Below are positions 1-64,000 of a stretch of 64,000 nt of DNA, piece by piece; the first letter of the stretch is position 1, and each line of letters starts with the position of its first letter. The notes under the pieces were generated by a model that was not told the origin of the DNA, made no database searches, and saw only the letters and a program-made list of their open reading frames with translations. Both the position numbers and the translations under genes were made by a program. The stretch is from the IMG/VR virus record IMGVR_UViG_3300037851_001164, positions 3,904-67,903 of that record, one strand, 5' to 3'. Source of the DNA: a virus.

Positions 1-18
1 CCCCATGACACCCGCCAT
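1..18 (-). CDS. 5' end of a probable Ash/Icd-like ORF running off the left edge (MAGVMG...)
   Basis: ATG at 18 directly after the C4-like RNA, the position occupied by ash/icd in P1/P4-type immunity loci; only 6 codons visible. Confidence 0.4.
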
Positions 19-19
19 G

Positions 20-109
20 GAACCGCGGGCGCAAAAAAGGCGCATCGGGTGAGCGCCTGGGCGCTCTGACTCGGGACGCCAATCCCGGCCGCCCCTGCGG
101 GGCGACGGG
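20..109 (-). ncRNA. C4-type antisense RNA (P1 C4 / P4 CI-like)
   Basis: Minus strand reads GTCGCCCC-GCA-GGGGCGGC, CGGGA-TTGGCG-TCCCG, GAGCGCC-CA-GGCGCTC, then GCGCCTTTTTTGCGCCC; the GGCCGGGATTGGCGTCCCG hairpin is the C4 hallmark. Confidence 0.75.
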
Positions 110-113
110 TAGG

Positions 114-142
114 AGAGTAGGCCGGCGAGCTCACCGCGTCAA
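114..142 (-). promoter_or_regulatory. Sigma70 promoter for the C4 RNA
   Basis: TTGACG (142-137), 17-bp spacer, TACTCT (119-114). Confidence 0.8.
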
Positions 143-178
143 TTCCGCCAGACTCTGGTCTCCCGGCCACCGCCACGC

Positions 179-709
179 TCACCCCTTCCCCCGCGCCAGC
201 GCCTCCAGCTCCGCGTCCGAGAGCCGGGACACGTCCACCCGGATGGCCTGGTCGTCCAGGCCCCAGGCCTTGCGCTCGCCGTCCTGTTTGCCCTTGAGCG
301 CGGCCACGTGGTCGCCGATGGTGTCTGCCAGGATCTTGGCCACCTTGGCCGCGCCCCAGTCCTCGGCCGCCTCGGCCTCCTCCGCGCGCCGGATGCAGCG
401 TTGGCGCAGCCCCTCCAGACCCTCCCACTCGCGCCGGTGGCGCTCGACGACCGCCGCCCGGCGCTCAGCCTCGGCATCCATCGCCGCGGCCTTTTCAGCC
501 TCGTGGCCGCCGGCCACCATCCCGGCCACCTTCTCGGCCACTTTGCGCCGGATAGCCGGCTCCACGTCCTGCGTCCAGCCCTCGGCCGCGGCCCGCTTCT
601 GCACCGCTGCCCGGCTCATGGAGTGCTTGCCGGCTACCGCGTTCAGCGACATGCCAGCCTCATAGTCGGCCCGCACCGCCGCCCACTGCTCGGCCGTCAG
701 CCGCGGCAT
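179..709 (-). CDS. Terminase small subunit-like HTH protein
   Basis: N-terminus W..VRADYEAGMSLNAVAGKHSMSRAAVQKRA..EGW is typical of TerS-like HTH proteins; helical C-terminus. Confidence 0.6.
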   Translation of the reverse strand: MPRLTAEQWAAVRADYEAGMSLNAVAGKHSMSRAAVQKRAAAEGWTQDVEPAIRRKVAEKVAGMVAGGHEAEKAAAMDAEAERRAAVVERHRREWEGLEGLRQRCIRRAEEAEAAEDWGAAKVAKILADTIGDHVAALKGKQDGERKAWGLDDQAIRVDVSRLSDAELEALARGKG

Positions 710-955
710 CTACCTGCCCTCCTCGCGCCGGATCACCACTCGTGCCCCGCTGCCCGGCACGTGCTCGGGCAGCGCGTGGCAGCGGTACGTCCCCACCGGG
801 GCGGCCCCGCAGGCGCACAGGGCGCTCGCCGCCCCCAGCACCTCGAGGTCGCAGTCCGCGCAGCGCACCGCCGGCCCCCTGGCCAGCACCCGGCCGCCGC
901 ACACCCGGCAGACGTGGTCCGTCACCCGCCAGCCGGAGACCGCCCGGGCGCTCAT
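710..955 (-). CDS. Small Cys-rich zinc-finger protein
   Basis: CRVC, CADC and CACG motifs; overlaps neighbouring genes in an operon. Confidence 0.6.
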   Translation of the reverse strand: MSARAVSGWRVTDHVCRVCGGRVLARGPAVRCADCDLEVLGAASALCACGAAPVGTYRCHALPEHVPGSGARVVIRREEGR

Positions 956-1566
956 GGCGCAGACCCTCCAGGCTGCCCCAGGAGCGCGAGCTGCACGGGG
1001 GGCGCTACCAGTGCACCACCCAGCCCGCCATCTCTGCGCCTAGGCCGGCCTGCGTCGCTCCTGCGGCGCCGGCCCGGCCCGCGCAGCCCGCCCAGCAGGT
1101 CCGGGTCGAGGCCCGGCGGCTGGCACGCGGCACGCCGGATCTGCGCATAGCCCAGCGCCATGGCCACCTCCACCACCCCGGTCACCGCACGGACCATCAC
1201 CGCCCCCGCCGAGGCCCACACCGCCACCGTGGCCAGCACCAGCCGCGGGCGCCCGCCGCGGGCATTGCGGCCACGCAGTACCTCCCGCTCGCGGTTGTAG
1301 CAGGACACGCACACCGGCCAGCCGGCCCGCGCGCGGATGAGCCGCGCGGCCCGCGCCCCGCAGCGCGGGCAGGCGCGCGACGGCGCCGGGGCAGGGGCCG
1401 GCTCCCCGGCGTGGCTCGCGCCCACCGCGCAGCCCCGGCACTCCCACAGGCGGCAGGAGGGGTCGCGCGCCTCGACCTTGGCCCGCTGGTAGAGCCGGGC
1501 GCAGCCCGCCGGGGTCAGGGTGAGGCCGCCGGCGTGGCGCTCGCAGCGGAAGGTCTGCACGGTCAC
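952..1566 (-). CDS. Cys-rich zinc-binding protein, possible late regulator
   Basis: CRGC, CPRC and CVSC motifs; ATGA-coupled to the next gene. Confidence 0.6.
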   Translation of the reverse strand: MTVQTFRCERHAGGLTLTPAGCARLYQRAKVEARDPSCRLWECRGCAVGASHAGEPAPAPAPSRACPRCGARAARLIRARAGWPVCVSCYNREREVLRGRNARGGRPRLVLATVAVWASAGAVMVRAVTGVVEVAMALGYAQIRRAACQPPGLDPDLLGGLRGPGRRRRSDAGRPRRRDGGLGGALVAPPVQLALLGQPGGSAP

Positions 1567-1574
1567 CGCGGTCC

Positions 1575-1925
1575 CTAGAACGGGATCTCGTCAGCGTCGA
1601 CGGGCGCACCGCTCGCGGCGCCGTTTCCGCCCCCGACCTGCCTCGGGCGCGGCTGGGCTGGCCGCTCCTGCCGTGCTGGCGCCTGGCCGACGCCGTGCCG
1701 GCGCCCCCGGGTCTCGTCGGGCGGGTCGAACAGGCTGGCGTAGACGCGGTCCTCGCCCTCCTTGCGCGGGATGGCCGCCAGGTTGGCCAGCGCATCGATG
1801 GTCACGTACTGGCGCCCGTCCTGGGCCTCGTGCAGCTGCCCGATGGTGCGCCAGCGCTTCTTCGTCTCCCCGGACGAGTCCTGGTACTCCCCGGTCGACA
1901 CGACCAGGTGCTTGAGAACGGTCAT
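1575..1925 (-). CDS. Phage single-stranded DNA-binding-like protein
   Basis: GEYQDSSGETKKRWRTIG beta-rich N-terminus, flexible linker and acidic DADEIPF tail. Confidence 0.7.
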   Translation of the reverse strand: MTVLKHLVVSTGEYQDSSGETKKRWRTIGQLHEAQDGRQYVTIDALANLAAIPRKEGEDRVYASLFDPPDETRGRRHGVGQAPARQERPAQPRPRQVGGGNGAASGAPVDADEIPF

Positions 1926-2869
1926 ACGTCACCTCGCATTGCTTGCCATTTTGGAGCTTCCGCCACACTCGGCCAGGGCATCGCGCCGCGCCCGGGCTGC
2001 GGCACGAGCTGTTGGCTCGGGCGGTCGAAGTACAGCCGCACCCGCCCCTCCCACTCGCCGTGGCGCTGCTTGACCACCAGCAGCTGCGCGTCGGGCTCCT
2101 GCGGGTCGCTCGCCTCACCGGCCTCGCACCGGCGCTCCTTGGCCTTGTTGCGGTGCACGATGAGCACGTTGTCAGCGAGATCCGTGATCTCGCCCGCGCC
2201 CTTGATGTCGTACTTGTCGGGCACGTGCTCCTCGCGCTCGCGCTTGCGGATGTGATGCACCAGGTGCAGGTGGATGCCGTGGGTCTTCGCCGCCCAGCAC
2301 AGCCGGTCGACGAACGTCTTCTGCGCCGGGTAGTCGTCGGGGGCCATGCCGCATTTGACCAGGCTGTCGATGACCACGTGGCGGATGCGCAGCTCCCTGG
2401 CCGCGTAGCAGACCATGCCGAGGATGCGCTCGGGCGCGACCGTGTCGGTCTGGTCGTAGATCCACAGCCGCTCGTCGGTCCACGCGAGCCAGCGCTGGAT
2501 GAACGCCAGGCTCGGCACCTCGCCTCCCGAGGCCTGGCGCAGCATCCTGGCGAGCGTCGCGGCTGGCGGCATCTCGAGCGATGCGATCAGCACGCTGGTC
2601 GCGGGCAGCAGCCAGAGCATCGTCTGGCCCAGCACCAGGGACTTGCCGTGGCCGTTGACCCCGGCCCAGATGGTGGTCTCCCCGGGCCGCAGGCGCAGCC
2701 TCGCCTGCGTCTCGCTCCACGGCAGTGCGTCGCCGTGCTGGGACACCCCGAGCAGCAGCCGGTCGCGGACCGCGTCGTACCAGTCCGAGGCCGGGCGGAT
2801 GAATTGCGACTCCTGAGCCCCGACGAAAGCCAGGAAATCGACGTCTTCGGGCACGGTACGCATGCTCAC
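1922..2869 (-). CDS. DnaB/T7 gp4-like replicative helicase domain
   Basis: Walker A GVNGHGKS, SLEM, Walker B VVIDSL, LVHHIRK, IKGAGEITDLADNV, KQRHG. Confidence 0.9.
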   Translation of the reverse strand: MSMRTVPEDVDFLAFVGAQESQFIRPASDWYDAVRDRLLLGVSQHGDALPWSETQARLRLRPGETTIWAGVNGHGKSLVLGQTMLWLLPATSVLIASLEMPPAATLARMLRQASGGEVPSLAFIQRWLAWTDERLWIYDQTDTVAPERILGMVCYAARELRIRHVVIDSLVKCGMAPDDYPAQKTFVDRLCWAAKTHGIHLHLVHHIRKREREEHVPDKYDIKGAGEITDLADNVLIVHRNKAKERRCEAGEASDPQEPDAQLLVVKQRHGEWEGRVRLYFDRPSQQLVPQPGRGAMPWPSVAEAPKWQAMRGDV

Positions 2870-4107
2870 CAGCGCTCCCAGTTGGCGTAGTCGTTACGCT
2901 CGGCCTTCGTGTCGCGGTCGTGCTTGTGCTTCCAGGTGCGCACCGCCGCCTTCCAGTCCCGCATCGGGCTCTTGCCCACCATCCAGCCCTTGGTGGCGTA
3001 GAAGTCCACGAACTCGCTGCCGTCGAGGCGAAAGCCGATGCTGCGCGCGTACTCCTCGACCTCGTAGGCGGTGGGGCGCTTCATCGACCTGGCACCGTTG
3101 ACGCCAGGCTCCGCGGCAGCCGCGGTCCCCGGGGTCGGCGCGTCCCCTGGCCGCTGGCGCGGCGTGCGCGGCAGCTCCGCGGGGCGCGCCCTGGCCTGGG
3201 CCAGGTGGTCGTCGATGAGCGCCAGCATCTCGGCCTCGCTGGGCGCCGGGCCCGCCGGTGCTCCGGCCGGCTGGCGGAGCGGTGCGGACGGACCCTGGGG
3301 AGCCCGCGGCAGCGGCTCTTCGGGGTTGCCTTCTTGCCCCGAAGGGGCGTCACCTACCTCCGGCGAGGGCGCAGCCCGAGACGCTACGGCCTCGCCCCCG
3401 GTCACGGTCCCGGTGGGTAGGGGGGGGCTATAGGGGGGGTTCTTGGATCTCCCTCTCCCTTTCTTAGCCGTGACAGGCCCGTGACAGGTGCGTGACTCCT
3501 CACAGCTTGTCACGCGTGACAGGTCGGTGACCGGCGTGTGACCTGGGCGCCCGGGATCGTCACTAGTCACCGGCGCCTCGCCGTGACCAGTCGCACCATG
3601 ACGCTCCCCAACCAGCTCTCTCAGTCTCGAGGTCGGCGTATCCCAGGACGGCACCTGCCCGCAGGCGCGCAGCACCTCGAACATGTGCCTGCGCTCGGCG
3701 CGCTCACGCTCCTTGCGCGCATTGGCAGACACCTGGGCGTCCTTGTAGCGCAGCCGCTCTTCCCACGCCTGCTCCACGATCTCCGCCACGGTGCGGTGGT
3801 ACAGCCGCCCGTCCCGGCACTTGATCCAGCCGCGCAGCGCCATCGCGCACACCTTGCGCCACTTCTTCAGGTCGCGGCCATACCCGGCCAACGCGGCCAG
3901 CACGCGCTCATCGTCCGGCAGGCTCCCGGCTGGCACCTGATGGAACGCGCGGCCCCACAGCACCAGTCCGGCGCGAAACTCGGCGTCGGTGGCCAGCGCG
4001 AAGAACTCGGAGTTGAACAGCCGGCCGAGATCTAGCTTCATCCACTGATAGCCTCTGAGGTCCACCTCGGCGGACACCAGCGGCTCGGGCAGCTCGGCCT
4101 GGCTCAT
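2866..4107 (-). CDS. Replication initiator (DUF1376/YdaU-like N-terminus, replisome-organiser C-terminus)
   Basis: WMKLDLGRL..SEF, VPAGSLPDDERVLA..AG, DGRLYH; C-terminal FVDFYATKGWMVGKSPMRDWKAAVRTW. Confidence 0.8.
   Translation of the reverse strand: MSQAELPEPLVSAEVDLRGYQWMKLDLGRLFNSEFFALATDAEFRAGLVLWGRAFHQVPAGSLPDDERVLAALAGYGRDLKKWRKVCAMALRGWIKCRDGRLYHRTVAEIVEQAWEERLRYKDAQVSANARKERERAERRHMFEVLRACGQVPSWDTPTSRLRELVGERHGATGHGEAPVTSDDPGRPGHTPVTDLSRVTSCEESRTCHGPVTAKKGRGRSKNPPYSPPLPTGTVTGGEAVASRAAPSPEVGDAPSGQEGNPEEPLPRAPQGPSAPLRQPAGAPAGPAPSEAEMLALIDDHLAQARARPAELPRTPRQRPGDAPTPGTAAAAEPGVNGARSMKRPTAYEVEEYARSIGFRLDGSEFVDFYATKGWMVGKSPMRDWKAAVRTWKHKHDRDTKAERNDYANWERW
3401..3602. repeat. GTGAC/GTCAC iteron cluster; candidate replication origin inside the initiator gene
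   Basis: GTGAC at 3470, 3481, 3492, 3516, 3527, 3538, 3583; GTCAC at 3401, 3509, 3559, 3566; two triplets at 11-bp period. Confidence 0.65.
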
Positions 4108-4589
4108 ACCATCTCCTCCAGCTCCGCACGCAGCCTCCTGGCCTCCAGGAACGCCTGGCGCTCGCGCTCCAGGTCCCGCGGCGAGAGGCGCTCCCCCCGC
4201 GCCCGCGCGCCCCTGGCGCAGGCGAGCACGGTCTCCTCGGCGCGCAGGCGCTGCTCGACGCAGGCGCGGGTGCGCGCCTGGTAGCGGTGGCGCCCGCCGC
4301 CCCAGGACTCGCGGTACAGGGCGCTGTCCGGGTAGAGCGCGCCCATGGTCAGGCCCACCGCGCCCAGCACGTCGGCCGGCGCGCAGCCGGCGTGGCAGTG
4401 GATCAGGATGATCCCGTCGGGGTCGAAGCGGATGGACAGCGAAGGGTCGTCATCGGCGTGCGCCGGGCAGCGGCAGGTGTAGTCGTCGGCACCCGCGCGG
4501 CGCACGCGCTCGAACCGGGCAAGGAAGTCCTGCCGGTCGATCATCCGCGGGCGCGGGGCGCTGACGTAGCGTGGCTGGCGTGCGCTCAT
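4104..4589 (-). CDS. Primase zinc-binding (CHC2-like) domain protein without TOPRIM
   Basis: CRCPAHADDDPSLSI...IHCHAGC; likely start MSARQ at 4589 (ATGA overlap). Confidence 0.75.
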   Translation of the reverse strand: MSARQPRYVSAPRPRMIDRQDFLARFERVRRAGADDYTCRCPAHADDDPSLSIRFDPDGIILIHCHAGCAPADVLGAVGLTMGALYPDSALYRESWGGGRHRYQARTRACVEQRLRAEETVLACARGARARGERLSPRDLERERQAFLEARRLRAELEEMV

Positions 4590-4795
4590 GCCCGCGCAAG
4601 CCCTCGCGCGCGCTCCATGCGCCGCACCTGCTCGGCCGAGCGCCGGGCGACCAGCCAGCGCTGGGCGGTGGCGGCCTCCTGCCGCGCCCGCGCCGAGGGC
4701 GCCGTGGCGAGCTCGACGCCGGCCTCCCGGATCAGGTCCTCGAGCAGCTCGTCGCGAGTGCCCAGGATCAAGTGCGGCAGCTGCCCGGGTCCCAT
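4586..4795 (-). CDS. Hypothetical protein
   Basis: Tiles the operon with an ATGA overlap; coding-like codon usage. Confidence 0.5.
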   Translation of the reverse strand: MGPGQLPHLILGTRDELLEDLIREAGVELATAPSARARQEAATAQRWLVARRSAEQVRRMERARGLARA

Positions 4796-4804
4796 CTCGC
4801 CGCC

Positions 4805-5071
4805 CTACCCGCGCGCCACCACCGGGCGCCGCGCCCAGATCTCGCGCACCCGCGCCTGCAGCTCCTCGCGCACGGCGCCGGGCGCGAGCCGCTCGATGGC
4901 CGCCCGGCGCCCGGCCCGCTCCGGCAGCGCCGCGATCTGCGCCGCCCGCGCGGCCAGCCAGCGCGCGAGGCACTCCCGCCGCTCCCGCGCCCAGCGCTCC
5001 TCGGTGGCTTGCACCGCGGGGTCGTCGCGCCAGCCCACGCCGCCCGTCCAGGTATCAACGCGGCCCATCAC
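4805..5071 (-). CDS. Hypothetical phage protein
   Basis: Fills the operon gap; helical, ERWARERRECLARW. Confidence 0.55.
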   Translation of the reverse strand: MMGRVDTWTGGVGWRDDPAVQATEERWARERRECLARWLAARAAQIAALPERAGRRAAIERLAPGAVREELQARVREIWARRPVVARG

Positions 5072-5270
5072 CGCACCCGCGCGCCGTCCAGGGCCGTGCC
5101 AGATACCAGCGCTGCAGGGCCCAGGATGCCTGCTCGGCCCGCACCCGCGCGGAGCGCTCGCGGCGCTCGGCGCGCAGGTCCTCGGAGCACCCGCAACGCG
5201 CAGTCCACACCGGGAGCCGGGTCGAGTCCCAGCGGCGGCGGGCTACACGCCGGGCCGTCGCCGGGGTCAT
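5055..5270 (-). CDS. Hypothetical protein
   Basis: ATG at 5270 overlaps the VRR-NUC stop codon. Confidence 0.4.
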   Translation of the reverse strand: MTPATARRVARRRWDSTRLPVWTARCGCSEDLRAERRERSARVRAEQASWALQRWYLARPWTARGCGDGPR

Positions 5271-5641
5271 GTCAGGTACTCCACCAGCACCGCCCGGCCC
5301 GCCTCCCAGCCGCGGCACACCTCGACGCGAAAGCCCTCGGCGCGCAGGCTCTCGATGGTCTCGCGCTGCTCGACCTCGACCCGTCCGCCCTGGCGGCGCT
5401 TCATCTCGATGTACAGCCCGTGATAGCCGGCCCGGGCGTGGGGCAGGAACAGGTCCGGGATGCCGGGGCGCACGCCCTGGCGCTGCAGTGCCCGGGCGGT
5501 GCCGATGTGGCGATGCCCGCCGTTGGGGATGGCGTGCAGGAGCTTCAGCGCCGGGTACGCGGCTTGCGCGAGCCGGGCCCACGCCACCAGCGCCTCCTGC
5601 TCGGCGGCCTCCAGCGCTTGCCCGCTCGATGGCCTGGGCAC
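5267..5641 (-). CDS. VRR-NUC domain nuclease
   Basis: HAIPNGGHR, GVRPGIPDL, LYIEMK, EQRETIESLRAEGFRVEVC. Confidence 0.88.
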   Translation of the reverse strand: MPRPSSGQALEAAEQEALVAWARLAQAAYPALKLLHAIPNGGHRHIGTARALQRQGVRPGIPDLFLPHARAGYHGLYIEMKRRQGGRVEVEQRETIESLRAEGFRVEVCRGWEAGRAVLVEYLT

Positions 5642-5646
5642 GGCCG

Positions 5647-5850
5647 CTACCGTCCCGCGCCGTCCCGGGCGGAGACCGTCGCGGGGCTCGCGCCGTCATG
5701 GCGCGTTGCCGCATGCTCGGCGACATGGGCGCGGATCAGCCGGCGCACGTACTCTGACAGGGGCCGGTCGTCCTCGCGGGCGAGCCGCTTCAGCGCCGTG
5801 TAGAGCTCGGCCGGGATCCAGACCCGCAGATCGTGATCGCAGGCCTGCAC
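5647..5850 (-). CDS. Ribbon-helix-helix (Arc/CII-like) DNA-binding protein
   Basis: LRVWIPAELYTALKRLAREDDRPLSEYVRRLI; start codon uncertain (GTG 5850). Confidence 0.6.
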   Translation of the reverse strand: MQACDHDLRVWIPAELYTALKRLAREDDRPLSEYVRRLIRAHVAEHAATRHDGASPATVSARDGAGR

Positions 5851-5883
5851 CTGCAGGCGCAGGCACCAACCGGAGGACCGTGC

Positions 5884-6174
5884 ATGACGCAGAAGACCTG
5901 GCCGCCCCGCCGCCGCGGGGTCAGCATCCAGATCGCCGCCGAGCCCGCCATCCTGGACTGCCCGGTGGTGGGCCACCGGGTCGCCCTGGTTATCGGCTAC
6001 CTCGCCTACCAGGCGCCGGCGACACGCGAGACGAGCGAGATGCCCGCCTGCTCGCACCTGGCCGAGTGCGGGCTCGCCAGCGCGGACACCGGCCGCCTCG
6101 ACCGCGAGCGGGCCGGGCGCGCCGGCTGCCCGCTGGCCGCGAGCCTGGGGGTCTGGCGGCCACCGGCGCGCTGA
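5884..6174 (+). CDS. Hypothetical Cys/His-containing protein, antisense to the cro operon
   Basis: GGAGG Shine-Dalgarno 7 nt before ATG 5884; high GC3 codons. Confidence 0.6.
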   Translation: MTQKTWPPRRRGVSIQIAAEPAILDCPVVGHRVALVIGYLAYQAPATRETSEMPACSHLAECGLASADTGRLDRERAGRAGCPLAASLGVWRPPAR

Positions 6175-6266
6175 GACGCTCATGCGGACTCCCCCCTTGG
6201 CCAGAAGCGACCCGGGATGCAGCCACACCCGGGGACCCGCTCGCCGCCCCCCGGAGCAGGCGCGGA

Positions 6267-6351
6267 TGGCCGACAGAGGAGGACTCGAACCTCCGACCCG
6301 CGGCCCCGGCGCCAGCTGGGCGGCAGGTCCCGGCGACCTGCCGGTCTGTCG
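6267..6351 (-). ncRNA. tRNA-like cloverleaf RNA with aberrant D arm and encoded CCA
   Basis: CGACAGA/TCTGTCG acceptor stem + G + CCA; T arm GGAGG-TTCGAGT-CCTCC; 8-9 bp hairpin in place of the D arm; 7-nt loop CTGGCGC. Confidence 0.6.
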
Positions 6352-6361
6352 GCAACAAGGA

Positions 6362-6616
6362 TCACGCAGCGGCCTCCCTGGCGCCAGCCGGCGCGGGCCC
6401 TGGGCCGTTGGCCGCGCCGTGCGCCGTCGGGCTGTCCTGGGCAGGCGGCATCCATTCGGCGGGAACCACGTCGGGACGCAGCAGCGCCAGCGTCTGCCGC
6501 CTGGCCCTGGGCACCCCATCATGCTGCCACTGCGACACCGCCTGCTTGGTGACCCCAAGAAGGCGCGCCACACAGGAGACCCCCCCGAGGCGCTCGATCA
6601 CGTTCGCGTCCGTCAT
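6362..6616 (-). CDS. cro: Cro-like repressor
   Basis: MTDANVIERLGGVSCVARLLGVTKQAVSQW HTH; divergent from cI. Confidence 0.85.
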   Translation of the reverse strand: MTDANVIERLGGVSCVARLLGVTKQAVSQWQHDGVPRARRQTLALLRPDVVPAEWMPPAQDSPTAHGAANGPGPAPAGAREAAA

Positions 6617-6623
6617 GGCGCTA

Positions 6624-6683
6624 GTCCAGCACACCGAACCCTCTCAGTCAAGCAGACTCACCCGTTTGTCCAGTAGGCTTGAC
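6624..6683. promoter_or_regulatory. OR: three 16-bp operators (6624-6639, 6647-6662, 6668-6683) with PR/PRM elements
   Basis: GTCCAGcacaCCGAAC, GTCAAGcagaCTCACC, GTCCAGtaggCTTGAC; TTGACT on the minus strand at 6651-6646; TAGGCT at 6674-6679. Confidence 0.7.
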
Positions 6684-6686
6684 GGC

Positions 6687-7397
6687 ATGACTATGGGGGA
6701 CCGGATCCGCGAGAGGCGCCTGCGCGCCAGGCTCACGCAGCTCGCCCTCGCGACGCGCCTCGGCGTGACCAAGTCGGCGGTGTCCCAGTGGGAGAGCGGG
6801 GACATCAAGACGCTCAAGGGCCCAGCGCTTGTCGCCCTGTGCCGGGAGCTCGGGGTCAGTGAGTCGTACATTCTGGACGGATCCGGGCCCGCAGCCAGAA
6901 CGGCACCGCCACCGGCGGGCCCGCAGCGGCGTGGCCCGGACAGCGCCACGCCGGCCACTGCCGCGCGCGACACCAGGCGGATCCCGGTGATCAGCTACAT
7001 CCAGGCCGGTGAGCCGCGCGAGGTGGTGGACGACTACGCGGCCGGCGACGGATTCGAGACCCTGGGCGTGGACCCCGATCTGGCCGCCAGGCTGGGCCCG
7101 CACGCGTTCGGGCTGCGGGTGGAGGGAGAGAGCATGCTCCCTGAGTTCCGGCCCGGGGACTACGTGATCGTGGATCCCGACGCACCTGTGCGCCCTGGCG
7201 ACATGGTGGTCGCGAAGCTGGAGCGCGATAACGCCGCCACCCTCAAGAAGTACCGCTCGCGGGGCGTAGACGCCGAGGACCAGCCGGTGTTCGAGCTGGT
7301 GCCCCTGAACGACGACTACCCGACCGTCACCGTGAGCGGGGCCAACCCCGGGCGGCTCGTGGGGCCCGTGGTGGAGCACCGCAGAAGGCTCAGGTAA
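6687..7397 (+). CDS. cI: CI-like repressor (HTH plus S24 autoprotease)
   Basis: GDRIRERRLRARLTQLALA..LGVTKSAVSQWESG; Ala-Gly site IQAG; LRVEGESM (Ser) and ATLKK (Lys). Confidence 0.95.
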   Translation: MTMGDRIRERRLRARLTQLALATRLGVTKSAVSQWESGDIKTLKGPALVALCRELGVSESYILDGSGPAARTAPPPAGPQRRGPDSATPATAARDTRRIPVISYIQAGEPREVVDDYAAGDGFETLGVDPDLAARLGPHAFGLRVEGESMLPEFRPGDYVIVDPDAPVRPGDMVVAKLERDNAATLKKYRSRGVDAEDQPVFELVPLNDDYPTVTVSGANPGRLVGPVVEHRRRLR

Positions 7398-7590
7398 GCG
7401 GCTCGTTGGGGCCGGTCGCGCCCCCCACCTCGCCGCGCGCCGCGCTGATACTCCCGGGCGCCGGCGCACTCACCTGCCCGTGCCCCCCTCCCTCTTCGTG
7501 GCTGCCTGCCCGCCGGGTCGCCAGCCACGGCACCAGTCGATGATCCCGATCTGCCGGCGCGGTGTGGGCCGGGCGCGGCACCACAAGGAA

Positions 7591-7630
7591 GTTCGGCTCG
7601 CTTGACTCTCTGGTGTTCAGTATGCTGTAC
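7591..7630. promoter_or_regulatory. OL: two operators (7591-7606, 7615-7630) over the PL region
   Basis: GTTCGGctcgCTTGAC and GTTCAGtatgCTGTAC match the OR consensus GTnCAG-N4-CTGnAC; TTGACT at 7602. Confidence 0.7.
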
Positions 7631-7737
7631 TACCACTCACCGCCCCGCTGCATACCCGCCGCGGCGAAGCGTCGAGGCCTGGAGCCGGGGTGCCAGGCCG
7701 GCGGGGTGGAGCCGGCACAGGGTGAGCGGAGGACAGC

Positions 7738-7905
7738 GTGGACGAGCAGACGATGTTGTGGCTGGTGGTCATGTCGGCGTTCTTCACCGGCAGCACCCTG
7801 GGCCTGCTGGCCGGGGCCCTGCTGGCGGGCGCGCGGCGCGGGGACTGCCTGGGCCGGGACGAGGACGAGGTCGCGGCCGTGACCGACCGGCGGAGCGAGC
7901 AATGA
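7738..7905 (+). CDS. Small single-TM membrane protein
   Basis: GGAGGA SD, GTG start, hydrophobic stretch MLWLVVMSAFFTGSTLGLLAGALLAG. Confidence 0.55.
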   Translation: MDEQTMLWLVVMSAFFTGSTLGLLAGALLAGARRGDCLGRDEDEVAAVTDRRSEQ

Positions 7906-8180
7906 GCGCCCGCCCCCGCCCCCTCGAGCACCTGCTCGCCGGGATGGGCGCGCAGCACCGCGCGGGGCTCCTGGCCGAGCGCAACGACCGGGCCCTGCGC
8001 GAGTGGCGCGTGCGCTGGTTCCTGCGCTTTGGCCACTACCCCGATGCGGCGGCCCACGCCCGGCACATCGCCGGCGGCATCCGCTGGCCAATCACCCCCT
8101 CGGCCCTCCCGCCCGAGTGGCGGCTGGCGGCGGGGCGCTGCGAGCCCACCGCGCATCAGGGCGCCGAGGAGCTCGCATGA
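7902..8180 (+). CDS. Hypothetical protein
   Basis: ATGA overlaps at both ends. Confidence 0.6.
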   Translation: MSARPRPLEHLLAGMGAQHRAGLLAERNDRALREWRVRWFLRFGHYPDAAAHARHIAGGIRWPITPSALPPEWRLAAGRCEPTAHQGAEELA

Positions 8181-9508
8181 GCACAATGCTGGTGACCCGC
8201 TCAGCCGACGGCGCCCTGGCCAGCGCCGAGGGCCCCTCCCTGCTCGGTGAGCGCAGCGTGCGCATCCCGGTGAGCGGCAAGCTCAGGAGCGGCATCAAGG
8301 TGCTGACGAAGACCGCGGCGCAGAGCGACCGCGCGCGCGCCATCTACGAGCGCGGGCTCGCGGCCGGGATCAGCTTCGATGCAATCGCCGCGGAGATCGA
8401 GGCCGCCGGGGTCAAGAGCCCCCTCACCCCGCGCAACGCGCCCTGGTTCAGCGCCCGCAGATGCGACTTCGCCATGCCGGAGATCGCCGACCGGCTGCTC
8501 GAGCTCTACGGCGAGAACCGCGGCGAGGGCCGCCACCTCTACCGCCTGCCGGTGGTGTTCGTCACCGACAGCTGGCTCACCAACCTGCCCCACCGCTTCG
8601 CCTGCTACTCGGCCGCGGAGCTGCGCTACTGGTCCGAGTACGGGCCCGACGGGGCGCGCTACTGCAAGACGCGGGCGGCGATCGAGGTCGATCCGAAGAC
8701 CCGCCGCGCCCGCCGGGTCTGGGGCGGGCGCCCGGTGGTGCTGCGGCCGGACAACGACGGCCGCTGCGAGCCCAACGTGTGCCCCGAGTACCAGGCGCGC
8801 GCCTGCACCTTGCGCGGCTCGCTGCTGTTCTACGTCCCCGGCATCCCCGGCACCGGTGCCATCGAGCTGACCACCACCAGCTTCTACGGCCTGGAGCAGG
8901 CCCGCCAGGCGATGGCCATGGTCTACCACCTGCGCGGCGGGCGCATCGCCGGGACCATCGACGGGCGGCCGGTGTTCTGGCTGACCAAGCGCCAGGAGCA
9001 GATCTCGATGATCGATCCGCAGACCGGGCGGCCCAAGCGGGTATCCCAGTGGCTGCCGCACCTCGAGGCGGATCTGGACATGGGGCGCGTGTTCGCCGCC
9101 ATCGATCGGGATCATGTCGCCGCCGGGGCAGCCGCCGCGGCGGACCTGTCCGGCGAGCCCGCGGGCCGGGACGCGGATGATGAGCCGCCGCCGATCGAAG
9201 GCGAGATCGCCGACGGCGCCGAGTGCGAGACGCCCGAGACGCACGATCCGCCCCCCGCGCCGCCGGCGCCCGCCCCCACGCCCACCCCCACCCGAGCCGA
9301 CATCGACGCCATGCGCCGTCAGGTGCGCGACGCGGCGCGCGCCCTCGCCATCCAGCCCGACGAGCTCAAGGCCTACTTCGGCCAGGCCGTCGGCGCGGGC
9401 TGGGCCAGCACCCGCGAGGGGTTGACGCGCACCCTGGACGTGCTCGCCCAGGCCGCCGACGAGCCGGACCTGCTCGACGACATCCGCAATTCCGTCGTCC
9501 CATTCTGA
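8177..9508 (+). CDS. Gp3-like recombination-associated protein
   Basis: RIPVSGKLRSGIK N-terminus, C..C..YQ..AC motif, LLFYVPGIPGTGAIELTTTSFYG; acidic linker and VPF tail; occupies the red-locus position. Confidence 0.55.
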   Translation: MSTMLVTRSADGALASAEGPSLLGERSVRIPVSGKLRSGIKVLTKTAAQSDRARAIYERGLAAGISFDAIAAEIEAAGVKSPLTPRNAPWFSARRCDFAMPEIADRLLELYGENRGEGRHLYRLPVVFVTDSWLTNLPHRFACYSAAELRYWSEYGPDGARYCKTRAAIEVDPKTRRARRVWGGRPVVLRPDNDGRCEPNVCPEYQARACTLRGSLLFYVPGIPGTGAIELTTTSFYGLEQARQAMAMVYHLRGGRIAGTIDGRPVFWLTKRQEQISMIDPQTGRPKRVSQWLPHLEADLDMGRVFAAIDRDHVAAGAAAAADLSGEPAGRDADDEPPPIEGEIADGAECETPETHDPPPAPPAPAPTPTPTRADIDAMRRQVRDAARALAIQPDELKAYFGQAVGAGWASTREGLTRTLDVLAQAADEPDLLDDIRNSVVPF

Positions 9509-9517
9509 GGAGCCACC

Positions 9518-10291
9518 ATGCACGTCTACCTCGACATCGAGACCATTCCCGGCCAGTCGCCACAGGTCCTGGCGCGACTGGAGGAGGAGCAGGCGCAGAC
9601 GCTCGCGGAGCTCAAGGCGCCGGCCAACTACAAGGACCCGGCCAAGATTGCGGCCTGGATTGAGGAGGCCAGGGCCAACCTGGAGGCCAGGCGCGAGGAG
9701 CGCTGGCGGCGCACGGCGCTGGATGCGCTCGACGGCGAGCTGTTCTGCGCCGCCGCGGCCGTGGACGCGGGCGATACCGTCACCTTCGCCCGCAGCGATA
9801 TCGGCTTCCCGCCGGCGGGCTCGGCCGCGGCCGCTCTGGACGAGGCGGATGCGCTGCTGCGGCTGTTCGGCTGGCTTGCGCACATTGGGGCTGGGAGCAC
9901 ACCCGCAGACCCGCTGGTGCTGGTGGCCCACAACGGCAACGGCTTCGACTTCCCGTTCCTGTGGCGGCGCGCCGTGCTGCTCGGGGTGCGGCCGCCGCCG
10001 TGGTACCCGGCGCCCGACGAGATCCGCGCCTGGCGCGGCGGCGCGGCGCGGCAGCCGTGCATCACCGCCGACACCATGGTTACGTGGACCGGCAGCCCGA
10101 AGGACCACGTCAAGCTCGACACCCTGGCGCGGGCGCTCGGCCTGCGCGGCAAGGGCGAGATCGACGGCAGCCAGGTGTGGGACTACGTGCGCGATGGCCG
10201 CGGTGAGGAGGTGGTGCGCTATTGCGCACACGACATCCGCATGCTGCGCGAGGTCCACCGGCGCCTGCGCTTCCTGGGGGTGGCGGCGTGA
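9518..10291 (+). CDS. PolB-type DEDDy 3'-5' exonuclease
   Basis: YLDIETIP, AHNGNGFDFPFL, YCAHDI. Confidence 0.85.
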   Translation: MHVYLDIETIPGQSPQVLARLEEEQAQTLAELKAPANYKDPAKIAAWIEEARANLEARREERWRRTALDALDGELFCAAAAVDAGDTVTFARSDIGFPPAGSAAAALDEADALLRLFGWLAHIGAGSTPADPLVLVAHNGNGFDFPFLWRRAVLLGVRPPPWYPAPDEIRAWRGGAARQPCITADTMVTWTGSPKDHVKLDTLARALGLRGKGEIDGSQVWDYVRDGRGEEVVRYCAHDIRMLREVHRRLRFLGVAA

Positions 10292-11505
10292 TCATCCTGC
10301 ACGCATCCGATCTGCACTACTGCCCCAGGCACCTGGCCGAGGTGGACCGCTGCTTCGGGGCGGCGGTGGACGAGGCCGTGCGCCGGGGCTGCGATCTGGC
10401 CGTGCTCTGCGGCGACACCTTCGACCAGGCCGTGGAGCTGCACCACCCGTGCGTGGCCGCGGTGCTGCGCCAGGTGCGGCGCTTGGCCGATGCCATGCCG
10501 GTGCTGATCCTGCAGGGCACGCTGTCCCACGACACTCCGGGCGCGCTGGAGGTGTTCCGGGTGCTGGGCGGGCGGCACCCGGTGCAGGTAGCCGATGCCA
10601 TCGGCCAGGTCGCATGGGTGCCGGGCGCCGGCTGGGTGGCGAGCGAGGGCTTCGCCTTCCAGGCCCCGCCGCCCGGGGCGGCCGCGCTCCTCTCCTGCCT
10701 GCCCGCGGTCAACAAGGGGGCGCTGGTCGCCTCCGGGCGCGACGCGGCAGAGGTTGGCGACGCGGTCGCGGCGGTCCTCGCGGGCTGGGCGCCCGTGCAC
10801 CTGGCGGCGCGCGCGACCGGGGTGCCGGCCCTGGTGGTGGCCCACGGCACGGTGAGCGGGTCGGTGTCCGAGCAGGGGGTGCCGATGGCCGGCCTGGATC
10901 ACGATCTGACCACCGGGGCGCTGTGGGCCGCCGAGGCCTGCGCGGCCCTGCTCGGGCATATCCACAAGCACCAGGCGTGGGCGCGCGACGGGCGGCTCAT
11001 CGCCTACCCTGGGTCGGTGGGGCGGCTGCACTTCGGCGAGCTCGATCCCAAGGGGGTGCTGTTCTGGGAGGTGCACGCCGACGGGGCCAGCGCCCAGCTC
11101 TGGCAGACCCCGGCCAAGCGCCTCCTCCAGGCCGAGTTCGACGGCCCCCCGGACCCGGTGGCGCTGGCGTGCCTGGCCGCCGAGTGCGCCGGTGCCCACG
11201 TGCGGGTGCGCTGGCAGATCGACGAGGAGCACCGCGCGAGCATCGATCCGACCGCCATCCGCGCGCTGTTCGCCGGCGCCGCCGAGCTCAAGCTCGAGGG
11301 GCGGGTGCTGCCGGTGAGCCGCCAGCGCGCCGCCGGCATCGGCGCCGCCCTCACCGTGGCCGACAAGCTCGCGCGCTGGTGCGCGGCCACGGGCACCGAG
11401 CCCGCGCCGCTCGCCGCGCGCCTCGCCGCGCTGGAGTCGGCGGCACCGGAGGAGATCCTGCGCCAGATCACGGCGGGGCCGCCGGCCCTGCCCCAGGCCG
11501 CCTGA
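10288..11505 (+). CDS. sbcD: SbcD/Mre11-like metallophosphoesterase nuclease
   Basis: ASDLH, CGDTFD, LQGTLSHD, AHGTV, LGHIHKHQ, YPGS; GTG start at 10288. Confidence 0.88.
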   Translation: MIILHASDLHYCPRHLAEVDRCFGAAVDEAVRRGCDLAVLCGDTFDQAVELHHPCVAAVLRQVRRLADAMPVLILQGTLSHDTPGALEVFRVLGGRHPVQVADAIGQVAWVPGAGWVASEGFAFQAPPPGAAALLSCLPAVNKGALVASGRDAAEVGDAVAAVLAGWAPVHLAARATGVPALVVAHGTVSGSVSEQGVPMAGLDHDLTTGALWAAEACAALLGHIHKHQAWARDGRLIAYPGSVGRLHFGELDPKGVLFWEVHADGASAQLWQTPAKRLLQAEFDGPPDPVALACLAAECAGAHVRVRWQIDEEHRASIDPTAIRALFAGAAELKLEGRVLPVSRQRAAGIGAALTVADKLARWCAATGTEPAPLAARLAALESAAPEEILRQITAGPPALPQAA

Positions 11506-11517
11506 GGAGGAAGACCC

Positions 11518-13959
11518 ATGCGTCCCCTGCAGCTCACCCTGGCCGGCTTCCTCGGCATCCGCGCCGGCCTCGGATGCGAGCGGATCACCGTGGACGTCGC
11601 GGCCTGGCCGCCGGGCCTCGTGGCCCTGGCTGGCCCCAACGGCGCCGGCAAGACCACCGTGCTCGACAACCTGCACCCGTACCGCGTGATGCCGTTTCGC
11701 GCCGGCGGCTACAGCCCGCGTCAGACCAGCTACTACGAGGAGACCGCCGGCGAGGCGCTGAAGGAGCTCACCTGGGAGCACGCCGGACAGACCTACCGCA
11801 GCCGCATCCTCGTCCACGGTGCGCGCAGGACGAAGTCGCAGGAGGCGTACCTGCACGTGCGCGGCAGCGCGGGCTGGGAGCCCGCCAGGCTGCCTGACGG
11901 CACCGTGTCCGACGGCAAGACCGACACCTACGACCGGTGCGTCGAGGGGATCCTGGGCTCGCCGGAGATGTTCTTCACCGCGGCGTTCTCGGCCCAGAGC
12001 CGGCCGGGCCTGTCCGGCTACTCGCGGGCGGATGTCTCCGCCCTGATGGTGGAGCTGCTGGATCTGGCGCGAGTGCAGGACCTGGCCGGGCGCTGCGCCC
12101 AGGTGCGCAAGGGCGTGCAGCAGGCGCTGACCGAGGCCCAGGGACGCGTGCGCGCGAGCGAGGCGCTGGCCGAGGAGCACCGCCAGGCGGCCGAGGCCGC
12201 CGAGGGCGAGCGGGCCACCTTAAACCTGCGCCAGGAGGCGCTGCAGGCCGCCCGGCTGCGCGCCCGCGAGGCGGCCCGGATGCTGGCCGAGGCGCGGGCC
12301 AGCGCCGCCCAGGGCGCCGGCCTGGCCCAGCGCCGCCAGGGGCTCGCCGCGAGCCTGGCGGGGCTCGCCCAGCAGGCGGGGGCGCAGCTGCGCGAGCTGG
12401 AGGAGGAGCGCGCGCGGCTGCAGCAGCAGCGCGCCCGCGCCGAGGCCCAGGCCACGACGGCCAGCACCGCCGCCACCCGCGATGTGCGCGCGGTCGAGGA
12501 GGCGCTCGGGCGCCACCAGGCCCTGCTCGAGCGGCGCGCGGCCATCGAGCTCGCCGCCACCGCGCTGGCCGCCGCCCGGGAGGAGCGATCCGCCCTGGAC
12601 GCCAGGCTGGCGCAGGCCCGCGAGCTCGCCGCCGCGTGGCAGCGCCACGCCACCGAGGTGGCGTGGCTGCAGGGCGAGATCGAGCTGAAGAAGAGCGCGG
12701 GCGTGACCCTAAACGCGCGCATCGGCGAGGTCGCTGCCCGCGCCGAGCTCACCGAGCGCGTGCCGTGCCACGGCACCGATCTGCAGGGGCGCTGCCCGCT
12801 GCTGGTGGAGGCCGTCGCCGCCAGCGCCCGGCGGCCGCAGCTCCAGGCCGAGCTGACCGCGCTGCGCGCGCAGTACCGGGGGCTCGGCGAGCGCCTGGCC
12901 GCCGCCCGGTCCGCCTGGGAGGATCGACCGGATCCGGAGGCGGCGCTGCGCGTCCTGGAGCGTGAGGCGCAGGGGCTCGCCGCCCGGCTCGAGGCCCTGG
13001 CCCGTGACGCGGCCCTGGCCCCGGCGCTCGCCACCGCGGCCGAGGCGGCCGCGACCGCCAGCGCCACCGCCGAAGGCCTGCGCCAGCGCCTCGCGGAGGC
13101 GGCCGCCGCCATCGCGGCCGCCCGTGCCGAGCACGCCGCGCAGGTGGCCGCCCTGGAGGAGCGAGCGGGCCGGGCGCGGGCGCGTCTGATTGAGGAGGAG
13201 CGGCGGCTACGCGCCGAGCTCGCCGCGCTCCCCGCGCCCCCCGAGGACCTGGTGGCGGGCGCCGAGCAGGCCCTGCGCTGCGCCGAGGCCGCCCAGCAGG
13301 ACCTGGAGCGCGCCGTCGACGCGGATCAGGCCCGGGTGGCCGAGCTGCAGGCCCGGGCCCGCGCCCTCGCCGAGCCTCTGGCGGCGGCCGCCACCGCCCG
13401 CGCCGCCCTCGCGCGCCTGGAGGCGGAGGCCGCCCACTGGACGGTGCTGGGCAAGGCCCTGGGCCGGGACGGCATCGTGGCGCTGTCCATCGACGACGCC
13501 GGCCCCCAGCTCTCGGCCATCGCCAACGAGCTGCTGCTCGCCTGCTACGGCCCGCGCTTCACGGTGGCCATCGAGACCCAGCGCCAGACCGCCGCCGGCG
13601 AGGCGCGCGAGACCTTCGACATCCGCGTGCTCGATGCCGAGGCCGACGCCGCCAAGAGCGTGGCCAAGCTCTCCGGCGGCGAGCGCATCTGGATCAACGA
13701 GGCCATGACCCGGGCCATCGCGCTGTACCGCGCCCGCCAGTGCGGCCACCACTACCACACCCTGTTCGCCGACGAGTCCGACGGCGCGCTCGACGCCGAG
13801 CGCCGCCAGCAGTTCGTGCAGATGAAGCGCAAGGTGCTGGAGGTGGGCGGCTACGAGCGTGAGATCTTCATCACCCACTCGCCCGAGCTGCTCGAGCTGG
13901 TGGACCACGTGGTGGACATCCGCGAGCTGGCCGCCCGGCAAGCCGAGGCCGCGGCATGA
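11518..13959 (+). CDS. sbcC: SbcC/Rad50-like SMC ATPase
   Basis: GPNGAGKTT, long coiled coil with central PCHG..C, LSGGE, LFADESDGALD, FITH. Confidence 0.9.
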   Translation: MRPLQLTLAGFLGIRAGLGCERITVDVAAWPPGLVALAGPNGAGKTTVLDNLHPYRVMPFRAGGYSPRQTSYYEETAGEALKELTWEHAGQTYRSRILVHGARRTKSQEAYLHVRGSAGWEPARLPDGTVSDGKTDTYDRCVEGILGSPEMFFTAAFSAQSRPGLSGYSRADVSALMVELLDLARVQDLAGRCAQVRKGVQQALTEAQGRVRASEALAEEHRQAAEAAEGERATLNLRQEALQAARLRAREAARMLAEARASAAQGAGLAQRRQGLAASLAGLAQQAGAQLRELEEERARLQQQRARAEAQATTASTAATRDVRAVEEALGRHQALLERRAAIELAATALAAAREERSALDARLAQARELAAAWQRHATEVAWLQGEIELKKSAGVTLNARIGEVAARAELTERVPCHGTDLQGRCPLLVEAVAASARRPQLQAELTALRAQYRGLGERLAAARSAWEDRPDPEAALRVLEREAQGLAARLEALARDAALAPALATAAEAAATASATAEGLRQRLAEAAAAIAAARAEHAAQVAALEERAGRARARLIEEERRLRAELAALPAPPEDLVAGAEQALRCAEAAQQDLERAVDADQARVAELQARARALAEPLAAAATARAALARLEAEAAHWTVLGKALGRDGIVALSIDDAGPQLSAIANELLLACYGPRFTVAIETQRQTAAGEARETFDIRVLDAEADAAKSVAKLSGGERIWINEAMTRAIALYRARQCGHHYHTLFADESDGALDAERRQQFVQMKRKVLEVGGYEREIFITHSPELLELVDHVVDIRELAARQAEAAA

Positions 13960-14189
13960 GCACCGGCCACGCGGCAGCACCCCCGCGCGATGAGCGGCCG
14001 ATGAGCGCGGTGCCTGTCCCCAACGCCGCCCGCGCCCGCCGACGGGCGGCCCTGGTCCTGCACCGGCAGGGCTGGAGCGTCGAGCTGCTCGCGGCTGTCG
14101 CCGGCGTGCAGGAGTCCACCATGCGCCGCTGGCTACGCCGGGAGCGGCAGCTCCACATCCTGGAGCGAGTGCGGGAGGGTGCGCGGTGA
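13956..14189 (+). CDS. Small HTH protein
   Basis: LHRQGWSVELLAAVAGVQESTMRRWL. Confidence 0.65.
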   Translation: MSTGHAAAPPRDERPMSAVPVPNAARARRRAALVLHRQGWSVELLAAVAGVQESTMRRWLRRERQLHILERVREGAR

Positions 14190-14524
14190 GCAAGCGTCTT
14201 AAGCGGGTCACCGACGTGCTGGCCCTGCTGAGCGCATGTGACGGCTGGCTGTCGGGTCCAGAGATCTATCAGCGTCTGACGGGCAATCGGTGGGACCTTC
14301 AGCCGGAGCGTGTGCGTCAGAGCTGGCGCTACACCATGCACCACCTGTCCAGCACCGAGCAGGTAGCACGTCGCCGCCGTGGTGGCTTGATGGAGTACCG
14401 CCGCCTGAACGGCGACGCACCGCTCCTGGTGATGTGCCGTCAGGAGACCGTGCCGGCGGCCATGACGCAGACCGAGCTACAGCGGTACTGGCTCACGCAC
14501 AGGTGGGGCGCCGCATGTTCCTGA
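14186..14524 (+). CDS. Hypothetical winged-helix-like protein
   Basis: Overlap-coupled in the operon; WLSGPEIYQRL. Confidence 0.5.
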   Translation: MSKRLKRVTDVLALLSACDGWLSGPEIYQRLTGNRWDLQPERVRQSWRYTMHHLSSTEQVARRRRGGLMEYRRLNGDAPLLVMCRQETVPAAMTQTELQRYWLTHRWGAACS

Positions 14525-14721
14525 GCCCAGAAGAGATCGAGGTCCTGACCGGCTACCGCCGCTGGAGCGCTCAACGGCGCTGGCTGTCCGAGCATGGGTA
14601 CCGACACGACGTGGCCGGTTCTGGCCGCCCGGTCCTGCTGCGGGCCGAGGTCGAGCGGCACCTGGTGGGCAGCGCTCGCCCTGCTGCCCGCCGCGATCCG
14701 CGGCTAGACTTGCTGACCTGA
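14515..14721 (+). CDS. DUF4224-type excisionase-like protein
   Basis: MFLSPEEIEVLTGYRRWSAQRRWL..GRPVLLR immediately upstream of the integrase. Confidence 0.75.
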   Translation: MFLSPEEIEVLTGYRRWSAQRRWLSEHGYRHDVAGSGRPVLLRAEVERHLVGSARPAARRDPRLDLLT

Positions 14722-15686
14722 TGGGCCGCCACCGCCAGCACAATCGCCATCTGCCGCCACGGGTGTTCCTGCGGCACGGGGCCTATTACCACGTCGTGCA
14801 CGGGGTTTGGACCCGTCTCTCCGACCGGCTCGATCTAGCCCTGGCCAGGTGGGCGGAGATCGAGGGTCCGCCCTCCCGAGGCTCGACCGTGGGAGCTGCC
14901 ATCGACCGCTACCAGCTGGAGGCCTTGCCCCGGCTTGCCGAGCGCACCCGCCAGGACTACGTGCTGAGCCTCGGGCGCCTGCGAACGGTGTTCGGGGAGG
15001 TCGAGCTGACCGACGTGCGCCCGATGCACGTCGCCCAATACCTCGACCGACGCTCTGCCAAGGTCTCGGCGAACCGCGACGTAGCCGTGCTCTCTAGCGT
15101 CTTCGCCATGGCCATGCGCTGGGGCTGGTGCGATGCCAACCCTTGCCGCGGGGTGCGACGTAACCCCGAGCGGGCCCGCGAGCGCTACCTGTCCGACACC
15201 GAGCTGCAGGCGTTACGTGATGCGGCCGACGCGCAGTGGCAGTGCATCATCGACCTGGCCTACCTGACCGCCCTGCGGCGCGGCGACCTGATGGCCCTGC
15301 GCCTGGGGGATATCGAGCCAGACGGTCTTGCCGTTACCCACCGCAAGACGGGGGCACGCCGGCTCTACACCATGACGGCCGAGCTGAAGCTCGTCCTGGA
15401 CCGGATCCGGAGGCTGCGCCGCCGGGTGGGCACCCTGCTGCTCTTCGCCGCTCGTAACGGCCAGCCGTACAGCGCCGGCGGCTGGGAGAGCGCCTGGCGG
15501 CGCCTGCGGACCCGCGCGGGCATTACCGACGCCCACTTCCACGATCTGCGTGCCAAGGCCCTGACCGACGCCAAGCGCGTCGGCGGGCTCGACTACGCCC
15601 AGGCTCTGGGTGGGCACGAGCGGCGGGACACGACCGAGGGCTACGTGCGGGCGCGTGAGACGGTGCCGGTGCGTCCGCTACGCTGA
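14721..15686 (+). CDS. int: Tyrosine recombinase (phage integrase)
   Basis: TALRRGD (R), HRKTG (K), HFHDLRAK (HxxR), LGGHE..TTEGY (H, Y). Confidence 0.95.
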   Translation: MGRHRQHNRHLPPRVFLRHGAYYHVVHGVWTRLSDRLDLALARWAEIEGPPSRGSTVGAAIDRYQLEALPRLAERTRQDYVLSLGRLRTVFGEVELTDVRPMHVAQYLDRRSAKVSANRDVAVLSSVFAMAMRWGWCDANPCRGVRRNPERARERYLSDTELQALRDAADAQWQCIIDLAYLTALRRGDLMALRLGDIEPDGLAVTHRKTGARRLYTMTAELKLVLDRIRRLRRRVGTLLLFAARNGQPYSAGGWESAWRRLRTRAGITDAHFHDLRAKALTDAKRVGGLDYAQALGGHERRDTTEGYVRARETVPVRPLR

Positions 15687-15688
15687 AT

Positions 15689-15949
<261 letters not shown>

Positions 15950-16206
15950 GTCAACCGTGAGCGCACGTAGACCGGGGCGGGTGACGTTGTAGGCGGCATC
16001 CTACGCACTGCGCGCCATTCGCCTACAGACCAGCCGGTCGTCGCAGCCTACTCTCTCCCATGCGCCCGAGCGGCTACGATGCCTGCGATCTGACCGAGGC
16101 CAGGAGGGGGAGCCTGGCCGGAACTGTCGGGAGAGGGCGCGGCTCCGGTCCGATTGCTGCCCTGCGTGGCGGCACCGCCCCGGCCCCGATGGCCGGAGCG
16201 CGACCC

Positions 16207-16734
16207 TCAGCCGCGCACCAGCCGCTCGATGGCCTCGGTCTTGCGCTGGCTCCCGGCGCTCGAGCCGAAGTAGTAGGACACCACCGCCGTCCAGGCCGCG
16301 CCGAGCGCCCCCAGCATCACCAGGATGGCGTCGCCACCCTGGGCCGGCAGTCCACGGGCGAGCATCACCGCCAGCACCCCGAAGAAGCCCAGGGTGATGC
16401 CCACGGCGAGCGCCCGCGGGGTGATCTTGTCGCCGGTCTGCACCTCGCGGCTCCGGGCATCGGCCCGGTCATCGGCCGCCAGGCGCTCGAGGTCGAGCTC
16501 CAGGCGCGCCATCTCGGCGGCGAAGGCCGCGTCGGCCTCGCGCAGGGTGGCCAGCGCCTGTGGCTGGGCCCGCTCGACGGCTTGAGCCACCTCCCGCTCG
16601 GAGGCCTCCGGCTTTCCCAGCAGCGCCGCGCCGATGGCCTGCACCGCGCTGCCCGCCAGGGGGCCGCCCAGGGCGGTGGCGAGCGTCGGGGCCACCGCCT
16701 GCACCACGGACTTCCACTTCGATGCATTCATCAT
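16207..16734 (-). CDS. 3TM holin-like membrane protein (GTA-type holin family)
   Basis: VAPTLATALGGPLAG N-terminus, DRADARSRE, C-terminal TMs ending VVSYYFGSSAGS. Confidence 0.65.
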   Translation of the reverse strand: MMNASKWKSVVQAVAPTLATALGGPLAGSAVQAIGAALLGKPEASEREVAQAVERAQPQALATLREADAAFAAEMARLELDLERLAADDRADARSREVQTGDKITPRALAVGITLGFFGVLAVMLARGLPAQGGDAILVMLGALGAAWTAVVSYYFGSSAGSQRKTEAIERLVRG

Positions 16735-16742
16735 CACCTCTC

Positions 16743-19331
16743 CTATGCGTTGGCGAAGTCGTAGATGGGGACGATGGTGTTGTAGAGATCTGGCGCGTCG
16801 GTGCTCTCCTGACCGATGAGCCAGTAGTCCAGGCGCAGGGCGGAGGCGCCGATCTCGTAAATGTCGACCCAGTACTTGTGCGCATCGGGGGAGGCGCCGC
16901 TGTCGGTCTCGCGGCGCAGCACCACCAGCTTGGTGTCGGTGAGCACGATGCTCAGGATGTTTCCGGGCGAGGACGCGCTCGGCGCCACCTCGGCGGCTGT
17001 GACCGTGTCGAGCCCGGGCAGATTGGCGTCTGGGGCGGCCTGGGTGGCGTCCGCGAGGTACAGGCGCACCTGGCTGTTGGCGAGCGCCACGAAGGCGATC
17101 CAGCGCCGGTCCGGGCTCATGGTCTGGTGCCGGATGGTGGACTCGCCCATGGTGTGCCCGGCCACCTTGACGAAGAGGCCGCGCACGTAGCCCGTGTCGC
17201 TCCACTGGGTGTAGAGCAGCGCCTTGCGGTAGTGGTTGGTCGCCGCCGCGTCCCACGGGTGCAGCAGGATCCCCAGCCCGTAGGCGGAGATCCCGGGCAG
17301 GTACAGCCCGTAGCCCTGCCCGGTGTTGCACGGGGTGATAGGGGTATGGGACCCCGGGCCGGTGATGGCGGCGGTGACCCCGGTGAGCTTCACCGAGTGC
17401 ACGGCCGAGAGCAGGGTGCCGCTGCGGCCCACGCGCTTCCTGGCCATGTACACGGACAGGTTGGTGCCGTCCTCCTTGCCCAGGAAGTGGGAGTACAGGT
17501 CCGCCGAGTCCTCGACCGGGCGGTTGTCGAAGCTGCAGATCTGCCAGTCGCCCCACACCTGGCTGCCGTAGGGGTTGCCACTGGGCTTGAAGGTGGACCC
17601 GGGCTGGATGATCGTGCTCCAGTCCGGATGGTAGCCGGTGGCCGTGGAGCAGGCGGTGGCGGCGTTCAGCGCCGCACTGGTGCAGTAGAAGCCGTCGCCC
17701 TTGACCTCGAGCGCCTTGACGGTCGCGGAGTCCAGCGAGGCCCAGCCGGTGTACGACCCGCCGGTGCAGGTGGAGCTGCCAAGGGACTCGTTGGTCGCGC
17801 AGGCGATGTTGACTACGGGCGGGGTCTTGACCGCGTCCGCCCCGGCCCGGAACCGGTAGGTCTGGGCCGACTGCTTGACCATGTAGCGCACGTCGCCCGC
17901 TGCCACCGGCAGGGACAGGGCGGTCAGCCCGTAGCAGATGGCCACGTGCAGGAAGGCGCTGGGCTGCAGGTTGCTGTGCGCCCCGCCGCCGCCCGCATCC
18001 TCGATGGTGCCCAGGGCCGTGATCTGGCCGGTCTGGGTCTGCTCGGTGAAGATGGCGTCGCCGTGCTCGGCCCCAGTGAAGCCGCCGCGCATCTTGATGT
18101 AGTCGTGGGCGTGGACCGGCAGCTCGGCCTCGGTCAGGGTGTGCATCTCGGCGCCGGCGTAGGCGCCCAGCGCCCGGGACGTGAGCCCCTGCCCCGCCCC
18201 GGCGGCGGCGAGCGCGCGCCCCAGCACCCGGGGCAGCGCCAGGGTCTTGTGCGCCAGCCAGTCGGCCTCGGCCGAGGCCCCGCGCCCGCCGGCGACCGGG
18301 CACCAGGTGTCCTGGACGTTGCTCCAGAGCAGCGTGAACAGGTCGTGCACGTCGGCCCGCGCCCTCGACGTGGCCCCCGACTGGTGGTCGCCGATGGTGC
18401 CGTCGTCCATCACCAGCCAGCCGGTGGCAGCGCTGGCGTTCAGCGTGAGCTTCACGTCGCCCACCGCCCAGGCGGCATCGGCCATGGTGACGCCCAGGGT
18501 CTTCGGGGTGACGATGCGGGCATCATCCGTCCCGGCGTCAACCTCGGCCTGGGTCGCGATCTCCGCCCAGCCAGCCGTCGTGGCAGTGGCCACCGGGTGG
18601 GTGTGGCCGATGACCATCAGCGTGGCGTCGCCGCGGGTGGTATTCAGATACTGCGGGTGCGGATCCGAGTCGGCGGCGACGTGCTCCGCCAGGTGGCGCA
18701 GCCTCCGGCGCTCGTCGGTGACCATGCCCGGGTCGATGGCGGCTGTCGCGGTCCTGGCCAGCGTCGCCAGCAGGCAGGTGTGGTGCCGCCGGCCCTGGGC
18801 ATCGGTGTAGTCGGCGGGCATGGCCGCCCCCTCGGCCACCCGCACAAGCCAGAAGACCTTCAGCCGCCGGCTGGTCTCCTCGCCGATGACCGGGTCCTGG
18901 ATGCGCGCATCCGCCGCCGGGCCCACCTCGTCCAGGTACACGTCGAGGTAGACCTGGTCCGTGCGGCTGCCGCCCGGGGTGGTCAGCGCCGGCCCCGGGA
19001 TCTCCTGGGTGAGGTAGGTGCACCCTGATGGCAAGACCACCGGGTAGCCGGCGACGTAGATCCGCCCCGCCCCGTCGGCGCTGCCGTCGCCGCCCAGGAT
19101 GGTGAAGCCGTTGGCCGCGCCGGTGCCGACGATCTTGAATCCGTCGTTGGGGCTGCCGTCGCCCACCGCATCCTGGATCACCCGGCGCAGGGCCACGAGC
19201 TGGGCCTCGCCGGCGTGGTTGAGCTCGTCGTCGAGCCCGGCCACGCCCTGCTCCTTCAGGACCATCAGGTAGCGGTCGGTCTCGTCGTAGGTGAAGCGGC
19301 TGTAGTCGCCGCCGAAGGTGCCGGTCTGCAT
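16743..19331 (-). CDS. Long tail fibre: DUF6519-like anchor, collar region, unique C-terminal domain
   Basis: GDYSRFTYD..RYLMVLKEQG..LDDELN; RTDQVYLDVYL; DPHPQYL; AEIATQAEVDAGTDD; HSNLQPS followed by about 370 extra aa. Confidence 0.8.
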   Translation of the reverse strand: MQTGTFGGDYSRFTYDETDRYLMVLKEQGVAGLDDELNHAGEAQLVALRRVIQDAVGDGSPNDGFKIVGTGAANGFTILGGDGSADGAGRIYVAGYPVVLPSGCTYLTQEIPGPALTTPGGSRTDQVYLDVYLDEVGPAADARIQDPVIGEETSRRLKVFWLVRVAEGAAMPADYTDAQGRRHHTCLLATLARTATAAIDPGMVTDERRRLRHLAEHVAADSDPHPQYLNTTRGDATLMVIGHTHPVATATTAGWAEIATQAEVDAGTDDARIVTPKTLGVTMADAAWAVGDVKLTLNASAATGWLVMDDGTIGDHQSGATSRARADVHDLFTLLWSNVQDTWCPVAGGRGASAEADWLAHKTLALPRVLGRALAAAGAGQGLTSRALGAYAGAEMHTLTEAELPVHAHDYIKMRGGFTGAEHGDAIFTEQTQTGQITALGTIEDAGGGGAHSNLQPSAFLHVAICYGLTALSLPVAAGDVRYMVKQSAQTYRFRAGADAVKTPPVVNIACATNESLGSSTCTGGSYTGWASLDSATVKALEVKGDGFYCTSAALNAATACSTATGYHPDWSTIIQPGSTFKPSGNPYGSQVWGDWQICSFDNRPVEDSADLYSHFLGKEDGTNLSVYMARKRVGRSGTLLSAVHSVKLTGVTAAITGPGSHTPITPCNTGQGYGLYLPGISAYGLGILLHPWDAAATNHYRKALLYTQWSDTGYVRGLFVKVAGHTMGESTIRHQTMSPDRRWIAFVALANSQVRLYLADATQAAPDANLPGLDTVTAAEVAPSASSPGNILSIVLTDTKLVVLRRETDSGASPDAHKYWVDIYEIGASALRLDYWLIGQESTDAPDLYNTIVPIYDFANA

Positions 19332-19338
19332 GGCGGCC

Positions 19339-20745
19339 TCAGAGCTTGATGTGCACGTTGAGGAACGCGGTGGGCTGCAGGTTGTTGTGGGCCTGCCCGC
19401 CGCCCGCCTCCTCGGTGCTGCCCATCGGCTGGGTGGTGCCGGTCAGGGTCTCCTCGGTGAAGATGGCATCGCCCGCCTCGGACCCGGTCAGCCCGCCGAT
19501 GAGCTTGATGTACTGGTGGTCGTGCACCGGCATCTCGCCCACGGTCAGGGTGTGGGTCTCCGCGCCCAGATAGGAGCCCAGGGCCCGGGCGGTGAGCCCC
19601 TGCCCCGTGCCGGCCGCGGCCAGCGCCCGGCCCAGCACGCGCGGCAGGGTAATGGTCTTGTGCGCCGCCCAGTCGGCGGCGGCCGAGGCGCCCCGCCCGC
19701 CCGAGACCGGGCACCAGGCGTTGGGGATGCTCTGCCAGAGCAATGTGAACAGCGCCTGGCAGTCGGCGTTGGCCCGGGTCGAGCCCCCCGAGGAGGCATC
19801 GCCGATGGTGCCGTCGTTCATGGCCACCCAGCCCGCGGGAGCGCTGGCGCGCAGGGTCAGGCGCACGTCGCCGGTGCGCCACAGACAGCGGCTGCCGACG
19901 TAGGTCGCGAGCGTCGCCGGGGTGACGATGCGGGTCGCGTCGGTGCCCGCGTCCACCTCGGCCTGGGTCGCGATCTCCGCCGGGCCGGCGGTGCTCTCGC
20001 TGGCCGCGGCGTGGGTGTGCGCGCCCTGCTGGTAGCGGGCGTCGCCCTCGGCCTGAGTCAGGTACTGCGGGTGCGGATCGGCGGCCGCCAGGTGCCCGGT
20101 CAGGGTGGCGATGGCCTTGCGCCGGTCGGTGACCATGCCGGCGTCGATGGCCGCGGTGGCGGTGCGCGCCAGCGTGGCCAGCCAGCTCGTGTGGTGGCGG
20201 ATGCCGTTGCCGTCGGTGTAGTCGGGCGGCACCGCGCCGCCCTCGGACACCTTGACCGCCCACATGAGCTTCAGGCGCCGGCTGGTCTCTACCGCGAGCG
20301 TGGGATCGACGATGCCGGTGTCCTCGGTGCCGTCGATCTCATCCAGCCACACGTCCAGGTAGACCTCGTCGGTCCTGGCCCCGCCCGGCGTGGTGAGCGT
20401 GGCCTGCGCCACCTCCTGGCCCGAGTAGGTGGTGTCGGATGGCAGTGCCACCAGGTAGCCGGCCACGTAGTAGTGCCCGGCGGTGTCCGCGGCTCCCCCG
20501 CCGCCCTTGATGGTGAAGTTGTTGGCCGCCCCGGTGCCGACGATCTTGCAGCCGTCGTTGGGCGAGCCGTCGCCCACCGCGTCCTGCACCGTGCGCCGCA
20601 GGGCGGTGAGCGAGATCTCCTGCATCAGGTTGAGCTCGTCGTCCAGGATCGGGACGCCCTGCTCCTTCAGCATCATCAGGTAGCGCTTGGCCTCGTCGAA
20701 GGTGAATCGGCTGTAGTTGCCGTCCCAGGTGCTGCCTACTTGCAT
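19339..20745 (-). CDS. Short tail fibre, paralogue of the long fibre
   Basis: Same anchor and collar motifs; ends HNNLQPTAFLNVHIKL; start MQVGST at 20745. Confidence 0.8.
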   Translation of the reverse strand: MQVGSTWDGNYSRFTFDEAKRYLMMLKEQGVPILDDELNLMQEISLTALRRTVQDAVGDGSPNDGCKIVGTGAANNFTIKGGGGAADTAGHYYVAGYLVALPSDTTYSGQEVAQATLTTPGGARTDEVYLDVWLDEIDGTEDTGIVDPTLAVETSRRLKLMWAVKVSEGGAVPPDYTDGNGIRHHTSWLATLARTATAAIDAGMVTDRRKAIATLTGHLAAADPHPQYLTQAEGDARYQQGAHTHAAASESTAGPAEIATQAEVDAGTDATRIVTPATLATYVGSRCLWRTGDVRLTLRASAPAGWVAMNDGTIGDASSGGSTRANADCQALFTLLWQSIPNAWCPVSGGRGASAAADWAAHKTITLPRVLGRALAAAGTGQGLTARALGSYLGAETHTLTVGEMPVHDHQYIKLIGGLTGSEAGDAIFTEETLTGTTQPMGSTEEAGGGQAHNNLQPTAFLNVHIKL

Positions 20746-20755
20746 TGCTCGCGCC

Positions 20756-21805
20756 TCATAAGGCCAATACGGTGTAGCTCGCCGCCCGCGGCCCGCAGGT
20801 CCAGCCGGCGGTGTTCCAGGTCTCATCAAGCACGTTGGTGCGCAGGATCCCGGCCGGCGCGCAGTACAGCGCCAGGGTGCCGGCGGCGCGGCTTCTGTCC
20901 ACCACGCGCTTGATGAGCGCCAGATCTGCCGCCGGCAGGAGCGCGGCGTTCCTCGCCCCGATCAGCACGGCGAAGGCGCAGACGATGGGCAAATCGTTGG
21001 CCGCATCGCCCCAGTACGGATAGCCGCCGCGCGGGAAGCGCCCGGGGGCGAAGGCGGTGAAGCCCAGGGATTCGAGGAACGCCCGGTTGCCAGACAGATC
21101 CGCGTGCTCGGGCCCGAACACCCAGGCCGCGCGGTTGAGGAGCTTGGCCTTGCGGTTGGTCTCGATCAGGTTGTCGCGGGTGCGCCAGGAGAGATCTCGC
21201 ACCTCGACCGTGTACCCGGTGGCGCGCTCGACCAGGGCCTCGAGGGCGCGGTTATTGGCGTGTTTCGCCAGCACCTCCTCGATGATGCGCGGGCCATAGA
21301 CCGGATCGCCCTCCCCCGCCAGGCGCGGCACGCCGAAGTAGCCGCCCCACTCGTCCAGCCACTCGCCATCGGCGGTGGTCACCGCCATCTGGTCGAGCAT
21401 GGCCAGGATCGCGGCCTGCGCGGCGGCCAGCTCCACGGCGAAGGCGTCCATCAGCGCCCAGAGCAGGGAGTCGTGCACGTAGAGGTGGTCGCCGTTGCTC
21501 TCCTCCTGGCTGCCGCTGCCATCGAGCAGCGCCAGGGCGCCGCGCGCGCCGAGGTCCACATCCAGGTAGGGCACCGAGTAGCCGGGCCGGGCCGCCAGGT
21601 AGCCGGCCAGGCCGGCCAGGGTGTAGGCGGACAGGTCAACGGTCAGGTCCGTACCGCTGCCGCCCGCCACGGTGGTGGTGAGCACCCCGTCGGCCACCTG
21701 CCAGCTCAGCTGGCCGTCGTAGGCCAGGCGCAGGGCCAGCAGCCGCCGCGGGTCGCGGTCGAACACCCGGTGCAGGTAGCCGATGAGCTTGGCGGCCAGG
21801 CGCAT
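20756..21805 (-). CDS. Baseplate wedge / gpI-like tail protein
   Basis: Lies between baseplate J and the fibres; TADGEWLDEWG..FGVPRL.GE.D..Y..RI. Confidence 0.7.
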   Translation of the reverse strand: MRLAAKLIGYLHRVFDRDPRRLLALRLAYDGQLSWQVADGVLTTTVAGGSGTDLTVDLSAYTLAGLAGYLAARPGYSVPYLDVDLGARGALALLDGSGSQEESNGDHLYVHDSLLWALMDAFAVELAAAQAAILAMLDQMAVTTADGEWLDEWGGYFGVPRLAGEGDPVYGPRIIEEVLAKHANNRALEALVERATGYTVEVRDLSWRTRDNLIETNRKAKLLNRAAWVFGPEHADLSGNRAFLESLGFTAFAPGRFPRGGYPYWGDAANDLPIVCAFAVLIGARNAALLPAADLALIKRVVDRSRAAGTLALYCAPAGILRTNVLDETWNTAGWTCGPRAASYTVLAL

Positions 21806-22926
21806 CAGCCGGCCACCACCGTGATGGTGCCGGGCATGATCTTGCCGCTCCCGCCGGGGGCCACGTCGCCCGCGGGGGCCGCCAGGCGCGCGTTGTATAC
21901 GCCAGAAACGGCCATGACCCGTCCGATCATCTCGGCCACCAGCGCCTTCTCTCCCACCTCCAGGGCGGTGAGATAGGCGCCCAGGACCTCGGCCACCGGG
22001 GCCATGAGATCCGCGGCCTCGTGGTCGGCCTCGGCGGTCACGGTGATGGTGACCGGCTCGTGGCGCACGGTGACGGCGGCCACGGCGCACACCACTCCCG
22101 CGGCCTTCCAGCCCATCACCCGGGTGCCGTCGGGGGCCACGTAGCCGTCGATGACCCGCTGTGCCTCGGCCACCAGCGCGGCCGAGGCCCCGTCCACCCC
22201 GTTCCACACGTAGCAATTGCAGTAGCCCAGCGGCAGCGCGCTGTTGCTGAGGTACGGCTCGATCACCTTGGCGCTCACCACGCGCTCGCCGATCCCGCCC
22301 AGCTCGTCGTACAGGGCCACGGTGCGCGCCCCGTACTCGATGGCGGCGAGCGGGGCGCGCGAGAGCGCCGCGACGTACTGGGCGAAGCGGATCTTGCGCT
22401 CGGCATCGGTCTCCTCGTCGCGGCCGGTGACGAAGGCCGCGTCGTTGACCACCGACACCCCGGAGATGGGCGCGTCCAGGGCGGTGATGGTGCCGGCGGA
22501 GGCGTTGCCCGCCACCCCGGACGTGTCGGCTGCCACCCGGGCGCTCACCTGGGTCTGCCCCTGGGCGATGACCGCCTGGGTCTGGGTGGCGTAGCCCACC
22601 GCGCCCCCGGGCACGCGCACGACAGTGCCCGCGGGGATGACGACGGCCGTCGTGGCCGCAGAGGCCAGATAGAGGCGCACGTCGCCGTAGGCGGCGGCCG
22701 CCGGCAGGCGGGCGAAGTCGAAGCTGGTGTAGATGGCGACCGGGATCGACTCCTTGAGCCCGAAGAACATCTGCTGGTAGAGCTCGTCGATCTCCACCGC
22801 CGGGGCCTCGACCAGGGTGCGCGCCACCGAGCCCACGTTGAAGTCGGTCAGGCGCGACTGCACGGCGCGCAGGTGGTTGACCATCGACGCCACGATCGAG
22901 CGCCAGTCCTTAAGCTGGAACGCCAA
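21805..22926 (-). CDS. Baseplate J/gp47 family protein
   Basis: TDFNVGSVARTLVEA, GVAGNASAGTI, TGRDEETDAERKIRF; TTG start. Confidence 0.9.
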   Translation of the reverse strand: MAFQLKDWRSIVASMVNHLRAVQSRLTDFNVGSVARTLVEAPAVEIDELYQQMFFGLKESIPVAIYTSFDFARLPAAAAYGDVRLYLASAATTAVVIPAGTVVRVPGGAVGYATQTQAVIAQGQTQVSARVAADTSGVAGNASAGTITALDAPISGVSVVNDAAFVTGRDEETDAERKIRFAQYVAALSRAPLAAIEYGARTVALYDELGGIGERVVSAKVIEPYLSNSALPLGYCNCYVWNGVDGASAALVAEAQRVIDGYVAPDGTRVMGWKAAGVVCAVAAVTVRHEPVTITVTAEADHEAADLMAPVAEVLGAYLTALEVGEKALVAEMIGRVMAVSGVYNARLAAPAGDVAPGGSGKIMPGTITVVAG

Positions 22927-23524
22927 CGCTCACCTCCTTGCCGCCTACCGCCATGGCCTGAACCTCGATGTGCAGCGCATCGCCCTGGACCTCGACCCGG
23001 GCGCGCGGCACGTCCGCCACCCGCGGGTCGGCGCGCAGTGCCCGGGCCACCAGGTGGCGCCCCAGCAGCGCGGTGCGCGCGGTGGAGCGTCCGCCCAGCA
23101 GCCGGTACACGTCGCAGCCGTAGAGCGGGTGGAAGGCCAGGTCCCCGGGCTGGGTGCGCAGCCGGTGCTCCAGGGCCTGCACCAGGTTCGTGGTGCCGGT
23201 GACGGTGGAAAGGTCCCCGCTCTCGGCCTCGAGCAGCCCCTTGGCCAGATATACGTCGGTGCCATAGAGCTCGCTCGGGTCCGCCACCCCGCTGGGCCCG
23301 CGTGCCCCGGAGGGCAGCCGCAGCTCGGCGCCGGTGAGGAGCACCCGGGGCGTGGCCAGCGCCGGGTCGTCGGTCAGATAGGGCGGCAGCAGGCCGTTGA
23401 GCCAGGCGATCTCGTGCCAGCGCCCGGCGTCGCCCAGCTCGCGCAGCGCCAACGCCTGCAGGGTGTCACCGCGCCGCGTGGCCACGCGCCGGAAGCCCGC
23501 GAGGCGGCGCTCGAAGCGGCTCAT
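22910..23524 (-). CDS. LysM-like plus gp25/GPW-like baseplate wedge protein
   Basis: RRGDTLQALALRELGDAGRWHEIA..N; NLVQALEHRLRT.PG.L..HP.YG. Confidence 0.75.
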   Translation of the reverse strand: MSRFERRLAGFRRVATRRGDTLQALALRELGDAGRWHEIAWLNGLLPPYLTDDPALATPRVLLTGAELRLPSGARGPSGVADPSELYGTDVYLAKGLLEAESGDLSTVTGTTNLVQALEHRLRTQPGDLAFHPLYGCDVYRLLGGRSTARTALLGRHLVARALRADPRVADVPRARVEVQGDALHIEVQAMAVGGKEVSVGVPA

Positions 23525-24783
23525 GCCGCCCACACCGTGGCCAGCTCCCCGGTGCGCGTGCGCAGGGCCTCGCCCACCCGCGCGAGCACCGCCTCGGGGA
23601 GCGGCAGGTTGACGGTGATCCCTTCGGCGACGGTGCGCAGCTGCGCCCCCACGGCGAGCGCATCCACCGGCACCGGCACGGTGAGCACGTCGCGCGCGAG
23701 CGAGCGCAGGGCCTCGCCGGCCGCGAGCGACACGTCCACCACCGGGCGGGCCACCGCGTCCACCGCGGGGACCGCCAGGGGCGAGGCGTAGATCGCCGCG
23801 AACGGGTTGACCCCGGCCAGCGGGCTCCCCGGCAGGCCGCCGCCGGTGGACGAGCAGCCGGAGGCGCCGAGCAGATCCGAGAAGTCGGGCATGCGCCCGA
23901 TGAGATCGAAGCCGGTGCGCAGCAGACACCAGGCCTCGTGGAAGGTGGCGGCGATGCGCCGGGCGAGCGCGTGCACGTGCACCGCCGCGGCATAGGGCAC
24001 GGCCAGGAGCTGGAAGGCGTTGCGCGCCGCCGCCTGCACCGTCTGCGCCACCTGCAGCAGCGGCAGGGCCGCGGCGTCGAGCACCCCGAGCCCGGCAGCC
24101 GCCACCGATTGCACCTGGGCGAGCAGCGCAGCGCTGGCCCCGAGAATGGCGTTGGCCGGCCCGGCCAGGGCGCCCAGCGCCCCGGTCACCCCGGCCAGGC
24201 CCGTCTGCCGGGCGATGATCCCGTCGAGCGCCGGGGCCGCCGCCAGGTACCGGCCGCCCGGATGGGCGATGGCCTCCACCAGCGGATCGGCCACCAGCAT
24301 CGCGAGCTGCTCGGACACCGGCCGCAGCACGGTCATCACGATCTCGTACTGGGCGAGCAGCGGGCGCGACTTGTGCCGACGCAGGGTGAAGCGGTCAGGG
24401 GCCACCACCTCGGCCACCTCGTCCAGGTGGTCGTAGAAGACGAGCTCCACCGAGTCGGGGCTGCGGCCCGCCTCCACGTTCGCCGCGCGCAGCCCGTGCC
24501 AACGGGGGAAGACGGCGTCCCTCAGCTCCTGGAACAGGGCCAGGCCGTCGCCGGAGGCGGTGCCCCGCCACCCCGTGGTGCCGCGGATGGTGATCTGCGA
24601 CACTCCCGGGCCGAAGGTGTCGGCCCAGGCCCCGCCCAGCGTTTGGTGCACGGTGATGCGCGAGGGATCGGTCTTGGTCAGCTCCTCGGGGCGGATGTGG
24701 AACGCAAGCTCGGCCTCGACGCCGCCCCCGGCGGCATCCCAGAGCAGGAACCCGATGGGCCGGTCCTTCTGCGACGCTGGCAT
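23521..24783 (-). CDS. Baseplate/tail-tube initiator-like structural protein
   Basis: RPEELTKTDPSRITVHQTLGGAWADTFGPGVSQITIRGTTG; first gene behind a late-promoter motif. Confidence 0.55.
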   Translation of the reverse strand: MPASQKDRPIGFLLWDAAGGGVEAELAFHIRPEELTKTDPSRITVHQTLGGAWADTFGPGVSQITIRGTTGWRGTASGDGLALFQELRDAVFPRWHGLRAANVEAGRSPDSVELVFYDHLDEVAEVVAPDRFTLRRHKSRPLLAQYEIVMTVLRPVSEQLAMLVADPLVEAIAHPGGRYLAAAPALDGIIARQTGLAGVTGALGALAGPANAILGASAALLAQVQSVAAAGLGVLDAAALPLLQVAQTVQAAARNAFQLLAVPYAAAVHVHALARRIAATFHEAWCLLRTGFDLIGRMPDFSDLLGASGCSSTGGGLPGSPLAGVNPFAAIYASPLAVPAVDAVARPVVDVSLAAGEALRSLARDVLTVPVPVDALAVGAQLRTVAEGITVNLPLPEAVLARVGEALRTRTGELATVWAA

Positions 24784-24789
24784 GGCGCC

Positions 24790-24805
24790 AGCGTAGGGTC
24801 ACGAC
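24790..24805 (-). promoter_or_regulatory. Candidate late promoter GTCGTGAC-N2-TACGCT
   Basis: -10-like hexamer ends 6 nt upstream of ATG 24783; motif recurs at 41400, 41956 and 51798. Confidence 0.6.
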
Positions 24806-24966
24806 CGGGGGAGGGGCAGGAGGGCGGTGCCCCCTTGATGGCTGCGCTTAGCGCGAAATCGAGTGCAACCGAGGAGCTAGATGCGGTAGTACCGCACGTC
24901 CGGGTCTGGGCGGGGGGGCGCCGGGTAGCCGGCGTCCCTACCGCGGAGCAGTTTGAGGGCCGCGCG

Positions 24967-25218
24967 ATGCGTCTGATTCTCATAGCACTTTCCGTCATCT
25001 TGCTGACCGCCTGCAGCCGATATGATGCCGAAGTAGGCTATTACGAGGGCGGATCTGAAAAGTGGGATATTTGGGGTGATTTTCGTTCGCTGGATGAGTG
25101 TAGAGACGCCGCAATCGCTCAGTTCAACTTTTACAACCGGAAATCGGAAGGGCGTGCGTTCTCGTGGGCATGCCTGAAGAAAAGTCGTGGCGGCGGGTAT
25201 GAGAGCCGCCATCGATAG
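24967..25218 (+). CDS. Lipoprotein (integron cassette ORF 1)
   Basis: Signal peptide with lipobox LTAC; followed by an attC site. Confidence 0.75.
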   Translation: MRLILIALSVILLTACSRYDAEVGYYEGGSEKWDIWGDFRSLDECRDAAIAQFNFYNRKSEGRAFSWACLKKSRGGGYESRHR

Positions 25219-25238
25219 TGAAATCACTCCATGAAACC

Positions 25239-25310
25239 GCCTAACAAGCGCTTGGAATCCGACCTTCTGGCCGCTGCGCAACCCTCGGCGCCTCAAGCGC
25301 GACGTTAGGC
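25239..25310 (+). other. Integron attC site 1
   Basis: GCCTAAC ... GTTAGGC perfect outer boxes; GCGCTTG/CAAGCGC inner boxes; 72 bp. Confidence 0.85.
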
Positions 25311-25322
25311 CGAAACTAAGAA

Positions 25323-25547
25323 ATGCGAATCGACAAGATCATATTTACAGTCTCTTACACGCTCGTCATCCTGGGTTCCGGCGGCATGATCGCATTTGCC
25401 TGCAAGTTCCCTCACTTCACAGGTATTTGGGAACTGAAACATACTCAAGAAAGGTTTCTCTGGCTGAATGGCTACCAAGTTTGGGTGTACTCCTGGCTTG
25501 CGATTTTGCTTGGTACCGTTGGCCAGATAGTGGCCACATGGTGCTAA
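25323..25547 (+). CDS. Small two-TM membrane protein (cassette ORF 2)
   Basis: Starts 12 nt after GTTAGGC; two hydrophobic helices; low GC. Confidence 0.7.
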   Translation: MRIDKIIFTVSYTLVILGSGGMIAFACKFPHFTGIWELKHTQERFLWLNGYQVWVYSWLAILLGTVGQIVATWC

Positions 25548-25576
25548 CCATAACGGTCCTTGGTCGGAGGGCGCTA

Positions 25577-25951
25577 ATGGCAGGGGAAAGGATAACTCGG
25601 ATATTGAAGCCGAAGAGCAGCCTCTCGGCTGAGCAGATTGCTCAGATGACCGACGGAGAAGCCTGGGCATGGCTGTATACACACTTCCCACCAAAGACGA
25701 AACGACATAAGAAAAATATTGCCGAGATATGCTTTACTGGTTTTTCCGGGAACGAGCGCGCGGTTTTGGAACACGAGGCACAACAAGCCCACCTTGATGT
25801 TGTTAAGTCCGTAACGAAACAGTTGCGATATCTTGTTGCAGGACCGAACGCTGGACCGACGAAGCTCCGGAAGGCAACCAAACAGGAAGTCGTAGTTCTG
25901 AGCTTGGAGCAATTTCGTACAATGCTGGAAACTGGCGGGCTCCCCGCTTGA
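25577..25951 (+). CDS. BRCT-domain protein (cassette ORF 3)
   Basis: ICFTGFS, VVKSVTKQLRYLVAGPNAGPTKLRKA..QEVVVLSLEQF, resembling the DNA-ligase BRCT domain; start MAGER. Confidence 0.75.
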   Translation: MAGERITRILKPKSSLSAEQIAQMTDGEAWAWLYTHFPPKTKRHKKNIAEICFTGFSGNERAVLEHEAQQAHLDVVKSVTKQLRYLVAGPNAGPTKLRKATKQEVVVLSLEQFRTMLETGGLPA

Positions 25952-25958
25952 CATTATG

Positions 25959-26031
25959 GTTTAACTAAGGCGCTCTAACCGAGCGCTCCACCGCTGCGCG
26001 GTTTCGCGCTGGCTGAGCGTGGTCGTTAACC
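25959..26031 (+). other. Integron attC site 2
   Basis: GTTTAAC ... GTTAACC (one mismatch), GCGCTC/GAGCGT inner boxes, ACCGC-TGC-GCGGT terminal hairpin. Confidence 0.7.
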
Positions 26032-26057
26032 GACAAGCGATAGTCTGCGGTCCCCCA

Positions 26058-26324
26058 ATGACGAAGCACCAGAAGACGCTGCAGCAAATTCTTCTCGCCA
26101 GATCGGACGCAAACACGTCCTTCGCCGATCTATGCGGTCTGCTGAAGGCGCTTGGCTTCGAGGAGCGTATCCGGGGTGATCATCACATCTTCAGCCGAGC
26201 GGGAGTGGAGGAGATCATCAACCTGCAGCCGGTAGGAGCCAAGGCGAAGGCATATCAGGTAAGGCAGGTTCGCAACCTCGTTCTAAGGTACGGGTTGGGA
26301 GATCGTGATGAACGTGAAGTATGA
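26058..26324 (+). CDS. hicA: HicA family toxin
   Basis: FADLCGLLKALGFEERIRGDHHIF..GVEEIINLQP..AKAYQVRQV. Confidence 0.88.
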   Translation: MTKHQKTLQQILLARSDANTSFADLCGLLKALGFEERIRGDHHIFSRAGVEEIINLQPVGAKAKAYQVRQVRNLVLRYGLGDRDEREV

Positions 26325-26520
26325 GGTGATCATCTACTGGAGCCCGCAGGATGCTGCGTTTCTTGCTGAGGTGCCGGAGCTCCCGGGGTGCATGGCGGAC
26401 GGGGCGACCCACCAGGATGCGCTGGCGAACCTGGAAGTAGTTGTCGAGGAATGGATCGCCACAGCTCGGGAGCTCGGCCGGCCAGTCCCGGAGCCGCGTG
26501 GTCGCCTCATGTTCGCCTAG
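26308..26520 (+). CDS. hicB: HicB family antitoxin (short form)
   Basis: YEVIIYWSPQDAAFLAEVPELPGCMADGATHQDAL..PVPEP. Confidence 0.9.
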   Translation: MNVKYEVIIYWSPQDAAFLAEVPELPGCMADGATHQDALANLEVVVEEWIATARELGRPVPEPRGRLMFA

Positions 26521-26756
26521 CCGAGTGAGGGCGGGTGTCCTGCAGGATCCGGTAGCTCGTGGATCCGCTGGAGCGCTTCGGCGAAGCTCAGCCCCAACGG
26601 CTCCACGACATGGATCGCCGGCAGCTCGGCCAGCCAGCCGCCGCCATGGCCGCACATCTCCATCGGCGCGGTAGCTGGCTCCCACCACACGCGGCCGACC
26701 GTGTAGCCGTGAGCCTCCAGGGCCGCGCGGAGGATGTCTACCCGCCTGCTCATCAC
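26517..26756 (-). CDS. Hypothetical phage protein
   Basis: Coupled to the spike gene by overlap. Confidence 0.6.
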   Translation of the reverse strand: MMSRRVDILRAALEAHGYTVGRVWWEPATAPMEMCGHGGGWLAELPAIHVVEPLGLSFAEALQRIHELPDPAGHPPSLG

Positions 26757-27475
26757 GGCCCCTCCGGGTGCCCAGACGGGATGTGCGGCACGTCGATGCC
26801 GTGCTCGGTGGTGCCGCCGGCGGCGCCCGCCACGTAGCTGTCGGTCTGCCAGGTGGTGCCGCCCGCCCAGGTCTCGCGGCTGCCCTTGCCGTGCACATCC
26901 TGCTGGACGTAGGTGCGCCCGTGGATCTCCACCCCATCGCCCTCCAGGCGCAGCACGCCATCGGCCCGGATATAGAGGTTGCCAGCCGGGTCCAGGGTGA
27001 TGCTGGCCACGGGCCCGGCGCCCAGGGACACGCGCAGCCAGGGCTGGCGCGCGGTGTTGCGGCCGATGGCCCAGGCACCGTTGGCGTCCTGGCCGGAGAG
27101 GTCCTCGTGGGCCGGGTCCTCGCCCAGGCGCACAAACGCCCCCGAGGGGTGCGCCAGCTCCACGTTGCCCGCCTCGTCCACGGTCCAGTACACGTCCGAG
27201 GGATGGCGGTAGACCGTGCGGTGGCGCTCGGCGAAGGCCATCTGGCCGGTGCTGGGCGGGAACAGGAAGCCCAGCACGATGGGCCCGCCGCGGGCGTTGG
27301 CCACGACCGCGGTCTGGCCACGCTCGGGCAGGTCGTTGACCCCGGCGTCGGCCGCGGCCGACGGGGCCATGACCGGCACCCGCGGCACCCGGCAGCCGTC
27401 GTCCAGGTAGCTGATGTCCACCTCCCGGCGGCCCGGGTGCACACGCTCGACGCGGGCCAGGCGCAGCTCACTCAT
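26753..27475 (-). CDS. Baseplate spike / gpV-like protein
   Basis: OB-fold-like N-terminus (ARVERVHP..VDI, PIVLGFL), beta-repeat region YRHPSDVYWTVD..GNVELAHPSG. Confidence 0.7.
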   Translation of the reverse strand: MSELRLARVERVHPGRREVDISYLDDGCRVPRVPVMAPSAAADAGVNDLPERGQTAVVANARGGPIVLGFLFPPSTGQMAFAERHRTVYRHPSDVYWTVDEAGNVELAHPSGAFVRLGEDPAHEDLSGQDANGAWAIGRNTARQPWLRVSLGAGPVASITLDPAGNLYIRADGVLRLEGDGVEIHGRTYVQQDVHGKGSRETWAGGTTWQTDSYVAGAAGGTTEHGIDVPHIPSGHPEGP

Positions 27476-28910
27476 ACACGCCTGGCCTGCCCTCGAGCCA
27501 GTACGGCGAGCGCTGCTCGCGCACCCGGGTGAGGAACCCGGTGCCGCGCTCGACCCGACAGGTGGTCGTGTAGCCCCGGAACGGGGCCAGCTGGTGGTCG
27601 ACCGCGGTCACGTAGTAGCGGGCGGTGAGCCCGCCGCGGCGCAGCGTCAGGTAGCGCCCGGGCTTGAGCCGCGGGCTGCCCTTGACCACGATGCTCCCCT
27701 CCTCCCACAGCACGTTGTCACGGTTCAGGAGCTTCAGCAGCTCGATGCGCGAGCGCTGCCAGTCGAGATCATTGTCGGCGTAGACGCGCCCCTGGCCGTC
27801 TGGCGGGTGGCCGGTATTGGCGTCGTGGGTCTGCAGCGAGCGCACCGCCAGCTCGCGCACCCCGTAGAGCGCCGGGTCGTCGTTGGGGTAGCCGGTGTCG
27901 AGCACCGTGCCCCGGGCCATGGCCTCCAGGCGCTGCAGGTCGTGGGAGTACAGGGCACCGCGGGCCAGCTCCACCCAGTAGAAGTTGGCCACGTGGTGGT
28001 CGGTGCGCGCGAGCTGCAGGCTCTTCACGTCCTCGGCGCTCACCGTCATGCCCTCGGGATCGTCCACGTTGGGGTCCTGGGCATCGCCGATCCACTGCCC
28101 CGCCATGTCCTGGTAGGGTAGCGGGCGGTAGACCAGGTACACCCCGTCCGCGCGGTCCTCGACGAAGAGCTCGTTCCAGGGCAGGTCCGCGACGCTGGCC
28201 AGCAGCCCCCACAGGTCCCCCTCGTACATGGCGATCGAGTCCGGGGTGATGCGCCCGCGCAGCACGCTGGCGTCGGTGCCCATGCGCATGGTGCCCAGCT
28301 CGCCCCCGTGCAGGGAGGACAGCCACAGCCGGTCGAGCTGCGGGTTGACGATGCGCTCCACCGCCTGCTGCATGAAGCTCGAGGCCGGCAAGAGCGCCAC
28401 CTCCATCCCGGTCGCCTCCTGCAGCCGGAAGGTGCCGAGCACGTCGTGGCCGGTGGCCATCCAGACCCGGAAGGACAGGTGGATGATCTGCAGGATCTTG
28501 CCGTAGTCCTGGCCGGAGACCACCACCACGCGCATGGGCCGGCCGTCGGCGCCCATGGTCTCGGGGCGCGCCACCTCGGACACCCAGCCGCGCATGACCA
28601 GCGGCAGCTCGCCCTCCGGGGCCGGGTCGCGGGCCATGCGGATGGCGACGTGGTCCATGGGCTCGACGAGCCCGTACAGGGTGTCGGCCAGGTCGTCGCG
28701 GATGCGGTCGCCGAAGGTGATGACGAAGCCGCCGGCGGGCTCGCGGATCCCCTTGTGCACCCGCACCTCGCCGCGGTCGCCCAGGTACGGGGTGAGGTCG
28801 ATCTGCTGATTCGCCCCCTGATAGCGCTCGGACGCGCCGTCGGCAGGCGAGCGGCCGACGTTCTTGGTCAGGATCACCTGGACCCGCGGGGTGTAGGTGC
28901 GAATAGTCAT
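27468..28910 (-). CDS. Baseplate hub protein
   Basis: Lies between tape measure and spike; C-terminal GSIVVKGSPRLKPGRYL, YYVTAVDH; start MTIRT at 28910. Confidence 0.7.
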   Translation of the reverse strand: MTIRTYTPRVQVILTKNVGRSPADGASERYQGANQQIDLTPYLGDRGEVRVHKGIREPAGGFVITFGDRIRDDLADTLYGLVEPMDHVAIRMARDPAPEGELPLVMRGWVSEVARPETMGADGRPMRVVVVSGQDYGKILQIIHLSFRVWMATGHDVLGTFRLQEATGMEVALLPASSFMQQAVERIVNPQLDRLWLSSLHGGELGTMRMGTDASVLRGRITPDSIAMYEGDLWGLLASVADLPWNELFVEDRADGVYLVYRPLPYQDMAGQWIGDAQDPNVDDPEGMTVSAEDVKSLQLARTDHHVANFYWVELARGALYSHDLQRLEAMARGTVLDTGYPNDDPALYGVRELAVRSLQTHDANTGHPPDGQGRVYADNDLDWQRSRIELLKLLNRDNVLWEEGSIVVKGSPRLKPGRYLTLRRGGLTARYYVTAVDHQLAPFRGYTTTCRVERGTGFLTRVREQRSPYWLEGRPGVYE

Positions 28911-28914
28911 GGGG

Positions 28915-31566
28915 TCAGCGCAGGAGCCCTGCGGCGGTGGGCCGGCCGATACGCAGCGTCGGCGCCACGGCGGCGGCCAGGGTCTCGCCGCGCGGGTCCT
29001 GCAGGGTGACCGCCACGTCCACCCGGTGCTGCTGGGCGGTGGTGTAGGCGGAGAGCCGGTCCAGATAGCCGCGAGTCTCCTCGGGCAGGTGCTCGCGCCA
29101 GGCTCCGCCCCAGCGCTCCACGGCGCGATCCATGCGCCCCGGGCCCCAGTTGTAGGCGGCCAGCGCCTTGTCCCAGGCGCCGAACTGATCACGCAGCTCG
29201 TCCAGGTAGCGAGCGGCCGCCCGGCTCGACTGCGCCGGGTCGAAGCGGTCGGTGACCCCGAGGTGGCGTGCGGTCCCGGGCATGAGCTGGAACAGGCCGG
29301 CGGCCCCGGCCCCGGAGACGGCGCGCGGATTGAAGCCGCTCTCGACCTTGGCTACGCGCTCGAGCAGCCCGGGCGGCAGGTCGTGGCGCGCCTCCAGGTC
29401 CTGCCACAGGGCGCGCAGTGCCGGCGGGGCCTCGGGGCGGCGCCGGTGGCGGTGGCCGCGCGGGGTGTCTGGTGGGTCCTGCTCGGGTGGCCGCGGTGCG
29501 CGGGTTGCCGGGGTGGGCGCGGGGCGCCGCGCGAGGTCCGGGGGCGCGCGGCTCACCAGCGCCGGGTCGGGCACAGCGGCTGGCTCGATAGTGCCGCGAT
29601 AGGGCGTGCCGCGCGCCAGGGACTCTGGTACTGGGGGCGGCTGCGCAGCATGCGCCTGGGGCGCCTCGCGCGCGGGTGAGCCAGTGGTGGACCTCCCGGT
29701 TCTCTCGTTATCCGGGGTAATAGTGGGAATCTCGGCTGTGGCCTTGGTCCTGGGCGGGGCAGGCGCCTTCTCCCGCGGCTCGGCCACTGTCGGCTCTGCT
29801 GCAGCAGGCTCTGGCTGCGGTGCTTCGTCCTTCTCCCCCCGCCCCCGCCACCAGCTCGCGATGCCCTGTCCAATCAGGGCCGGCGGGGCCATCGGCCCCA
29901 GCATGAGCTTGCCGGCCATGCCGGCGGTGGAGTCCGGACGGCTCACCACATCGGCCACGCCGAGCACCTTGCCCAGGGCCTGCATCACCGGCACCACGGC
30001 ACTGCGCAGGGCATCGAGCGGGGCGTAGAGCTTGTCGCCCACGTCCATCGTGGCCCGCTGCACGTCAGTCAGGGTAGCCTCGTGCACCGAGCCCGGGGTC
30101 TCGACCTTGCCCTTGGCGGCCAGGCGCCGGGCCTCGTCCAGGTCATCGGGCCGGGTGGCGGCCAGGCGCGCCAGGTCGGCCCAGGCGCTGGGCGCCACGT
30201 CGCGCTCGTTGATGCCGGCGCGATCCAGCATCGCGGTGAGCTTGCCCCAGCCGCCCTCGCCCAGGCTCTGCTGGGCTTCGGCCAGCCCCAGGGCCTGGGA
30301 GCGGCCCACGCCCAGCAGCCGGTGCAGCACGTCGGCCATCTGCTCGGGCGGCAGGTCGCCGTAGCGCTCGCGCACCTGCTCCATCACCAGCTCGCCGATC
30401 TGCCGGCCCTGGTACTGCCCGAAGAAACCTTTCTCGAGCTCTAGCGCCGACTGGTACACCGACAGCGGCCGATGACGCGCCAGGGCCTCGTGCAGGAACA
30501 GGCGCGATGCCTCCCCTGCCCCGCCACCGGCACGGACCGACTCGTCCACCTGCCCGAGCAGCCCGATCCCAGCCGTGCCGGCGAGCCCCGGGCGCCCGGT
30601 GGCGGCCATGGCCGCGAGCATCCGCATGTAGTCTTCGGCCTGCCAGGGCATGGCCGCTGCGGTCGTGGTCTGGCTGTAGCGCTCGGCCCAGCGGGTGAGC
30701 GCCTCGGTAAGCTCGCCGGCCCGGCTCCACTGCCCGCCGGCCTGCACCCCCTCGGCCACGATGCGCGAGAGCTGGCGCGCGTCGATGCCGGCGAACTGGG
30801 CGCGCCCCGCGGCATCGGCCAGGCGCAGCGGGGACACCCCGAAGCCGCGGGCCAGCCCGCCGGCGGCCCGGGCCTGCTCGCTCACGTCCTCGGCGGTGGT
30901 GGGCCGGGCGTTACGCTGGAAGGCCTCGGCCAGCGCGATGGACTCGCGCGTGGTGAGCGAGAGCCCCTCGCCGGCTGACAAGATCTGCCGGCGGAAGGCG
31001 TCGAAGTCCGGGGTCAAGGTGGCGAAGCTACGGGCCAGGTGGTCGAGCGCCACCGCGTCCTGGCCGGCCGCGTCCGCCAGCCCCTTGAGCGCCCCCACGC
31101 CGTAGCCGATGCCGAGCAAGCTCAGCATCTGCGGCAGGCCGCGCCCGAGCATGGCGGCCATGGTGCCGCCGGCCTCGCCGCCCGCGCCCCCGGCGAGCGG
31201 GGCCTGGCCCTCCCAGGCGGTGCCGCGCACCGCCTGCTGCTGCACCTGCTGGCGCAGGAACTCGCCATGGGCCCGGTCGCGGTACAGGCGCGCGAAGTCC
31301 TGCTCCCACCACGGGCGCTCGGCCTGCCCCGTGACCTCCAGGCGCTCGCGCAGCCCCCGGTAGCGTGACTGCTGCAGGAGCTGCCGGTAGCGGTCCTGGG
31401 TCAGGTCGGCAAGCTCGGAGGCCTCCTGCAGCCCGGGCAGGGAGAGGTCGAGATTCTGGTAGTCGCGCGCGGTCTGGCCCAGCTCGCGCAGCTTGCGCAC
31501 GAAACGGTCCAGCGAGGGGATGGCGCCGGAGACATCGGCGCCGACTCGGATCGAGACATCAGCCAC
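28915..31566 (-). CDS. Tape-measure protein with C-terminal lytic transglycosylase (SLT)
   Basis: Helical N-terminal region; VAKVESGFNPRAVSGAGAAGLFQLMP, ALAAYNWGPG. Confidence 0.85.
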   Translation of the reverse strand: MADVSIRVGADVSGAIPSLDRFVRKLRELGQTARDYQNLDLSLPGLQEASELADLTQDRYRQLLQQSRYRGLRERLEVTGQAERPWWEQDFARLYRDRAHGEFLRQQVQQQAVRGTAWEGQAPLAGGAGGEAGGTMAAMLGRGLPQMLSLLGIGYGVGALKGLADAAGQDAVALDHLARSFATLTPDFDAFRRQILSAGEGLSLTTRESIALAEAFQRNARPTTAEDVSEQARAAGGLARGFGVSPLRLADAAGRAQFAGIDARQLSRIVAEGVQAGGQWSRAGELTEALTRWAERYSQTTTAAAMPWQAEDYMRMLAAMAATGRPGLAGTAGIGLLGQVDESVRAGGGAGEASRLFLHEALARHRPLSVYQSALELEKGFFGQYQGRQIGELVMEQVRERYGDLPPEQMADVLHRLLGVGRSQALGLAEAQQSLGEGGWGKLTAMLDRAGINERDVAPSAWADLARLAATRPDDLDEARRLAAKGKVETPGSVHEATLTDVQRATMDVGDKLYAPLDALRSAVVPVMQALGKVLGVADVVSRPDSTAGMAGKLMLGPMAPPALIGQGIASWWRGRGEKDEAPQPEPAAAEPTVAEPREKAPAPPRTKATAEIPTITPDNERTGRSTTGSPAREAPQAHAAQPPPVPESLARGTPYRGTIEPAAVPDPALVSRAPPDLARRPAPTPATRAPRPPEQDPPDTPRGHRHRRRPEAPPALRALWQDLEARHDLPPGLLERVAKVESGFNPRAVSGAGAAGLFQLMPGTARHLGVTDRFDPAQSSRAAARYLDELRDQFGAWDKALAAYNWGPGRMDRAVERWGGAWREHLPEETRGYLDRLSAYTTAQQHRVDVAVTLQDPRGETLAAAVAPTLRIGRPTAAGLLR

Positions 31567-31831
31567 GGGGCGGCACCTCCTCCCAGTCGTCCGGGGCGCC
31601 CAGCAGCTCGCTCACGCCGCGGGCGAAGTCGGGGTCCTCGACCTCCTCGCCGGGCGGGGCCTCGGCGTAGTGGTGGGCGTAGAGATCGGTGAGCACGGTC
31701 TCCAGATCCGCGTCCAGGAAGCGCGGATCGGTGGGCGGCAGACTGTAACGGCGGCGAAAGGCGAAGGCCGCCGTGCCCGCCAGCTCACGCCCCGCCGCTT
31801 GCGCCCGGCGCGGCAGGTCCGCCGCGAAATC
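31559..31831 (-). CDS. Tail assembly chaperone extension (gpT-like), probably reached by frameshift
   Basis: About 90 open codons (FRRRYSLPPTDPRFLD...) with no canonical start near the 5' end, overlapping the chaperone 3' end in the +1 frame. Confidence 0.55.
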   Translation of the reverse strand, partial: DFAADLPRRAQAAGRELAGTAAFAFRRRYSLPPTDPRFLDADLETVLTDLYAHHYAEAPPGEEVEDPDFARGVSELLGAPDDWEEVPPRG

Positions 31832-32120
31832 GCCCCTCCTGCTCCCGCAGGGCGTAGAACGCGGCCACCAGGCGCCGCACGTTGTCCAGGTCCAGCGGGT
31901 CGAGCGCCTCCAGGTCCCAGCCGGCCGGACCCTCCACGGTGAGCACGCGCAGGGTCGCCCAGGCCTCGGCGATGAGCGCCAGGTGCTGGGTCGGGTGGTC
32001 CTGCCCGTCCACCGCCCGGCTGTACTCGGCGGCGATCTTGAGCTCGTCGCGGAACGTGCGGCGGCGGAAGGTGAAGTCGCCCACCCCCTCCACCGTCGCC
32101 TTGTAGGTCGCTGGCACCAT
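31785..32120 (-). CDS. Tail assembly chaperone (gpG-like)
   Basis: Lies between tail tube and tape measure; FTFRRRTFRDELKI. Confidence 0.7.
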   Translation of the reverse strand: MVPATYKATVEGVGDFTFRRRTFRDELKIAAEYSRAVDGQDHPTQHLALIAEAWATLRVLTVEGPAGWDLEALDPLDLDNVRRLVAAFYALREQEGRFRGGPAAPGASGGA

Positions 32121-32123
32121 GCG

Positions 32124-32549
32124 TTACGCCCCGAGGCCCTGGACGTCGCGCGCCATCAGCGTGGCATTGGCCATGGCGATGGCGTGCTTCTGCACCTCGA
32201 CGTCGCCCGAGGCGTAGGTGACGCCCACGTACTTCCGCAGCACCTCGCCGGTGTCCCGGTCCTGCACCAGCACGTCGAACTCGAGCCCGCGCAGGGCCGC
32301 ATCGCCGTTCTCGCTGGCGATACCACGGGCGCGCAGCCCGTCCCTCGAGATGATCATGCTCGCCACCTGCAGGGTGTGCCGGGCGATGGTCGGCACGTAC
32401 TCCTGCACGTGGATGTCGCCGATGCCGGAGGCGGGCTCCGGGCCATAGTCGTCGTTCATGCGCAGGCTCTGGATGAGCCCGATCTGCTGCCCGTCCAGGT
32501 GCACCAGGATGCGGTTGCCGGAGCGGACCCTGACGTTGGGGGTTGCCAT
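32124..32549 (-). CDS. Tail tube protein
   Basis: SGNRILVHLDGQQIGLIQS..DDYG....GIGDIHVQEYV resembles Twort/K-like tube proteins; follows the sheath. Confidence 0.85.
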   Translation of the reverse strand: MATPNVRVRSGNRILVHLDGQQIGLIQSLRMNDDYGPEPASGIGDIHVQEYVPTIARHTLQVASMIISRDGLRARGIASENGDAALRGLEFDVLVQDRDTGEVLRKYVGVTYASGDVEVQKHAIAMANATLMARDVQGLGA

Positions 32550-32557
32550 GCATCACC

Positions 32558-34255
32558 TCACAGCGTGAAGGTGCCGGAGAACGGCACCGCGTAGATGGTC
32601 ACCGGGATGTAGTTGACCGGGATCACCGGCGAGCACTGGAAGGCCACGCGCAGCACGTCGCCCTCGAGGCTGACCTCGATGCCCTTGTAGGCCGGGCTCT
32701 CGGCGTTGCCGGTGATCACCTCGGGGCCGGCCGGCTCGGGCCGGGCCAGCTCGCGCAGGGTGGACTCCACGCGGGCGGCGGCCAGGGCCAGCACCGCCGG
32801 GGTGGCCTTGGCCCCGCGCAGGTCGTCCAGGGCGTTGCGGACGTTCCTCGCCACGAAATCCACGGCGAAGCCGGTGGACACCTCGACCCGGTTGTAGTTG
32901 TCGTTGATGAGCCAGGTGCTGATGGACTTCACCACCTTGAAGCCCTTCGGCGTGTCCTCGACGCACAGCACCCCGCCCTCGATGAGATCGTCGGTGTCGG
33001 TGGGGTTCCGGAGCTTAACCTCCAGGCCGCGGCACTTCAGGGTCTTGTTGGTGAGCGGCGTGCCGGGGTTGCTGCCGGCGAAGGCCGCCGCCACCAGCGC
33101 CGCGGTCATGTACGGGGCCTTCAGCGCCAGGGCGCCGCTGGCGTCGTACTGGTAGTGCCCGGGATAGCACAGGCTGAAGCGATCGGAGTTGAGCAGCTTG
33201 GCCGCCGCGATGGCCTGGGCCGCGCTCTGGCCGGTGGCCCCGCCCGAGAGCGCCCGGCGCTCCATGCGCAGGACGTTCGACATGAGCACGCAGTGCGCGT
33301 CGGCCTGGGCGTGGATGCTGGCATCCGAGGTCAGCGGCACCACCCACTGCACGTCCTCGGCCTGCAGCGCGGTGAGCGCGTTGGCCCACTCGGTGCTGGT
33401 CACCGTGCCGTCGGACCCGCCGCTGAGATAGGTCCAGGCCAGGTTCGAGAAGGTGGTAGCCGGGTTGTCGCCACGGGTGACGGTGATGAAGCCCTCGGCC
33501 AGCCCGTTGAACCAGTCGATCACCGCCTGGATGTCGGCGCGCACCGTGTAGGTGGCGGTCTTCACGTCCTGGTCGGTCAGCGGGTCCAGACCCTTAACCG
33601 TCGCGTGCTCGCCGTTGCCGCCGAGCACGGTGGCGGTGAAGTCGGCGACCGTGTTGATCTTGTCCACCAGCTTCTGCACCGTGTCGTAGACGGCGAGGTC
33701 GATGGTGGCGACCACGGTGTTGAGCGGTGCCTCCAGGGTAACCGTGGAGTCGGTGACGGTGATCGCCCCGGTGGCCTGGGCGCCGGTGTAGCGCACCGTG
33801 AACACCTGCCGCGCCACGTTGTCTGCGGTGTAGTAGTCGTTGTCGAGCTGGGTGGTGAGCTTCTTGCCCTCGATGGTGCCAGACTCGATCTTGTACTTGA
33901 TGCGGTTGGTGTAGAGCCCGTAGTCGGTGCTCTTGAAGGTGTGCACGCCGACCGTGGCCTGGGCCTGGGTGGCGGGGTTCACGCGCACCGCGTAGACCTT
34001 GGCCGGGCTGTTGGTCTGAGCCGAGGCGTCGAAGGCGCGCTGCACCGCCTCGAGCAGCTCGCCCGAGCGCAGCACGCGCCTGGCCTCGGACGGCGATCCG
34101 AACTTCAGCACCGTGTTGGGCTGCCCGCCATCGGCGCGGCCGATGTAGGCCACGATGTTGCCCACGGTCAGGTTCTTGTTGACCATGGCGGAGTCGTCCA
34201 CCACGGACATGACCGCCGGGGTCGTCCACAGACGACCGTTGAAGAACACGCTCAT
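32558..34255 (-). CDS. Contractile tail sheath protein
   Basis: YIGRADGGQPNTVLKF....ARRVLRSGELLEAV; C-terminal EVSTGFAVDFVARNVRNAL, SPVIPVNYI. Confidence 0.92.
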   Translation of the reverse strand: MSVFFNGRLWTTPAVMSVVDDSAMVNKNLTVGNIVAYIGRADGGQPNTVLKFGSPSEARRVLRSGELLEAVQRAFDASAQTNSPAKVYAVRVNPATQAQATVGVHTFKSTDYGLYTNRIKYKIESGTIEGKKLTTQLDNDYYTADNVARQVFTVRYTGAQATGAITVTDSTVTLEAPLNTVVATIDLAVYDTVQKLVDKINTVADFTATVLGGNGEHATVKGLDPLTDQDVKTATYTVRADIQAVIDWFNGLAEGFITVTRGDNPATTFSNLAWTYLSGGSDGTVTSTEWANALTALQAEDVQWVVPLTSDASIHAQADAHCVLMSNVLRMERRALSGGATGQSAAQAIAAAKLLNSDRFSLCYPGHYQYDASGALALKAPYMTAALVAAAFAGSNPGTPLTNKTLKCRGLEVKLRNPTDTDDLIEGGVLCVEDTPKGFKVVKSISTWLINDNYNRVEVSTGFAVDFVARNVRNALDDLRGAKATPAVLALAAARVESTLRELARPEPAGPEVITGNAESPAYKGIEVSLEGDVLRVAFQCSPVIPVNYIPVTIYAVPFSGTFTL

Positions 34256-34285
34256 CTCGTCGATCTCCTGTTGCCGTGGTCAGCC

Positions 34286-34537
34286 TCAGCCCACCGGCCG
34301 CGCGGCGTACTCCGCCAGGCGCTGCCGGTACACGGATGCGGCACCGCGCAGCCGCCCGTGCGCGCGCTCGTCCAGGTGGAAGCCTGCCAGCAGCTCCACC
34401 CGCCGGTCGGTGCGCGAGATGGACAGACAGAACTCGTCCAGCGAGATCTCCGGCTCGCTCACCACGCCGCCCGCCGCGACCGTCACCGTCTCGCTCTCGC
34501 CCGCCATGTCCGTCACCTCCGCCGTCTTTCTCGCCAT
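34286..34537 (-). CDS. Hypothetical virion-region protein
   Basis: Located in the neck/tail operon. Confidence 0.6.
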   Translation of the reverse strand: MARKTAEVTDMAGESETVTVAAGGVVSEPEISLDEFCLSISRTDRRVELLAGFHLDERAHGRLRGAASVYRQRLAEYAARPVG

Positions 34538-34544
34538 GTCGCCC

Positions 34545-35399
34545 TCACTGTGTCTGTGCGCTCACGTCCACGCCCGCGATCTGCACCGGCCCGGCCGCGC
34601 CGGGGGCCTCGACCCAGACGCGCGACACGCAGGCGAAGGTGCCGCTGCTCAGGTACACGGGCACCTGGTAGGCCTGCAGCTCCTCGGTGTCCTGCTGGCT
34701 CCACTCCGGCAGCAGCAGCCCGCGGTCCGCGAGCACCGGCAGGTTGGCCAGCACGATGCGCCTCAGCGCCTGGCGCAGCGCAATGCGCTCGTCCGGGTTG
34801 AGCGACCAGCCGATCACCGAGATCTCGCTGCGCTGCAGCCAGCCCTCGTCGGTGTCCGCGCCCGCGCCCCCGGGCAGGTAGCTCTCGATCTGCTCGCCGA
34901 GCGCGCGCTCGACCGGGCCCTCGTGCTCCAGGTGTACCGTCACGACCGGGAACGCGGAATGATCCGCCAGCGGCGGCGCGGTGAGCACGGTGATGGCACC
35001 AGATGCCGGACGCAGCGCCCCGCGCGCGACCTCCACCGCGAGCCCCGCGGCGATGCGCTCGCGCAGCAGCACGAGCACGTCTGTGCCCCCGCCGGCGTAG
35101 GTCGCGGCAGGTACGACAGATCCCGTGGCAGATGCCGTCCAGGCCGCCCCGTCCCAGGCGTAGGCGCGGTAGTAGTAGGTCTCGCCGTTGGCGAGCCCCG
35201 CGGTGTCGAGCACGGTGTGCAGCACGATGCCGTCAGCCGCGAGTTCCACCACCAGGGTGGCGCCCTGGTCGTCGGGGCCGGCGAAGGTGTCCGCCGCCTT
35301 GCGCAGCAGCCGCCAGGAGACCGTGCTCGAAGGCAGCCAGACGTGGGCGCGCACCGCATTGCCAGCGGGCAGGGCCTGCAGGATGAGGCGCACGCTCAC
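34545..35399 (-). CDS. Tail terminator/completion-like protein with an N-terminal Fn3-like segment
   Basis: DTAGLANGETYYYRAYAW; FPVVTVHLEHE; upstream of the sheath. Confidence 0.6.
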   Translation of the reverse strand: MSVRLILQALPAGNAVRAHVWLPSSTVSWRLLRKAADTFAGPDDQGATLVVELAADGIVLHTVLDTAGLANGETYYYRAYAWDGAAWTASATGSVVPAATYAGGGTDVLVLLRERIAAGLAVEVARGALRPASGAITVLTAPPLADHSAFPVVTVHLEHEGPVERALGEQIESYLPGGAGADTDEGWLQRSEISVIGWSLNPDERIALRQALRRIVLANLPVLADRGLLLPEWSQQDTEELQAYQVPVYLSSGTFACVSRVWVEAPGAAGPVQIAGVDVSAQTQ

Positions 35400-36226
35400 A
35401 GGCTCGCCAGCGCCCGCACGTCGGCCTCCACCGCGGCGCCGATGGCGCGCCGTGCCCTGGGGTCGAGCCAGCGGGCCACGGTGCGCGCGGGCCAGCGCCC
35501 GGGCACCGCCGGGCGCAGCCAGCCGCTGCTGTCCTCGCTCATGGTGCGGAAAGTCAGGTACTTCGAGTGCGCGGCGCCCCCGCGGGCGTCGGGCTTTCTC
35601 AGGTTGACCATGCCGGCCAGGCGGCGGGCCTGCTCGGCGCCGACCCCGAGACGGGCGAGATCCGCCCGGCGCAGCCGGTCACCCCAACCCCAGACGTAGC
35701 GATTCACCGTGCCCCCGGGCGGGTTGACCGCCGGCTCGCGCCGGCGCCCGACCACGGCGGTGCGCTCGCGGTTCGCCCGCCACCACTCGTGCACCGCCTG
35801 CGGCAGGGTCTGGCGGCCGAAGGTGACCGTGCCCGGGGTGCCCCAGCGAAACGGGATCACCAAATAGCGCCGGCCGTGCTTGCTGATCCGCACCCGGCGC
35901 GAGGTGGCCAAGATCTGCTTCAGATCCCGTGCCGCCGTACCCTCCTCGATGGCGCTGGCGTAGGCCAGGTGCGAGTAGATCTCGGCGCCGAACAGGCCGA
36001 GGGCGCGCACCTGGATCGAGCGCGCGTAATTGCCCGAGCGTGGCGTGATCACCTTGCCGTCGGGCAGCGGCGTGCCCAGGGCGTAGGCCACCCAGCGGGC
36101 CTGGGCCTCGCTGGCCAGGCGCTGGACGGTGTGCACCAGCCGCGGGAAGACGCGCTCGTCGATGGGCGCGCCGAGCGGGATCAGGTGCGCGATGCGGATG
36201 CCGACGCGGTAGCTGGGGCCGGGCAT
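35396..36226 (-). CDS. Neck/tail completion protein
   Basis: SGNYARSI, YASAIEEG, GRRYLVIPFR, YLTFRTMSEDSSGW. Confidence 0.6.
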   Translation of the reverse strand: MPGPSYRVGIRIAHLIPLGAPIDERVFPRLVHTVQRLASEAQARWVAYALGTPLPDGKVITPRSGNYARSIQVRALGLFGAEIYSHLAYASAIEEGTAARDLKQILATSRRVRISKHGRRYLVIPFRWGTPGTVTFGRQTLPQAVHEWWRANRERTAVVGRRREPAVNPPGGTVNRYVWGWGDRLRRADLARLGVGAEQARRLAGMVNLRKPDARGGAAHSKYLTFRTMSEDSSGWLRPAVPGRWPARTVARWLDPRARRAIGAAVEADVRALASL

Positions 36227-36227
36227 G

Positions 36228-36404
36228 TCAGGCGCGCGCACCCTCGGCGGGCAGCTCTCTGCCGGGCTCGCGGAAGTAGCGTCGATCCGCGTGCTCCTGC
36301 TGCTTGCCCGGGTTCCACGCGCTCACCGGGCGGCAGTAGCCCATCACGCGGGTCCAGATCTCACAGGGCGTGCGCTCGGACGGGGACAGGTCGGCTGTGG
36401 TCAT
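36228..36404 (-). CDS. Stand-alone NrdD C-terminal glycyl-radical-like peptide (58 aa)
   Basis: CEIWTRVMGYCRPVSAWNPGKQQEHADRRYF matches class III RNR C-termini (RVxGY). Confidence 0.8.
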   Translation of the reverse strand: MTTADLSPSERTPCEIWTRVMGYCRPVSAWNPGKQQEHADRRYFREPGRELPAEGARA

Positions 36405-36420
36405 GGCAGGATCTCCTGGC

Positions 36421-37050
36421 TCAGCGCCCATACAGGTCCCAGCGGCGCAGCACCACCCGGCGCGGCAGGGCCTCGCCGCCGTGGTGGGCGCGGTCCTGGG
36501 GCAGCTCGCCCCAGACGAAATACTCGGGCCGGCGCCGGCCGGCGACGCTGTACTGCGCGCCCACCGACGGGGCGCGCGCGATCCAGGAGAGCGTGCCGTC
36601 CGCGGCCACCCGGGGGATGCCGCCGGTGACCGTGGCACCCTGGTCGAGCCAGCGCACCGCCTCCACCGCCACCACCGGGAAAGCCAGGCGCTCGTCGGTG
36701 GCGCCGCGCACCAGCACCGTCGCGAACGGCTCACTGGAGTCCATCAGTGCCACCCGGTCGCCCTCGCCCATGGCGTAGACGGGCGAGTCCGAGGGCAGGG
36801 ACACCACCACGTCGCCCGACTGCCACAGACCAAACTGGGCCCACTCACGCTGCACCTTGAGCCCCGAGATCCCGGCGTAGCCATCAAGTGCCACATCCCA
36901 GGTGCGCCCATTGCCAGCGCAGGCCTGGCAGCCCGGGGCAGCCGCCCCCGAGTAGGGGTCGCGGCACGGGCACGGGTAGGAGCGGCGCCAGGCGAGCGCC
37001 TGGCCCATCTGGGCGAGATGAGCGTTCAGCCGCACGGCCGACAGGCGCAC
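36421..37050 (-). CDS. Head-tail joining protein with CPC..C..C motif
   Basis: WRRSYPCPCRD....GCQACAGNG; GTG start overlaps the upstream stop. Confidence 0.65.
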   Translation of the reverse strand: MRLSAVRLNAHLAQMGQALAWRRSYPCPCRDPYSGAAAPGCQACAGNGRTWDVALDGYAGISGLKVQREWAQFGLWQSGDVVVSLPSDSPVYAMGEGDRVALMDSSEPFATVLVRGATDERLAFPVVAVEAVRWLDQGATVTGGIPRVAADGTLSWIARAPSVGAQYSVAGRRRPEYFVWGELPQDRAHHGGEALPRRVVLRRWDLYGR

Positions 37051-37817
37051 TACAGCACCCCCAGGCGGATGCCGTGAATGGCCTGGCGCAGGTGCTCGAT
37101 GCGCTCGGCCAGCTGCTCGCGCAGCCGCCCGGTGTCGGTGGACACCGACTGCGACAGCCCGTCCACCGACACCGAGCCCGAGCCGGGGGGCAGGGCGTCC
37201 TCGATCACGCCGATGGCGGCCGAGCGGTAGATCAGGCTCGTCAGATCCGGCCAGCGATTCGCGACGTCGGCGAGCCCCGCGCGGTAGCGCACTCGGATCA
37301 CCTGGGGCACGATGCGCCCGCCGCCGATCATGCCCAGCACGTAGGTGGACAGCGGGGCCGAGACGTAGGTCGAGCCGGTGGGCACCAGACGGATCACCCC
37401 GTACTTGTGGTCCACCCGGATCCAGTCCGCGGGCACCGTCCACACCGTGGTCTGCGGCGTGGGGTAGGCGAAGACGATCGAGCTCACCGACACGATGGGC
37501 CGCTGGCGGGTGCGGATCATCGCCCAGCCGTCGCCCCGGAAGTATTCGGGGTCGTAGTCGTAGGCGGGCTCCAGCTCGTAGCGGGTGCCCGCCGCCGCGA
37601 GCGCGTCGATCTCGGCCTGGGGCGTGCCCTCGGGCAAGATCTCGACCGGCTCGAGGAACACCCGCAGGTCGCGCTCGAGCCCCGCCTCGGCGGAGCGCAG
37701 CTTGCCCCACAGGTACTCGTCGGCGAGCGTCTCGCCAGGACGGTAGGTGGCCGCGACCTGCGCGAGACGGTCCTCGCGCAGGGTGAGCACCGCCGCCTCC
37801 CGCGCGAGGACGCTCAT
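37050..37817 (-). CDS. Head-tail adaptor/connector
   Basis: IRTRQRPIVSV, IRVRYRAG, GSGSVSVDGLSQSVS. Confidence 0.7.
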   Translation of the reverse strand: MSVLAREAAVLTLREDRLAQVAATYRPGETLADEYLWGKLRSAEAGLERDLRVFLEPVEILPEGTPQAEIDALAAAGTRYELEPAYDYDPEYFRGDGWAMIRTRQRPIVSVSSIVFAYPTPQTTVWTVPADWIRVDHKYGVIRLVPTGSTYVSAPLSTYVLGMIGGGRIVPQVIRVRYRAGLADVANRWPDLTSLIYRSAAIGVIEDALPPGSGSVSVDGLSQSVSTDTGRLREQLAERIEHLRQAIHGIRLGVL

Positions 37818-37821
37818 GGCG

Positions 37822-38022
37822 CTAGCGCTGGTCCAGCGTGGTGATGGCGTGCAGCGCCGAGTAGTTGGTGTCGGTCACCCCGGCATCCGCGTCGAGCTTG
37901 GCGGCCAGGGCGTTGTGCTTGGCAATGATGTCGGCCAGCAGGTCGCCCAGCTTCACGTGGGCCGTGCCCGGGGTGAGCCGGTTGAGATTGTCCTGATGGT
38001 TCCACTTGCCTGCTTCGGGCAT
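37822..38022 (-). CDS. Small virion-region protein
   Basis: Follows the capsid gene; SD present. Confidence 0.55.
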   Translation of the reverse strand: MPEAGKWNHQDNLNRLTPGTAHVKLGDLLADIIAKHNALAAKLDADAGVTDTNYSALHAITTLDQR

Positions 38023-38031
38023 ACGTCACCT

Positions 38032-38238
38032 CTAGCGCTTGCGCGGGCGCGCGGCGCCCGGATCTGGGTCGGCGGGCGCGCCGGACAGAGGGTCCGGCAG
38101 ATAGCCCGGGATGGACAGGAACACGGCGGCCACCTCTTCCGAGATCTCCTCGGAGCGCATCAGACCGTCGTCGGTCGGCGTGAAGCGCACGCCGGAGATC
38201 TCCTCGCTGGCATTGGGCAGGGCACAGAGCACTCGCAT
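38032..38238 (-). CDS. Small virion-region protein
   Basis: GAGGAGGA SD; directly after the capsid gene. Confidence 0.6.
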   Translation of the reverse strand: MRVLCALPNASEEISGVRFTPTDDGLMRSEEISEEVAAVFLSIPGYLPDPLSGAPADPDPGAARPRKR

Positions 38239-38258
38239 CGGTCCTCCTCGCTCGGACG

Positions 38259-38279
38259 GGGGCGGGTCGAGCCCGCCCC
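38259..38279. terminator. GC hairpin downstream of the capsid gene (no U tract)
   Basis: GGGGCGGG-tcgag-CCCGCCCC. Confidence 0.35.
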
Positions 38280-38286
38280 AGTGCCC

Positions 38287-39738
38287 TTACGCGAACGGCT
38301 GCCACACGGAGTTGTTGGGCAGGATGTTCTTGATCACCACGTGCTGCCGGCGCTTGCTGATGCGCAGGTAGCCGAAGAGCAGCAGCGCCCACGGCACCAC
38401 CGCGGCGTTCACCGGGTAGAGCTGGAAGCGCGTCAGCGGCAGGAGCTGGCGCCAGGTGATGGCGGTGTGCCCCGGGGTAAGGTTGAGCACGAAGGCCGGC
38501 GTGGTGCCCGGGATGTCCAGGTTCTCGTCCACGTAGGTGGTGGTCGCACCGGCCACGGCGACCTTCGCCATGTAGCGGAAGTCGTTGGTGGCGTTGGTGC
38601 CGTTCTTGCGGCTGCGGTAGATGACGTAGCCGGTCTCCTGGGCCCCCGCCGAGCGGTTGATGGTCAGCGTCACCTTCTGGCCCGAGGTGACCGCGATCTG
38701 CGCGGTCTTGGTGACCGTGGACTGGCCGGCAGCGTTCACGCCCGCCACCGCGTAGTAGTAGTTGCCGGCACGCGCCGCGGTGAACTTGTTGACCGAGGTG
38801 CCGGTGGCGGCCACGCCGGTCACCGACGCCGGGGCGATGGACGCCTGCGCCGTGGCGATGGCCGAGTAACGCAGCTCGAACGGGGTCTGCTGGTCCTGGT
38901 CGGGCACGAACACGTCGGCCTGGGTGCGGATGTTGCCGTGGCTGGTGCGGATCCCGACCACCGGGGCGCCCACCTCGATGCCGCCGCCAGGCACGTCGGC
39001 CAGGGGCACGCGAAAGGCCGGGTCGAGCCCGGTATCCCAGTCGGCCTGCACCTTGGGCGACATGAAGAGATCCGTGGGCACGCCGAAGTTGCCGTAGCCG
39101 GCGATGATGGCGGCCGCGTCGTTGATGAGATTCACGCTGGCCAGGCTCGCCGCGTCGGCGTTGAGCACGTGGTCGGCGAGGTTGGCGTCGCCGGCGATCT
39201 GCTTGAAGATGCCGTCGTACTCGGTGGGCACCACCGCGCTGTCGCCGAAGAAGGACAGCACCTCGGCATCGCGCAGCAGCCGCAGGGTGCCCATCTGGTT
39301 CTCGATGGCCTCGGCCTCGACGATGCTGCTCTGCAGGGTGGCGACGTAGCTCACCTTGCACTGGGTCATCAGGTACTTCACCAGCCCGACCCGGCGCGCG
39401 TAGGTGCCGTTGGCCTCGCTGATGGTGCCGCTCTCGGTGTTGGTCGATCCGCCCGGGAAGCCGCCCTGGTCGGTGGCCTCGGTCCACTCGTCCACCGTCG
39501 CCGTGGCGTTGGGCTTGGGCAGGGCGTTGAAGAGCTTGAAGTGCTTGTTGTCGGCCAAGGTGGCCTGCAGGGTCGCGTCCAGCGATTGTACGCGGATCGC
39601 GGCGCCCCCGGTCAGCGCCGACATGTCGGTGCCGTAGCCCGCCTCCAGGGCCTTGCGCAGAGCCTCCAGGTCGCCCTGCGGCATCTCGCCGGAGAGCGTG
39701 GGACCGCGCAGGGTCTGATTGATCAGGTTCTCGAGCAT
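38287..39738 (-). CDS. Major capsid protein, SPO1/Twort (Herelleviridae)-like
   Basis: LRKALEAGYG...GGAAIRVQSLD, VKYL, EVLSFFGDS and YDGIFKQI align by eye with phage K/A511 capsid motifs. Confidence 0.88.
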   Translation of the reverse strand: MLENLINQTLRGPTLSGEMPQGDLEALRKALEAGYGTDMSALTGGAAIRVQSLDATLQATLADNKHFKLFNALPKPNATATVDEWTEATDQGGFPGGSTNTESGTISEANGTYARRVGLVKYLMTQCKVSYVATLQSSIVEAEAIENQMGTLRLLRDAEVLSFFGDSAVVPTEYDGIFKQIAGDANLADHVLNADAASLASVNLINDAAAIIAGYGNFGVPTDLFMSPKVQADWDTGLDPAFRVPLADVPGGGIEVGAPVVGIRTSHGNIRTQADVFVPDQDQQTPFELRYSAIATAQASIAPASVTGVAATGTSVNKFTAARAGNYYYAVAGVNAAGQSTVTKTAQIAVTSGQKVTLTINRSAGAQETGYVIYRSRKNGTNATNDFRYMAKVAVAGATTTYVDENLDIPGTTPAFVLNLTPGHTAITWRQLLPLTRFQLYPVNAAVVPWALLLFGYLRISKRRQHVVIKNILPNNSVWQPFA

Positions 39739-39769
39739 GCTTGCTGTCTCCTCGTCGATGCGCGCGGCG

Positions 39770-40420
39770 TCAGGCCGCCTCGATGCGCTGCTTCAGGGTC
39801 GCCGGGATCTCCCGGCCGGAGTTGACGTAGCCCTCCGCCACCGCCACGTCTTCGCCGGTGATGCGCCCGGCCTTCTGGGCGGCCAGCGCCTTGGCCAGGA
39901 TCTCGCGCGGGGTCTTGCCGGGCTCGGCGACCGCACCGGGCCTCTCGTGCACGTCGAGCACGGACTTGCGCCCACGCCCCTGGCGGCCGATGGCCTTGAC
40001 CTGCCCAGCCAGGCTCTTGATGAGCTCGCTCTGCCGGTCGAGCGCCTGGCGCATGGCGCGCATGGCGGCCAGCGTCTGCCCCCGGGTGGCCTCGGCGGCC
40101 GCGACCCGGGTGTGCAGGGCCTTGAGCAGCGCCGTGCCGTCGTAGGCCTCGACCCTGCTGCCGTCGGCCAGCGTCACCTGGAAGGCCTTGCCGAAGGTCT
40201 CGTCGGCGTCGCTGTCGTCGTCGTCCTCGCCGCCCGCGCCGTCGGCCTCGTCGCCGTCCGGCTCGCCCTCCTCGTCGCCCTCGGGCGGGGCCCCGCCCTC
40301 CTCGCTCTCATCCTCCTCGTCGTCGCCGGCCGCGGCGTCCACCGGATAGGCCTTGTTCAGATCCTCGATCAGGGCCGCGAACTCGTCCGGCTGCCCCGTC
40401 TGCTGCGTCTGCTGCGTCAT
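39770..40420 (-). CDS. Scaffolding-like acidic protein
   Basis: Long D/E tract and coiled coil; lies between protease and capsid. Confidence 0.7.
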   Translation of the reverse strand: MTQQTQQTGQPDEFAALIEDLNKAYPVDAAAGDDEEDESEEGGAPPEGDEEGEPDGDEADGAGGEDDDDSDADETFGKAFQVTLADGSRVEAYDGTALLKALHTRVAAAEATRGQTLAAMRAMRQALDRQSELIKSLAGQVKAIGRQGRGRKSVLDVHERPGAVAEPGKTPREILAKALAAQKAGRITGEDVAVAEGYVNSGREIPATLKQRIEAA

Positions 40421-41277
40421 CGCGTGGTCCTCTTGCTGCGTAGATCGGTCAGGAAGCGCTCGACCCACTCGACCGCCTGCTCGCGGGTGAGCCCCAGGGC
40501 GCGCGCGGCGTAGACCGCCAGGCGCGCGGCGGACAGGCGCCCGAGCCGGCCCGCGCGGATGGCGGCGGCGAGGCGCTGGCGGAAGGCCGGGTAGTCGGCG
40601 GGCGCCCCGTCCAGGGACTGCCGGCGCAGGGCCGCGCCCCCGGTGAGCGTGGCGACGTCCGCGCCGTAGCCCGCCTCCAGGGCTTTGGCCAGATCCAGCC
40701 CCGCCGGGCCCCAGCTCTTGGCGAAGGCCGCGAACGGCACCGTGGTGACGGTGGGCACGGCCTGGTTGACCGGGGTCTTGGAAAAGCCGACGTTGGTCCA
40801 GCGCACCCGCCCGATCACCGAGCGCCGCGCCCCGCTGTCCGGGTCCACCTCGGTGCCCTTCTCGATCACCTGGCCGCCCACCGACGGATACCAGCGCGCC
40901 GGCGGCTGCAGCTCGGTCAGCGAGGCCCAGAAAGCGTTGGCGCGCTCGGCGGCCGGCCCGTCGCCCCGATAGATCTGCCCCTTGACCAGAGTGCGCCCGT
41001 CCATCACCGACACCTCGACCGGGCGGCCGATCTCGTATAGGTGGTAGTCGGCCACCCCGGCCTTGAGCCCGATCTGGGTCAGGTGGTCGAGATCCAGGTT
41101 GCCGTAGCGCAGGAAGTAGCTCGCCGACTCCTCCAGGGCCTTGGCCAGCACCACCTCGCCCTGCTGGTCCACCTGCTCGTTGGATGCCTCGAGGTAGACG
41201 AAGCGCTCCCCGCCCTCCTCGGCCAGGGTGGCCTTGAGGCAGTCGGCGATGCACAGATAGGACGTGTCGGCCTGCAT
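40417..41277 (-). CDS. Prohead protease
   Basis: FVYLEASNEQVDQQGEVV, LDLDH, IGRPV, SVGG (putative Ser); first gene of the head operon. Confidence 0.75.
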   Translation of the reverse strand: MQADTSYLCIADCLKATLAEEGGERFVYLEASNEQVDQQGEVVLAKALEESASYFLRYGNLDLDHLTQIGLKAGVADYHLYEIGRPVEVSVMDGRTLVKGQIYRGDGPAAERANAFWASLTELQPPARWYPSVGGQVIEKGTEVDPDSGARRSVIGRVRWTNVGFSKTPVNQAVPTVTTVPFAAFAKSWGPAGLDLAKALEAGYGADVATLTGGAALRRQSLDGAPADYPAFRQRLAAAIRAGRLGRLSAARLAVYAARALGLTREQAVEWVERFLTDLRSKRTTR

Positions 41278-41287
41278 GTCGCCCCGC

Positions 41288-41330
41288 AAACAAAAAGCCG
41301 CCATGCCGGCCTGGCCGGACCATGGCGGCT
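41288..41330 (-). terminator. Intrinsic terminator-like hairpin in the head-operon leader
   Basis: AGCCGCCATG...CATGGCGGCT followed by TTTTGTTT on the minus strand. Confidence 0.65.
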
Positions 41331-41399
41331 CAATCGCACTCGCCTGCTCGGGTCTATCCGGGAGGGAGGAGCACCAGGAGCCCTTTCGCTTCCGGGCTC

Positions 41400-41415
41400 A
41401 GGGTGGTGTCACGAC
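41400..41415 (-). promoter_or_regulatory. Candidate late promoter GTCGTGAC-N2-CACCCT
   Basis: Intergenic, upstream of the head operon. Confidence 0.55.
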
Positions 41416-41473
41416 ATGGGGAGGGGCAAGTTGTCACCGCAATTGCGGTGGTTGAGCACCGCAGTTGCGGTGC

Positions 41474-41695
41474 TCATGTCGGGTGGCGAAAGAACAGCAC
41501 CACCCGCTGGTGGATCTGCTGGTGCAGGGACTGAGAGAGCGGCACGTCCCCCCTGCACCGGGGGCAGACCAGGGCCAGGCCGGTGGCCTTGAGGATGACG
41601 CCGCGCGCGCGCAGCAGCGGCTCACCGCTGGCCGCCACGCTGGCGAGGTTGGCGTGGCAGTGTGGACAGGTGGCGACGGTGAGCGGGCCGCTCAC
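41474..41695 (-). CDS. Zinc-ribbon (Com-like) protein
   Basis: CPHC...LVCPRC. Confidence 0.65.
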   Translation of the reverse strand: MSGPLTVATCPHCHANLASVAASGEPLLRARGVILKATGLALVCPRCRGDVPLSQSLHQQIHQRVVLFFRHPT

Positions 41696-41949
41696 GCGAG
41701 CCGGGCACGGGCCCGGGCGATGACCTGCTCCAGGCGCCCGGCCTCGGCCCCCAGGGCCTCGTAGCGCGCGGCGGCCTCGTCCGAGGCGAGCGCCTTCGGC
41801 CGCAGCCGGTCGGCCTCGCGGCGCACGCTGGCCAGCCGGTCCTCGGCCCCGGCCAGGATGCGGGCCTCGACCGCCCGGGTGTGCTCGAGCTCGTGGTGCA
41901 GGTGCGCCAGCTCCCGGCGCATGCCGGCGGTCAGATCCTCGTCAGCCAT
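41692..41949 (-). CDS. Hypothetical coiled-coil protein
   Basis: Directly behind a late-promoter motif. Confidence 0.6.
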   Translation of the reverse strand: MADEDLTAGMRRELAHLHHELEHTRAVEARILAGAEDRLASVRREADRLRPKALASDEAAARYEALGAEAGRLEQVIARARARLA

Positions 41950-41955
41950 GCGGGG

Positions 41956-41971
41956 AGAGTAACGTCACGAC
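41956..41971 (-). promoter_or_regulatory. Candidate late promoter GTCGTGAC-N2-TACTCT
   Basis: -10-like hexamer ends 6 nt upstream of ATG 41949, the same geometry as at 24790. Confidence 0.6.
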
Positions 41972-42342
41972 GGGCCCCCGCCATCCCGCGCCCTGAGCAT
42001 CAGCTCCAGCCGGGCCAGGGCGTTCCAGGCCGTGTGCGCGGCGTGGGCGAGCCCTGAATCCCGGTCCGGGTCCTCGCCGGCCGCCTCGGCCAGCAGGTGG
42101 CGCCAGAGCGCGTCGGTGTAGCGCTCCCGCCCGTCCGGCACGTGCATCCAGCTACCGGGGCTGTACTTGATTGTGCCGTAGGTGCCCACCTCGCCCACCG
42201 CGGCCAGGGCCCGGGCGAAGCCGCCCAGCACCAGCCCCAGGCGCGGCTTGCCCGCGTCGAGCTTGGCCCCGGGCTCGTGCGGGGTGCGCCCGGTGGGGTC
42301 GGCCTCGCAGATCGCGTCGCCGCGCGCGATGCCGGCCTTCAT
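41965..42342 (-). CDS. dATP/dGTP diphosphohydrolase (DUF5664-like)
   Basis: GAKLDAGKPRLGLV, YG..KYSPGSW, YTDALWRH, DSGLAHAAH.AWNAL. Confidence 0.85.
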   Translation of the reverse strand: MKAGIARGDAICEADPTGRTPHEPGAKLDAGKPRLGLVLGGFARALAAVGEVGTYGTIKYSPGSWMHVPDGRERYTDALWRHLLAEAAGEDPDRDSGLAHAAHTAWNALARLELMLRARDGGGPS

Positions 42343-45300
42343 GCCGCCAGGGCGAAGAGGTCCGCCCCGCCCGCCGCCACCTGCCGCTCCTGTCGCGCCC
42401 GCCGGATCATCCCGGCGATGCCGGTGTCGTCCAGCCCCTCGAGCGGGCTGGTGAGCACCTCGCGCAGGGCATACTTCTCGGCCAGGCGCTTCCTGGCCGC
42501 CCGCTCGGTGGGGTGGTCGGCCACCAGGTCGATGAGCTCCACCTCGTGCTTCTGCCCCAGGCGATCGATGCGACCGTTGCGCTGGGCGTGCCCCTTGGCG
42601 GTGTCCGGGGTGTCGTACTGCACGAGCCACCGTCCGCGCTGCAGGTTGAGCCCCACCTGAGCCGCATCCGAGGCCACCAGGATGTCGGCCGCGGGCTCGC
42701 CCTCCTCGGGGCTGAAGGCGCGGCGCCGGGCATCCTTCTCCTTCGCCCCGTCCTCGCCGGTGACGGTGACCACCCGATGCCCCTCGCGGGTGAGACGCTC
42801 AGCAATCTGCCGCACCGCTTCGCGCGAGTGCGCGAACACCACCCCGGGTCGGCCCCGGCGCTCGCCGGCGATCTTCGTCAGGTGGTCGAGCTTGGCTGCC
42901 TGCGGGTGCTCATTCAGCACCCGCCGGTGGGCGGCATCGCGCACCATGCCGAGCGCCAGGGCGAGCCGCTTCGCGGTCGCCTCGTGCTCGGCCGCGGGCA
43001 CACCCGCGAACGCCCCGGGCGAGAGCTGGCGTAGGGCCGCGACATCCACCTGGCCGCGCATACGGGCGAGCCGGGCACGGGCGAGCAGCCGATCAGTGCC
43101 CTCGAGCGCGGCCTTCTGGGCGCCGTTGACCGGCACGGTCTCCTCGCGCCGCTCGGCGCGCACCCCGGAGCCGATGCGCCCCGGGTAGAAGTGGCGCAGC
43201 ATCTCGCGGCGCAGCTGCTCCTTCGCCGCCGCCGTGTCCACCCCGTAGCGGCGCAGGAAGGCATCCCGGTCCGCGTAGCGCACCGGGTCCATCTTGTGCA
43301 GGATGTCGAAGGCCTCAGAGGGGTCGTTCTTGACCGGATCTGCAGAGGCCGACACGTAGTACGGGGTCTCGTGGGCCACCGCATCCACCACGTGGGCGAG
43401 CAGGCTGCTCTGCTTGCCGCGGCGGTTCAGCAGATCGTGCCCCTCGTCCACCATCAGGTAGTCGAAGCCGATGCCCTCGCGCCCCAGGGTGTCGCGGGCC
43501 CAGGAGCGGCGCTCGCCCTCGCTCATGGCAGACAGGCGCTGGGCCATCTCGGCCTCGCCGATGCCGGCATGCTTGGCGCCCAGGTGAGCCAGGTCGTCGC
43601 GCAGAGCCTGGTGGGTGACCACGGCGAAGTGGGTGTTCGCATCGCGATAGGCGGCCAGGCGCGACTCGCGAGAGGCGCCGGGCTCGATGTGCCAGCGGTA
43701 CTTGCCCGGCTTCAGGTAGCGCAGGGCCTCGCCCGCGAACTGCCCCTGCACCACCGAGGGGACCACGAACAGACCGCGCTTGACCTTGCCCTGGCCGTGC
43801 AGGTGGGTGAAGGCGCCCAGGCCGATGACGGTCTTGCCCGAGCCCACACCCTGGGCCAGCACCACGCGCCTGCCGTGCTCGATGAGCTTCACCGCGCGCT
43901 GCTGGTTGACGTACTTGCCGTCCATCGACGCGCGCCACAGGGCCACCGGCTGCCCGGGGCGAAAGTTCGGGCCCACCACCCCCATCATGCCGGCGATGGC
44001 ATGCTCGGCGGCGGCGCCCAGGGTGTGGCGCTCGTCGGCGGCGAGCGGTAGCTCTTTCGCCGGCTCTGGCTCGGTCGCGAAGAAGCCCATCTGTGACTGC
44101 TGCATGGCCTCGACCCGCTCGCGAGCCGCCGCCAGCTTGTCGGACACCGCGCCGGAGGCGTAGCGCCCGGCCACCCGGTCGCGCAGGCTGTCGATGAGCG
44201 CGCGCTGCTCGGCCAGGCGCCGCTCGCGGGCCTGCGGGTCCACCGCGTCCAGGTGATCCAGGTTCCCCCGCACCACGGTGCGCCCGAGCTTCAGCGGCGA
44301 GTGTGGGGCGAGCTTGTTGTAGGCATCGGCGAAGGCCTTCGCCACCCGCCCGCGCACCAGGTCCTGCACCGCCGTGTAGGCCTGCGGCTGGCCGCCCATC
44401 ACCTGCACGTAGCGGCCCCAGGTGAGCCCTGAGGCGTTGAGTTGCTCGGCGAGCTCATCGCGGCGGGCCTTCCAGGCGGTCCACGCCGGGTTGGTGCCGC
44501 GCCCGAACATGTCGTCCACCTCCCGCTCGGGCTCGTTGGCCGCCAGGTCCTCGAGCTGACCGCGCAGCTCGGCGGTCCGCGGGTCCTCGTGAGCCACGTT
44601 GGCGGCGAACCAGTCGCGCAGGGCCCGGCGCTCGCGCGGAGCCAGATCGCCCACCGGGCGGTAGGCCACGGTGCCCGCTGGCTCGTGGGCCAGCGCCCGG
44701 TGCAGGGCCTCGACTGCCGAGCGGTCCACCGGGAAGCTCTGGCGGTGCAGAGGCGAGCGCCGGGCGCCGAAGCGGTCTGCGACGAAGGCATCGGCCAGGG
44801 CCTCGAAGGCCTCCTGGTGGGCCTCGGCGCGCACCGGCTTGCCCTTGGCGTCCTTCAGCGGCGCCACCTGGTCGATGGCCGCGAAGTAGGCCGTGCGCTG
44901 GTCCTCCGGGACCTTCCGTGCCAGGTCCTGGGAGAGTAGATCGGCCAGGATGTCGGCCGGCGGATCGCCGTCCGCGGTGCGCCCACCGATGTAGTCGCGC
45001 ACCGACTGCGCCAAGTCATTGCCCGGGGTGAAGGGTTCGGCGAGCCGCGGGGCCACCCCGGCTGGCACCGGCATGGCCAGATCTGGCCGGTCGGAGATCC
45101 CGAGCGGCAGCCAGCCGGGCTCGTCGCGCCGCCCCTCGATGATGTCGAGCGCCGCCCGCGCGTGCTCCAGGTCCTCGCGCGCCACCGGCCGCGACAGCCG
45201 GTCCAGCCCCGCCGGAGTGACCGAGAGCATGCGCTGTCCGGCCACCTCGTCCACCTGGTAGTCGCCATCGCCCAGGCCGATGGCGCGGGCCCGGGCGATG

Positions 45301-47579
45301 GCGGACTCCAGACTCGCGGTGCCCATGGGCACCTGCAGGGGCGCGTCGCGCCGGCCCTGCTTCAGGGCCACGATAAGCGCGGCGTTGGCCTCGAACTCGC
45401 CCAGGGCCACGCCCAGCGCCCGCCGGGCCTCGGCCAGGGCCTGCGCGCGGCGCCGGTTGGCCTCCTGGGCCAGGGCCAGATCGTGGCCGTCCACGGCGGC
45501 GCCCACGTCGATCTCCGCGGCCACCTGGCGCGCGGCCGCGGCCTGCGCCAGTGCCCGCTTGCCCTCCTCCTGGTAGCGCCCCACGTGCCACTGCTCGAGC
45601 GCGCCGAGCGCGTCGGCCACGTCCTCGGCAGACAGGTCCGCGTGCAGGCGCCGGGCGAGCACCTGGGCCGCCCCGGCCACGCCCAGCACGTCCACCACGT
45701 CGCGATCCACCAGCGAGGCCCCGCCCGCGGCCAGCGCCAGGGCGTTCACCGCGTTGTGGGCGCCCACGCCCACGTGCCGGCCCAGGGACTCGGCGCCGCC
45801 GAGCTTCCCCACCTCGTCCAGGAACGAGCGGGTGGCGATGCTGGCCAGGTCGTCAGCCAGCATGGACCGGATCTCGTCGTCCTCGACCGGCCGCTTGCCC
45901 ACCTCCAGCACGTAGGCCTTCTCCTCTGGCACCGGGGCCTGCTCGATCTTGCGCAGGGCCTCGCGGGCCTGGGCGCGCACCTGCTGCAGGGCCTTGCTCG
46001 CCTTCAGGAGCTCCACCGCCTCGCGGGCCGGCAGCACCCTGGCGCGGTCCACCGTGGGGGCCTCGATGCGCACCTGGTCCAGCTCGCGCCGAATGCCCTC
46101 GACGGTGGCCTTGCGCCTGGCCAGCCCCTCGCGCTGCTCCTCGGGGCGCTGGGCGCGCAAGCGCTCGGCCTCGGCCCGCACCTCCTCCTCGGTGGCGCCC
46201 GCGGCCTGCGCCCGCTTGCCGTAATCGGTGGCGTAGCCCAGCCCCCGATCGGGCGGGGCCACCGGGTCGAGATCCGTAGTCGCGAGGGTATCCGGGTCGT
46301 CGGAGTGCAGGGGGATCTCGCCGAAGGCCTCGTCGCGCGCCTCGGCATCGGCGAGCAGGCGCTGGCGCTGGGCCTCGACGGACTCCTGGGCGCGCGCCAG
46401 CAGCTCGGCGTGGTGCTTGAGGCGGGCCTTGTTCTCGGCCTGCTCGGTCATGGGCCGCTCTGGCTGCCACTCCAGGTCCTCGGGCGACCAGCCCATGGCC
46501 CGGGCCACGGTGTGGATGAGCTCGCGCTCCTGGGCGCGCACCTGGGTGGAAACCGCCTCCTTCTGCTTCCTCTTGGCGACGTAGGTGCCGGCTTCCTTGT
46601 CGCGCCTCCTCTGCTCGGCCTGGCGCGCCCGGTGGGCCTCTGCTTTGGCCCTGGCCTCCTTCTTGTACTCTGCCTCGCTCCTGACCCCGCGCAGCTTGAG
46701 GTAGTTGAGCTTGCCGCCGGCACCGCCCACCACGTGGAACACGCCGGAGCCCTCCTTGGTCTCGCGGATCAGGACCGGGGTTCCTTTGGATTCCTTATCC
46801 CCGTGTGCATGGATCGTTATCCATCTCTCACCTGGTCTAAGCGCCTTATCGAGCGCCAGAGCCTCCGGCTCGTCACCGCGCCAGAGATCGATGGATACGC
46901 CCCGGGCGAGGGGCGGGTGCGCCTTGAGCAGCCCGTCCAGAGTAGCTAGACTGTGATTCGTCCGACCACTACCGGCCTCGCAAGAGGTGGTGACACCCGG
47001 GGGAGCAATCCCGCCCCCATTTGGGGCTTCAAGCTGGGGGAATGTGGAGCAAGGCCCGCTCTTCTGGAGCGGGCCTTCATTTTTCCGTCCTCCACGACGG
47101 TGCATTAGCCTTGCAACATTTTCGATGGAACGGAAATGCGCACTGCTGAAGCCATACGTCTTCGATGGCGGGTGCCACTTCAAGACAACCGTGTAATGCT
47201 CGCCGCCGACGTTGCGCTCCAAGAACAGATCGGCATCCCAATCGCGCAATCGCCGCGTCGGGTACTCGATGACTGAGAGGATGCGCCCCATCGCCTGCGC
47301 CCGCCTGGCGTCGAATACGCGCACCCCGGTCTTCTGCCTCCCGCCCGCATCCGTCGTGTAGGCGTGGTCGTTCCTGGCATCGAACCGCACCCGGATCGGG
47401 ATCTCGCGCCCGCCCGAGTGCACCACCAGCGGCAGGGTCTTGCCGCCCAGGTGCTCGCGCCAGTAGGCGCTGGCGTCGTCATGGGTGGCGAGGTGCACGC
47501 TCGACGGCACGTGCGTGCCACCGTGCTGCGGCCCCCACCAGCCCTGGCCCGGGCCCTTGAGCAGCAGCAGGGCGCGCAT
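42339..47579 (-). CDS. Giant SNF2-type helicase polyvalent protein (1746 aa) with an N-terminal nuclease-like domain
   Basis: AQGVGSGKT, VDEGH, SDAAQVGLNLQ, QRNGRIDRLGQ; start MRALLLLKG at 47579. Confidence 0.85.
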   Translation of the reverse strand: MRALLLLKGPGQGWWGPQHGGTHVPSSVHLATHDDASAYWREHLGGKTLPLVVHSGGREIPIRVRFDARNDHAYTTDAGGRQKTGVRVFDARRAQAMGRILSVIEYPTRRLRDWDADLFLERNVGGEHYTVVLKWHPPSKTYGFSSAHFRSIENVARLMHRRGGRKNEGPLQKSGPCSTFPQLEAPNGGGIAPPGVTTSCEAGSGRTNHSLATLDGLLKAHPPLARGVSIDLWRGDEPEALALDKALRPGERWITIHAHGDKESKGTPVLIRETKEGSGVFHVVGGAGGKLNYLKLRGVRSEAEYKKEARAKAEAHRARQAEQRRRDKEAGTYVAKRKQKEAVSTQVRAQERELIHTVARAMGWSPEDLEWQPERPMTEQAENKARLKHHAELLARAQESVEAQRQRLLADAEARDEAFGEIPLHSDDPDTLATTDLDPVAPPDRGLGYATDYGKRAQAAGATEEEVRAEAERLRAQRPEEQREGLARRKATVEGIRRELDQVRIEAPTVDRARVLPAREAVELLKASKALQQVRAQAREALRKIEQAPVPEEKAYVLEVGKRPVEDDEIRSMLADDLASIATRSFLDEVGKLGGAESLGRHVGVGAHNAVNALALAAGGASLVDRDVVDVLGVAGAAQVLARRLHADLSAEDVADALGALEQWHVGRYQEEGKRALAQAAAARQVAAEIDVGAAVDGHDLALAQEANRRRAQALAEARRALGVALGEFEANAALIVALKQGRRDAPLQVPMGTASLESAIARARAIGLGDGDYQVDEVAGQRMLSVTPAGLDRLSRPVAREDLEHARAALDIIEGRRDEPGWLPLGISDRPDLAMPVPAGVAPRLAEPFTPGNDLAQSVRDYIGGRTADGDPPADILADLLSQDLARKVPEDQRTAYFAAIDQVAPLKDAKGKPVRAEAHQEAFEALADAFVADRFGARRSPLHRQSFPVDRSAVEALHRALAHEPAGTVAYRPVGDLAPRERRALRDWFAANVAHEDPRTAELRGQLEDLAANEPEREVDDMFGRGTNPAWTAWKARRDELAEQLNASGLTWGRYVQVMGGQPQAYTAVQDLVRGRVAKAFADAYNKLAPHSPLKLGRTVVRGNLDHLDAVDPQARERRLAEQRALIDSLRDRVAGRYASGAVSDKLAAARERVEAMQQSQMGFFATEPEPAKELPLAADERHTLGAAAEHAIAGMMGVVGPNFRPGQPVALWRASMDGKYVNQQRAVKLIEHGRRVVLAQGVGSGKTVIGLGAFTHLHGQGKVKRGLFVVPSVVQGQFAGEALRYLKPGKYRWHIEPGASRESRLAAYRDANTHFAVVTHQALRDDLAHLGAKHAGIGEAEMAQRLSAMSEGERRSWARDTLGREGIGFDYLMVDEGHDLLNRRGKQSSLLAHVVDAVAHETPYYVSASADPVKNDPSEAFDILHKMDPVRYADRDAFLRRYGVDTAAAKEQLRREMLRHFYPGRIGSGVRAERREETVPVNGAQKAALEGTDRLLARARLARMRGQVDVAALRQLSPGAFAGVPAAEHEATAKRLALALGMVRDAAHRRVLNEHPQAAKLDHLTKIAGERRGRPGVVFAHSREAVRQIAERLTREGHRVVTVTGEDGAKEKDARRRAFSPEEGEPAADILVASDAAQVGLNLQRGRWLVQYDTPDTAKGHAQRNGRIDRLGQKHEVELIDLVADHPTERAARKRLAEKYALREVLTSPLEGLDDTGIAGMIRRARQERQVAAGGADLFALAA

Positions 47580-50251
47580 CACCCGGCCTTCAGCAGCAGG
47601 ATGCGTGCGGCCTTGCGCAGGCCCCGCCCACCGACCCATGCCGGCACGGCATGCCCCATGTCCTCCAGGTAGCGGTGAGCAGCATCGGTCAGCGTCACAT
47701 CGGGCACGCCGCCCACGTCGCGCAGCACCGCCTCGGGGTCGATGCCCTTCTCGCGCGCCAGCGCCCGGAACTGCTCGATGCGCTGATAGGCGGTATGCAG
47801 GTCTGACCAATCCATGCCGGCCGCGGTCTCGGCCTGGTAGCGACCGCCGGCAGAAGGTCTGCCATCGAGCACGCGCGCATGCTCCAGGCTCTGCGCCGCT
47901 GCGCGCAGCTTGGCCGCGGACACGGCGATACGGGTGCGCACGCTCTCGGGGACCCGACCACTTAGGCTGGCAATACGGTCCTCCACCTGGGCGAGTCGGC
48001 GGGTGAGCGCCGGATCCACTGGCTGCCCGCGCGCCTGGCGGGTGAACATCCAATACTGTCGCTGCCGCTCCGCCTCCAGATTGGAGCGCTCACGCTCGGC
48101 CTCCTCCAGTGACAGAGAACCGACATCCGTCATGGTGCCAAGTGCCGCAGACGGCTGCGTTACCAGCTCTTCGGCTGGCGGTAGTGCCGGCTCGGCAGCG
48201 GGCGGTGCCCCGTCGCCCACCCCGGCCAGGCGCTTGGCATGGTACAGGGCGGCATTGGAGCGCTGGCGCTGCCAGGCGCCCTCGCTCGGCGCCCAGCGAA
48301 AGCCCGCCTGCTTGAGCTGCCGGCGGGTGGCCTCGTCGGGCTTGCCGGGGAAGAACACCTGCACCCGGTTGGCCTCCGGGCTATCCACCACCCTGGCCGC
48401 GGCGCCCTCCCACTCGCCCGCCGGGGTCGCGTCCACCCGGTGCATGGTGTCGATACGTGCCTTGAGCCGCCGGATCTCCGCGCCCATGTTCTGCAGCTGA
48501 TAGCTCGGGATGCCGATGCGCCCGCCATAGACTGAGCCGTCTGGCGTCTTCAGCTTCGCTATCGTGCTCTCGGACAGGCCCATGGCGGCCAGGGCGGCGT
48601 CATCGCCCCGGCGCAGCGCCGCGTTGATGGCTACAAACTGCTCGCGTTGCCGCTCGAGCTTGGCCAGCTTCTCCTGCAGCTTGGCCACGGCATCAGGGTC
48701 GTCCGAGGAGACCGCGCTGCTACTCTCGGCAGCATCCGCCCGGCGCTCCAGGTCAGCCGCCTCCTTGCTGGCCTCGACACCGGCACGCATGGATCGGTCG
48801 ATCTTCCTGATGTCGCTGCGGTGGCGCTTCTCGCTGTGATGCCCGACCAGGATGGGCTGCCCCAGCGGGATCATGTCGCCGATCTTCTTCGCCCGGTCGA
48901 AGGCAGCGGCCGCCTCGACGCGCCGCTTCTCCGCGCGCGCCCGCAGCCGCTCGATGTGGGCCTCGCGCCGCTCGGCGAAGTCCGCTCGGCCGCCGGAGCG
49001 CTGCGTCGGGCTCAGGACCGGCAGACTGGAGAGCTTGGTGACCAAGCTCTCTACCAGGTGATGCCGCTCCATCATGCTCGGTCGGATCACGTCTGGAGAA
49101 CCACGCTCCCAGCCGGGCGGCATGCGCTGATCTTCGGGTACCAGCCGGGCCACACCGTGTCGGTTATCTTCGCCGGTGGGGCGGTAGTACAGGGCCATGT
49201 TTAGGTTGGCGAGGAGCTGATCCCGAGTCAGGGTGAGCACTGCATCCTCGGCGATGCGCCGTACCGCAGCCCACCTCGACTTGCTATCTTCTGGCAGAAC
49301 ATCGAGCCCCTGCTTTGGCAGCGGGGTGTACCAAGACGGAGTCTCCGGCTCGCTTGGTGCGGCTGGTACGGGCGGAGGCTCGCTCATCGGGCGCACCTGC
49401 GAAATCGCCGCAGTGAACTCGCGCCCCTCGGGATCGCGCAGGCGAAGCCGCAGCCCGCCGGGCAGCACCTCCGGGACGGTGTGCGGACCCTTGCGGTGCT
49501 TCTGGGCGCCGAAGGTCTCGACCTTCTGGCCCGGGGTGAACGGGGCAGGCTCGTCGTCTTCGTCCGGTCCCTGCGGGGCGGGTGCGGCCCGTGCGTCCGG
49601 GTTGACCTCGACCCACTGCTGCACCCACTTCTTGGCCGCGGTCAGGTTCTCGAGATCGTGTTTCTCGCCATGGGTGGCAAGGGTCTGCGGGTCGAACACG
49701 TAAGCGGTATATCTGCCGCCGAGCAACGGCCCGGCAAGGCGTGCCACGAGACCACCAGGCAGCTCAGTGCGCCGGTATCCGTCCGGGGTCTGCGACTCGT
49801 GATGCCACTGGATCCGGGTGCTCTCATGAGGCGTGTCGCTCTGCGCACCTGGGCTGCCATTCCCGCGCCCAGTCATCACCGCCTCCAGAGCGCGCGGATT
49901 GCTGGAATTGGGATCGTAGAGCTTCGCCTTCTTCCTGCGTCCTTTCTGGCCGCGCTTCAGATGGCCCGATATACCCGTGGAGTTCATGTACTTCTGGCGC
50001 CAGGCCCAAGCGTCCTCCCGCGACTCAGCCCAGAACATTTCCTCGCCATCATCGTTCACGATCGACCACCCCATGGGGGGGCGCGACTCGCTCTTATCCG
50101 GGGCCTTCTTGCGCGTGGCCGTGTACGGTGCCACGTAGGTGCCCTGCGGGTTCACGTAGCCCGACACCTGGACCGGGGTCTCGAACAGGTCCGCGGTCTG
50201 CTTATCGCCGCGCCGGCGGGCCTTCATGAACAGCAGTGCGCGCATCGTCAT
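47579..50251 (-). CDS. Polyvalent protein with a DUF3560 domain
   Basis: IPLGQPILVGHHSEKRHR..IDRSM, AVSSDDPDAV.KL, NRVQVFFPGKPDE..R.LK..GFRWAPS. Confidence 0.8.
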   Translation of the reverse strand: MTMRALLFMKARRRGDKQTADLFETPVQVSGYVNPQGTYVAPYTATRKKAPDKSESRPPMGWSIVNDDGEEMFWAESREDAWAWRQKYMNSTGISGHLKRGQKGRRKKAKLYDPNSSNPRALEAVMTGRGNGSPGAQSDTPHESTRIQWHHESQTPDGYRRTELPGGLVARLAGPLLGGRYTAYVFDPQTLATHGEKHDLENLTAAKKWVQQWVEVNPDARAAPAPQGPDEDDEPAPFTPGQKVETFGAQKHRKGPHTVPEVLPGGLRLRLRDPEGREFTAAISQVRPMSEPPPVPAAPSEPETPSWYTPLPKQGLDVLPEDSKSRWAAVRRIAEDAVLTLTRDQLLANLNMALYYRPTGEDNRHGVARLVPEDQRMPPGWERGSPDVIRPSMMERHHLVESLVTKLSSLPVLSPTQRSGGRADFAERREAHIERLRARAEKRRVEAAAAFDRAKKIGDMIPLGQPILVGHHSEKRHRSDIRKIDRSMRAGVEASKEAADLERRADAAESSSAVSSDDPDAVAKLQEKLAKLERQREQFVAINAALRRGDDAALAAMGLSESTIAKLKTPDGSVYGGRIGIPSYQLQNMGAEIRRLKARIDTMHRVDATPAGEWEGAAARVVDSPEANRVQVFFPGKPDEATRRQLKQAGFRWAPSEGAWQRQRSNAALYHAKRLAGVGDGAPPAAEPALPPAEELVTQPSAALGTMTDVGSLSLEEAERERSNLEAERQRQYWMFTRQARGQPVDPALTRRLAQVEDRIASLSGRVPESVRTRIAVSAAKLRAAAQSLEHARVLDGRPSAGGRYQAETAAGMDWSDLHTAYQRIEQFRALAREKGIDPEAVLRDVGGVPDVTLTDAAHRYLEDMGHAVPAWVGGRGLRKAARILLLKAG

Positions 50252-50439
50252 GCCCCCACGTGGCCAATCATCATCAGCTCGTCCAGATCGTACTGGCCAC
50301 GCCACGGCGGGCCCCGGTCCCACTCCACCCAGCACCAGCGGGTCTCGGCATCGAAGCTACGCACCGTTCCGGTGACCCCGGTTTCGCGCAGCCCAGCGCG
50401 CCGGCAGCGTACCCGGTCGCCAGGCATCAGCGTGGTCAA
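50248..50439 (-). CDS. Small SH3/KOW-like protein
   Basis: PGDRVRC...GVTGTV....WCWVEWD; start uncertain. Confidence 0.5.
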   Translation of the reverse strand: MTTLMPGDRVRCRRAGLRETGVTGTVRSFDAETRWCWVEWDRGPPWRGQYDLDELMMIGHVGA

Positions 50440-50618
50440 CCGCGCCTCTTTCGACGTGGCGCCCTTTGGTCGAACACGCGGCGCGCCACGCTCACCTCGC
50501 GCATGCGTCTCCAATAATGCGCCCACGGATACCCGACGATGAACCAGCGCACCGTGCGCTCGGCATCGGTCATGGGCATCTCGACCATGTGCAGATAGGG
50601 TGCGAACTGGTAGCTCAC
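50436..50618 (-). CDS. Hypothetical protein
   Basis: GTGA overlap with the upstream peptide. Confidence 0.4.
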   Translation of the reverse strand: MSYQFAPYLHMVEMPMTDAERTVRWFIVGYPWAHYWRRMREVSVARRVFDQRAPRRKRRG

Positions 50619-50737
50619 CGCCCCCGCCTCTTGCCGCAGTACATGCAGGCCCCGCTCCACGCGGAACAGCATACGATCAGCGCCCCGGCGATGCCGATCG
50701 CGAGCGATCCGACCATGTAGTACGCGCACTCGGTCAT
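50615..50737 (-). CDS. 40-aa membrane peptide after the endolysin
   Basis: GAGGT SD; MTECAYYMVGSLAIGIAGALIVCC; absent from the ORF track because of its length. Confidence 0.45.
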   Translation of the reverse strand: MTECAYYMVGSLAIGIAGALIVCCSAWSGACMYCGKRRGR

Positions 50738-50749
50738 GTAGTTACCTCG

Positions 50750-51280
50750 TCAGGCGTAGGCCCGGTTGAGCCAGCCGCGCAGGAACACCTCGCGCGAAAC
50801 ATCCCGGGCAGCCAGGGCACGGTAGAAGCCGGCAGCCTCGGCGCGCAGCGCCACCAGCAAGGTCAGCTCGGGCGTGGCGTTGGCGGCCCCGAGTGTCATG
50901 GGCCCCAGCACCCCGTCCTCGACGATGGGCAGACCCGCCGCGCGCAGCGCCCGCTGCAAGATCCGGTGTGCCTGCTTGGCGCCCATGTTGACGGCGAGAT
51001 CGAGCACCTTGGCGGCGATGAGGTCCGAGCGCAGCCGCTCGTAGCCGTGACGCTCCCACCAGTGACGGCGGTAGAGCTCGGCGGCTCGCTCGCGGGTGAG
51101 CCCGCGCACGTCGGCCGCGGTGACCTCGCCATCCAGGTCGATGTCCCCCTCGGCGCCCAGGCCCTCGAGGAAGCGCAGGCTGATGCCGTAGCGGGTGCTC
51201 CCGCCCGGATCTGCCGGGTGATCCACGTAGCCGCCCTCGTGGGCGAGCACGGTGGCAAGCGCTGGCGCGAACGCGGCCAT
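50750..51280 (-). CDS. Endolysin: glycoside hydrolase family 108 plus peptidoglycan-binding domain
   Basis: HEGGYVDHPADPGGSTRYGIS, D.AVNMG, DGVLGPMT, FLRGWLNR. Confidence 0.92.
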   Translation of the reverse strand: MAAFAPALATVLAHEGGYVDHPADPGGSTRYGISLRFLEGLGAEGDIDLDGEVTAADVRGLTRERAAELYRRHWWERHGYERLRSDLIAAKVLDLAVNMGAKQAHRILQRALRAAGLPIVEDGVLGPMTLGAANATPELTLLVALRAEAAGFYRALAARDVSREVFLRGWLNRAYA

Positions 51281-51282
51281 GC

Positions 51283-51666
51283 TCAGGGCTCTATGCGCCG
51301 CGGATGGACGACTCCCATTCGCTCTTCCATCCTGGAAATCCGCTCTCTGATGTCGTCCAACTTGTCGCCGATCTTTTGAAATGCTGCGTCCATTGCCAAA
51401 CTTCTACGCTCGCACTCCGTCACACGCTGCTCCAATAGCTGGACCCCCTTGATGCCAGAGCTGATCACCTCCCTGAAATCACGCTCCAGTGCCTCAATGC
51501 GGCCCGACAGCCGTAGATCTAGCTGCCTCCCATCGGTGCCGGTAAACGGATCCGGCCTCGGCGGATCGAGGACACGCAATGCCGCACCGCTGCCACCACC
51601 GGCCAGAGTTGACAGTACCACGACCATGGCAAGCTGCTGCAGGGTCAGGTTGCCTAGCCCAGCCAC
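51283..51666 (-). CDS. Membrane-anchored coiled-coil protein (holin/spanin-like)
   Basis: One N-terminal TM followed by a coiled coil; adjacent to the endolysin. Confidence 0.5.
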   Translation of the reverse strand: MAGLGNLTLQQLAMVVVLSTLAGGGSGAALRVLDPPRPDPFTGTDGRQLDLRLSGRIEALERDFREVISSGIKGVQLLEQRVTECERRSLAMDAAFQKIGDKLDDIRERISRMEERMGVVHPRRIEP

Positions 51667-51767
51667 GACAGCACCTGCAGCAGCAGCAACGAGATACCGA
51701 GCCAGAGCAGCCCGATCGCAACTGCGATCCCGAAGATCTCCACCCCCACCGACGGCCGCAAGCTCAT
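51654..51767 (-). CDS. 37-aa hydrophobic peptide
   Basis: MSLRPSVGVEIFGIAVAIGLLWLGISLLLLQVLSWLG; GAAGGGG SD. Confidence 0.5.
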   Translation of the reverse strand: MSLRPSVGVEIFGIAVAIGLLWLGISLLLLQVLSWLG

Positions 51768-52003
51768 GTGCGCCCCTTCTCCGATCCGATCGTGGTCAGT
51801 GTCACGTCACGACCGGACACACCGGGAGCGTCCAGCCGCACCGGCCAGTGATACGGACAGGCAGCGCTCTCGTAAGGCGGACGCATCAGCGAGCACTGCT
51901 CACCGGCGGGCAGACGCCGCCCGGCCACGTAGCGCCAGCAGCTCGTGCGCCGCTCGCACCAGTCGCCGGTGCACAGGGTGATGTCGTGGTAGCGCACGGG
52001 CAT
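51764..52003 (-). CDS. Cys-rich hypothetical protein
   Basis: LC.G..C.RR..C.RY...CPYHW. Confidence 0.55.
   Translation of the reverse strand: MPVRYHDITLCTGDWCERRTSCWRYVAGRRLPAGEQCSLMRPPYESAACPYHWPVRLDAPGVSGRDVTLTTIGSEKGRT
51798..51813 (-). promoter_or_regulatory. Candidate late promoter GTCGTGAC-N2-GACACT for the lysis cassette
   Basis: 30 nt upstream of ATG 51767, within the 3' end of the preceding ORF. Confidence 0.45.
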
Positions 52004-52013
52004 GGCGCCAGGA

Positions 52014-53999
52014 TCAGGTAACGTAGCGCCCCGGCGGGGTCATGCGCCGCAGGGCCTCGCCCTCGCTCATTTCCGCCCCCTCGTGGTCGAAGCGGAACAG
52101 GTCGTGGTAGGGCAGCCAGCGGCCCACGCCCACGTGGATCTCCGGCCAGTGATCCGCGGACTGGCGCCGCACCAGCGCCCCGTCCAGGTCGAAGTAGCGC
52201 ACGGCCTTGCTCCCGGCGGCAGCCGCCGCCCGCTTTGCACCCTTGCTCTCGCCCATCCCGCCCAGCAGGCGCAGGAACCGCGCCCCGAACGCCTTGGCGA
52301 TGGCCTGGCTCCATGCCTGGGCGTAGATTTCGCGGGCCCGGGCGTTGGCGGCGTCATAGACGGCACGTTCCTCCCGGGTCATGCGCGACTCGTCGCGCCC
52401 CTCGGTCGCCAGCCTGGCGGCGATGCTGCGCGTCTCCTCGTAGAGCTTGTGCGCCACCTCCTTGGCCTTGAGCATGGTCTTGACGTGCAGCTGCAGCTCG
52501 CCGATATGCCCGTTGGGCAGGCGCACGTTCATGAGCACGTCGCGGTAGCCCACGTCCACCGGCTTGACGAAACGGTCCTTGGGCCGCCTGGCAAGCTGCA
52601 GCCCCGCCTGCTTGAGGCGCGCGAGCAGGGGCTTGAGCTCCTTGTAGGTGTCCACCGCCAGGGTGGCACGCACCACGTCGGTGAGCTTCGACCAGTCGCC
52701 CTGGTAGTCGGCCTCGACCTTCTCCTTCGCCCGCTTCTGGCTCTTCAGCGGGGCCAGCAGCAGCACCCCACCCGGTCGGTCCAGGTCCTCGATGGCCGCG
52801 TTGAACTCCTCGAGCGATGTCGGCGAGTAAGTGCGGTAACCCAGCCGATCGGCAATGCCGTTGCCCTCATCCAGCCAGTCACGATAGTGGCGCAACGCCT
52901 CCTCGGCCTGACGGTAGAGCCCGTCGGGGTCCGCCACCGGCTGAGACGCATCCTCTGGCAGCGCGCGCTCACGCTCGTCGAAGAGCGGCTGCACGTCGCC
53001 CGGGCTCTTGGCCCGCTGCGCCTCCTCGTGCAGCTTGCGCACCTCCTCGTGCCAGCGGTCCTGACTGATCTGGCCCGACCCAAGCTGCTGGGTCAGATCC
53101 GCGTAGCGCATGCCCCGCTTCCACTTTTCAGTGCCCGCCAGGCGCCCCAGAACACGCCCGTCGGTGGCCTGGTGGTAGCCGTGGGTGACCGCGTCTTCGA
53201 GCGCCTGGTGCGGCGTGTCGAACATGTCGTGGCCGGAGAAGCCGTGCTCGTCGTAGCGCTGGATGCGGTGCTTGCCGGGCTGGGAGGCGTCCGGGAGGAT
53301 GCGCGCGTAGCGCCCGCCTTCCTTGTGCTCCAGCTCCAGCCCCACCGGATCGCCGCCGTGGCCGTCCAGTAGCTCGTTCACGCGCTCGTCGTGGGCGTGG
53401 GCCTGGGCCAGCAGGTCCGCGAGATACGCTGGCCGCTCCCCGCCCTTGCGATCCACGCGCTCGGCCAGCTCCTGGGCGTGCTTGAGCCGCGCGGTCTGGT
53501 GCGGCTGCGGCCCCTCGGCCCGGGCCACCACGTCCCGGTGCAGCACCCGGTGCTCGCGCCCCTTGGCGTCGCGCACCGTGACGCCGTCCTTGCCGGCGGC
53601 CACCACCTGGCCCTTGCCAGTGCCGTCCTTGCCGCGGAACTTCACCACGTCGCCCTTGCCGGCGGCGGGCCTGCCCGGGGCCCCGCCAGGCTTGGCCCCG
53701 CGTCCGCGCTTGCCCTCTGCGGCATCCTCGGCGGTGCGCATCCAGCGCTTGGTGTGATGTCCGGCACGGTCGGTGAGATCGCGCAGCGCCAGCCCCGGCC
53801 GGTCCTTCACGGGGCCGGCCTTCACCAGCAGCAACGGCCTGGCCAGCGCGGCGCGCACGGCCGCGTCCAGGCCCTCGTCCGCGCCCTCCGGGGCTGTGCC
53901 CGGTCCTGGCCCGGGCGCGGCAGGGCCATACGGCGGCGCCACGTCGTCCGGCGGCGCCTCCAAAGAGAACCACTCCTCGCGCAGCGGATAGGTGTGCAT
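52014..53999 (-). CDS. Polyvalent protein with a RelA/SpoT-like nucleotidyltransferase domain
   Basis: PLKSQKRAKEKV, DVVRAT, KDRF....GYRDVLMNV, GELQLH; N-terminal KOW-like segment. Confidence 0.8.
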   Translation of the reverse strand: MHTYPLREEWFSLEAPPDDVAPPYGPAAPGPGPGTAPEGADEGLDAAVRAALARPLLLVKAGPVKDRPGLALRDLTDRAGHHTKRWMRTAEDAAEGKRGRGAKPGGAPGRPAAGKGDVVKFRGKDGTGKGQVVAAGKDGVTVRDAKGREHRVLHRDVVARAEGPQPHQTARLKHAQELAERVDRKGGERPAYLADLLAQAHAHDERVNELLDGHGGDPVGLELEHKEGGRYARILPDASQPGKHRIQRYDEHGFSGHDMFDTPHQALEDAVTHGYHQATDGRVLGRLAGTEKWKRGMRYADLTQQLGSGQISQDRWHEEVRKLHEEAQRAKSPGDVQPLFDERERALPEDASQPVADPDGLYRQAEEALRHYRDWLDEGNGIADRLGYRTYSPTSLEEFNAAIEDLDRPGGVLLLAPLKSQKRAKEKVEADYQGDWSKLTDVVRATLAVDTYKELKPLLARLKQAGLQLARRPKDRFVKPVDVGYRDVLMNVRLPNGHIGELQLHVKTMLKAKEVAHKLYEETRSIAARLATEGRDESRMTREERAVYDAANARAREIYAQAWSQAIAKAFGARFLRLLGGMGESKGAKRAAAAAGSKAVRYFDLDGALVRRQSADHWPEIHVGVGRWLPYHDLFRFDHEGAEMSEGEALRRMTPPGRYVT

Positions 54000-54688
54000 C
54001 AGATGAGCCCTCGCTCGGCGAACGACACGACATCGAGATTGCGGTCCCCGCCCACGATCAGGTGATCGAGCACGCGCACGTCCACAAAGGCGAGCGAGTC
54101 CTTGAGCCGCCTGGTCAGCTGCTCGTCGGCGCGGCTGGGCGATGCCACCCCGGAGGGATGGTTGTGCACCAGGATCACGGCGGCGGCGTTACGCGCCATC
54201 GCCTCCCGGACCACCTCGCGCGGGTGCACGCTCGCCCCGTCGATGGTCCCGCGGAACATCTCCTGGAAGTCGATCAGGCGATGGCGGTTGTCGAGCCACA
54301 GGCAGGCGAACATCTCGTGTGGGTAGGCCCCGAGCTTCAGCCGCACCAGATCGCGCGCGGCGCCGGGATTCCCCAACTCGTCGCCCGGCACCCGCAGCCT
54401 GGCTTGTAGCTCATTTATCGCTGCCGCGATCAGCGCATCGCCCGTGAGCGCGGGGGCTGGCGCTACATCCGGCGTAGCCACGACCACATCCTGCGTAGCG
54501 GGCTCCTGGGACGGTGCGCGGCGCGGCCGCCTTGGCACCGGCGCCTCGGCTGGCCCGCCGAACAGATCCGGCGTCACCGGATCCTCGGCCTCGTGGCGGC
54601 TATCGACGTAGGGTCGCACCAGCACCGGCCGGCCGGAGGGCAGGCGCCGGGTATGGCCCCGCACCCGGGTCTTCAACAACAGCATCAT
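53999..54688 (-). CDS. radC: RadC-like JAB/MPN domain protein
   Basis: [32 protein letters not shown]...[13 protein letters not shown]. Confidence 0.9.
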
Positions 54689-57600
54689 CGCTTCACCCTC
54701 CGTCCAGGTCGCAGCACTCCGAATGCCTGCGCATCAACGCCCGCGACATGCACCACGCGCTCGGTGTCGTAGATCACCACGCGGGTTCCGCTGTCGCTGA
54801 TGAAGTCGTGCATGGGCGCGACCTGATCGCGCAGCCGGCGGCTGGCGTCGGCCTTGGTGCCGCCGCGGATTTCCGCGTACAGCTCAGCCGCCACACGGTC
54901 GTTGACGGAGGCACGCCCGCCAGCCAAGAACCTGGCCTCCTCCGGCGACGGCATGCGCCCGAAGCGCAGGCTGTCGATGATCCGCGTCCGCCGCTCCGCG
55001 CTCACCCGCCCGGCATCGGCCTGGACGAGCTTGTCCGTCGCGTCGCGCAGCGCCGCCTCGCGCGACACCAGCCAGTTGCTCACCAGGTCCCACCCGCCGC
55101 TCGCGGCGCTGGGCACCCACGCCGAGAACCTGCCGGCCAGGTGCGCCAGGTGTCCTCGGCCGCTCGCGGCTTTGGCCCGCGCCTCTTCGATGCGGCGGAT
55201 CTCGCGGTCCAGCCGGTTCATTTCGCGAAAGGCGTCCTGCCGCTCCGAAGGCGTCTCGCCAGCATCGAGATCGAACACGTTGTAGGGCCGCCCCTCGGCC
55301 CGCATCGGCTCGAAGGTGGCATCGAAGCGCCGCCGCGCGGCGGCGTGGCGCTCGCGCAGCACCGCCAGATACGGATCGTCCTGGGCCGGCGCGTCCGGGT
55401 ACCGCCCCACCCAGATCCGCGGCCGGCCCGGGACCTCGCCAGGCGCCCACTCGGCAAGCCCCATGGGCGGGGGACGCTCCTCTGGCGGCAGCAGCGCCCC
55501 GAACAGATCCCGCGCGTAAGCCGGGTCCGACTGCGCCCGGTAGGCGACGATCTCCTCCAGGCCGTAGTCATCCGGCAGCTCCAGCCCGGCGCGCCGGGCG
55601 GCGGCCGCGTACACTGCCAGGGTCACGTACTGCCCATCCGCCTCGACCGCCAGGCCGGCGGAGGCCGCCAGTTCCGCCCGGTCGCTGGGCACCATCAGCT
55701 CGATCTCCAGCATGGCGCGCAGCTGTCCCTGTTCATGGGCCTGCGGCAGGGCGCGCAGCAGAGCGCGCAGGCTCTTCGCCTGGTGCCAGGCGATCTCGGA
55801 GACCCCCTCGGCAGGGCGCGCGGTGCGATAGCTGGCGCTGCTGGCGTGGGCGAGGAGCTGCTCGCCATAGGCGATGGCCGCGTCCCGCGCGCGCTCCACC
55901 GCCGCCAGGGCGGCCCCGGGGCGGCGTTCATCGCCCCACAGGTCCAGCCAGGCCAGATGCACCAGCTCGTGGGTGAGCGCCCCGGTGCTCGGGAACCGAT
56001 CCCCCCAGAACTCGATGCGCGTGCCGTTGACGGTGATGGCGGCAGCCTGCCGGTACTGCGCCCGCAGCTCCGGCGGCACCGCCTCCAGGGTCGCACGGTA
56101 GACGAGGGGGAAGTCGGGCTCGCCCTCGCTCAGACCCATGCGCTGCAGTCGCCCGCTCTGCGCGCCGGCCCTGCGCTCCATCCAGGCGCGCACCGGATCC
56201 GGCAGCGCCGGCAGCGCCGCGGCTAGCTGGTCCTGGAAGGCCTCGGGCCAGGCGCCCGCGGCGGCGCGGGCCGCGAGGGCGGCGGCAAGGGCCGGGCCGA
56301 TGGCTCCGGAGCGCGCAAGAGCAGCCCAGCGAGCGGGCTCGCCAGATCCGGCTCCACCCCCAGGGCCCGCATCCGCTCCCGGATCTGGTCGGCCTTTGCC
56401 TGCAATAGCGGGTCGTAGCTCATGCGGTGCGTCCTCCGGGGCTGCGAACAGGTCGAGGGTGCGGTCGTCAGGCCGCGGGCGGCGCGGCACCCGGTTGGTG
56501 TACGGCTGGACCAGCACGGGCCGGCCGCCGGGGCCGCGCCGGCTGTAGCCGCGCACATAGGCGCGCAGCAGCAGGATCGGGCGGGCCTTCAGGATGTGGT
56601 CGAGATCTGGGCGGAAGGTGCCGATGTTGCCGGCAGCGGACTTGATCTGCTCGCGAGCGAAGACGACACACACCTTCTCCGTGTACGGGTCATTGTCTGG
56701 CTGCTTGTACCGGGTCCAGTGCTCGAAATACCCGTCATAACCACGCGCTCTGAGCGCAGTCGGAGAAAGCCGCTGCACCAGCGAATATGGAGCAGGGTTC
56801 TTCAGTAACAGGTAGGCCAGCATGACGTTGCCATGCTCGCCATACTGACTTGCGGTAGTAGGTGCTTCGGTGAAGTACGCTTCGCCACCAGCAATGTTGA
56901 AAGCGGTGAAGTCGTTTGAGGTCCCATGGTACACCACCTGCGGCTCGCCGTTCTCGTCCAGGACCTTCGACACCCCCTCGCCCTTGACCGCGGCGACCAG
57001 ACGGGCCATCCTGTCATCGAAGCCCACGGGCGGGTGTGGAAGTCGGGCCTGGTCCACCAGGACAGTCGAGTCCCCCCTATCGACGTGGGCTTCATCTATT
57101 TCCACGGCTGCCACGGTGTAGATGCGGCTGCCTTGGTCGACGCGCTCCATCTCCTTCACCAGCAGCTTCGCCCGCAGGACCCTGCCACCGAACGGCATGG
57201 GCGCGTCGAAGTGGTGCCAGGCAGTGATACCGGCGGCCCCATCGGCATCCGGCCGGCTCATCCGCAGGGTGGACACCTCGAACAGCCGGTCCAGGTTCGC
57301 GACAGCCATCATGTGCGCCTGCGGGGAAATGGAGCTTGCCGCAGCGCTGCCGCTCGTCATCTTCCCGAGCGTCACCCCGGAGACGGTCGCAACGTGCCCC
57401 GTCTCGGCGTTGACCAGTGGCCGGTTCAGGAACGCCTGAGCCGCCTTGCGCGCCTGGTCCGAGCCGGTGATGTCGCGCATCCGTGATGGCAGCGTGGCCG
57501 CTCGCCAATCGCCAAACCACCGCTTGAAGTTGGGCGTCCGCACCAGCACCCATTGCCGCTCGGTGAGCCGGGTCGGCTGGCCGTTGGGCGCCTTCATCCA

Positions 57601-59535
57601 GGCCGGAGTGCCCCGGTAGCGGGCCTCGACTTCCCGGTACTGGCGCACCGCCTCGGTGATCTCCCGGGCCGACACCTCACCGTCCCCGGCATAGGTCGCC
57701 AGCAGCCCGACCAGTAGCGGATCCTGTCCGGGAGCGGACTCCTCGGCGGTCCGAGTCCACCGCCGGGCCCGACGCCCGCGCTTGTCGGTCAGCTCGCGCA
57801 GGGATAACCCGGGGCGACCCTTGAGGGGACCGGCCTTGGCGAGCAGGAGCACCGCCTTGGCCAGCACCGGCCGGCCGCCGGGGCCGCGGCGGGTGTGGCC
57901 GCGCACGTGGGCGCGCAGGAGCAGGAGCGGGCGGGCCTTCAGAATGTGGTCTAGGTCCGGGCGAAACGTGCCGATGTTGCCGGTGGCGGACTTGGCCGCC
58001 TTTCCAGAAAAGGCGATGTACCACGACTCTTCGCTCGACTTGCTGCGGTCCCCGTAGAGGATGCCATCCGCGCCTCCCTGAATCGCCTTGTGCCGCAGCG
58101 CATCGGTCGCCGCGGGGCCGCTGTAATGGGCGGCAGCCATCTCTGTGTGCGTGGCCACGTAGGGGCTCCTGATAGCCAGAAACACCGCCTGGATATTTGC
58201 CCCCACGGGATACCATGCCGAGTCCGCTCCCTGGTCATAGCGAGCAACGGCACCCGCCCACACGCTGGCCCCGTGCACGCGCTCGCTCTCAACCCCCCGC
58301 TCACGGCCATGATGGGTGGTGAAGAAGTGCCCGAGCCTCGCGGACGCCGCCTTCGTCTGCCGCCCCAGGAACGCATCGTCGAACCGAGACAGGTCCGCCT
58401 CTGTCCCGTGGTACACCACCAGCGGCTCGCCGTTCTCGTCGAGGACCTTGGACACGGCGCCCGAGTTGACCGAGCGCCACCAGGTGGCTAGTCTGTTCTT
58501 GGAAAGCCCCTCGGCGTCTTCCCCCGGCTTTGGTTGCCGGTCAGGTTGACGAGCACCGACAGGGGCTTTCGTCTCGTCAAGGGCCTCGACAGAGGTCGCA
58601 TCGTTGTCGTAGTACACGTTTCCGTCTACATCTTCCCTTAGCACCAGACGTACATAGGCTTGCTGGCCGTCGAAGTCAGCGCGCACACCGTAATGGTGGT
58701 ACGCTCGGATATTCGGCTTCCTTGGGTTGGCTGCGGGATCGGACCAAAGAGGCAGTGCCAGCGGAAGCAAATCAGCAAGCTGCGGCACTACCCGCAACAC
58801 TCGGCGGTCTGCAGCATGATGGGCGGTCTCCTTGAACGAAGAGACTGGGAATGAGACCTCCCGCCCATCTCGGGTAGTCGCCTTCGGTAACCGGGAATAA
58901 GCTTGCCGTGCCAACTCTCTGGCCTGCCGAACATCTGATGCGGCGGCGATAGCTTTGTCCGTAATGGCCACAGCCGGCATGGTTTGAAGCACCGTGCGAC
59001 GCCCCAAGCTCTCCCAATCCCCAAACCACCGCATGAAGTTGGGGGTCCGCACCAGCACCCACTGGCGCTCGGTAAGCCTAGTCGGCTGCCCGTTCAGGGC
59101 CTTCATCCACGCCGGAGTGCCGCGGTAGCGAGCTTCGACCTCCCGGTACTGGCGCACCGCCTCGACGATCTCCTGGGCCGACACCTCACCGTCGCCGGCA
59201 TAGGTCGCCAGCAACCCGGCCAGCAGCGGGTCCTGTCCAGATACAGACTCCCCGGCGGTCCGAGTCCATCGCCTGGTCCTGTGCCCCCTCTTATCGGTCA
59301 GCTCGCGCAGGGAGAGCCCAGGGCGACCTTTGAGGGGACCGGCCTTCACCAGCAACATGAGTCCCTTGCCCAGCCGCCGGCTCTTGCCCGCGGCGCGAAT
59401 GCAGGCATGCACCGCGTCGGCCTCGGTCCCGCCCCGGGCCAGCACGGCATTGGCGGCCACCGTGCACCTGCGCCGGGCACCAGCATCCCAGCCCCGGGCC
59501 GGCGGCGGCACGTGCTCGGGGTAACTCCAGGGCAT
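54685..59535 (-). CDS. Polyvalent polyprotein (1616 aa): ChaB-like N-terminus, two LPD23-LPD3-ART modules, C-terminal unknown domain
   Basis: Two copies each of [31 protein letters not shown] and [15 protein letters not shown]; start MPWSYP at 59535. Confidence 0.75.
56514..57995. repeat. Direct repeat pair 56514-56645 / 57858-57995 ([36 protein letters not shown])
   Basis: Near-identical DNA. Confidence 0.8.
57505..59346. repeat. Direct repeat pair of about 333 bp (57505-57837 / 59014-59346) inside the polyprotein gene
   Basis: Near-identical DNA encoding [21 protein letters not shown]...RWFGDW. Confidence 0.85.
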
Positions 59536-60740
59536 CAGCCGATCTCCCCGGCCAGCAGCTCGTCGAGCCAGCGATCGAACTCGGTGGGCACCCCGGGCAC
59601 GGCCTGCGGCAAGGCAAGCCACCGGCCCCGGCAATTCGGATGCACCACGCCCGCCGGCACCCACCAGCGCTCCTCGGGAGCGCGCTCGACCAGCGTGTTG
59701 CCCACGCGCTTGCGCGGGCTCGCCGAGCGCCCGACGTTGCTCTTTCCCGCCCACACCTGGGTCGCACCGTTTTTGTCCTGGGCGCTGGGGCTGACCACCT
59801 CGAAGACCAACCCGTGGATAGCGCGGCAGAAGGCGCAGGCCCCGCTGTAGGCCTCCACACGCTTCAGGCGCGCCCCGGGGGCGTGGGCGGCCACCAGCCC
59901 CTCGTTGGCGGCGCGCCCGGTCTCGGTGATGGCGATGCGCCGCCAGTCGCGGTTGAGCTCGGCGAAGCCCTCGACCAGCCGCTGGCGCAGCGCCGTCCAG
60001 GTGCCCGCCGGCATGCCGAGCACCATGGCCTCCTGGTGCTCGATGACCGCCAGCGCGATGCGATGGCGGGCCGCCGCCCGCAGATCGGTGATGAGCTCCG
60101 CGGCACGGGCCCGGGCGAAGTCGATCACCGCCGCCTCGATGCCAGTCAGCCCCGGCGGCAGATCGTCACGCGCCACCGGCAGCAGGGCCGTGATGGCGGC
60201 CGGGGCCCAGGTACCCCGCTCGCGCCCGGCCATGGCCGCCTGCACCTTGCCGGCCAGGGCCGCGCGCACCGCCAGGTAGTCGGCCTCGGTGCGAATCACG
60301 TCATCCGGCAGATAGGCCTGCACGACCCACTCGGCGAGCAGCAGCCAGTCCTCGAGCGTGTAGCGCTCGACCGGCAGCCCGGCCAGGCGATCGCCCACCG
60401 CCGAGAGCCATTCGTGGCCGCGGCGGGTCCAGGCAGCCGGAGCGGCCTTGCCCAGCTCGTCCCCGGCGGCCATGTCCAACACCCGCAGCAGGCGCTCGAG
60501 CATCCTCTGCAGGCGCGAGCCGAGGGCATGCGCGACCTGCTCCACGTGCCGCACGATCCACGGGTTGTCGTGCGGGGCGTCGAGCCCGGCGCCGTCAGGC
60601 GGATCGGCCAGGGCCTTGTACAGGTGCTCGAGGGCGTGGTCAGTGCAGCCACAGGAGACCTCGCCCAGATCGAGCAGCAGGCGGCCATCCGGACCGCCTG
60701 CGGCAGGCTGGACATCGCCAGCAGCGTGCGTCAGGGACAC
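59535..60740 (-). CDS. Minor head protein, Mu gpF/SPP1 gp7-like
   Basis: DWRRIAITETGRA, ACAFC, HPNCRGRW. Confidence 0.8.
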   Translation of the reverse strand: MSLTHAAGDVQPAAGGPDGRLLLDLGEVSCGCTDHALEHLYKALADPPDGAGLDAPHDNPWIVRHVEQVAHALGSRLQRMLERLLRVLDMAAGDELGKAAPAAWTRRGHEWLSAVGDRLAGLPVERYTLEDWLLLAEWVVQAYLPDDVIRTEADYLAVRAALAGKVQAAMAGRERGTWAPAAITALLPVARDDLPPGLTGIEAAVIDFARARAAELITDLRAAARHRIALAVIEHQEAMVLGMPAGTWTALRQRLVEGFAELNRDWRRIAITETGRAANEGLVAAHAPGARLKRVEAYSGACAFCRAIHGLVFEVVSPSAQDKNGATQVWAGKSNVGRSASPRKRVGNTLVERAPEERWWVPAGVVHPNCRGRWLALPQAVPGVPTEFDRWLDELLAGEIG

Positions 60741-60744
60741 GGGC

Positions 60745-61239
60745 TCACAGCCACCCGGTGGACCAGTCGTAGGCCAGCGCCGCCTCGAAGCTCTGCGCCG
60801 CCGTCACCGCGTCCTTGTGTCGCCCGGCCACGCCGGCGATGGCCGCCTCGCGGTCGGCCAGCGCGCGGTAGGCGGCGAGCACACGCGCCACCAAAGCGGC
60901 GAGCCCGATGTTGCGCGCCACGGCCTCGGCGGCGAGCAGCGGGGCCTGCGCCGGACCCGGGTTGGCCTGGTAGGCCAGGGCCTCGGCACGCTTGACCGCC
61001 CAGAACGCCATCTCGGCCGGGGTCACCCCGCGCACACCGGCCTCGCGCCGCTCGGCCGCGCGCGCGTCGATGGCGGCGTGGATCTCGGCGCGGCAGTCAG
61101 CGAGCGTGTAGCCGTCGATGATGGCCTGCACCGCCACCTCGTCGGAGGCGATCCAGGCGCCGTTCTCCTGGCGCAGCCAGTGCCCTGCCTCGGCGATGCG
61201 CGCGTGCAGTCCCGGCCCCTTCTCGGTGTACTCGATCAT
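60745..61239 (-). CDS. Fibre-associated chaperone-like protein, copy B2
   Basis: 164 aa; paralogue of 61253-61747; ends AALAYDWSTGWL. Confidence 0.7.
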   Translation of the reverse strand: MIEYTEKGPGLHARIAEAGHWLRQENGAWIASDEVAVQAIIDGYTLADCRAEIHAAIDARAAERREAGVRGVTPAEMAFWAVKRAEALAYQANPGPAQAPLLAAEAVARNIGLAALVARVLAAYRALADREAAIAGVAGRHKDAVTAAQSFEAALAYDWSTGWL

Positions 61240-61252
61240 GATTTGCTCTCCT

Positions 61253-61747
61253 CTATGGCCAGCCGGTGGACCAGTCGTAGGCCAGCGCCGCCTCAAAGCT
61301 CTGGGTGGCGCGCACCGCGTCTTTGTGACGGCCGGCCACACCGGCGATGGTGGCCTCCAGGGTGGCGAGAGCCTGGGCGGCGGCCAGCACCCGCGCCACC
61401 ACCGCGTCGAGGGGCACACCACGCGCGGCCGCCTCCACCGCCAGCACCGGCGCCGCCCCCGCCATCGGATCTGCAGCATGCGCCAGGGCCTCGGCGCGCT
61501 TGACCGGCCAGCTCGCCATCTCCGACGCCGAGACCCCGGCGGTGGCCGCATCCCGGCGCGCCGCGGCGTGCGCGTCGATGGCCGCGCAGATCTCCGCCTG
61601 GCAGGCGGCGAGCGGGTAGCCGTCGATGATGGCCTGCACCGCGGCGTCGTCGGAGGAGATCCACACGCCGTCCTCCTCACGCAGCCAGTGCCCGGCGGCG
61701 GCAATCGCGCCATGCAGGCCGCCACCCTTCTCGCGATACGTGATCAT
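61253..61747 (-). CDS. Fibre-associated chaperone-like protein, copy B1
   Basis: 164 aa; ends AALAYDWSTGWP. Confidence 0.7.
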   Translation of the reverse strand: MITYREKGGGLHGAIAAAGHWLREEDGVWISSDDAAVQAIIDGYPLAACQAEICAAIDAHAAARRDAATAGVSASEMASWPVKRAEALAHAADPMAGAAPVLAVEAAARGVPLDAVVARVLAAAQALATLEATIAGVAGRHKDAVRATQSFEAALAYDWSTGWP

Positions 61748-62334
61748 GCGGAGCGTCTCCAGAACACCATGGGCGTGGCGACCGTGCGCCGGCCGCCGCC
61801 GGACGGAAAGGTGGATGGCAGGGCGCCATAGGTCTGCGCCACGGTCAGCGCGGTGGCCCCGGTGGCGGGCAGCGTGGAGTCGGTGCCGAGAATGGGCGCC
61901 GTCCACACGTTGTTGGACCCGCGAAACGTAGGCGTACCGGAGGACAGCAGCGCGAGCCAGTAGAGCCGGCCGCCGGCCAAGGCCTGACTGATGGTGAGCG
62001 ACTTGACCCCGGTGGTGCCGGTGTCGACCGCGCCGGCATCGAGCACCAGGGCGGACGGATACCAGGCGGCGAGGCTCGTGGCCGCATAGATCCCGATCCT
62101 GGTATTGGTACTGGATGCCGCGGTGGTCACGTTGATCGCCAGCCGGTCCAGCGTCATCGCCTCGGCCACCCACAGCGGCAGCGCGAACAGGGTGTTCGCC
62201 ACCATGGCCCCGGTGGAGGTCGCGAGCCCGCCGGTGATCACCCCGGCGTTGTACCAGCACTCCAGCGGGCTGGTGCCGGCCTGGTGCACCCCAGCCATGG
62301 ACAACCGTCCGATCAGTGGCGCCAGGATGTCCAT
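61744..62334 (-). CDS. Beta-rich virion decoration/fibre-like protein, copy A2
   Basis: 196 aa; paralogue of 62334-62933. Confidence 0.65.
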   Translation of the reverse strand: MDILAPLIGRLSMAGVHQAGTSPLECWYNAGVITGGLATSTGAMVANTLFALPLWVAEAMTLDRLAINVTTAASSTNTRIGIYAATSLAAWYPSALVLDAGAVDTGTTGVKSLTISQALAGGRLYWLALLSSGTPTFRGSNNVWTAPILGTDSTLPATGATALTVAQTYGALPSTFPSGGGRRTVATPMVFWRRSA

Positions 62335-62933
62335 CAGGCGGCCAGCCGGAAGAAGACCTGGGGCGTGGTGCCGGAGCGCGGTGCGCCGCCGGACGGAAAC
62401 GTCGCGGGCAGGGCGCCATAGGTCTGGGCCACGGACAGCCCCTGCGCGCCCGTGGTGGGTAGCGTGCTCAGCACCCCCAGGACATCGACCGCCCAGGCAA
62501 GATTCGTGCACCGGAACCAGGCGCTGCCGGTTGCGTTCTTCATCATCGCGAGCCAGTACAGCCGGCCGCCGGCCAGGTTCAAATTGACCGTGACCGACTT
62601 GACCCCGCTGGTGCCCGCGTCCACCTCTCCGGCATCGAACAACAGCGCGTCTGGGTACAGGTTCCCAGTAACGGCCGCGGTGTAGACCCCGAACCGGGCC
62701 AGCGCACCCGAGGCGCCTGTGCTCACGTTGACCGCCAGGCGGTCCAGCGTCATCGCCTCGGCCACCCACAGCGGCTGTGCGAACAGGGTGTCGCCGGCGA
62801 CTATGACCTGCGACGAGTTCAGCCCGCCCACCAGCGCACCGGCGTGATACCAGGCCTCCAGCGGGCTGGTGCCGCGCAGGCACAGCCCGCGCATCGAGTC
62901 GATCAGACCGGCCGCCGGGGCGAGCAGCTCCAC
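62334..62933 (-). CDS. Beta-rich virion decoration/fibre-like protein, copy A1
   Basis: PLWVAEAMTLDRLA.NV, LAGGRLYWLA, VAQTYGALP.TFPSGG shared with A2. Confidence 0.65.
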   Translation of the reverse strand: MELLAPAAGLIDSMRGLCLRGTSPLEAWYHAGALVGGLNSSQVIVAGDTLFAQPLWVAEAMTLDRLAVNVSTGASGALARFGVYTAAVTGNLYPDALLFDAGEVDAGTSGVKSVTVNLNLAGGRLYWLAMMKNATGSAWFRCTNLAWAVDVLGVLSTLPTTGAQGLSVAQTYGALPATFPSGGAPRSGTTPQVFFRLAA

Positions 62934-62943
62934 GGGCGCGACC

Positions 62944-63735
62944 TCAGCCCAGCACCACCACGCGGTAGGCGTTGCTGGCGGGCGCGGCGGCGAAGCGCAC
63001 CACCACGCTGTTGGTGGTGTCGCGCTCCACGTCCACCAGCACCGTGTCGTAGGGCGCGCTGTTGCGGTACACGGCCACGTGCGCGTCGCGGGTGCCCAGG
63101 TTGTGGGTCACCGTGTACTGGGTGGCCGCCCCGTCGCCGATGGCCGCCGCGTAGAGCCGCTTGGCGTTGCTCCAGGTCTTGAGCTTCAGCGGCGTGACGA
63201 TGCGCGCGTCGTCCGTACCTGCGTCGGTCTCGGCCTGGGTGGCCAGCTCGGCGATGCCCGCGCTGGTCTCGGAGGCGGAGCCGGCCGCGGTGCCGAAGGT
63301 AGTCCAGGCCACGCTGCCCGAGCCCAGGGTGAAGTTGACGCTGGTCTGGCGATAGGTGGCCCCGGCGCTGGTGCCCTCCTCCACGGTGACCACCGCCTGC
63401 TCGAGCTCGGCGGCGGTATCGCAGTCGAGCGCCCGGCTCATGGCCACCGCGGCCCCGTTCCACAGGTAGATGCCGTTCTCGGCCTGCGCGGTCTGCGCGC
63501 GCACCAGCACCCGGTCGCCCGCGCTCATCGTGATGCCGTCGATGGTGGCGCCCGGGCTCGACAGGTTGAGATTGCTCTGGGTCGCCACGCGGCAGGAGTC
63601 CTTCCACGCCAGCCCCTCGACCGCACTGTTCAGATCCGCCAGGCGAACCGCGTCATTGGCCGACACCGGGGCGGCCAGACCCGTGATCTTGGCCACCGTC
63701 CCCAGGTCCAGGTCCTGCAACACCTTCACGCTCAT
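62944..63735 (-). CDS. Fibre/decoration protein
   Basis: GDRVLVRAQT..AENGIY, AELATQAETDAGTDDARIVTP (shared with the tail fibres), TVTHNLGTRD. Confidence 0.7.
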   Translation of the reverse strand: MSVKVLQDLDLGTVAKITGLAAPVSANDAVRLADLNSAVEGLAWKDSCRVATQSNLNLSSPGATIDGITMSAGDRVLVRAQTAQAENGIYLWNGAAVAMSRALDCDTAAELEQAVVTVEEGTSAGATYRQTSVNFTLGSGSVAWTTFGTAAGSASETSAGIAELATQAETDAGTDDARIVTPLKLKTWSNAKRLYAAAIGDGAATQYTVTHNLGTRDAHVAVYRNSAPYDTVLVDVERDTTNSVVVRFAAAPASNAYRVVVLG

Positions 63736-63744
63736 CGCTCGCTC

Positions 63745-64000
63745 CTATGCCTGCACCAGCGCCGTGCCGCTCGTGGCCACGGCGAAGTAGATCCGCGCCT
63801 GGTCGGCGCTGACATGCACCACCTCGGCCAGCACCTGCGCCCCGCCCACGTACACCTCGACCGACGGCACGATGCCGAGGTTGTGGTTGACCACCCACTC
63901 GCTAACCGGCACCGACTGGGTGTGCACGTGGATGCGCCCGCCCGCCCCCGCGGGCCCAGGGGGCCCCTGGGTGCCCACCTCGAGCACGCGCAGGCGCTCG
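63745..64000 (-). CDS. Partial fibre/collagen-like protein (5' end outside the window)
   Basis: QGPPGPAG, WVVNHNLG. Confidence 0.6.
   Translation of the reverse strand, partial: ERLRVLEVGTQGPPGPAGAGGRIHVHTQSVPVSEWVVNHNLGIVPSVEVYVGGAQVLAEVVHVSADQARIYFAVATSGTALVQA

What the first reader, a model, noticed from the sequence alone, without database searches (positions are those of the whole stretch)
42339..60740. Head-cargo system: polyvalent proteins tagged with the capsid maturation motif (hydrophobic-x-K-[A/S/G])
Seen: five large non-structural proteins in the head region carry a Leu-rich K[A/G/T] tag at or near their N-terminus: MRALLLLKG (47579), MRALLFMKA (50245), RPLLLVKAG (about 53830), MMLLLKT (54688), LMLLVKAG (about 59350). 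Related motifs sit between domains (LQKS, LLKAH, LDKAL in the SNF2 protein; [25 protein letters not shown] in the polyprotein) and at a C-terminus (LRKAARILLLKAG). Several tags are followed by a second shared motif, VRG[H/Y][T/S]R..G..V.PY, or by [L/V]..LTD..G...RW.RTA. Established: Herelleviridae capsids such as Listeria phage A511 Cps are cut after the Lys of a K-S site; this capsid has LRK-ALEAGYG at the homologous position. Inference: the tag directs packaging into the prohead and protease release of separate effector domains for injection, like T4 internal proteins or P1 DarA/B but with a modular tag.
Basis: partly seen in the sequence, partly recalled or inferred. Interest (0 to 1): 0.85.

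Follow-up and report, generated by a model that had tools for sequence, protein, structure and literature searches.

The report
Lysine-cut loading tags on phage cargo
Large anti-defence enzymes encoded next to this phage's head genes carry a short Leu-rich peptide ending in Lys-Ala/Ser/Gly/Thr. It matches the site where the capsid itself is trimmed, so it probably loads them into the capsid and lets the head protease cut them free.

Summary

- **Where:** the window is part of a 70-kb, 72% GC myovirus contig. Its capsid, scaffold and protease are of the SPO1/Herelleviridae type.
- **What:** six genes between a MuF-like gene and the prohead protease include polyvalent proteins. Domains found are ART-PolyVal x2, LPD3 x2, RadC, DUF3560 and an SNF2 giant.
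- **The tag:** it reads hydrophobic3-5-K-[A/G/S/T]. It stands at N-termini, between domains and at one C-terminus.
- **The match:** capsid (LRK|ALEAGYG), protease, scaffold, MuF-like protein and portal share the core [LIVMF]-x-K-[A/S].
- **Statistics:** the core is enriched in the head trio (11 observed, 2.35 expected) and in the cargo, but not in 43 other proteins.
- **Conservation:** in 55 distinct homologues of the SNF2 giant, Lys and Ala/Ser are invariant just before the conserved core, whether the junction is N-terminal or internal.
- **Spread:** a tag-plus-hairpin profile finds 1379 protein clusters. Among 50,697 phage records it hits only phages of this capsid lineage.
- **Virion evidence:** the GenBank record of Yersinia phage fHe-Yen8-01 marks two tagged proteins as particle associated.

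Cleavage and targeting remain inferred. I class it as a new variant of the T4/P1 capsid-targeting idea. Earlier notes of this scan describe analogous tags in other phage lineages.

The parts
47553..47579 (-). N-terminal tag MRALLLLK|G of the SNF2 giant (gene 42339-47579)
   Evidence: Its start codon shares one base with the stop codon of the upstream gene.
46842..47069 (-). Three internal L-x-K-[A/S] sites (LQK|S, LLK|A, LDK|A) in the N-terminal extension of the SNF2 giant. LDK|A lies directly before the conserved core (G.RWITIH).
   Evidence: LDKA aligns with the N-terminal leaders ALFFYK|S and ALFFFK|S of L011 and L012. The phrog_62 match starts at residue 249.
50111..50245 (-). N-terminal leader of the DUF3560 protein (gene 47579-50245): MRALLFMK|A, then ADLF, then a VQVSGYVNPQGTYVAPY hairpin variant
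   Evidence: It has the same three-part layout as the methyltransferase-giant leaders of related phages.
47579..47620 (-). C-terminal LRK|AARILLLK|AG* of the DUF3560 protein
   Evidence: Similar hydrophobic C-terminal tails after a K-[A/S] occur in PHB04 gp028 and in L094.
53724..53834 (-). Tag A in the 661-aa protein (gene 52014-53999): LLLVK|AGPVKDRPGLALRDLTDRAGHHTKRWMRTAED
   Evidence: repeat family D3.
54605..54688 (-). N-terminal tag B of the RadC/JAB protein (gene 53999-54688): MMLLLK|T followed by the [19 protein letters not shown] hairpin
   Evidence: AlphaFold2 with a 113-sequence alignment gives residues 1-7 as coil and a hairpin at 8-28 with pLDDT 83-88. Repeat family D4.
59251..59361 (-). 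Tag A near the start of the ART polyprotein (gene 54685-59535): LMLLVK|[31 protein letters not shown]
   Evidence: repeat family D3.
57715..57945 (-). Linker 1 of the ART polyprotein, between the first ART-PolyVal unit and the second LPD3 unit: ILK|A, LLLLR|A plus hairpin, VLAK|A, LLLAK|AG plus tag A
   Evidence: repeat families D3 and D4.
56485..56595 (-). Linker 2 of the ART polyprotein, directly after the second ART-PolyVal domain (Pfam 933-1047): ILK|A, ILLLR|A plus the [20 protein letters not shown] hairpin
   Evidence: repeat family D4.
60612..60623 (-). LYK|A near the N-terminus of the MuF-like protein (gene 59535-60740)
   Evidence: The site is kept as LHK|A in L007, IYK|A in PHB04 gp030, MHK|A in fHe-Yen8-01 gp002 and MYK|A in L095.
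40417..41304 (-). Prohead protease. Its C-terminal part (40609-40692) copies the capsid N-arm, including LAK|ALEAGYG.
   Evidence: phrog_1028 at 7e-33; sequence; the mimic is conserved across the family.
39770..40420 (-). Scaffold-like protein with a long acidic tract and five [LIVMF]-x-K-[A/S] sites in 216 residues
   Evidence: The sites align with K-S sites of L012.
38287..39738 (-). Major capsid protein. The predicted maturation site LRK29|A30LEAGYG lies at 39649-39660.
   Evidence: phrog_752 at 1e-85. phmmer matches to SPO1 Gp6.1 (9vel) and to 5lii/9row.

Best explanation
The tag is a combined loading and cutting signal for proteins carried inside the capsid.

The phage belongs to a large clade of roughly 50-95 kb myoviruses. 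Cultured members include Bordetella PHB04, Pseudomonas Dolphis and Touem01, Yersinia fHe-Yen8-01 and the Thermus Lalka and Cumys phages. Their prohead protease is inferred to cut after Lys in [LIVMF]-x-K|[A/S/T/G].

Anti-defence enzymes are made either as separate proteins or as polyvalent polyproteins. Each unit begins with a short flexible leader: a few basic or Pro residues, then 3-5 hydrophobic residues, then Lys and a small residue. The leader is often followed by a basic beta-hairpin, consensus HVxGYTRKDGTxVxPH.

Proposed steps:
1. The hydrophobic leader and the basic hairpin take the cargo into the assembling prohead. The acidic scaffold or the MuF-like protein at the portal is the likely partner.
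2. The protease, docked by its own copy of the capsid arm, trims capsid, scaffold, portal tail, MuF-like protein and cargo at the same kind of site. This removes N-terminal leaders and separates the domains of polyproteins.
3. The freed enzymes leave with the DNA at the next infection.

Shown: the motif exists, is enriched, is conserved and modular, is restricted to this capsid lineage, is predicted to be flexible and resembles the capsid site. Recorded by others: tagged proteins are particle associated in one relative. Inferred: targeting, cleavage and injection.
For: 1. The capsid site LRK|ALEAGYG aligns with VVK24|S25 of a capsid whose mature PDB chain starts at S25. SPO1 Gp6.1 has LNK|ALEAGH at that place.
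2. The core motif is 4.7-fold enriched in capsid, scaffold and protease, and 1.9-fold in cargo. It is not enriched in 43 other proteins.
3. Across 55 distinct homologues of the SNF2 giant, P1 is K in 55 of 55, P1' is A or S in 55 of 55, and P3 is F, L, M, V or I in 55 of 55, directly before the conserved core. In 37 the site is an 8-20-residue N-terminal leader with P5-P2 all hydrophobic in 29. In 18 it is an internal junction that keeps only about two hydrophobic residues (Mann-Whitney p = 1e-5).
4. This window's internal LDK|A aligns with the N-terminal leaders of L011 and L012.
5. AlphaFold2 leaves the leader outside the fold in both cases tried.
6. In the annotated PHB04 genome, 4 of the 12 genes between portal and protease start with the tag, against 1 of 112 elsewhere (p = 2.5e-4).
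7. The tag-plus-hairpin profile finds 1379 representative proteins at E <= 1e-3, many with 2-6 copies flanking InPase, PBECR3, LPD3, Acb1, RadC, ART-PolyVal and AcrIF11-like domains.
8. All five genomic contexts sampled are cargo arrays beside a portal or a MuF-sized gene. Up to four consecutive genes start M..hhhhK[A/S]HV.GYTR.
9. tblastn of the module against 50,697 phage records hits only the closest capsid relatives. Against 72,556 plasmids it gives only weak partial hits.
10. The fHe-Yen8-01 record marks gp129 (MLVLAK|A..., a 2146-aa ART protein) and gp131 (MLK|AQIKGYMRRDGVYVKPH) as phage particle associated.
11. [quoted passage not shown] The Lalka phages, relatives of this one, encode DarB and Ulx homologues that their authors think are packaged.
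Against: - No mass-spectrometric or N-terminal sequence data show cleavage at any tag.
- The three-residue core occurs at chance frequency inside 47 giant cores (observed/expected 1.09), so there is no sign of selection against internal sites.
- P2' is usually His in the hairpin form but Leu in the capsid, so the two sites are not identical.
- Two copies in this window have Arg instead of Lys (LLLLR|A).
- The hairpin also occurs in tandem arrays without any hydrophobic-K part (P0165, P0167, P0173), so it has a life of its own.
- The protease-leader co-fold gave no answer.
- The 'particle associated' label in fHe-Yen8-01 is also given to terminase and to methyltransferases, so it is not very selective.
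- P1' of cargo and capsid do not strictly co-vary between phages.
Confidence: 0.55

Rival explanations
1. The tag is only an address or anchor. It binds the scaffold, the MuF-like protein or the portal and takes cargo into the prohead, but it is not cut. Lys and the small residue are conserved for binding.
For: The DarB signal of P1 works as a targeting sequence, and the paper reports no shared cleavage motif among Dar proteins. There is no depletion of the core motif inside the giant cores. The basic leader and hairpin face a very acidic scaffold tract.
Against: K and A/S are invariant even at internal junctions that have lost most of the hydrophobic run. The same core marks the capsid arm at the place where a homologous capsid starts its mature chain. 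Double sites such as MIK|A followed by LLLK|T are typical of linkers.
Confidence: 0.2
2. The module is a generic inter-domain linker or a nucleic-acid or clamp-binding peptide of polyvalent proteins. Conserved linker DNA serves as a recombination joint for domain shuffling. Any likeness to the capsid site is coincidental.
For: Leader DNA is repeated three times for each type. The DUF3560 and SNF2 genes meet inside two adjacent leader copies. The methyltransferase-giant leaders carry Q[L/F]xLFD, which reads like a sliding-clamp-binding motif. Hairpin arrays exist without the hydrophobic-K part.
Against: The module is absent from plasmid and conjugative records at the sensitivity used. Among phage records it is confined to one capsid lineage. 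It is the very first residues of many single-domain proteins, where no linker is needed. The same core is enriched in scaffold, protease and portal tail.
Confidence: 0.12
3. The polyproteins are processed by a peptidase of their own, as Iyer et al. proposed for polyvalent proteins. Candidates are a zincin-like domain (the HELVH motif at 55900-55989 of the ART polyprotein) or the RadC/JAB protein. The prohead protease is not involved.
For: There is an HExxH motif in the unassigned C-terminal 600 residues of the polyprotein. Iyer et al. 2017 propose processing by a zincin-like metallopeptidase (MPTase). P1 DdrB is annotated as a possible metallopeptidase.
Against: No Pfam or PHROG family matches that region, and the atlas leads are weak. 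Most tagged proteins in relatives have no peptidase domain. This reading does not explain the identity of the tag with the capsid, scaffold and protease sites.
Confidence: 0.08
4. The tag is a composition artefact. Leu, Ala and Gly-rich strings arise by chance in a 72% GC genome.
For: The genome has about 9% Leu and 15% Ala. Several copies are paralogous repeats.
Against: The shuffles keep composition. The 43 other proteins show no excess. The tag is conserved in phages of 54-67% GC and in lower-GC enterobacterial phages.
Confidence: 0.02

Closest known systems
Capsid targeting sequence (CTS) of phage T4 internal proteins (IPI-III, Alt), removed by prohead protease gp21
   Same: A short N-terminal peptide of about 10 residues that ends in the protease's own cleavage motif. 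It stands in front of unrelated cargo and is portable. The cargo is injected and counters host defence (background from PMC9024508, and my own knowledge).
   Different: T4 cuts after Glu (L/I-x-E); here the cut is inferred after Lys. Here the tag also recurs inside polyproteins and often carries a conserved basic hairpin. Nothing has been tested experimentally.
Phage P1 Dar system (DarB, Ulx, DarA, Hdf, DdrA, DdrB)
   Same: Giant helicase or methyltransferase anti-restriction proteins are packaged in the head. DarB needs its N-terminal 30 residues for packaging. Relatives of this phage encode DarB-like and Ulx-like proteins beside the tagged giant. Lysis genes sit among the cargo genes in both P1 and this window.
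   Different: The P1 authors found no consensus among the N-termini of the Dar proteins, and the P1 capsid is cut at E120|S121. The DarB N-terminus (MNKLSMGVFR...) does not resemble the tag. The helicase part of this giant does not hit P1 DarB at E < 1e-5. No Ulx motif was found in this contig.
Propeptide-bearing ejection proteins of giant phages phiKZ and SPN3US
   Same: Many head-internal proteins are cut by the prohead protease at one shared motif during maturation (abstracts of PMC10052503 and PMC7411985).
   Different: Those phages have a Glu-specific motif, long propeptides, a different capsid lineage and proteins that are not polyvalent.
Polyvalent proteins (Iyer, Burroughs, Anand, de Souza, Aravind 2017, PMC5512222)
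   Same: The same domain repertoire (ART-PolyVal, LPD3, RadC, InPase, PBECR, SNF2). Delivery with the DNA and proteolytic processing were both predicted.
   Different: That paper proposes processing by zincin-like or assemblin-like peptidase domains inside the proteins. By my text search it describes no leader or linker motif.
SPO1/Herelleviridae-type capsid maturation
   Same: The capsid is homologous (E 7.5e-37 to SPO1 Gp6.1). The N-arm K-[A/S] lies at the position where a staphylococcal phage capsid starts its mature chain.
   Different: High-GC, probably temperate phage of a separate clade. No cargo tags are described for Herelleviridae as far as I could find.

Membership tests
Polyvalent proteins (Iyer et al. 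2017) | Two or more conflict-related domains in one polypeptide, including families specific to polyvalent proteins | tested here: met
   The ART polyprotein has ART-PolyVal x2 (6e-30) and LPD3 x2 (4e-29). The neighbours carry RadC, DUF3560 and SNF2/Helicase_C.
Polyvalent proteins (Iyer et al. 2017) | Encoded by a phage or conjugative element, often beside head-morphogenesis genes | tested here: met
   The source is an IMG/VR virus record. Capsid, protease, sheath and portal-side genes flank the array.
T4-type capsid targeting sequence | A short N-terminal peptide that ends in the prohead protease's cleavage motif | tested here: inconclusive
   Three of six cargo proteins start with an 7-9-residue tag whose end matches the capsid site core. 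The specificity of the protease is itself inferred from homology.
T4-type capsid targeting sequence | Sufficient to package a foreign protein, and removed in the prohead | not testable with these tools
   Needs reporter fusions and virion N-terminomics.
T4-type capsid targeting sequence | Cleavage after Glu in L/I-x-E by a gp21-type protease | tested here: not met
   The residue before the small amino acid is Lys in 55 of 55 giant junctions, and Lys or Arg in this window.
P1 Dar system | A DarB-like giant with methyltransferase and helicase, followed by Ulx | tested here: not met
   This window has only the helicase giant. No Ulx motif was found in the contig. Relatives (PHB04, L095, Lalka) do have a methyltransferase giant plus an Ulx-like gene.
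SPO1/Herelleviridae-type head maturation | A homologous major capsid protein with N-arm K-[S/A] at the mature N-terminus position | tested here: met
   phmmer matches to 9vel_C, 5lii_P and 9row_B. Residue 1 of 9row_B corresponds to S25 of 5lii_P and to A30 here.
SPO1/Herelleviridae-type head maturation | Actual removal of the N-terminal 29 residues by the protease | not testable with these tools
   Needs protein data from virions.
MuF / SPP1 gp7 head-morphogenesis protein (for gene 59535-60740) | A match to Pfam Phage_Mu_F or to a PHROG of that function | tested here: not met
   No Pfam hit up to E = 5 and no PHROG hit. It is called 'MuF-like' only because of its position after the portal and a C..C...HPNCRG motif seen by eye.

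The most novel reading that the evidence does not exclude
A portable 'load here, cut here' cassette, tuned to a Lys-specific prohead protease, defines a virion cargo proteome that can be predicted from sequence, covering more than a thousand protein clusters.

On this reading, polyvalent proteins of this phage clade are true polyproteins. They are cut apart inside the capsid into ready-made counter-defence enzymes: ADP-ribosyltransferases, Acb1-like, AcrIF11-like, pyrophosphatases, DarB-like methylases and helicases. These are injected with the DNA.

In the methyltransferase giants of related phages, the cut would expose an N-terminal Q[L/F]xLFD peptide able to grip the host sliding clamp.
Probability: 0.4. 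Interest if true: 0.85.

Novelty: new variant of a known kind. Interest (0 to 1): 0.7.

Why it matters
- **Prediction.** If the reading holds, a 7-35-residue signature tells from sequence alone which phage enzymes travel inside the capsid and act before any phage gene is expressed. That is hard to learn otherwise.
- **Timing of counter-defence.** Domains known or annotated as anti-CBASS (Acb1), anti-CRISPR-like (AcrIF11-like ADP-ribosyltransferase) and anti-restriction (DarB-like) would then count as pre-made injected effectors.
- **Processing.** It gives a concrete mechanism for processing polyvalent proteins that differs from the self-processing proposed in 2017.
- **Use.** It offers a simple handle for loading foreign proteins into capsids of a widespread phage clade that has cultured members.
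- **Evolution.** It suggests how such arrays evolve. Units with their own leader fuse and split at the leader, as at the DUF3560/SNF2 gene boundary in this window.

Tried and rejected
- **Close relatives by the protease alone:** none in viral contigs.
- **tblastn of this window's own linker against phage records:** no match. It is probably too divergent or was masked as low complexity.
- **RadC homologue search:** dominated by the JAB domain. Only two hits (P0007, P0011) carried a leader, but they gave the first outside confirmation.
- **Pfam and PHROGs on leaders, the 661-aa protein, the MuF-like protein and the polyprotein C-terminus:** nothing.
- **Tag as first beta-strand of the conserved giant domain:** not supported by AlphaFold2. 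Residues 1-15 have no secondary structure and residues 1-7 have pLDDT below 50.
- **Protease(1-186) with the RadC leader(1-45) co-fold:** no answer, score 0.00. This is neither for nor against binding.
- **Avoidance of the core motif inside giant cores:** none found, observed/expected 1.09.
- **Co-variation of P1' (Ala or Ser) between capsid and cargo across phages:** only partial. GC content could explain it.
- **Tag A (LTD..G...RW.RTA) in other loci:** one loose relative only, in L007.
- **Literature on A511 or phi812 capsid cleavage:** not found in the held library.
- **Virion proteomics papers for PHB04, Mecenats66 or the Lalka phages:** none.
- **Ulx motif in this contig:** absent.

Full report
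**What the window is.** The window lies in a 70,376-base IMG/VR virus record that CheckV rates 77% complete. It has about 72% G+C. On the minus strand it carries a myovirus late region:
- tail sheath (phrog_279);
- major head protein, 38287-39738 (phrog_752, 1e-85);
- a scaffold-like acidic protein, 39770-40420;
- head maturation protease, 40417-41304 (phrog_1028).

The nearest cultured capsids, at 37-47% identity, belong to roughly 90-kb myoviruses:
- Pseudomonas Touem01, Dolphis and Jeremy
- Bordetella PHB04
- Morganella Mecenats66
- Aeromonas ST4
- Yersinia fHe-Yen8-01
- Enterobacter phiT5282EW
- Escherichia ECML-606-1

Thermus phages follow, and Herelleviridae at about 28%.

**The genes in the finding.** Upstream of the protease, on the same strand, lie these genes.

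| Gene (window, minus strand) | Size | Content |
|---|---|---|
| 59535-60740 | 401 aa | MuF-like by position and a C..C...HPNCRG motif only; no Pfam or PHROG hit |
| 54685-59535 | about 1616 aa | Polyprotein with LPD3 x2 and ART-PolyVal x2; unassigned C-terminal 600 residues holding an HELVH motif |
| 53999-54688 | 229 aa | RadC/JAB protein |
| 52014-53999 | 661 aa | No family hit |
| 47579-50245 | 888 aa | DUF3560 protein |
| 42339-47579 | 1746 aa | SNF2/Helicase_C giant |

A GH108-type endolysin (50750-51280) and a small membrane protein sit in the middle of this array.

**Check of the observation.**
- Every quoted string is present at the stated place.
- Three tags are true N-termini: SNF2, DUF3560 and RadC.
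- Two lie 55-60 residues inside their proteins.
- The rest are in linkers just outside the Pfam domain envelopes, or at the DUF3560 C-terminus.
- Follow-on motif B (VRG[H/Y][T/S]RR.P.GRPV.V.PY) and follow-on motif A (GP.K.RPGL.LR.LTD..G....RW.RTA) each occur three times. Each is also a DNA repeat of 73-80% identity, so the copies are partly paralogous.

Enrichment against shuffles that keep each protein's composition:

| Motif | Protein set | Observed | Expected | Shuffles reaching it |
|---|---|---|---|---|
| [LIVMF]{3}K[AGST] | cargo | 6 | 0.61 | 0 of 300 |
| [LIVMF]{3}K[AGST] | 43 other proteins | 3 | 0.95 | 27 of 300 |
| [LIVMF]-x-K-[AGS] | capsid + scaffold + protease | 11 | 2.35 | 0 of 300 |
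| [LIVMF]-x-K-[AGS] | cargo | 21 | 11.3 | 3 of 300 |
| [LIVMF]-x-K-[AGS] | 43 other proteins | 14 | 14.6 | 182 of 300 |

The N-terminal form occurs in 3 of 6 cargo proteins and 0 of 46 others (p = 9e-4).

**The link to capsid maturation.**
- The capsid N-arm reads ...EALRK-ALEAGYGTDMSALTGGAAIRVQSLD.
- The protease carries a near copy, LDLAK-ALEAGYGADVATLTGGAALRRQSLD.
- This mimic is conserved across the family.
- In the PDB search, a 463-aa capsid chain (5lii_P) aligns DVVK24-S25FQTGYG with LRK29-A30LEAGYG.
- A 439-aa chain of the same protein (9row_B) starts exactly at S25.
- SPO1 Gp6.1 has LNK-ALEAGH at that place.

The homologous Lys therefore marks the mature N-terminus in a solved relative. 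From memory, 5lii is phage phi812. The A511 statement itself could not be verified.

The same core recurs five times in the scaffold and five times in the protease. It also recurs near the N-terminus of the MuF-like protein, where it is conserved as [L/I/M]-[Y/H]-K-A in five phages. In relatives, and in this contig just outside the window, it recurs close to the portal C-terminus.

**Conservation in relatives: the strongest evidence.** The core of the SNF2 giant (G.RWITVHPNG...GGAGGKLNYL) was found in 113 viral contigs, of which 80 loci were fetched. In 55 distinct sequences the residues just before the core are invariant in pattern:

| Position | Residues | Count |
|---|---|---|
| P1 | Lys | 55 of 55 |
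| P1' | Ala or Ser | 55 of 55 |
| P3 | Phe, Leu, Met, Val or Ile | 55 of 55 |

- In 37 sequences the site belongs to an 8-20-residue N-terminal leader. Examples are MKPILFLK|A, MRKILLLK|A and MSRPVLFLK|A.
- In 29 of those 37, all four positions P5-P2 are hydrophobic. Pro, Arg or Lys often precede them.
- In 18 sequences extra domains have been fused in front and the site is internal. Examples are EFFK|S, LLVK|A, TLAK|S and ILQK|A. These keep only about two hydrophobic residues, with acidic residues further upstream (p = 1e-5).
- This window is of the second kind. Its LALDK|A aligns with the leaders ALFFYK|S and ALFFFK|S of L011 and L012. A new leader, MRALLLLK|G, stands at the new N-terminus.

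I read the shared part ([hydrophobic]-x-K-small) as the cut site and the additional hydrophobic run as the N-terminal address.

**Structure predictions.**
- AlphaFold2 on a 56-sequence alignment leaves residues 1-15 of the PHB04-type giant without secondary structure. Residues 1-7 have pLDDT below 50. The first strand is ARWITV. The tag is therefore not part of the fold.
- For the RadC leader, with a 113-sequence alignment, residues 1-7 are coil. Residues 8-28 form a beta-hairpin with pLDDT 83-88.

**Modularity and range.** In the annotated genome of Bordetella phage PHB04 the tag starts five proteins:
- the helicase giant;
- the 2097-aa methyltransferase (MIILLTK|AQLALFD..VGAHVRKDGTVVKPH);
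- gp028;
- an HD phosphohydrolase ((V)IVFLK|AQVAGYTRQDGTVVSPY);
- gp049.

That is 4 of the 12 genes between portal and protease, against 1 of 112 elsewhere (p = 2.5e-4).

A 34-column profile of tag plus hairpin (ILFLKAHVxGYTRKDGTxVxPHxDKR) finds 1379 representative proteins at E <= 1e-3 among 1.84 billion, and 147 at 1e-10.
- The best 150 hold 192 distinct full modules, N-terminal and internal.
- After Lys, the residue tallied was A 62, S 56, T 21 and G 6.
- The proteins checked carry InPase, PBECR3, LPD3, Acb1, RadC, ART-PolyVal and an AcrIF11-like ADP-ribosyltransferase.

All five contexts sampled are cargo arrays beside a portal or a MuF-sized gene. Up to four consecutive genes begin M..hhhhK[A/S]HV.GYTR.

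By tblastn the module hits, among 50,697 phage records, only ST4, Dolphis, Jeremy, fHe-Yen8-01, PHB04, ECML-606-1, phiT5282EW and Touem01. These are the closest capsid relatives. Two chance-level Clostridium hits also appear. In 72,556 plasmids there are only weak matches to the hairpin part. The Thermus phage Cumys, a distant member, has LVLAK|AG before HRWITLHP and AFAK|AVQ in its capsid.

**Evidence for virion location.**
- The GenBank record of fHe-Yen8-01 labels gp129 as 'phage particle associated'. It is a 2146-aa ADP-ribosyltransferase protein starting MLVLAK|A.
- It gives the same label to gp131, which starts MLK|AQIKGYMRRDGVYVKPH.
- It also gives it to the MuF-like gp002.
- I could not find the paper. 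The label is also given to terminase and to methyltransferases, so I treat it as supportive, not decisive.

**Known systems compared.**
[quoted passage not shown] No consensus among the Dar proteins was found, and the P1 capsid is cut at E120|S121 (PMC9024508).
- The N-termini of the P1 Dar proteins do not resemble the tag.
- Iyer et al. 2017 predicted delivery and processing of polyvalent proteins through their own metallopeptidase or assemblin-like domains. A text search found no leader motif in that paper.
- The Lalka preprint hypothesises that DarB and Ulx homologues are packaged, and mentions no motif.
- T4 and the phiKZ/SPN3US group supply the general precedent of protease-trimmed internal proteins, with Glu-specific sites.

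The thing here is therefore a Lys-type, repeated, modular variant of a known principle, attached to polyvalent proteins.

**Weak points.**
- Cleavage and targeting are inferred.
- The minimal core is not avoided inside folded giant cores (observed/expected 1.09).
- P2' differs between capsid (Leu) and hairpin tags (His).
- Two copies in this window have Arg at P1.
- The hairpin also exists in arrays without the tag.
- The co-fold test gave no answer.
- An HExxH motif in the polyprotein leaves room for self-processing.

**Earlier notes of this scan.** Other genomes gave analogous readings: e1-800510, e1-3296359, e1-3260488 and e1-3919487. Note e1-2902775 describes a three-part leader with a clamp-binding-like peptide. 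I see this too, as K[A/S]-Q[L/F]xLFD before the hairpin in the methyltransferase giants of about 28 related phages. In this window it appears only in degenerate form (ADLF, PDLF, LDLF).

**Verdict.** My best reading is a capsid-loading leader ending in the Lys-specific maturation site, at confidence 0.55. I class it as a new variant of a known kind, with interest 0.7.

Noticed in passing
window 50750-51666 (-): A GH108-type endolysin (EGGYVDHPADPGGSTRYGI) and a small membrane protein lie in the middle of the cargo gene array. In phage P1 the lysis genes lydA and lydB likewise head the dar operon.
   Followed up: partly
window 55900-55989 (-): An HELVH (HExxH) motif lies in the unassigned C-terminal 600 residues of the ART polyprotein. 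It may be a zincin-like peptidase. There is no Pfam or PHROG hit, and the atlas gives only weak LPD1/LPD23 leads.
   Followed up: partly
window 47553-47620 (-): The DUF3560 gene ends in ...ILLLKAG*, and the SNF2 gene starts at the last base of that stop codon with MRALLLLKG. Two adjacent leader copies in different frames look like a former polyprotein split, or a recombination joint, inside the leader.
   Followed up: partly
L013-L095 (methyltransferase giants of related phages); window 50111-50245: Leaders of the DarB-like methyltransferase giants read hhhhK[A/S]-Q[L/F]xLFD-AP-V.V..H.RKDG..V..H in about 28 phages. The middle part matches the sliding-clamp-binding consensus QL[S/D]LF. In the window only degenerate ADLF, PDLF and LDLF remain.
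   Followed up: partly
window 60745-62933 (-): There are two pairs of tandemly duplicated small genes between the tail-fibre-like gene and the MuF-like gene. One pair is about 200 aa, ending in ...GALP.TFPSGG.... The other is about 150 aa, reading MI.Y.EKG.GLH...AYDWSTGW, and hits phrog_2618.
   Followed up: no
window 62944-63999 (-): A tail-fibre or virion-structural-like protein (phrog_2647, 3e-62) lies between portal and MuF-like gene, an unusual place for one. The preceding ORF has a short collagen-like GPPGPAGAGG stretch.
   Followed up: no
window 39770-40420 (-): The scaffold-like protein has a roughly 60-residue tract of almost pure Asp, Glu and Gly. The cargo leaders and hairpins are strongly basic. 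An electrostatic scaffold-cargo contact is conceivable.
   Followed up: no
G000:C1:68294-70009 (portal, just outside the window); PHB04 gp035; fHe-Yen8-01 gp001; L007 4847-6607: The portal proteins carry a conserved [hydrophobic]-x-K-[A/S] about 10-18 residues before their C-terminus (FGK|AFRPP, LQK|AFGLP, IYK|SFGLP, LRK|SVPP). This suggests the portal tail is trimmed.
   Followed up: partly
P0165, P0167, P0173 (hits): Ser-rich proteins carry 3-6 tandem copies of the V.GYTR.DGT.V..[HY] hairpin without any hydrophobic-K tag. The hairpin is therefore an independent repeat unit in some other context.
   Followed up: no
L103 2672-4666; L007 6598-8370; PHB04 gp034: A Zeta-toxin/AAA_33 kinase-like protein of about 500-660 aa is a regular member of the cargo arrays right after the portal. 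In L103 it starts with the tag (MLLLK|SHVKG), and in L103 and L007 it ends in a hydrophobic tail.
   Followed up: no
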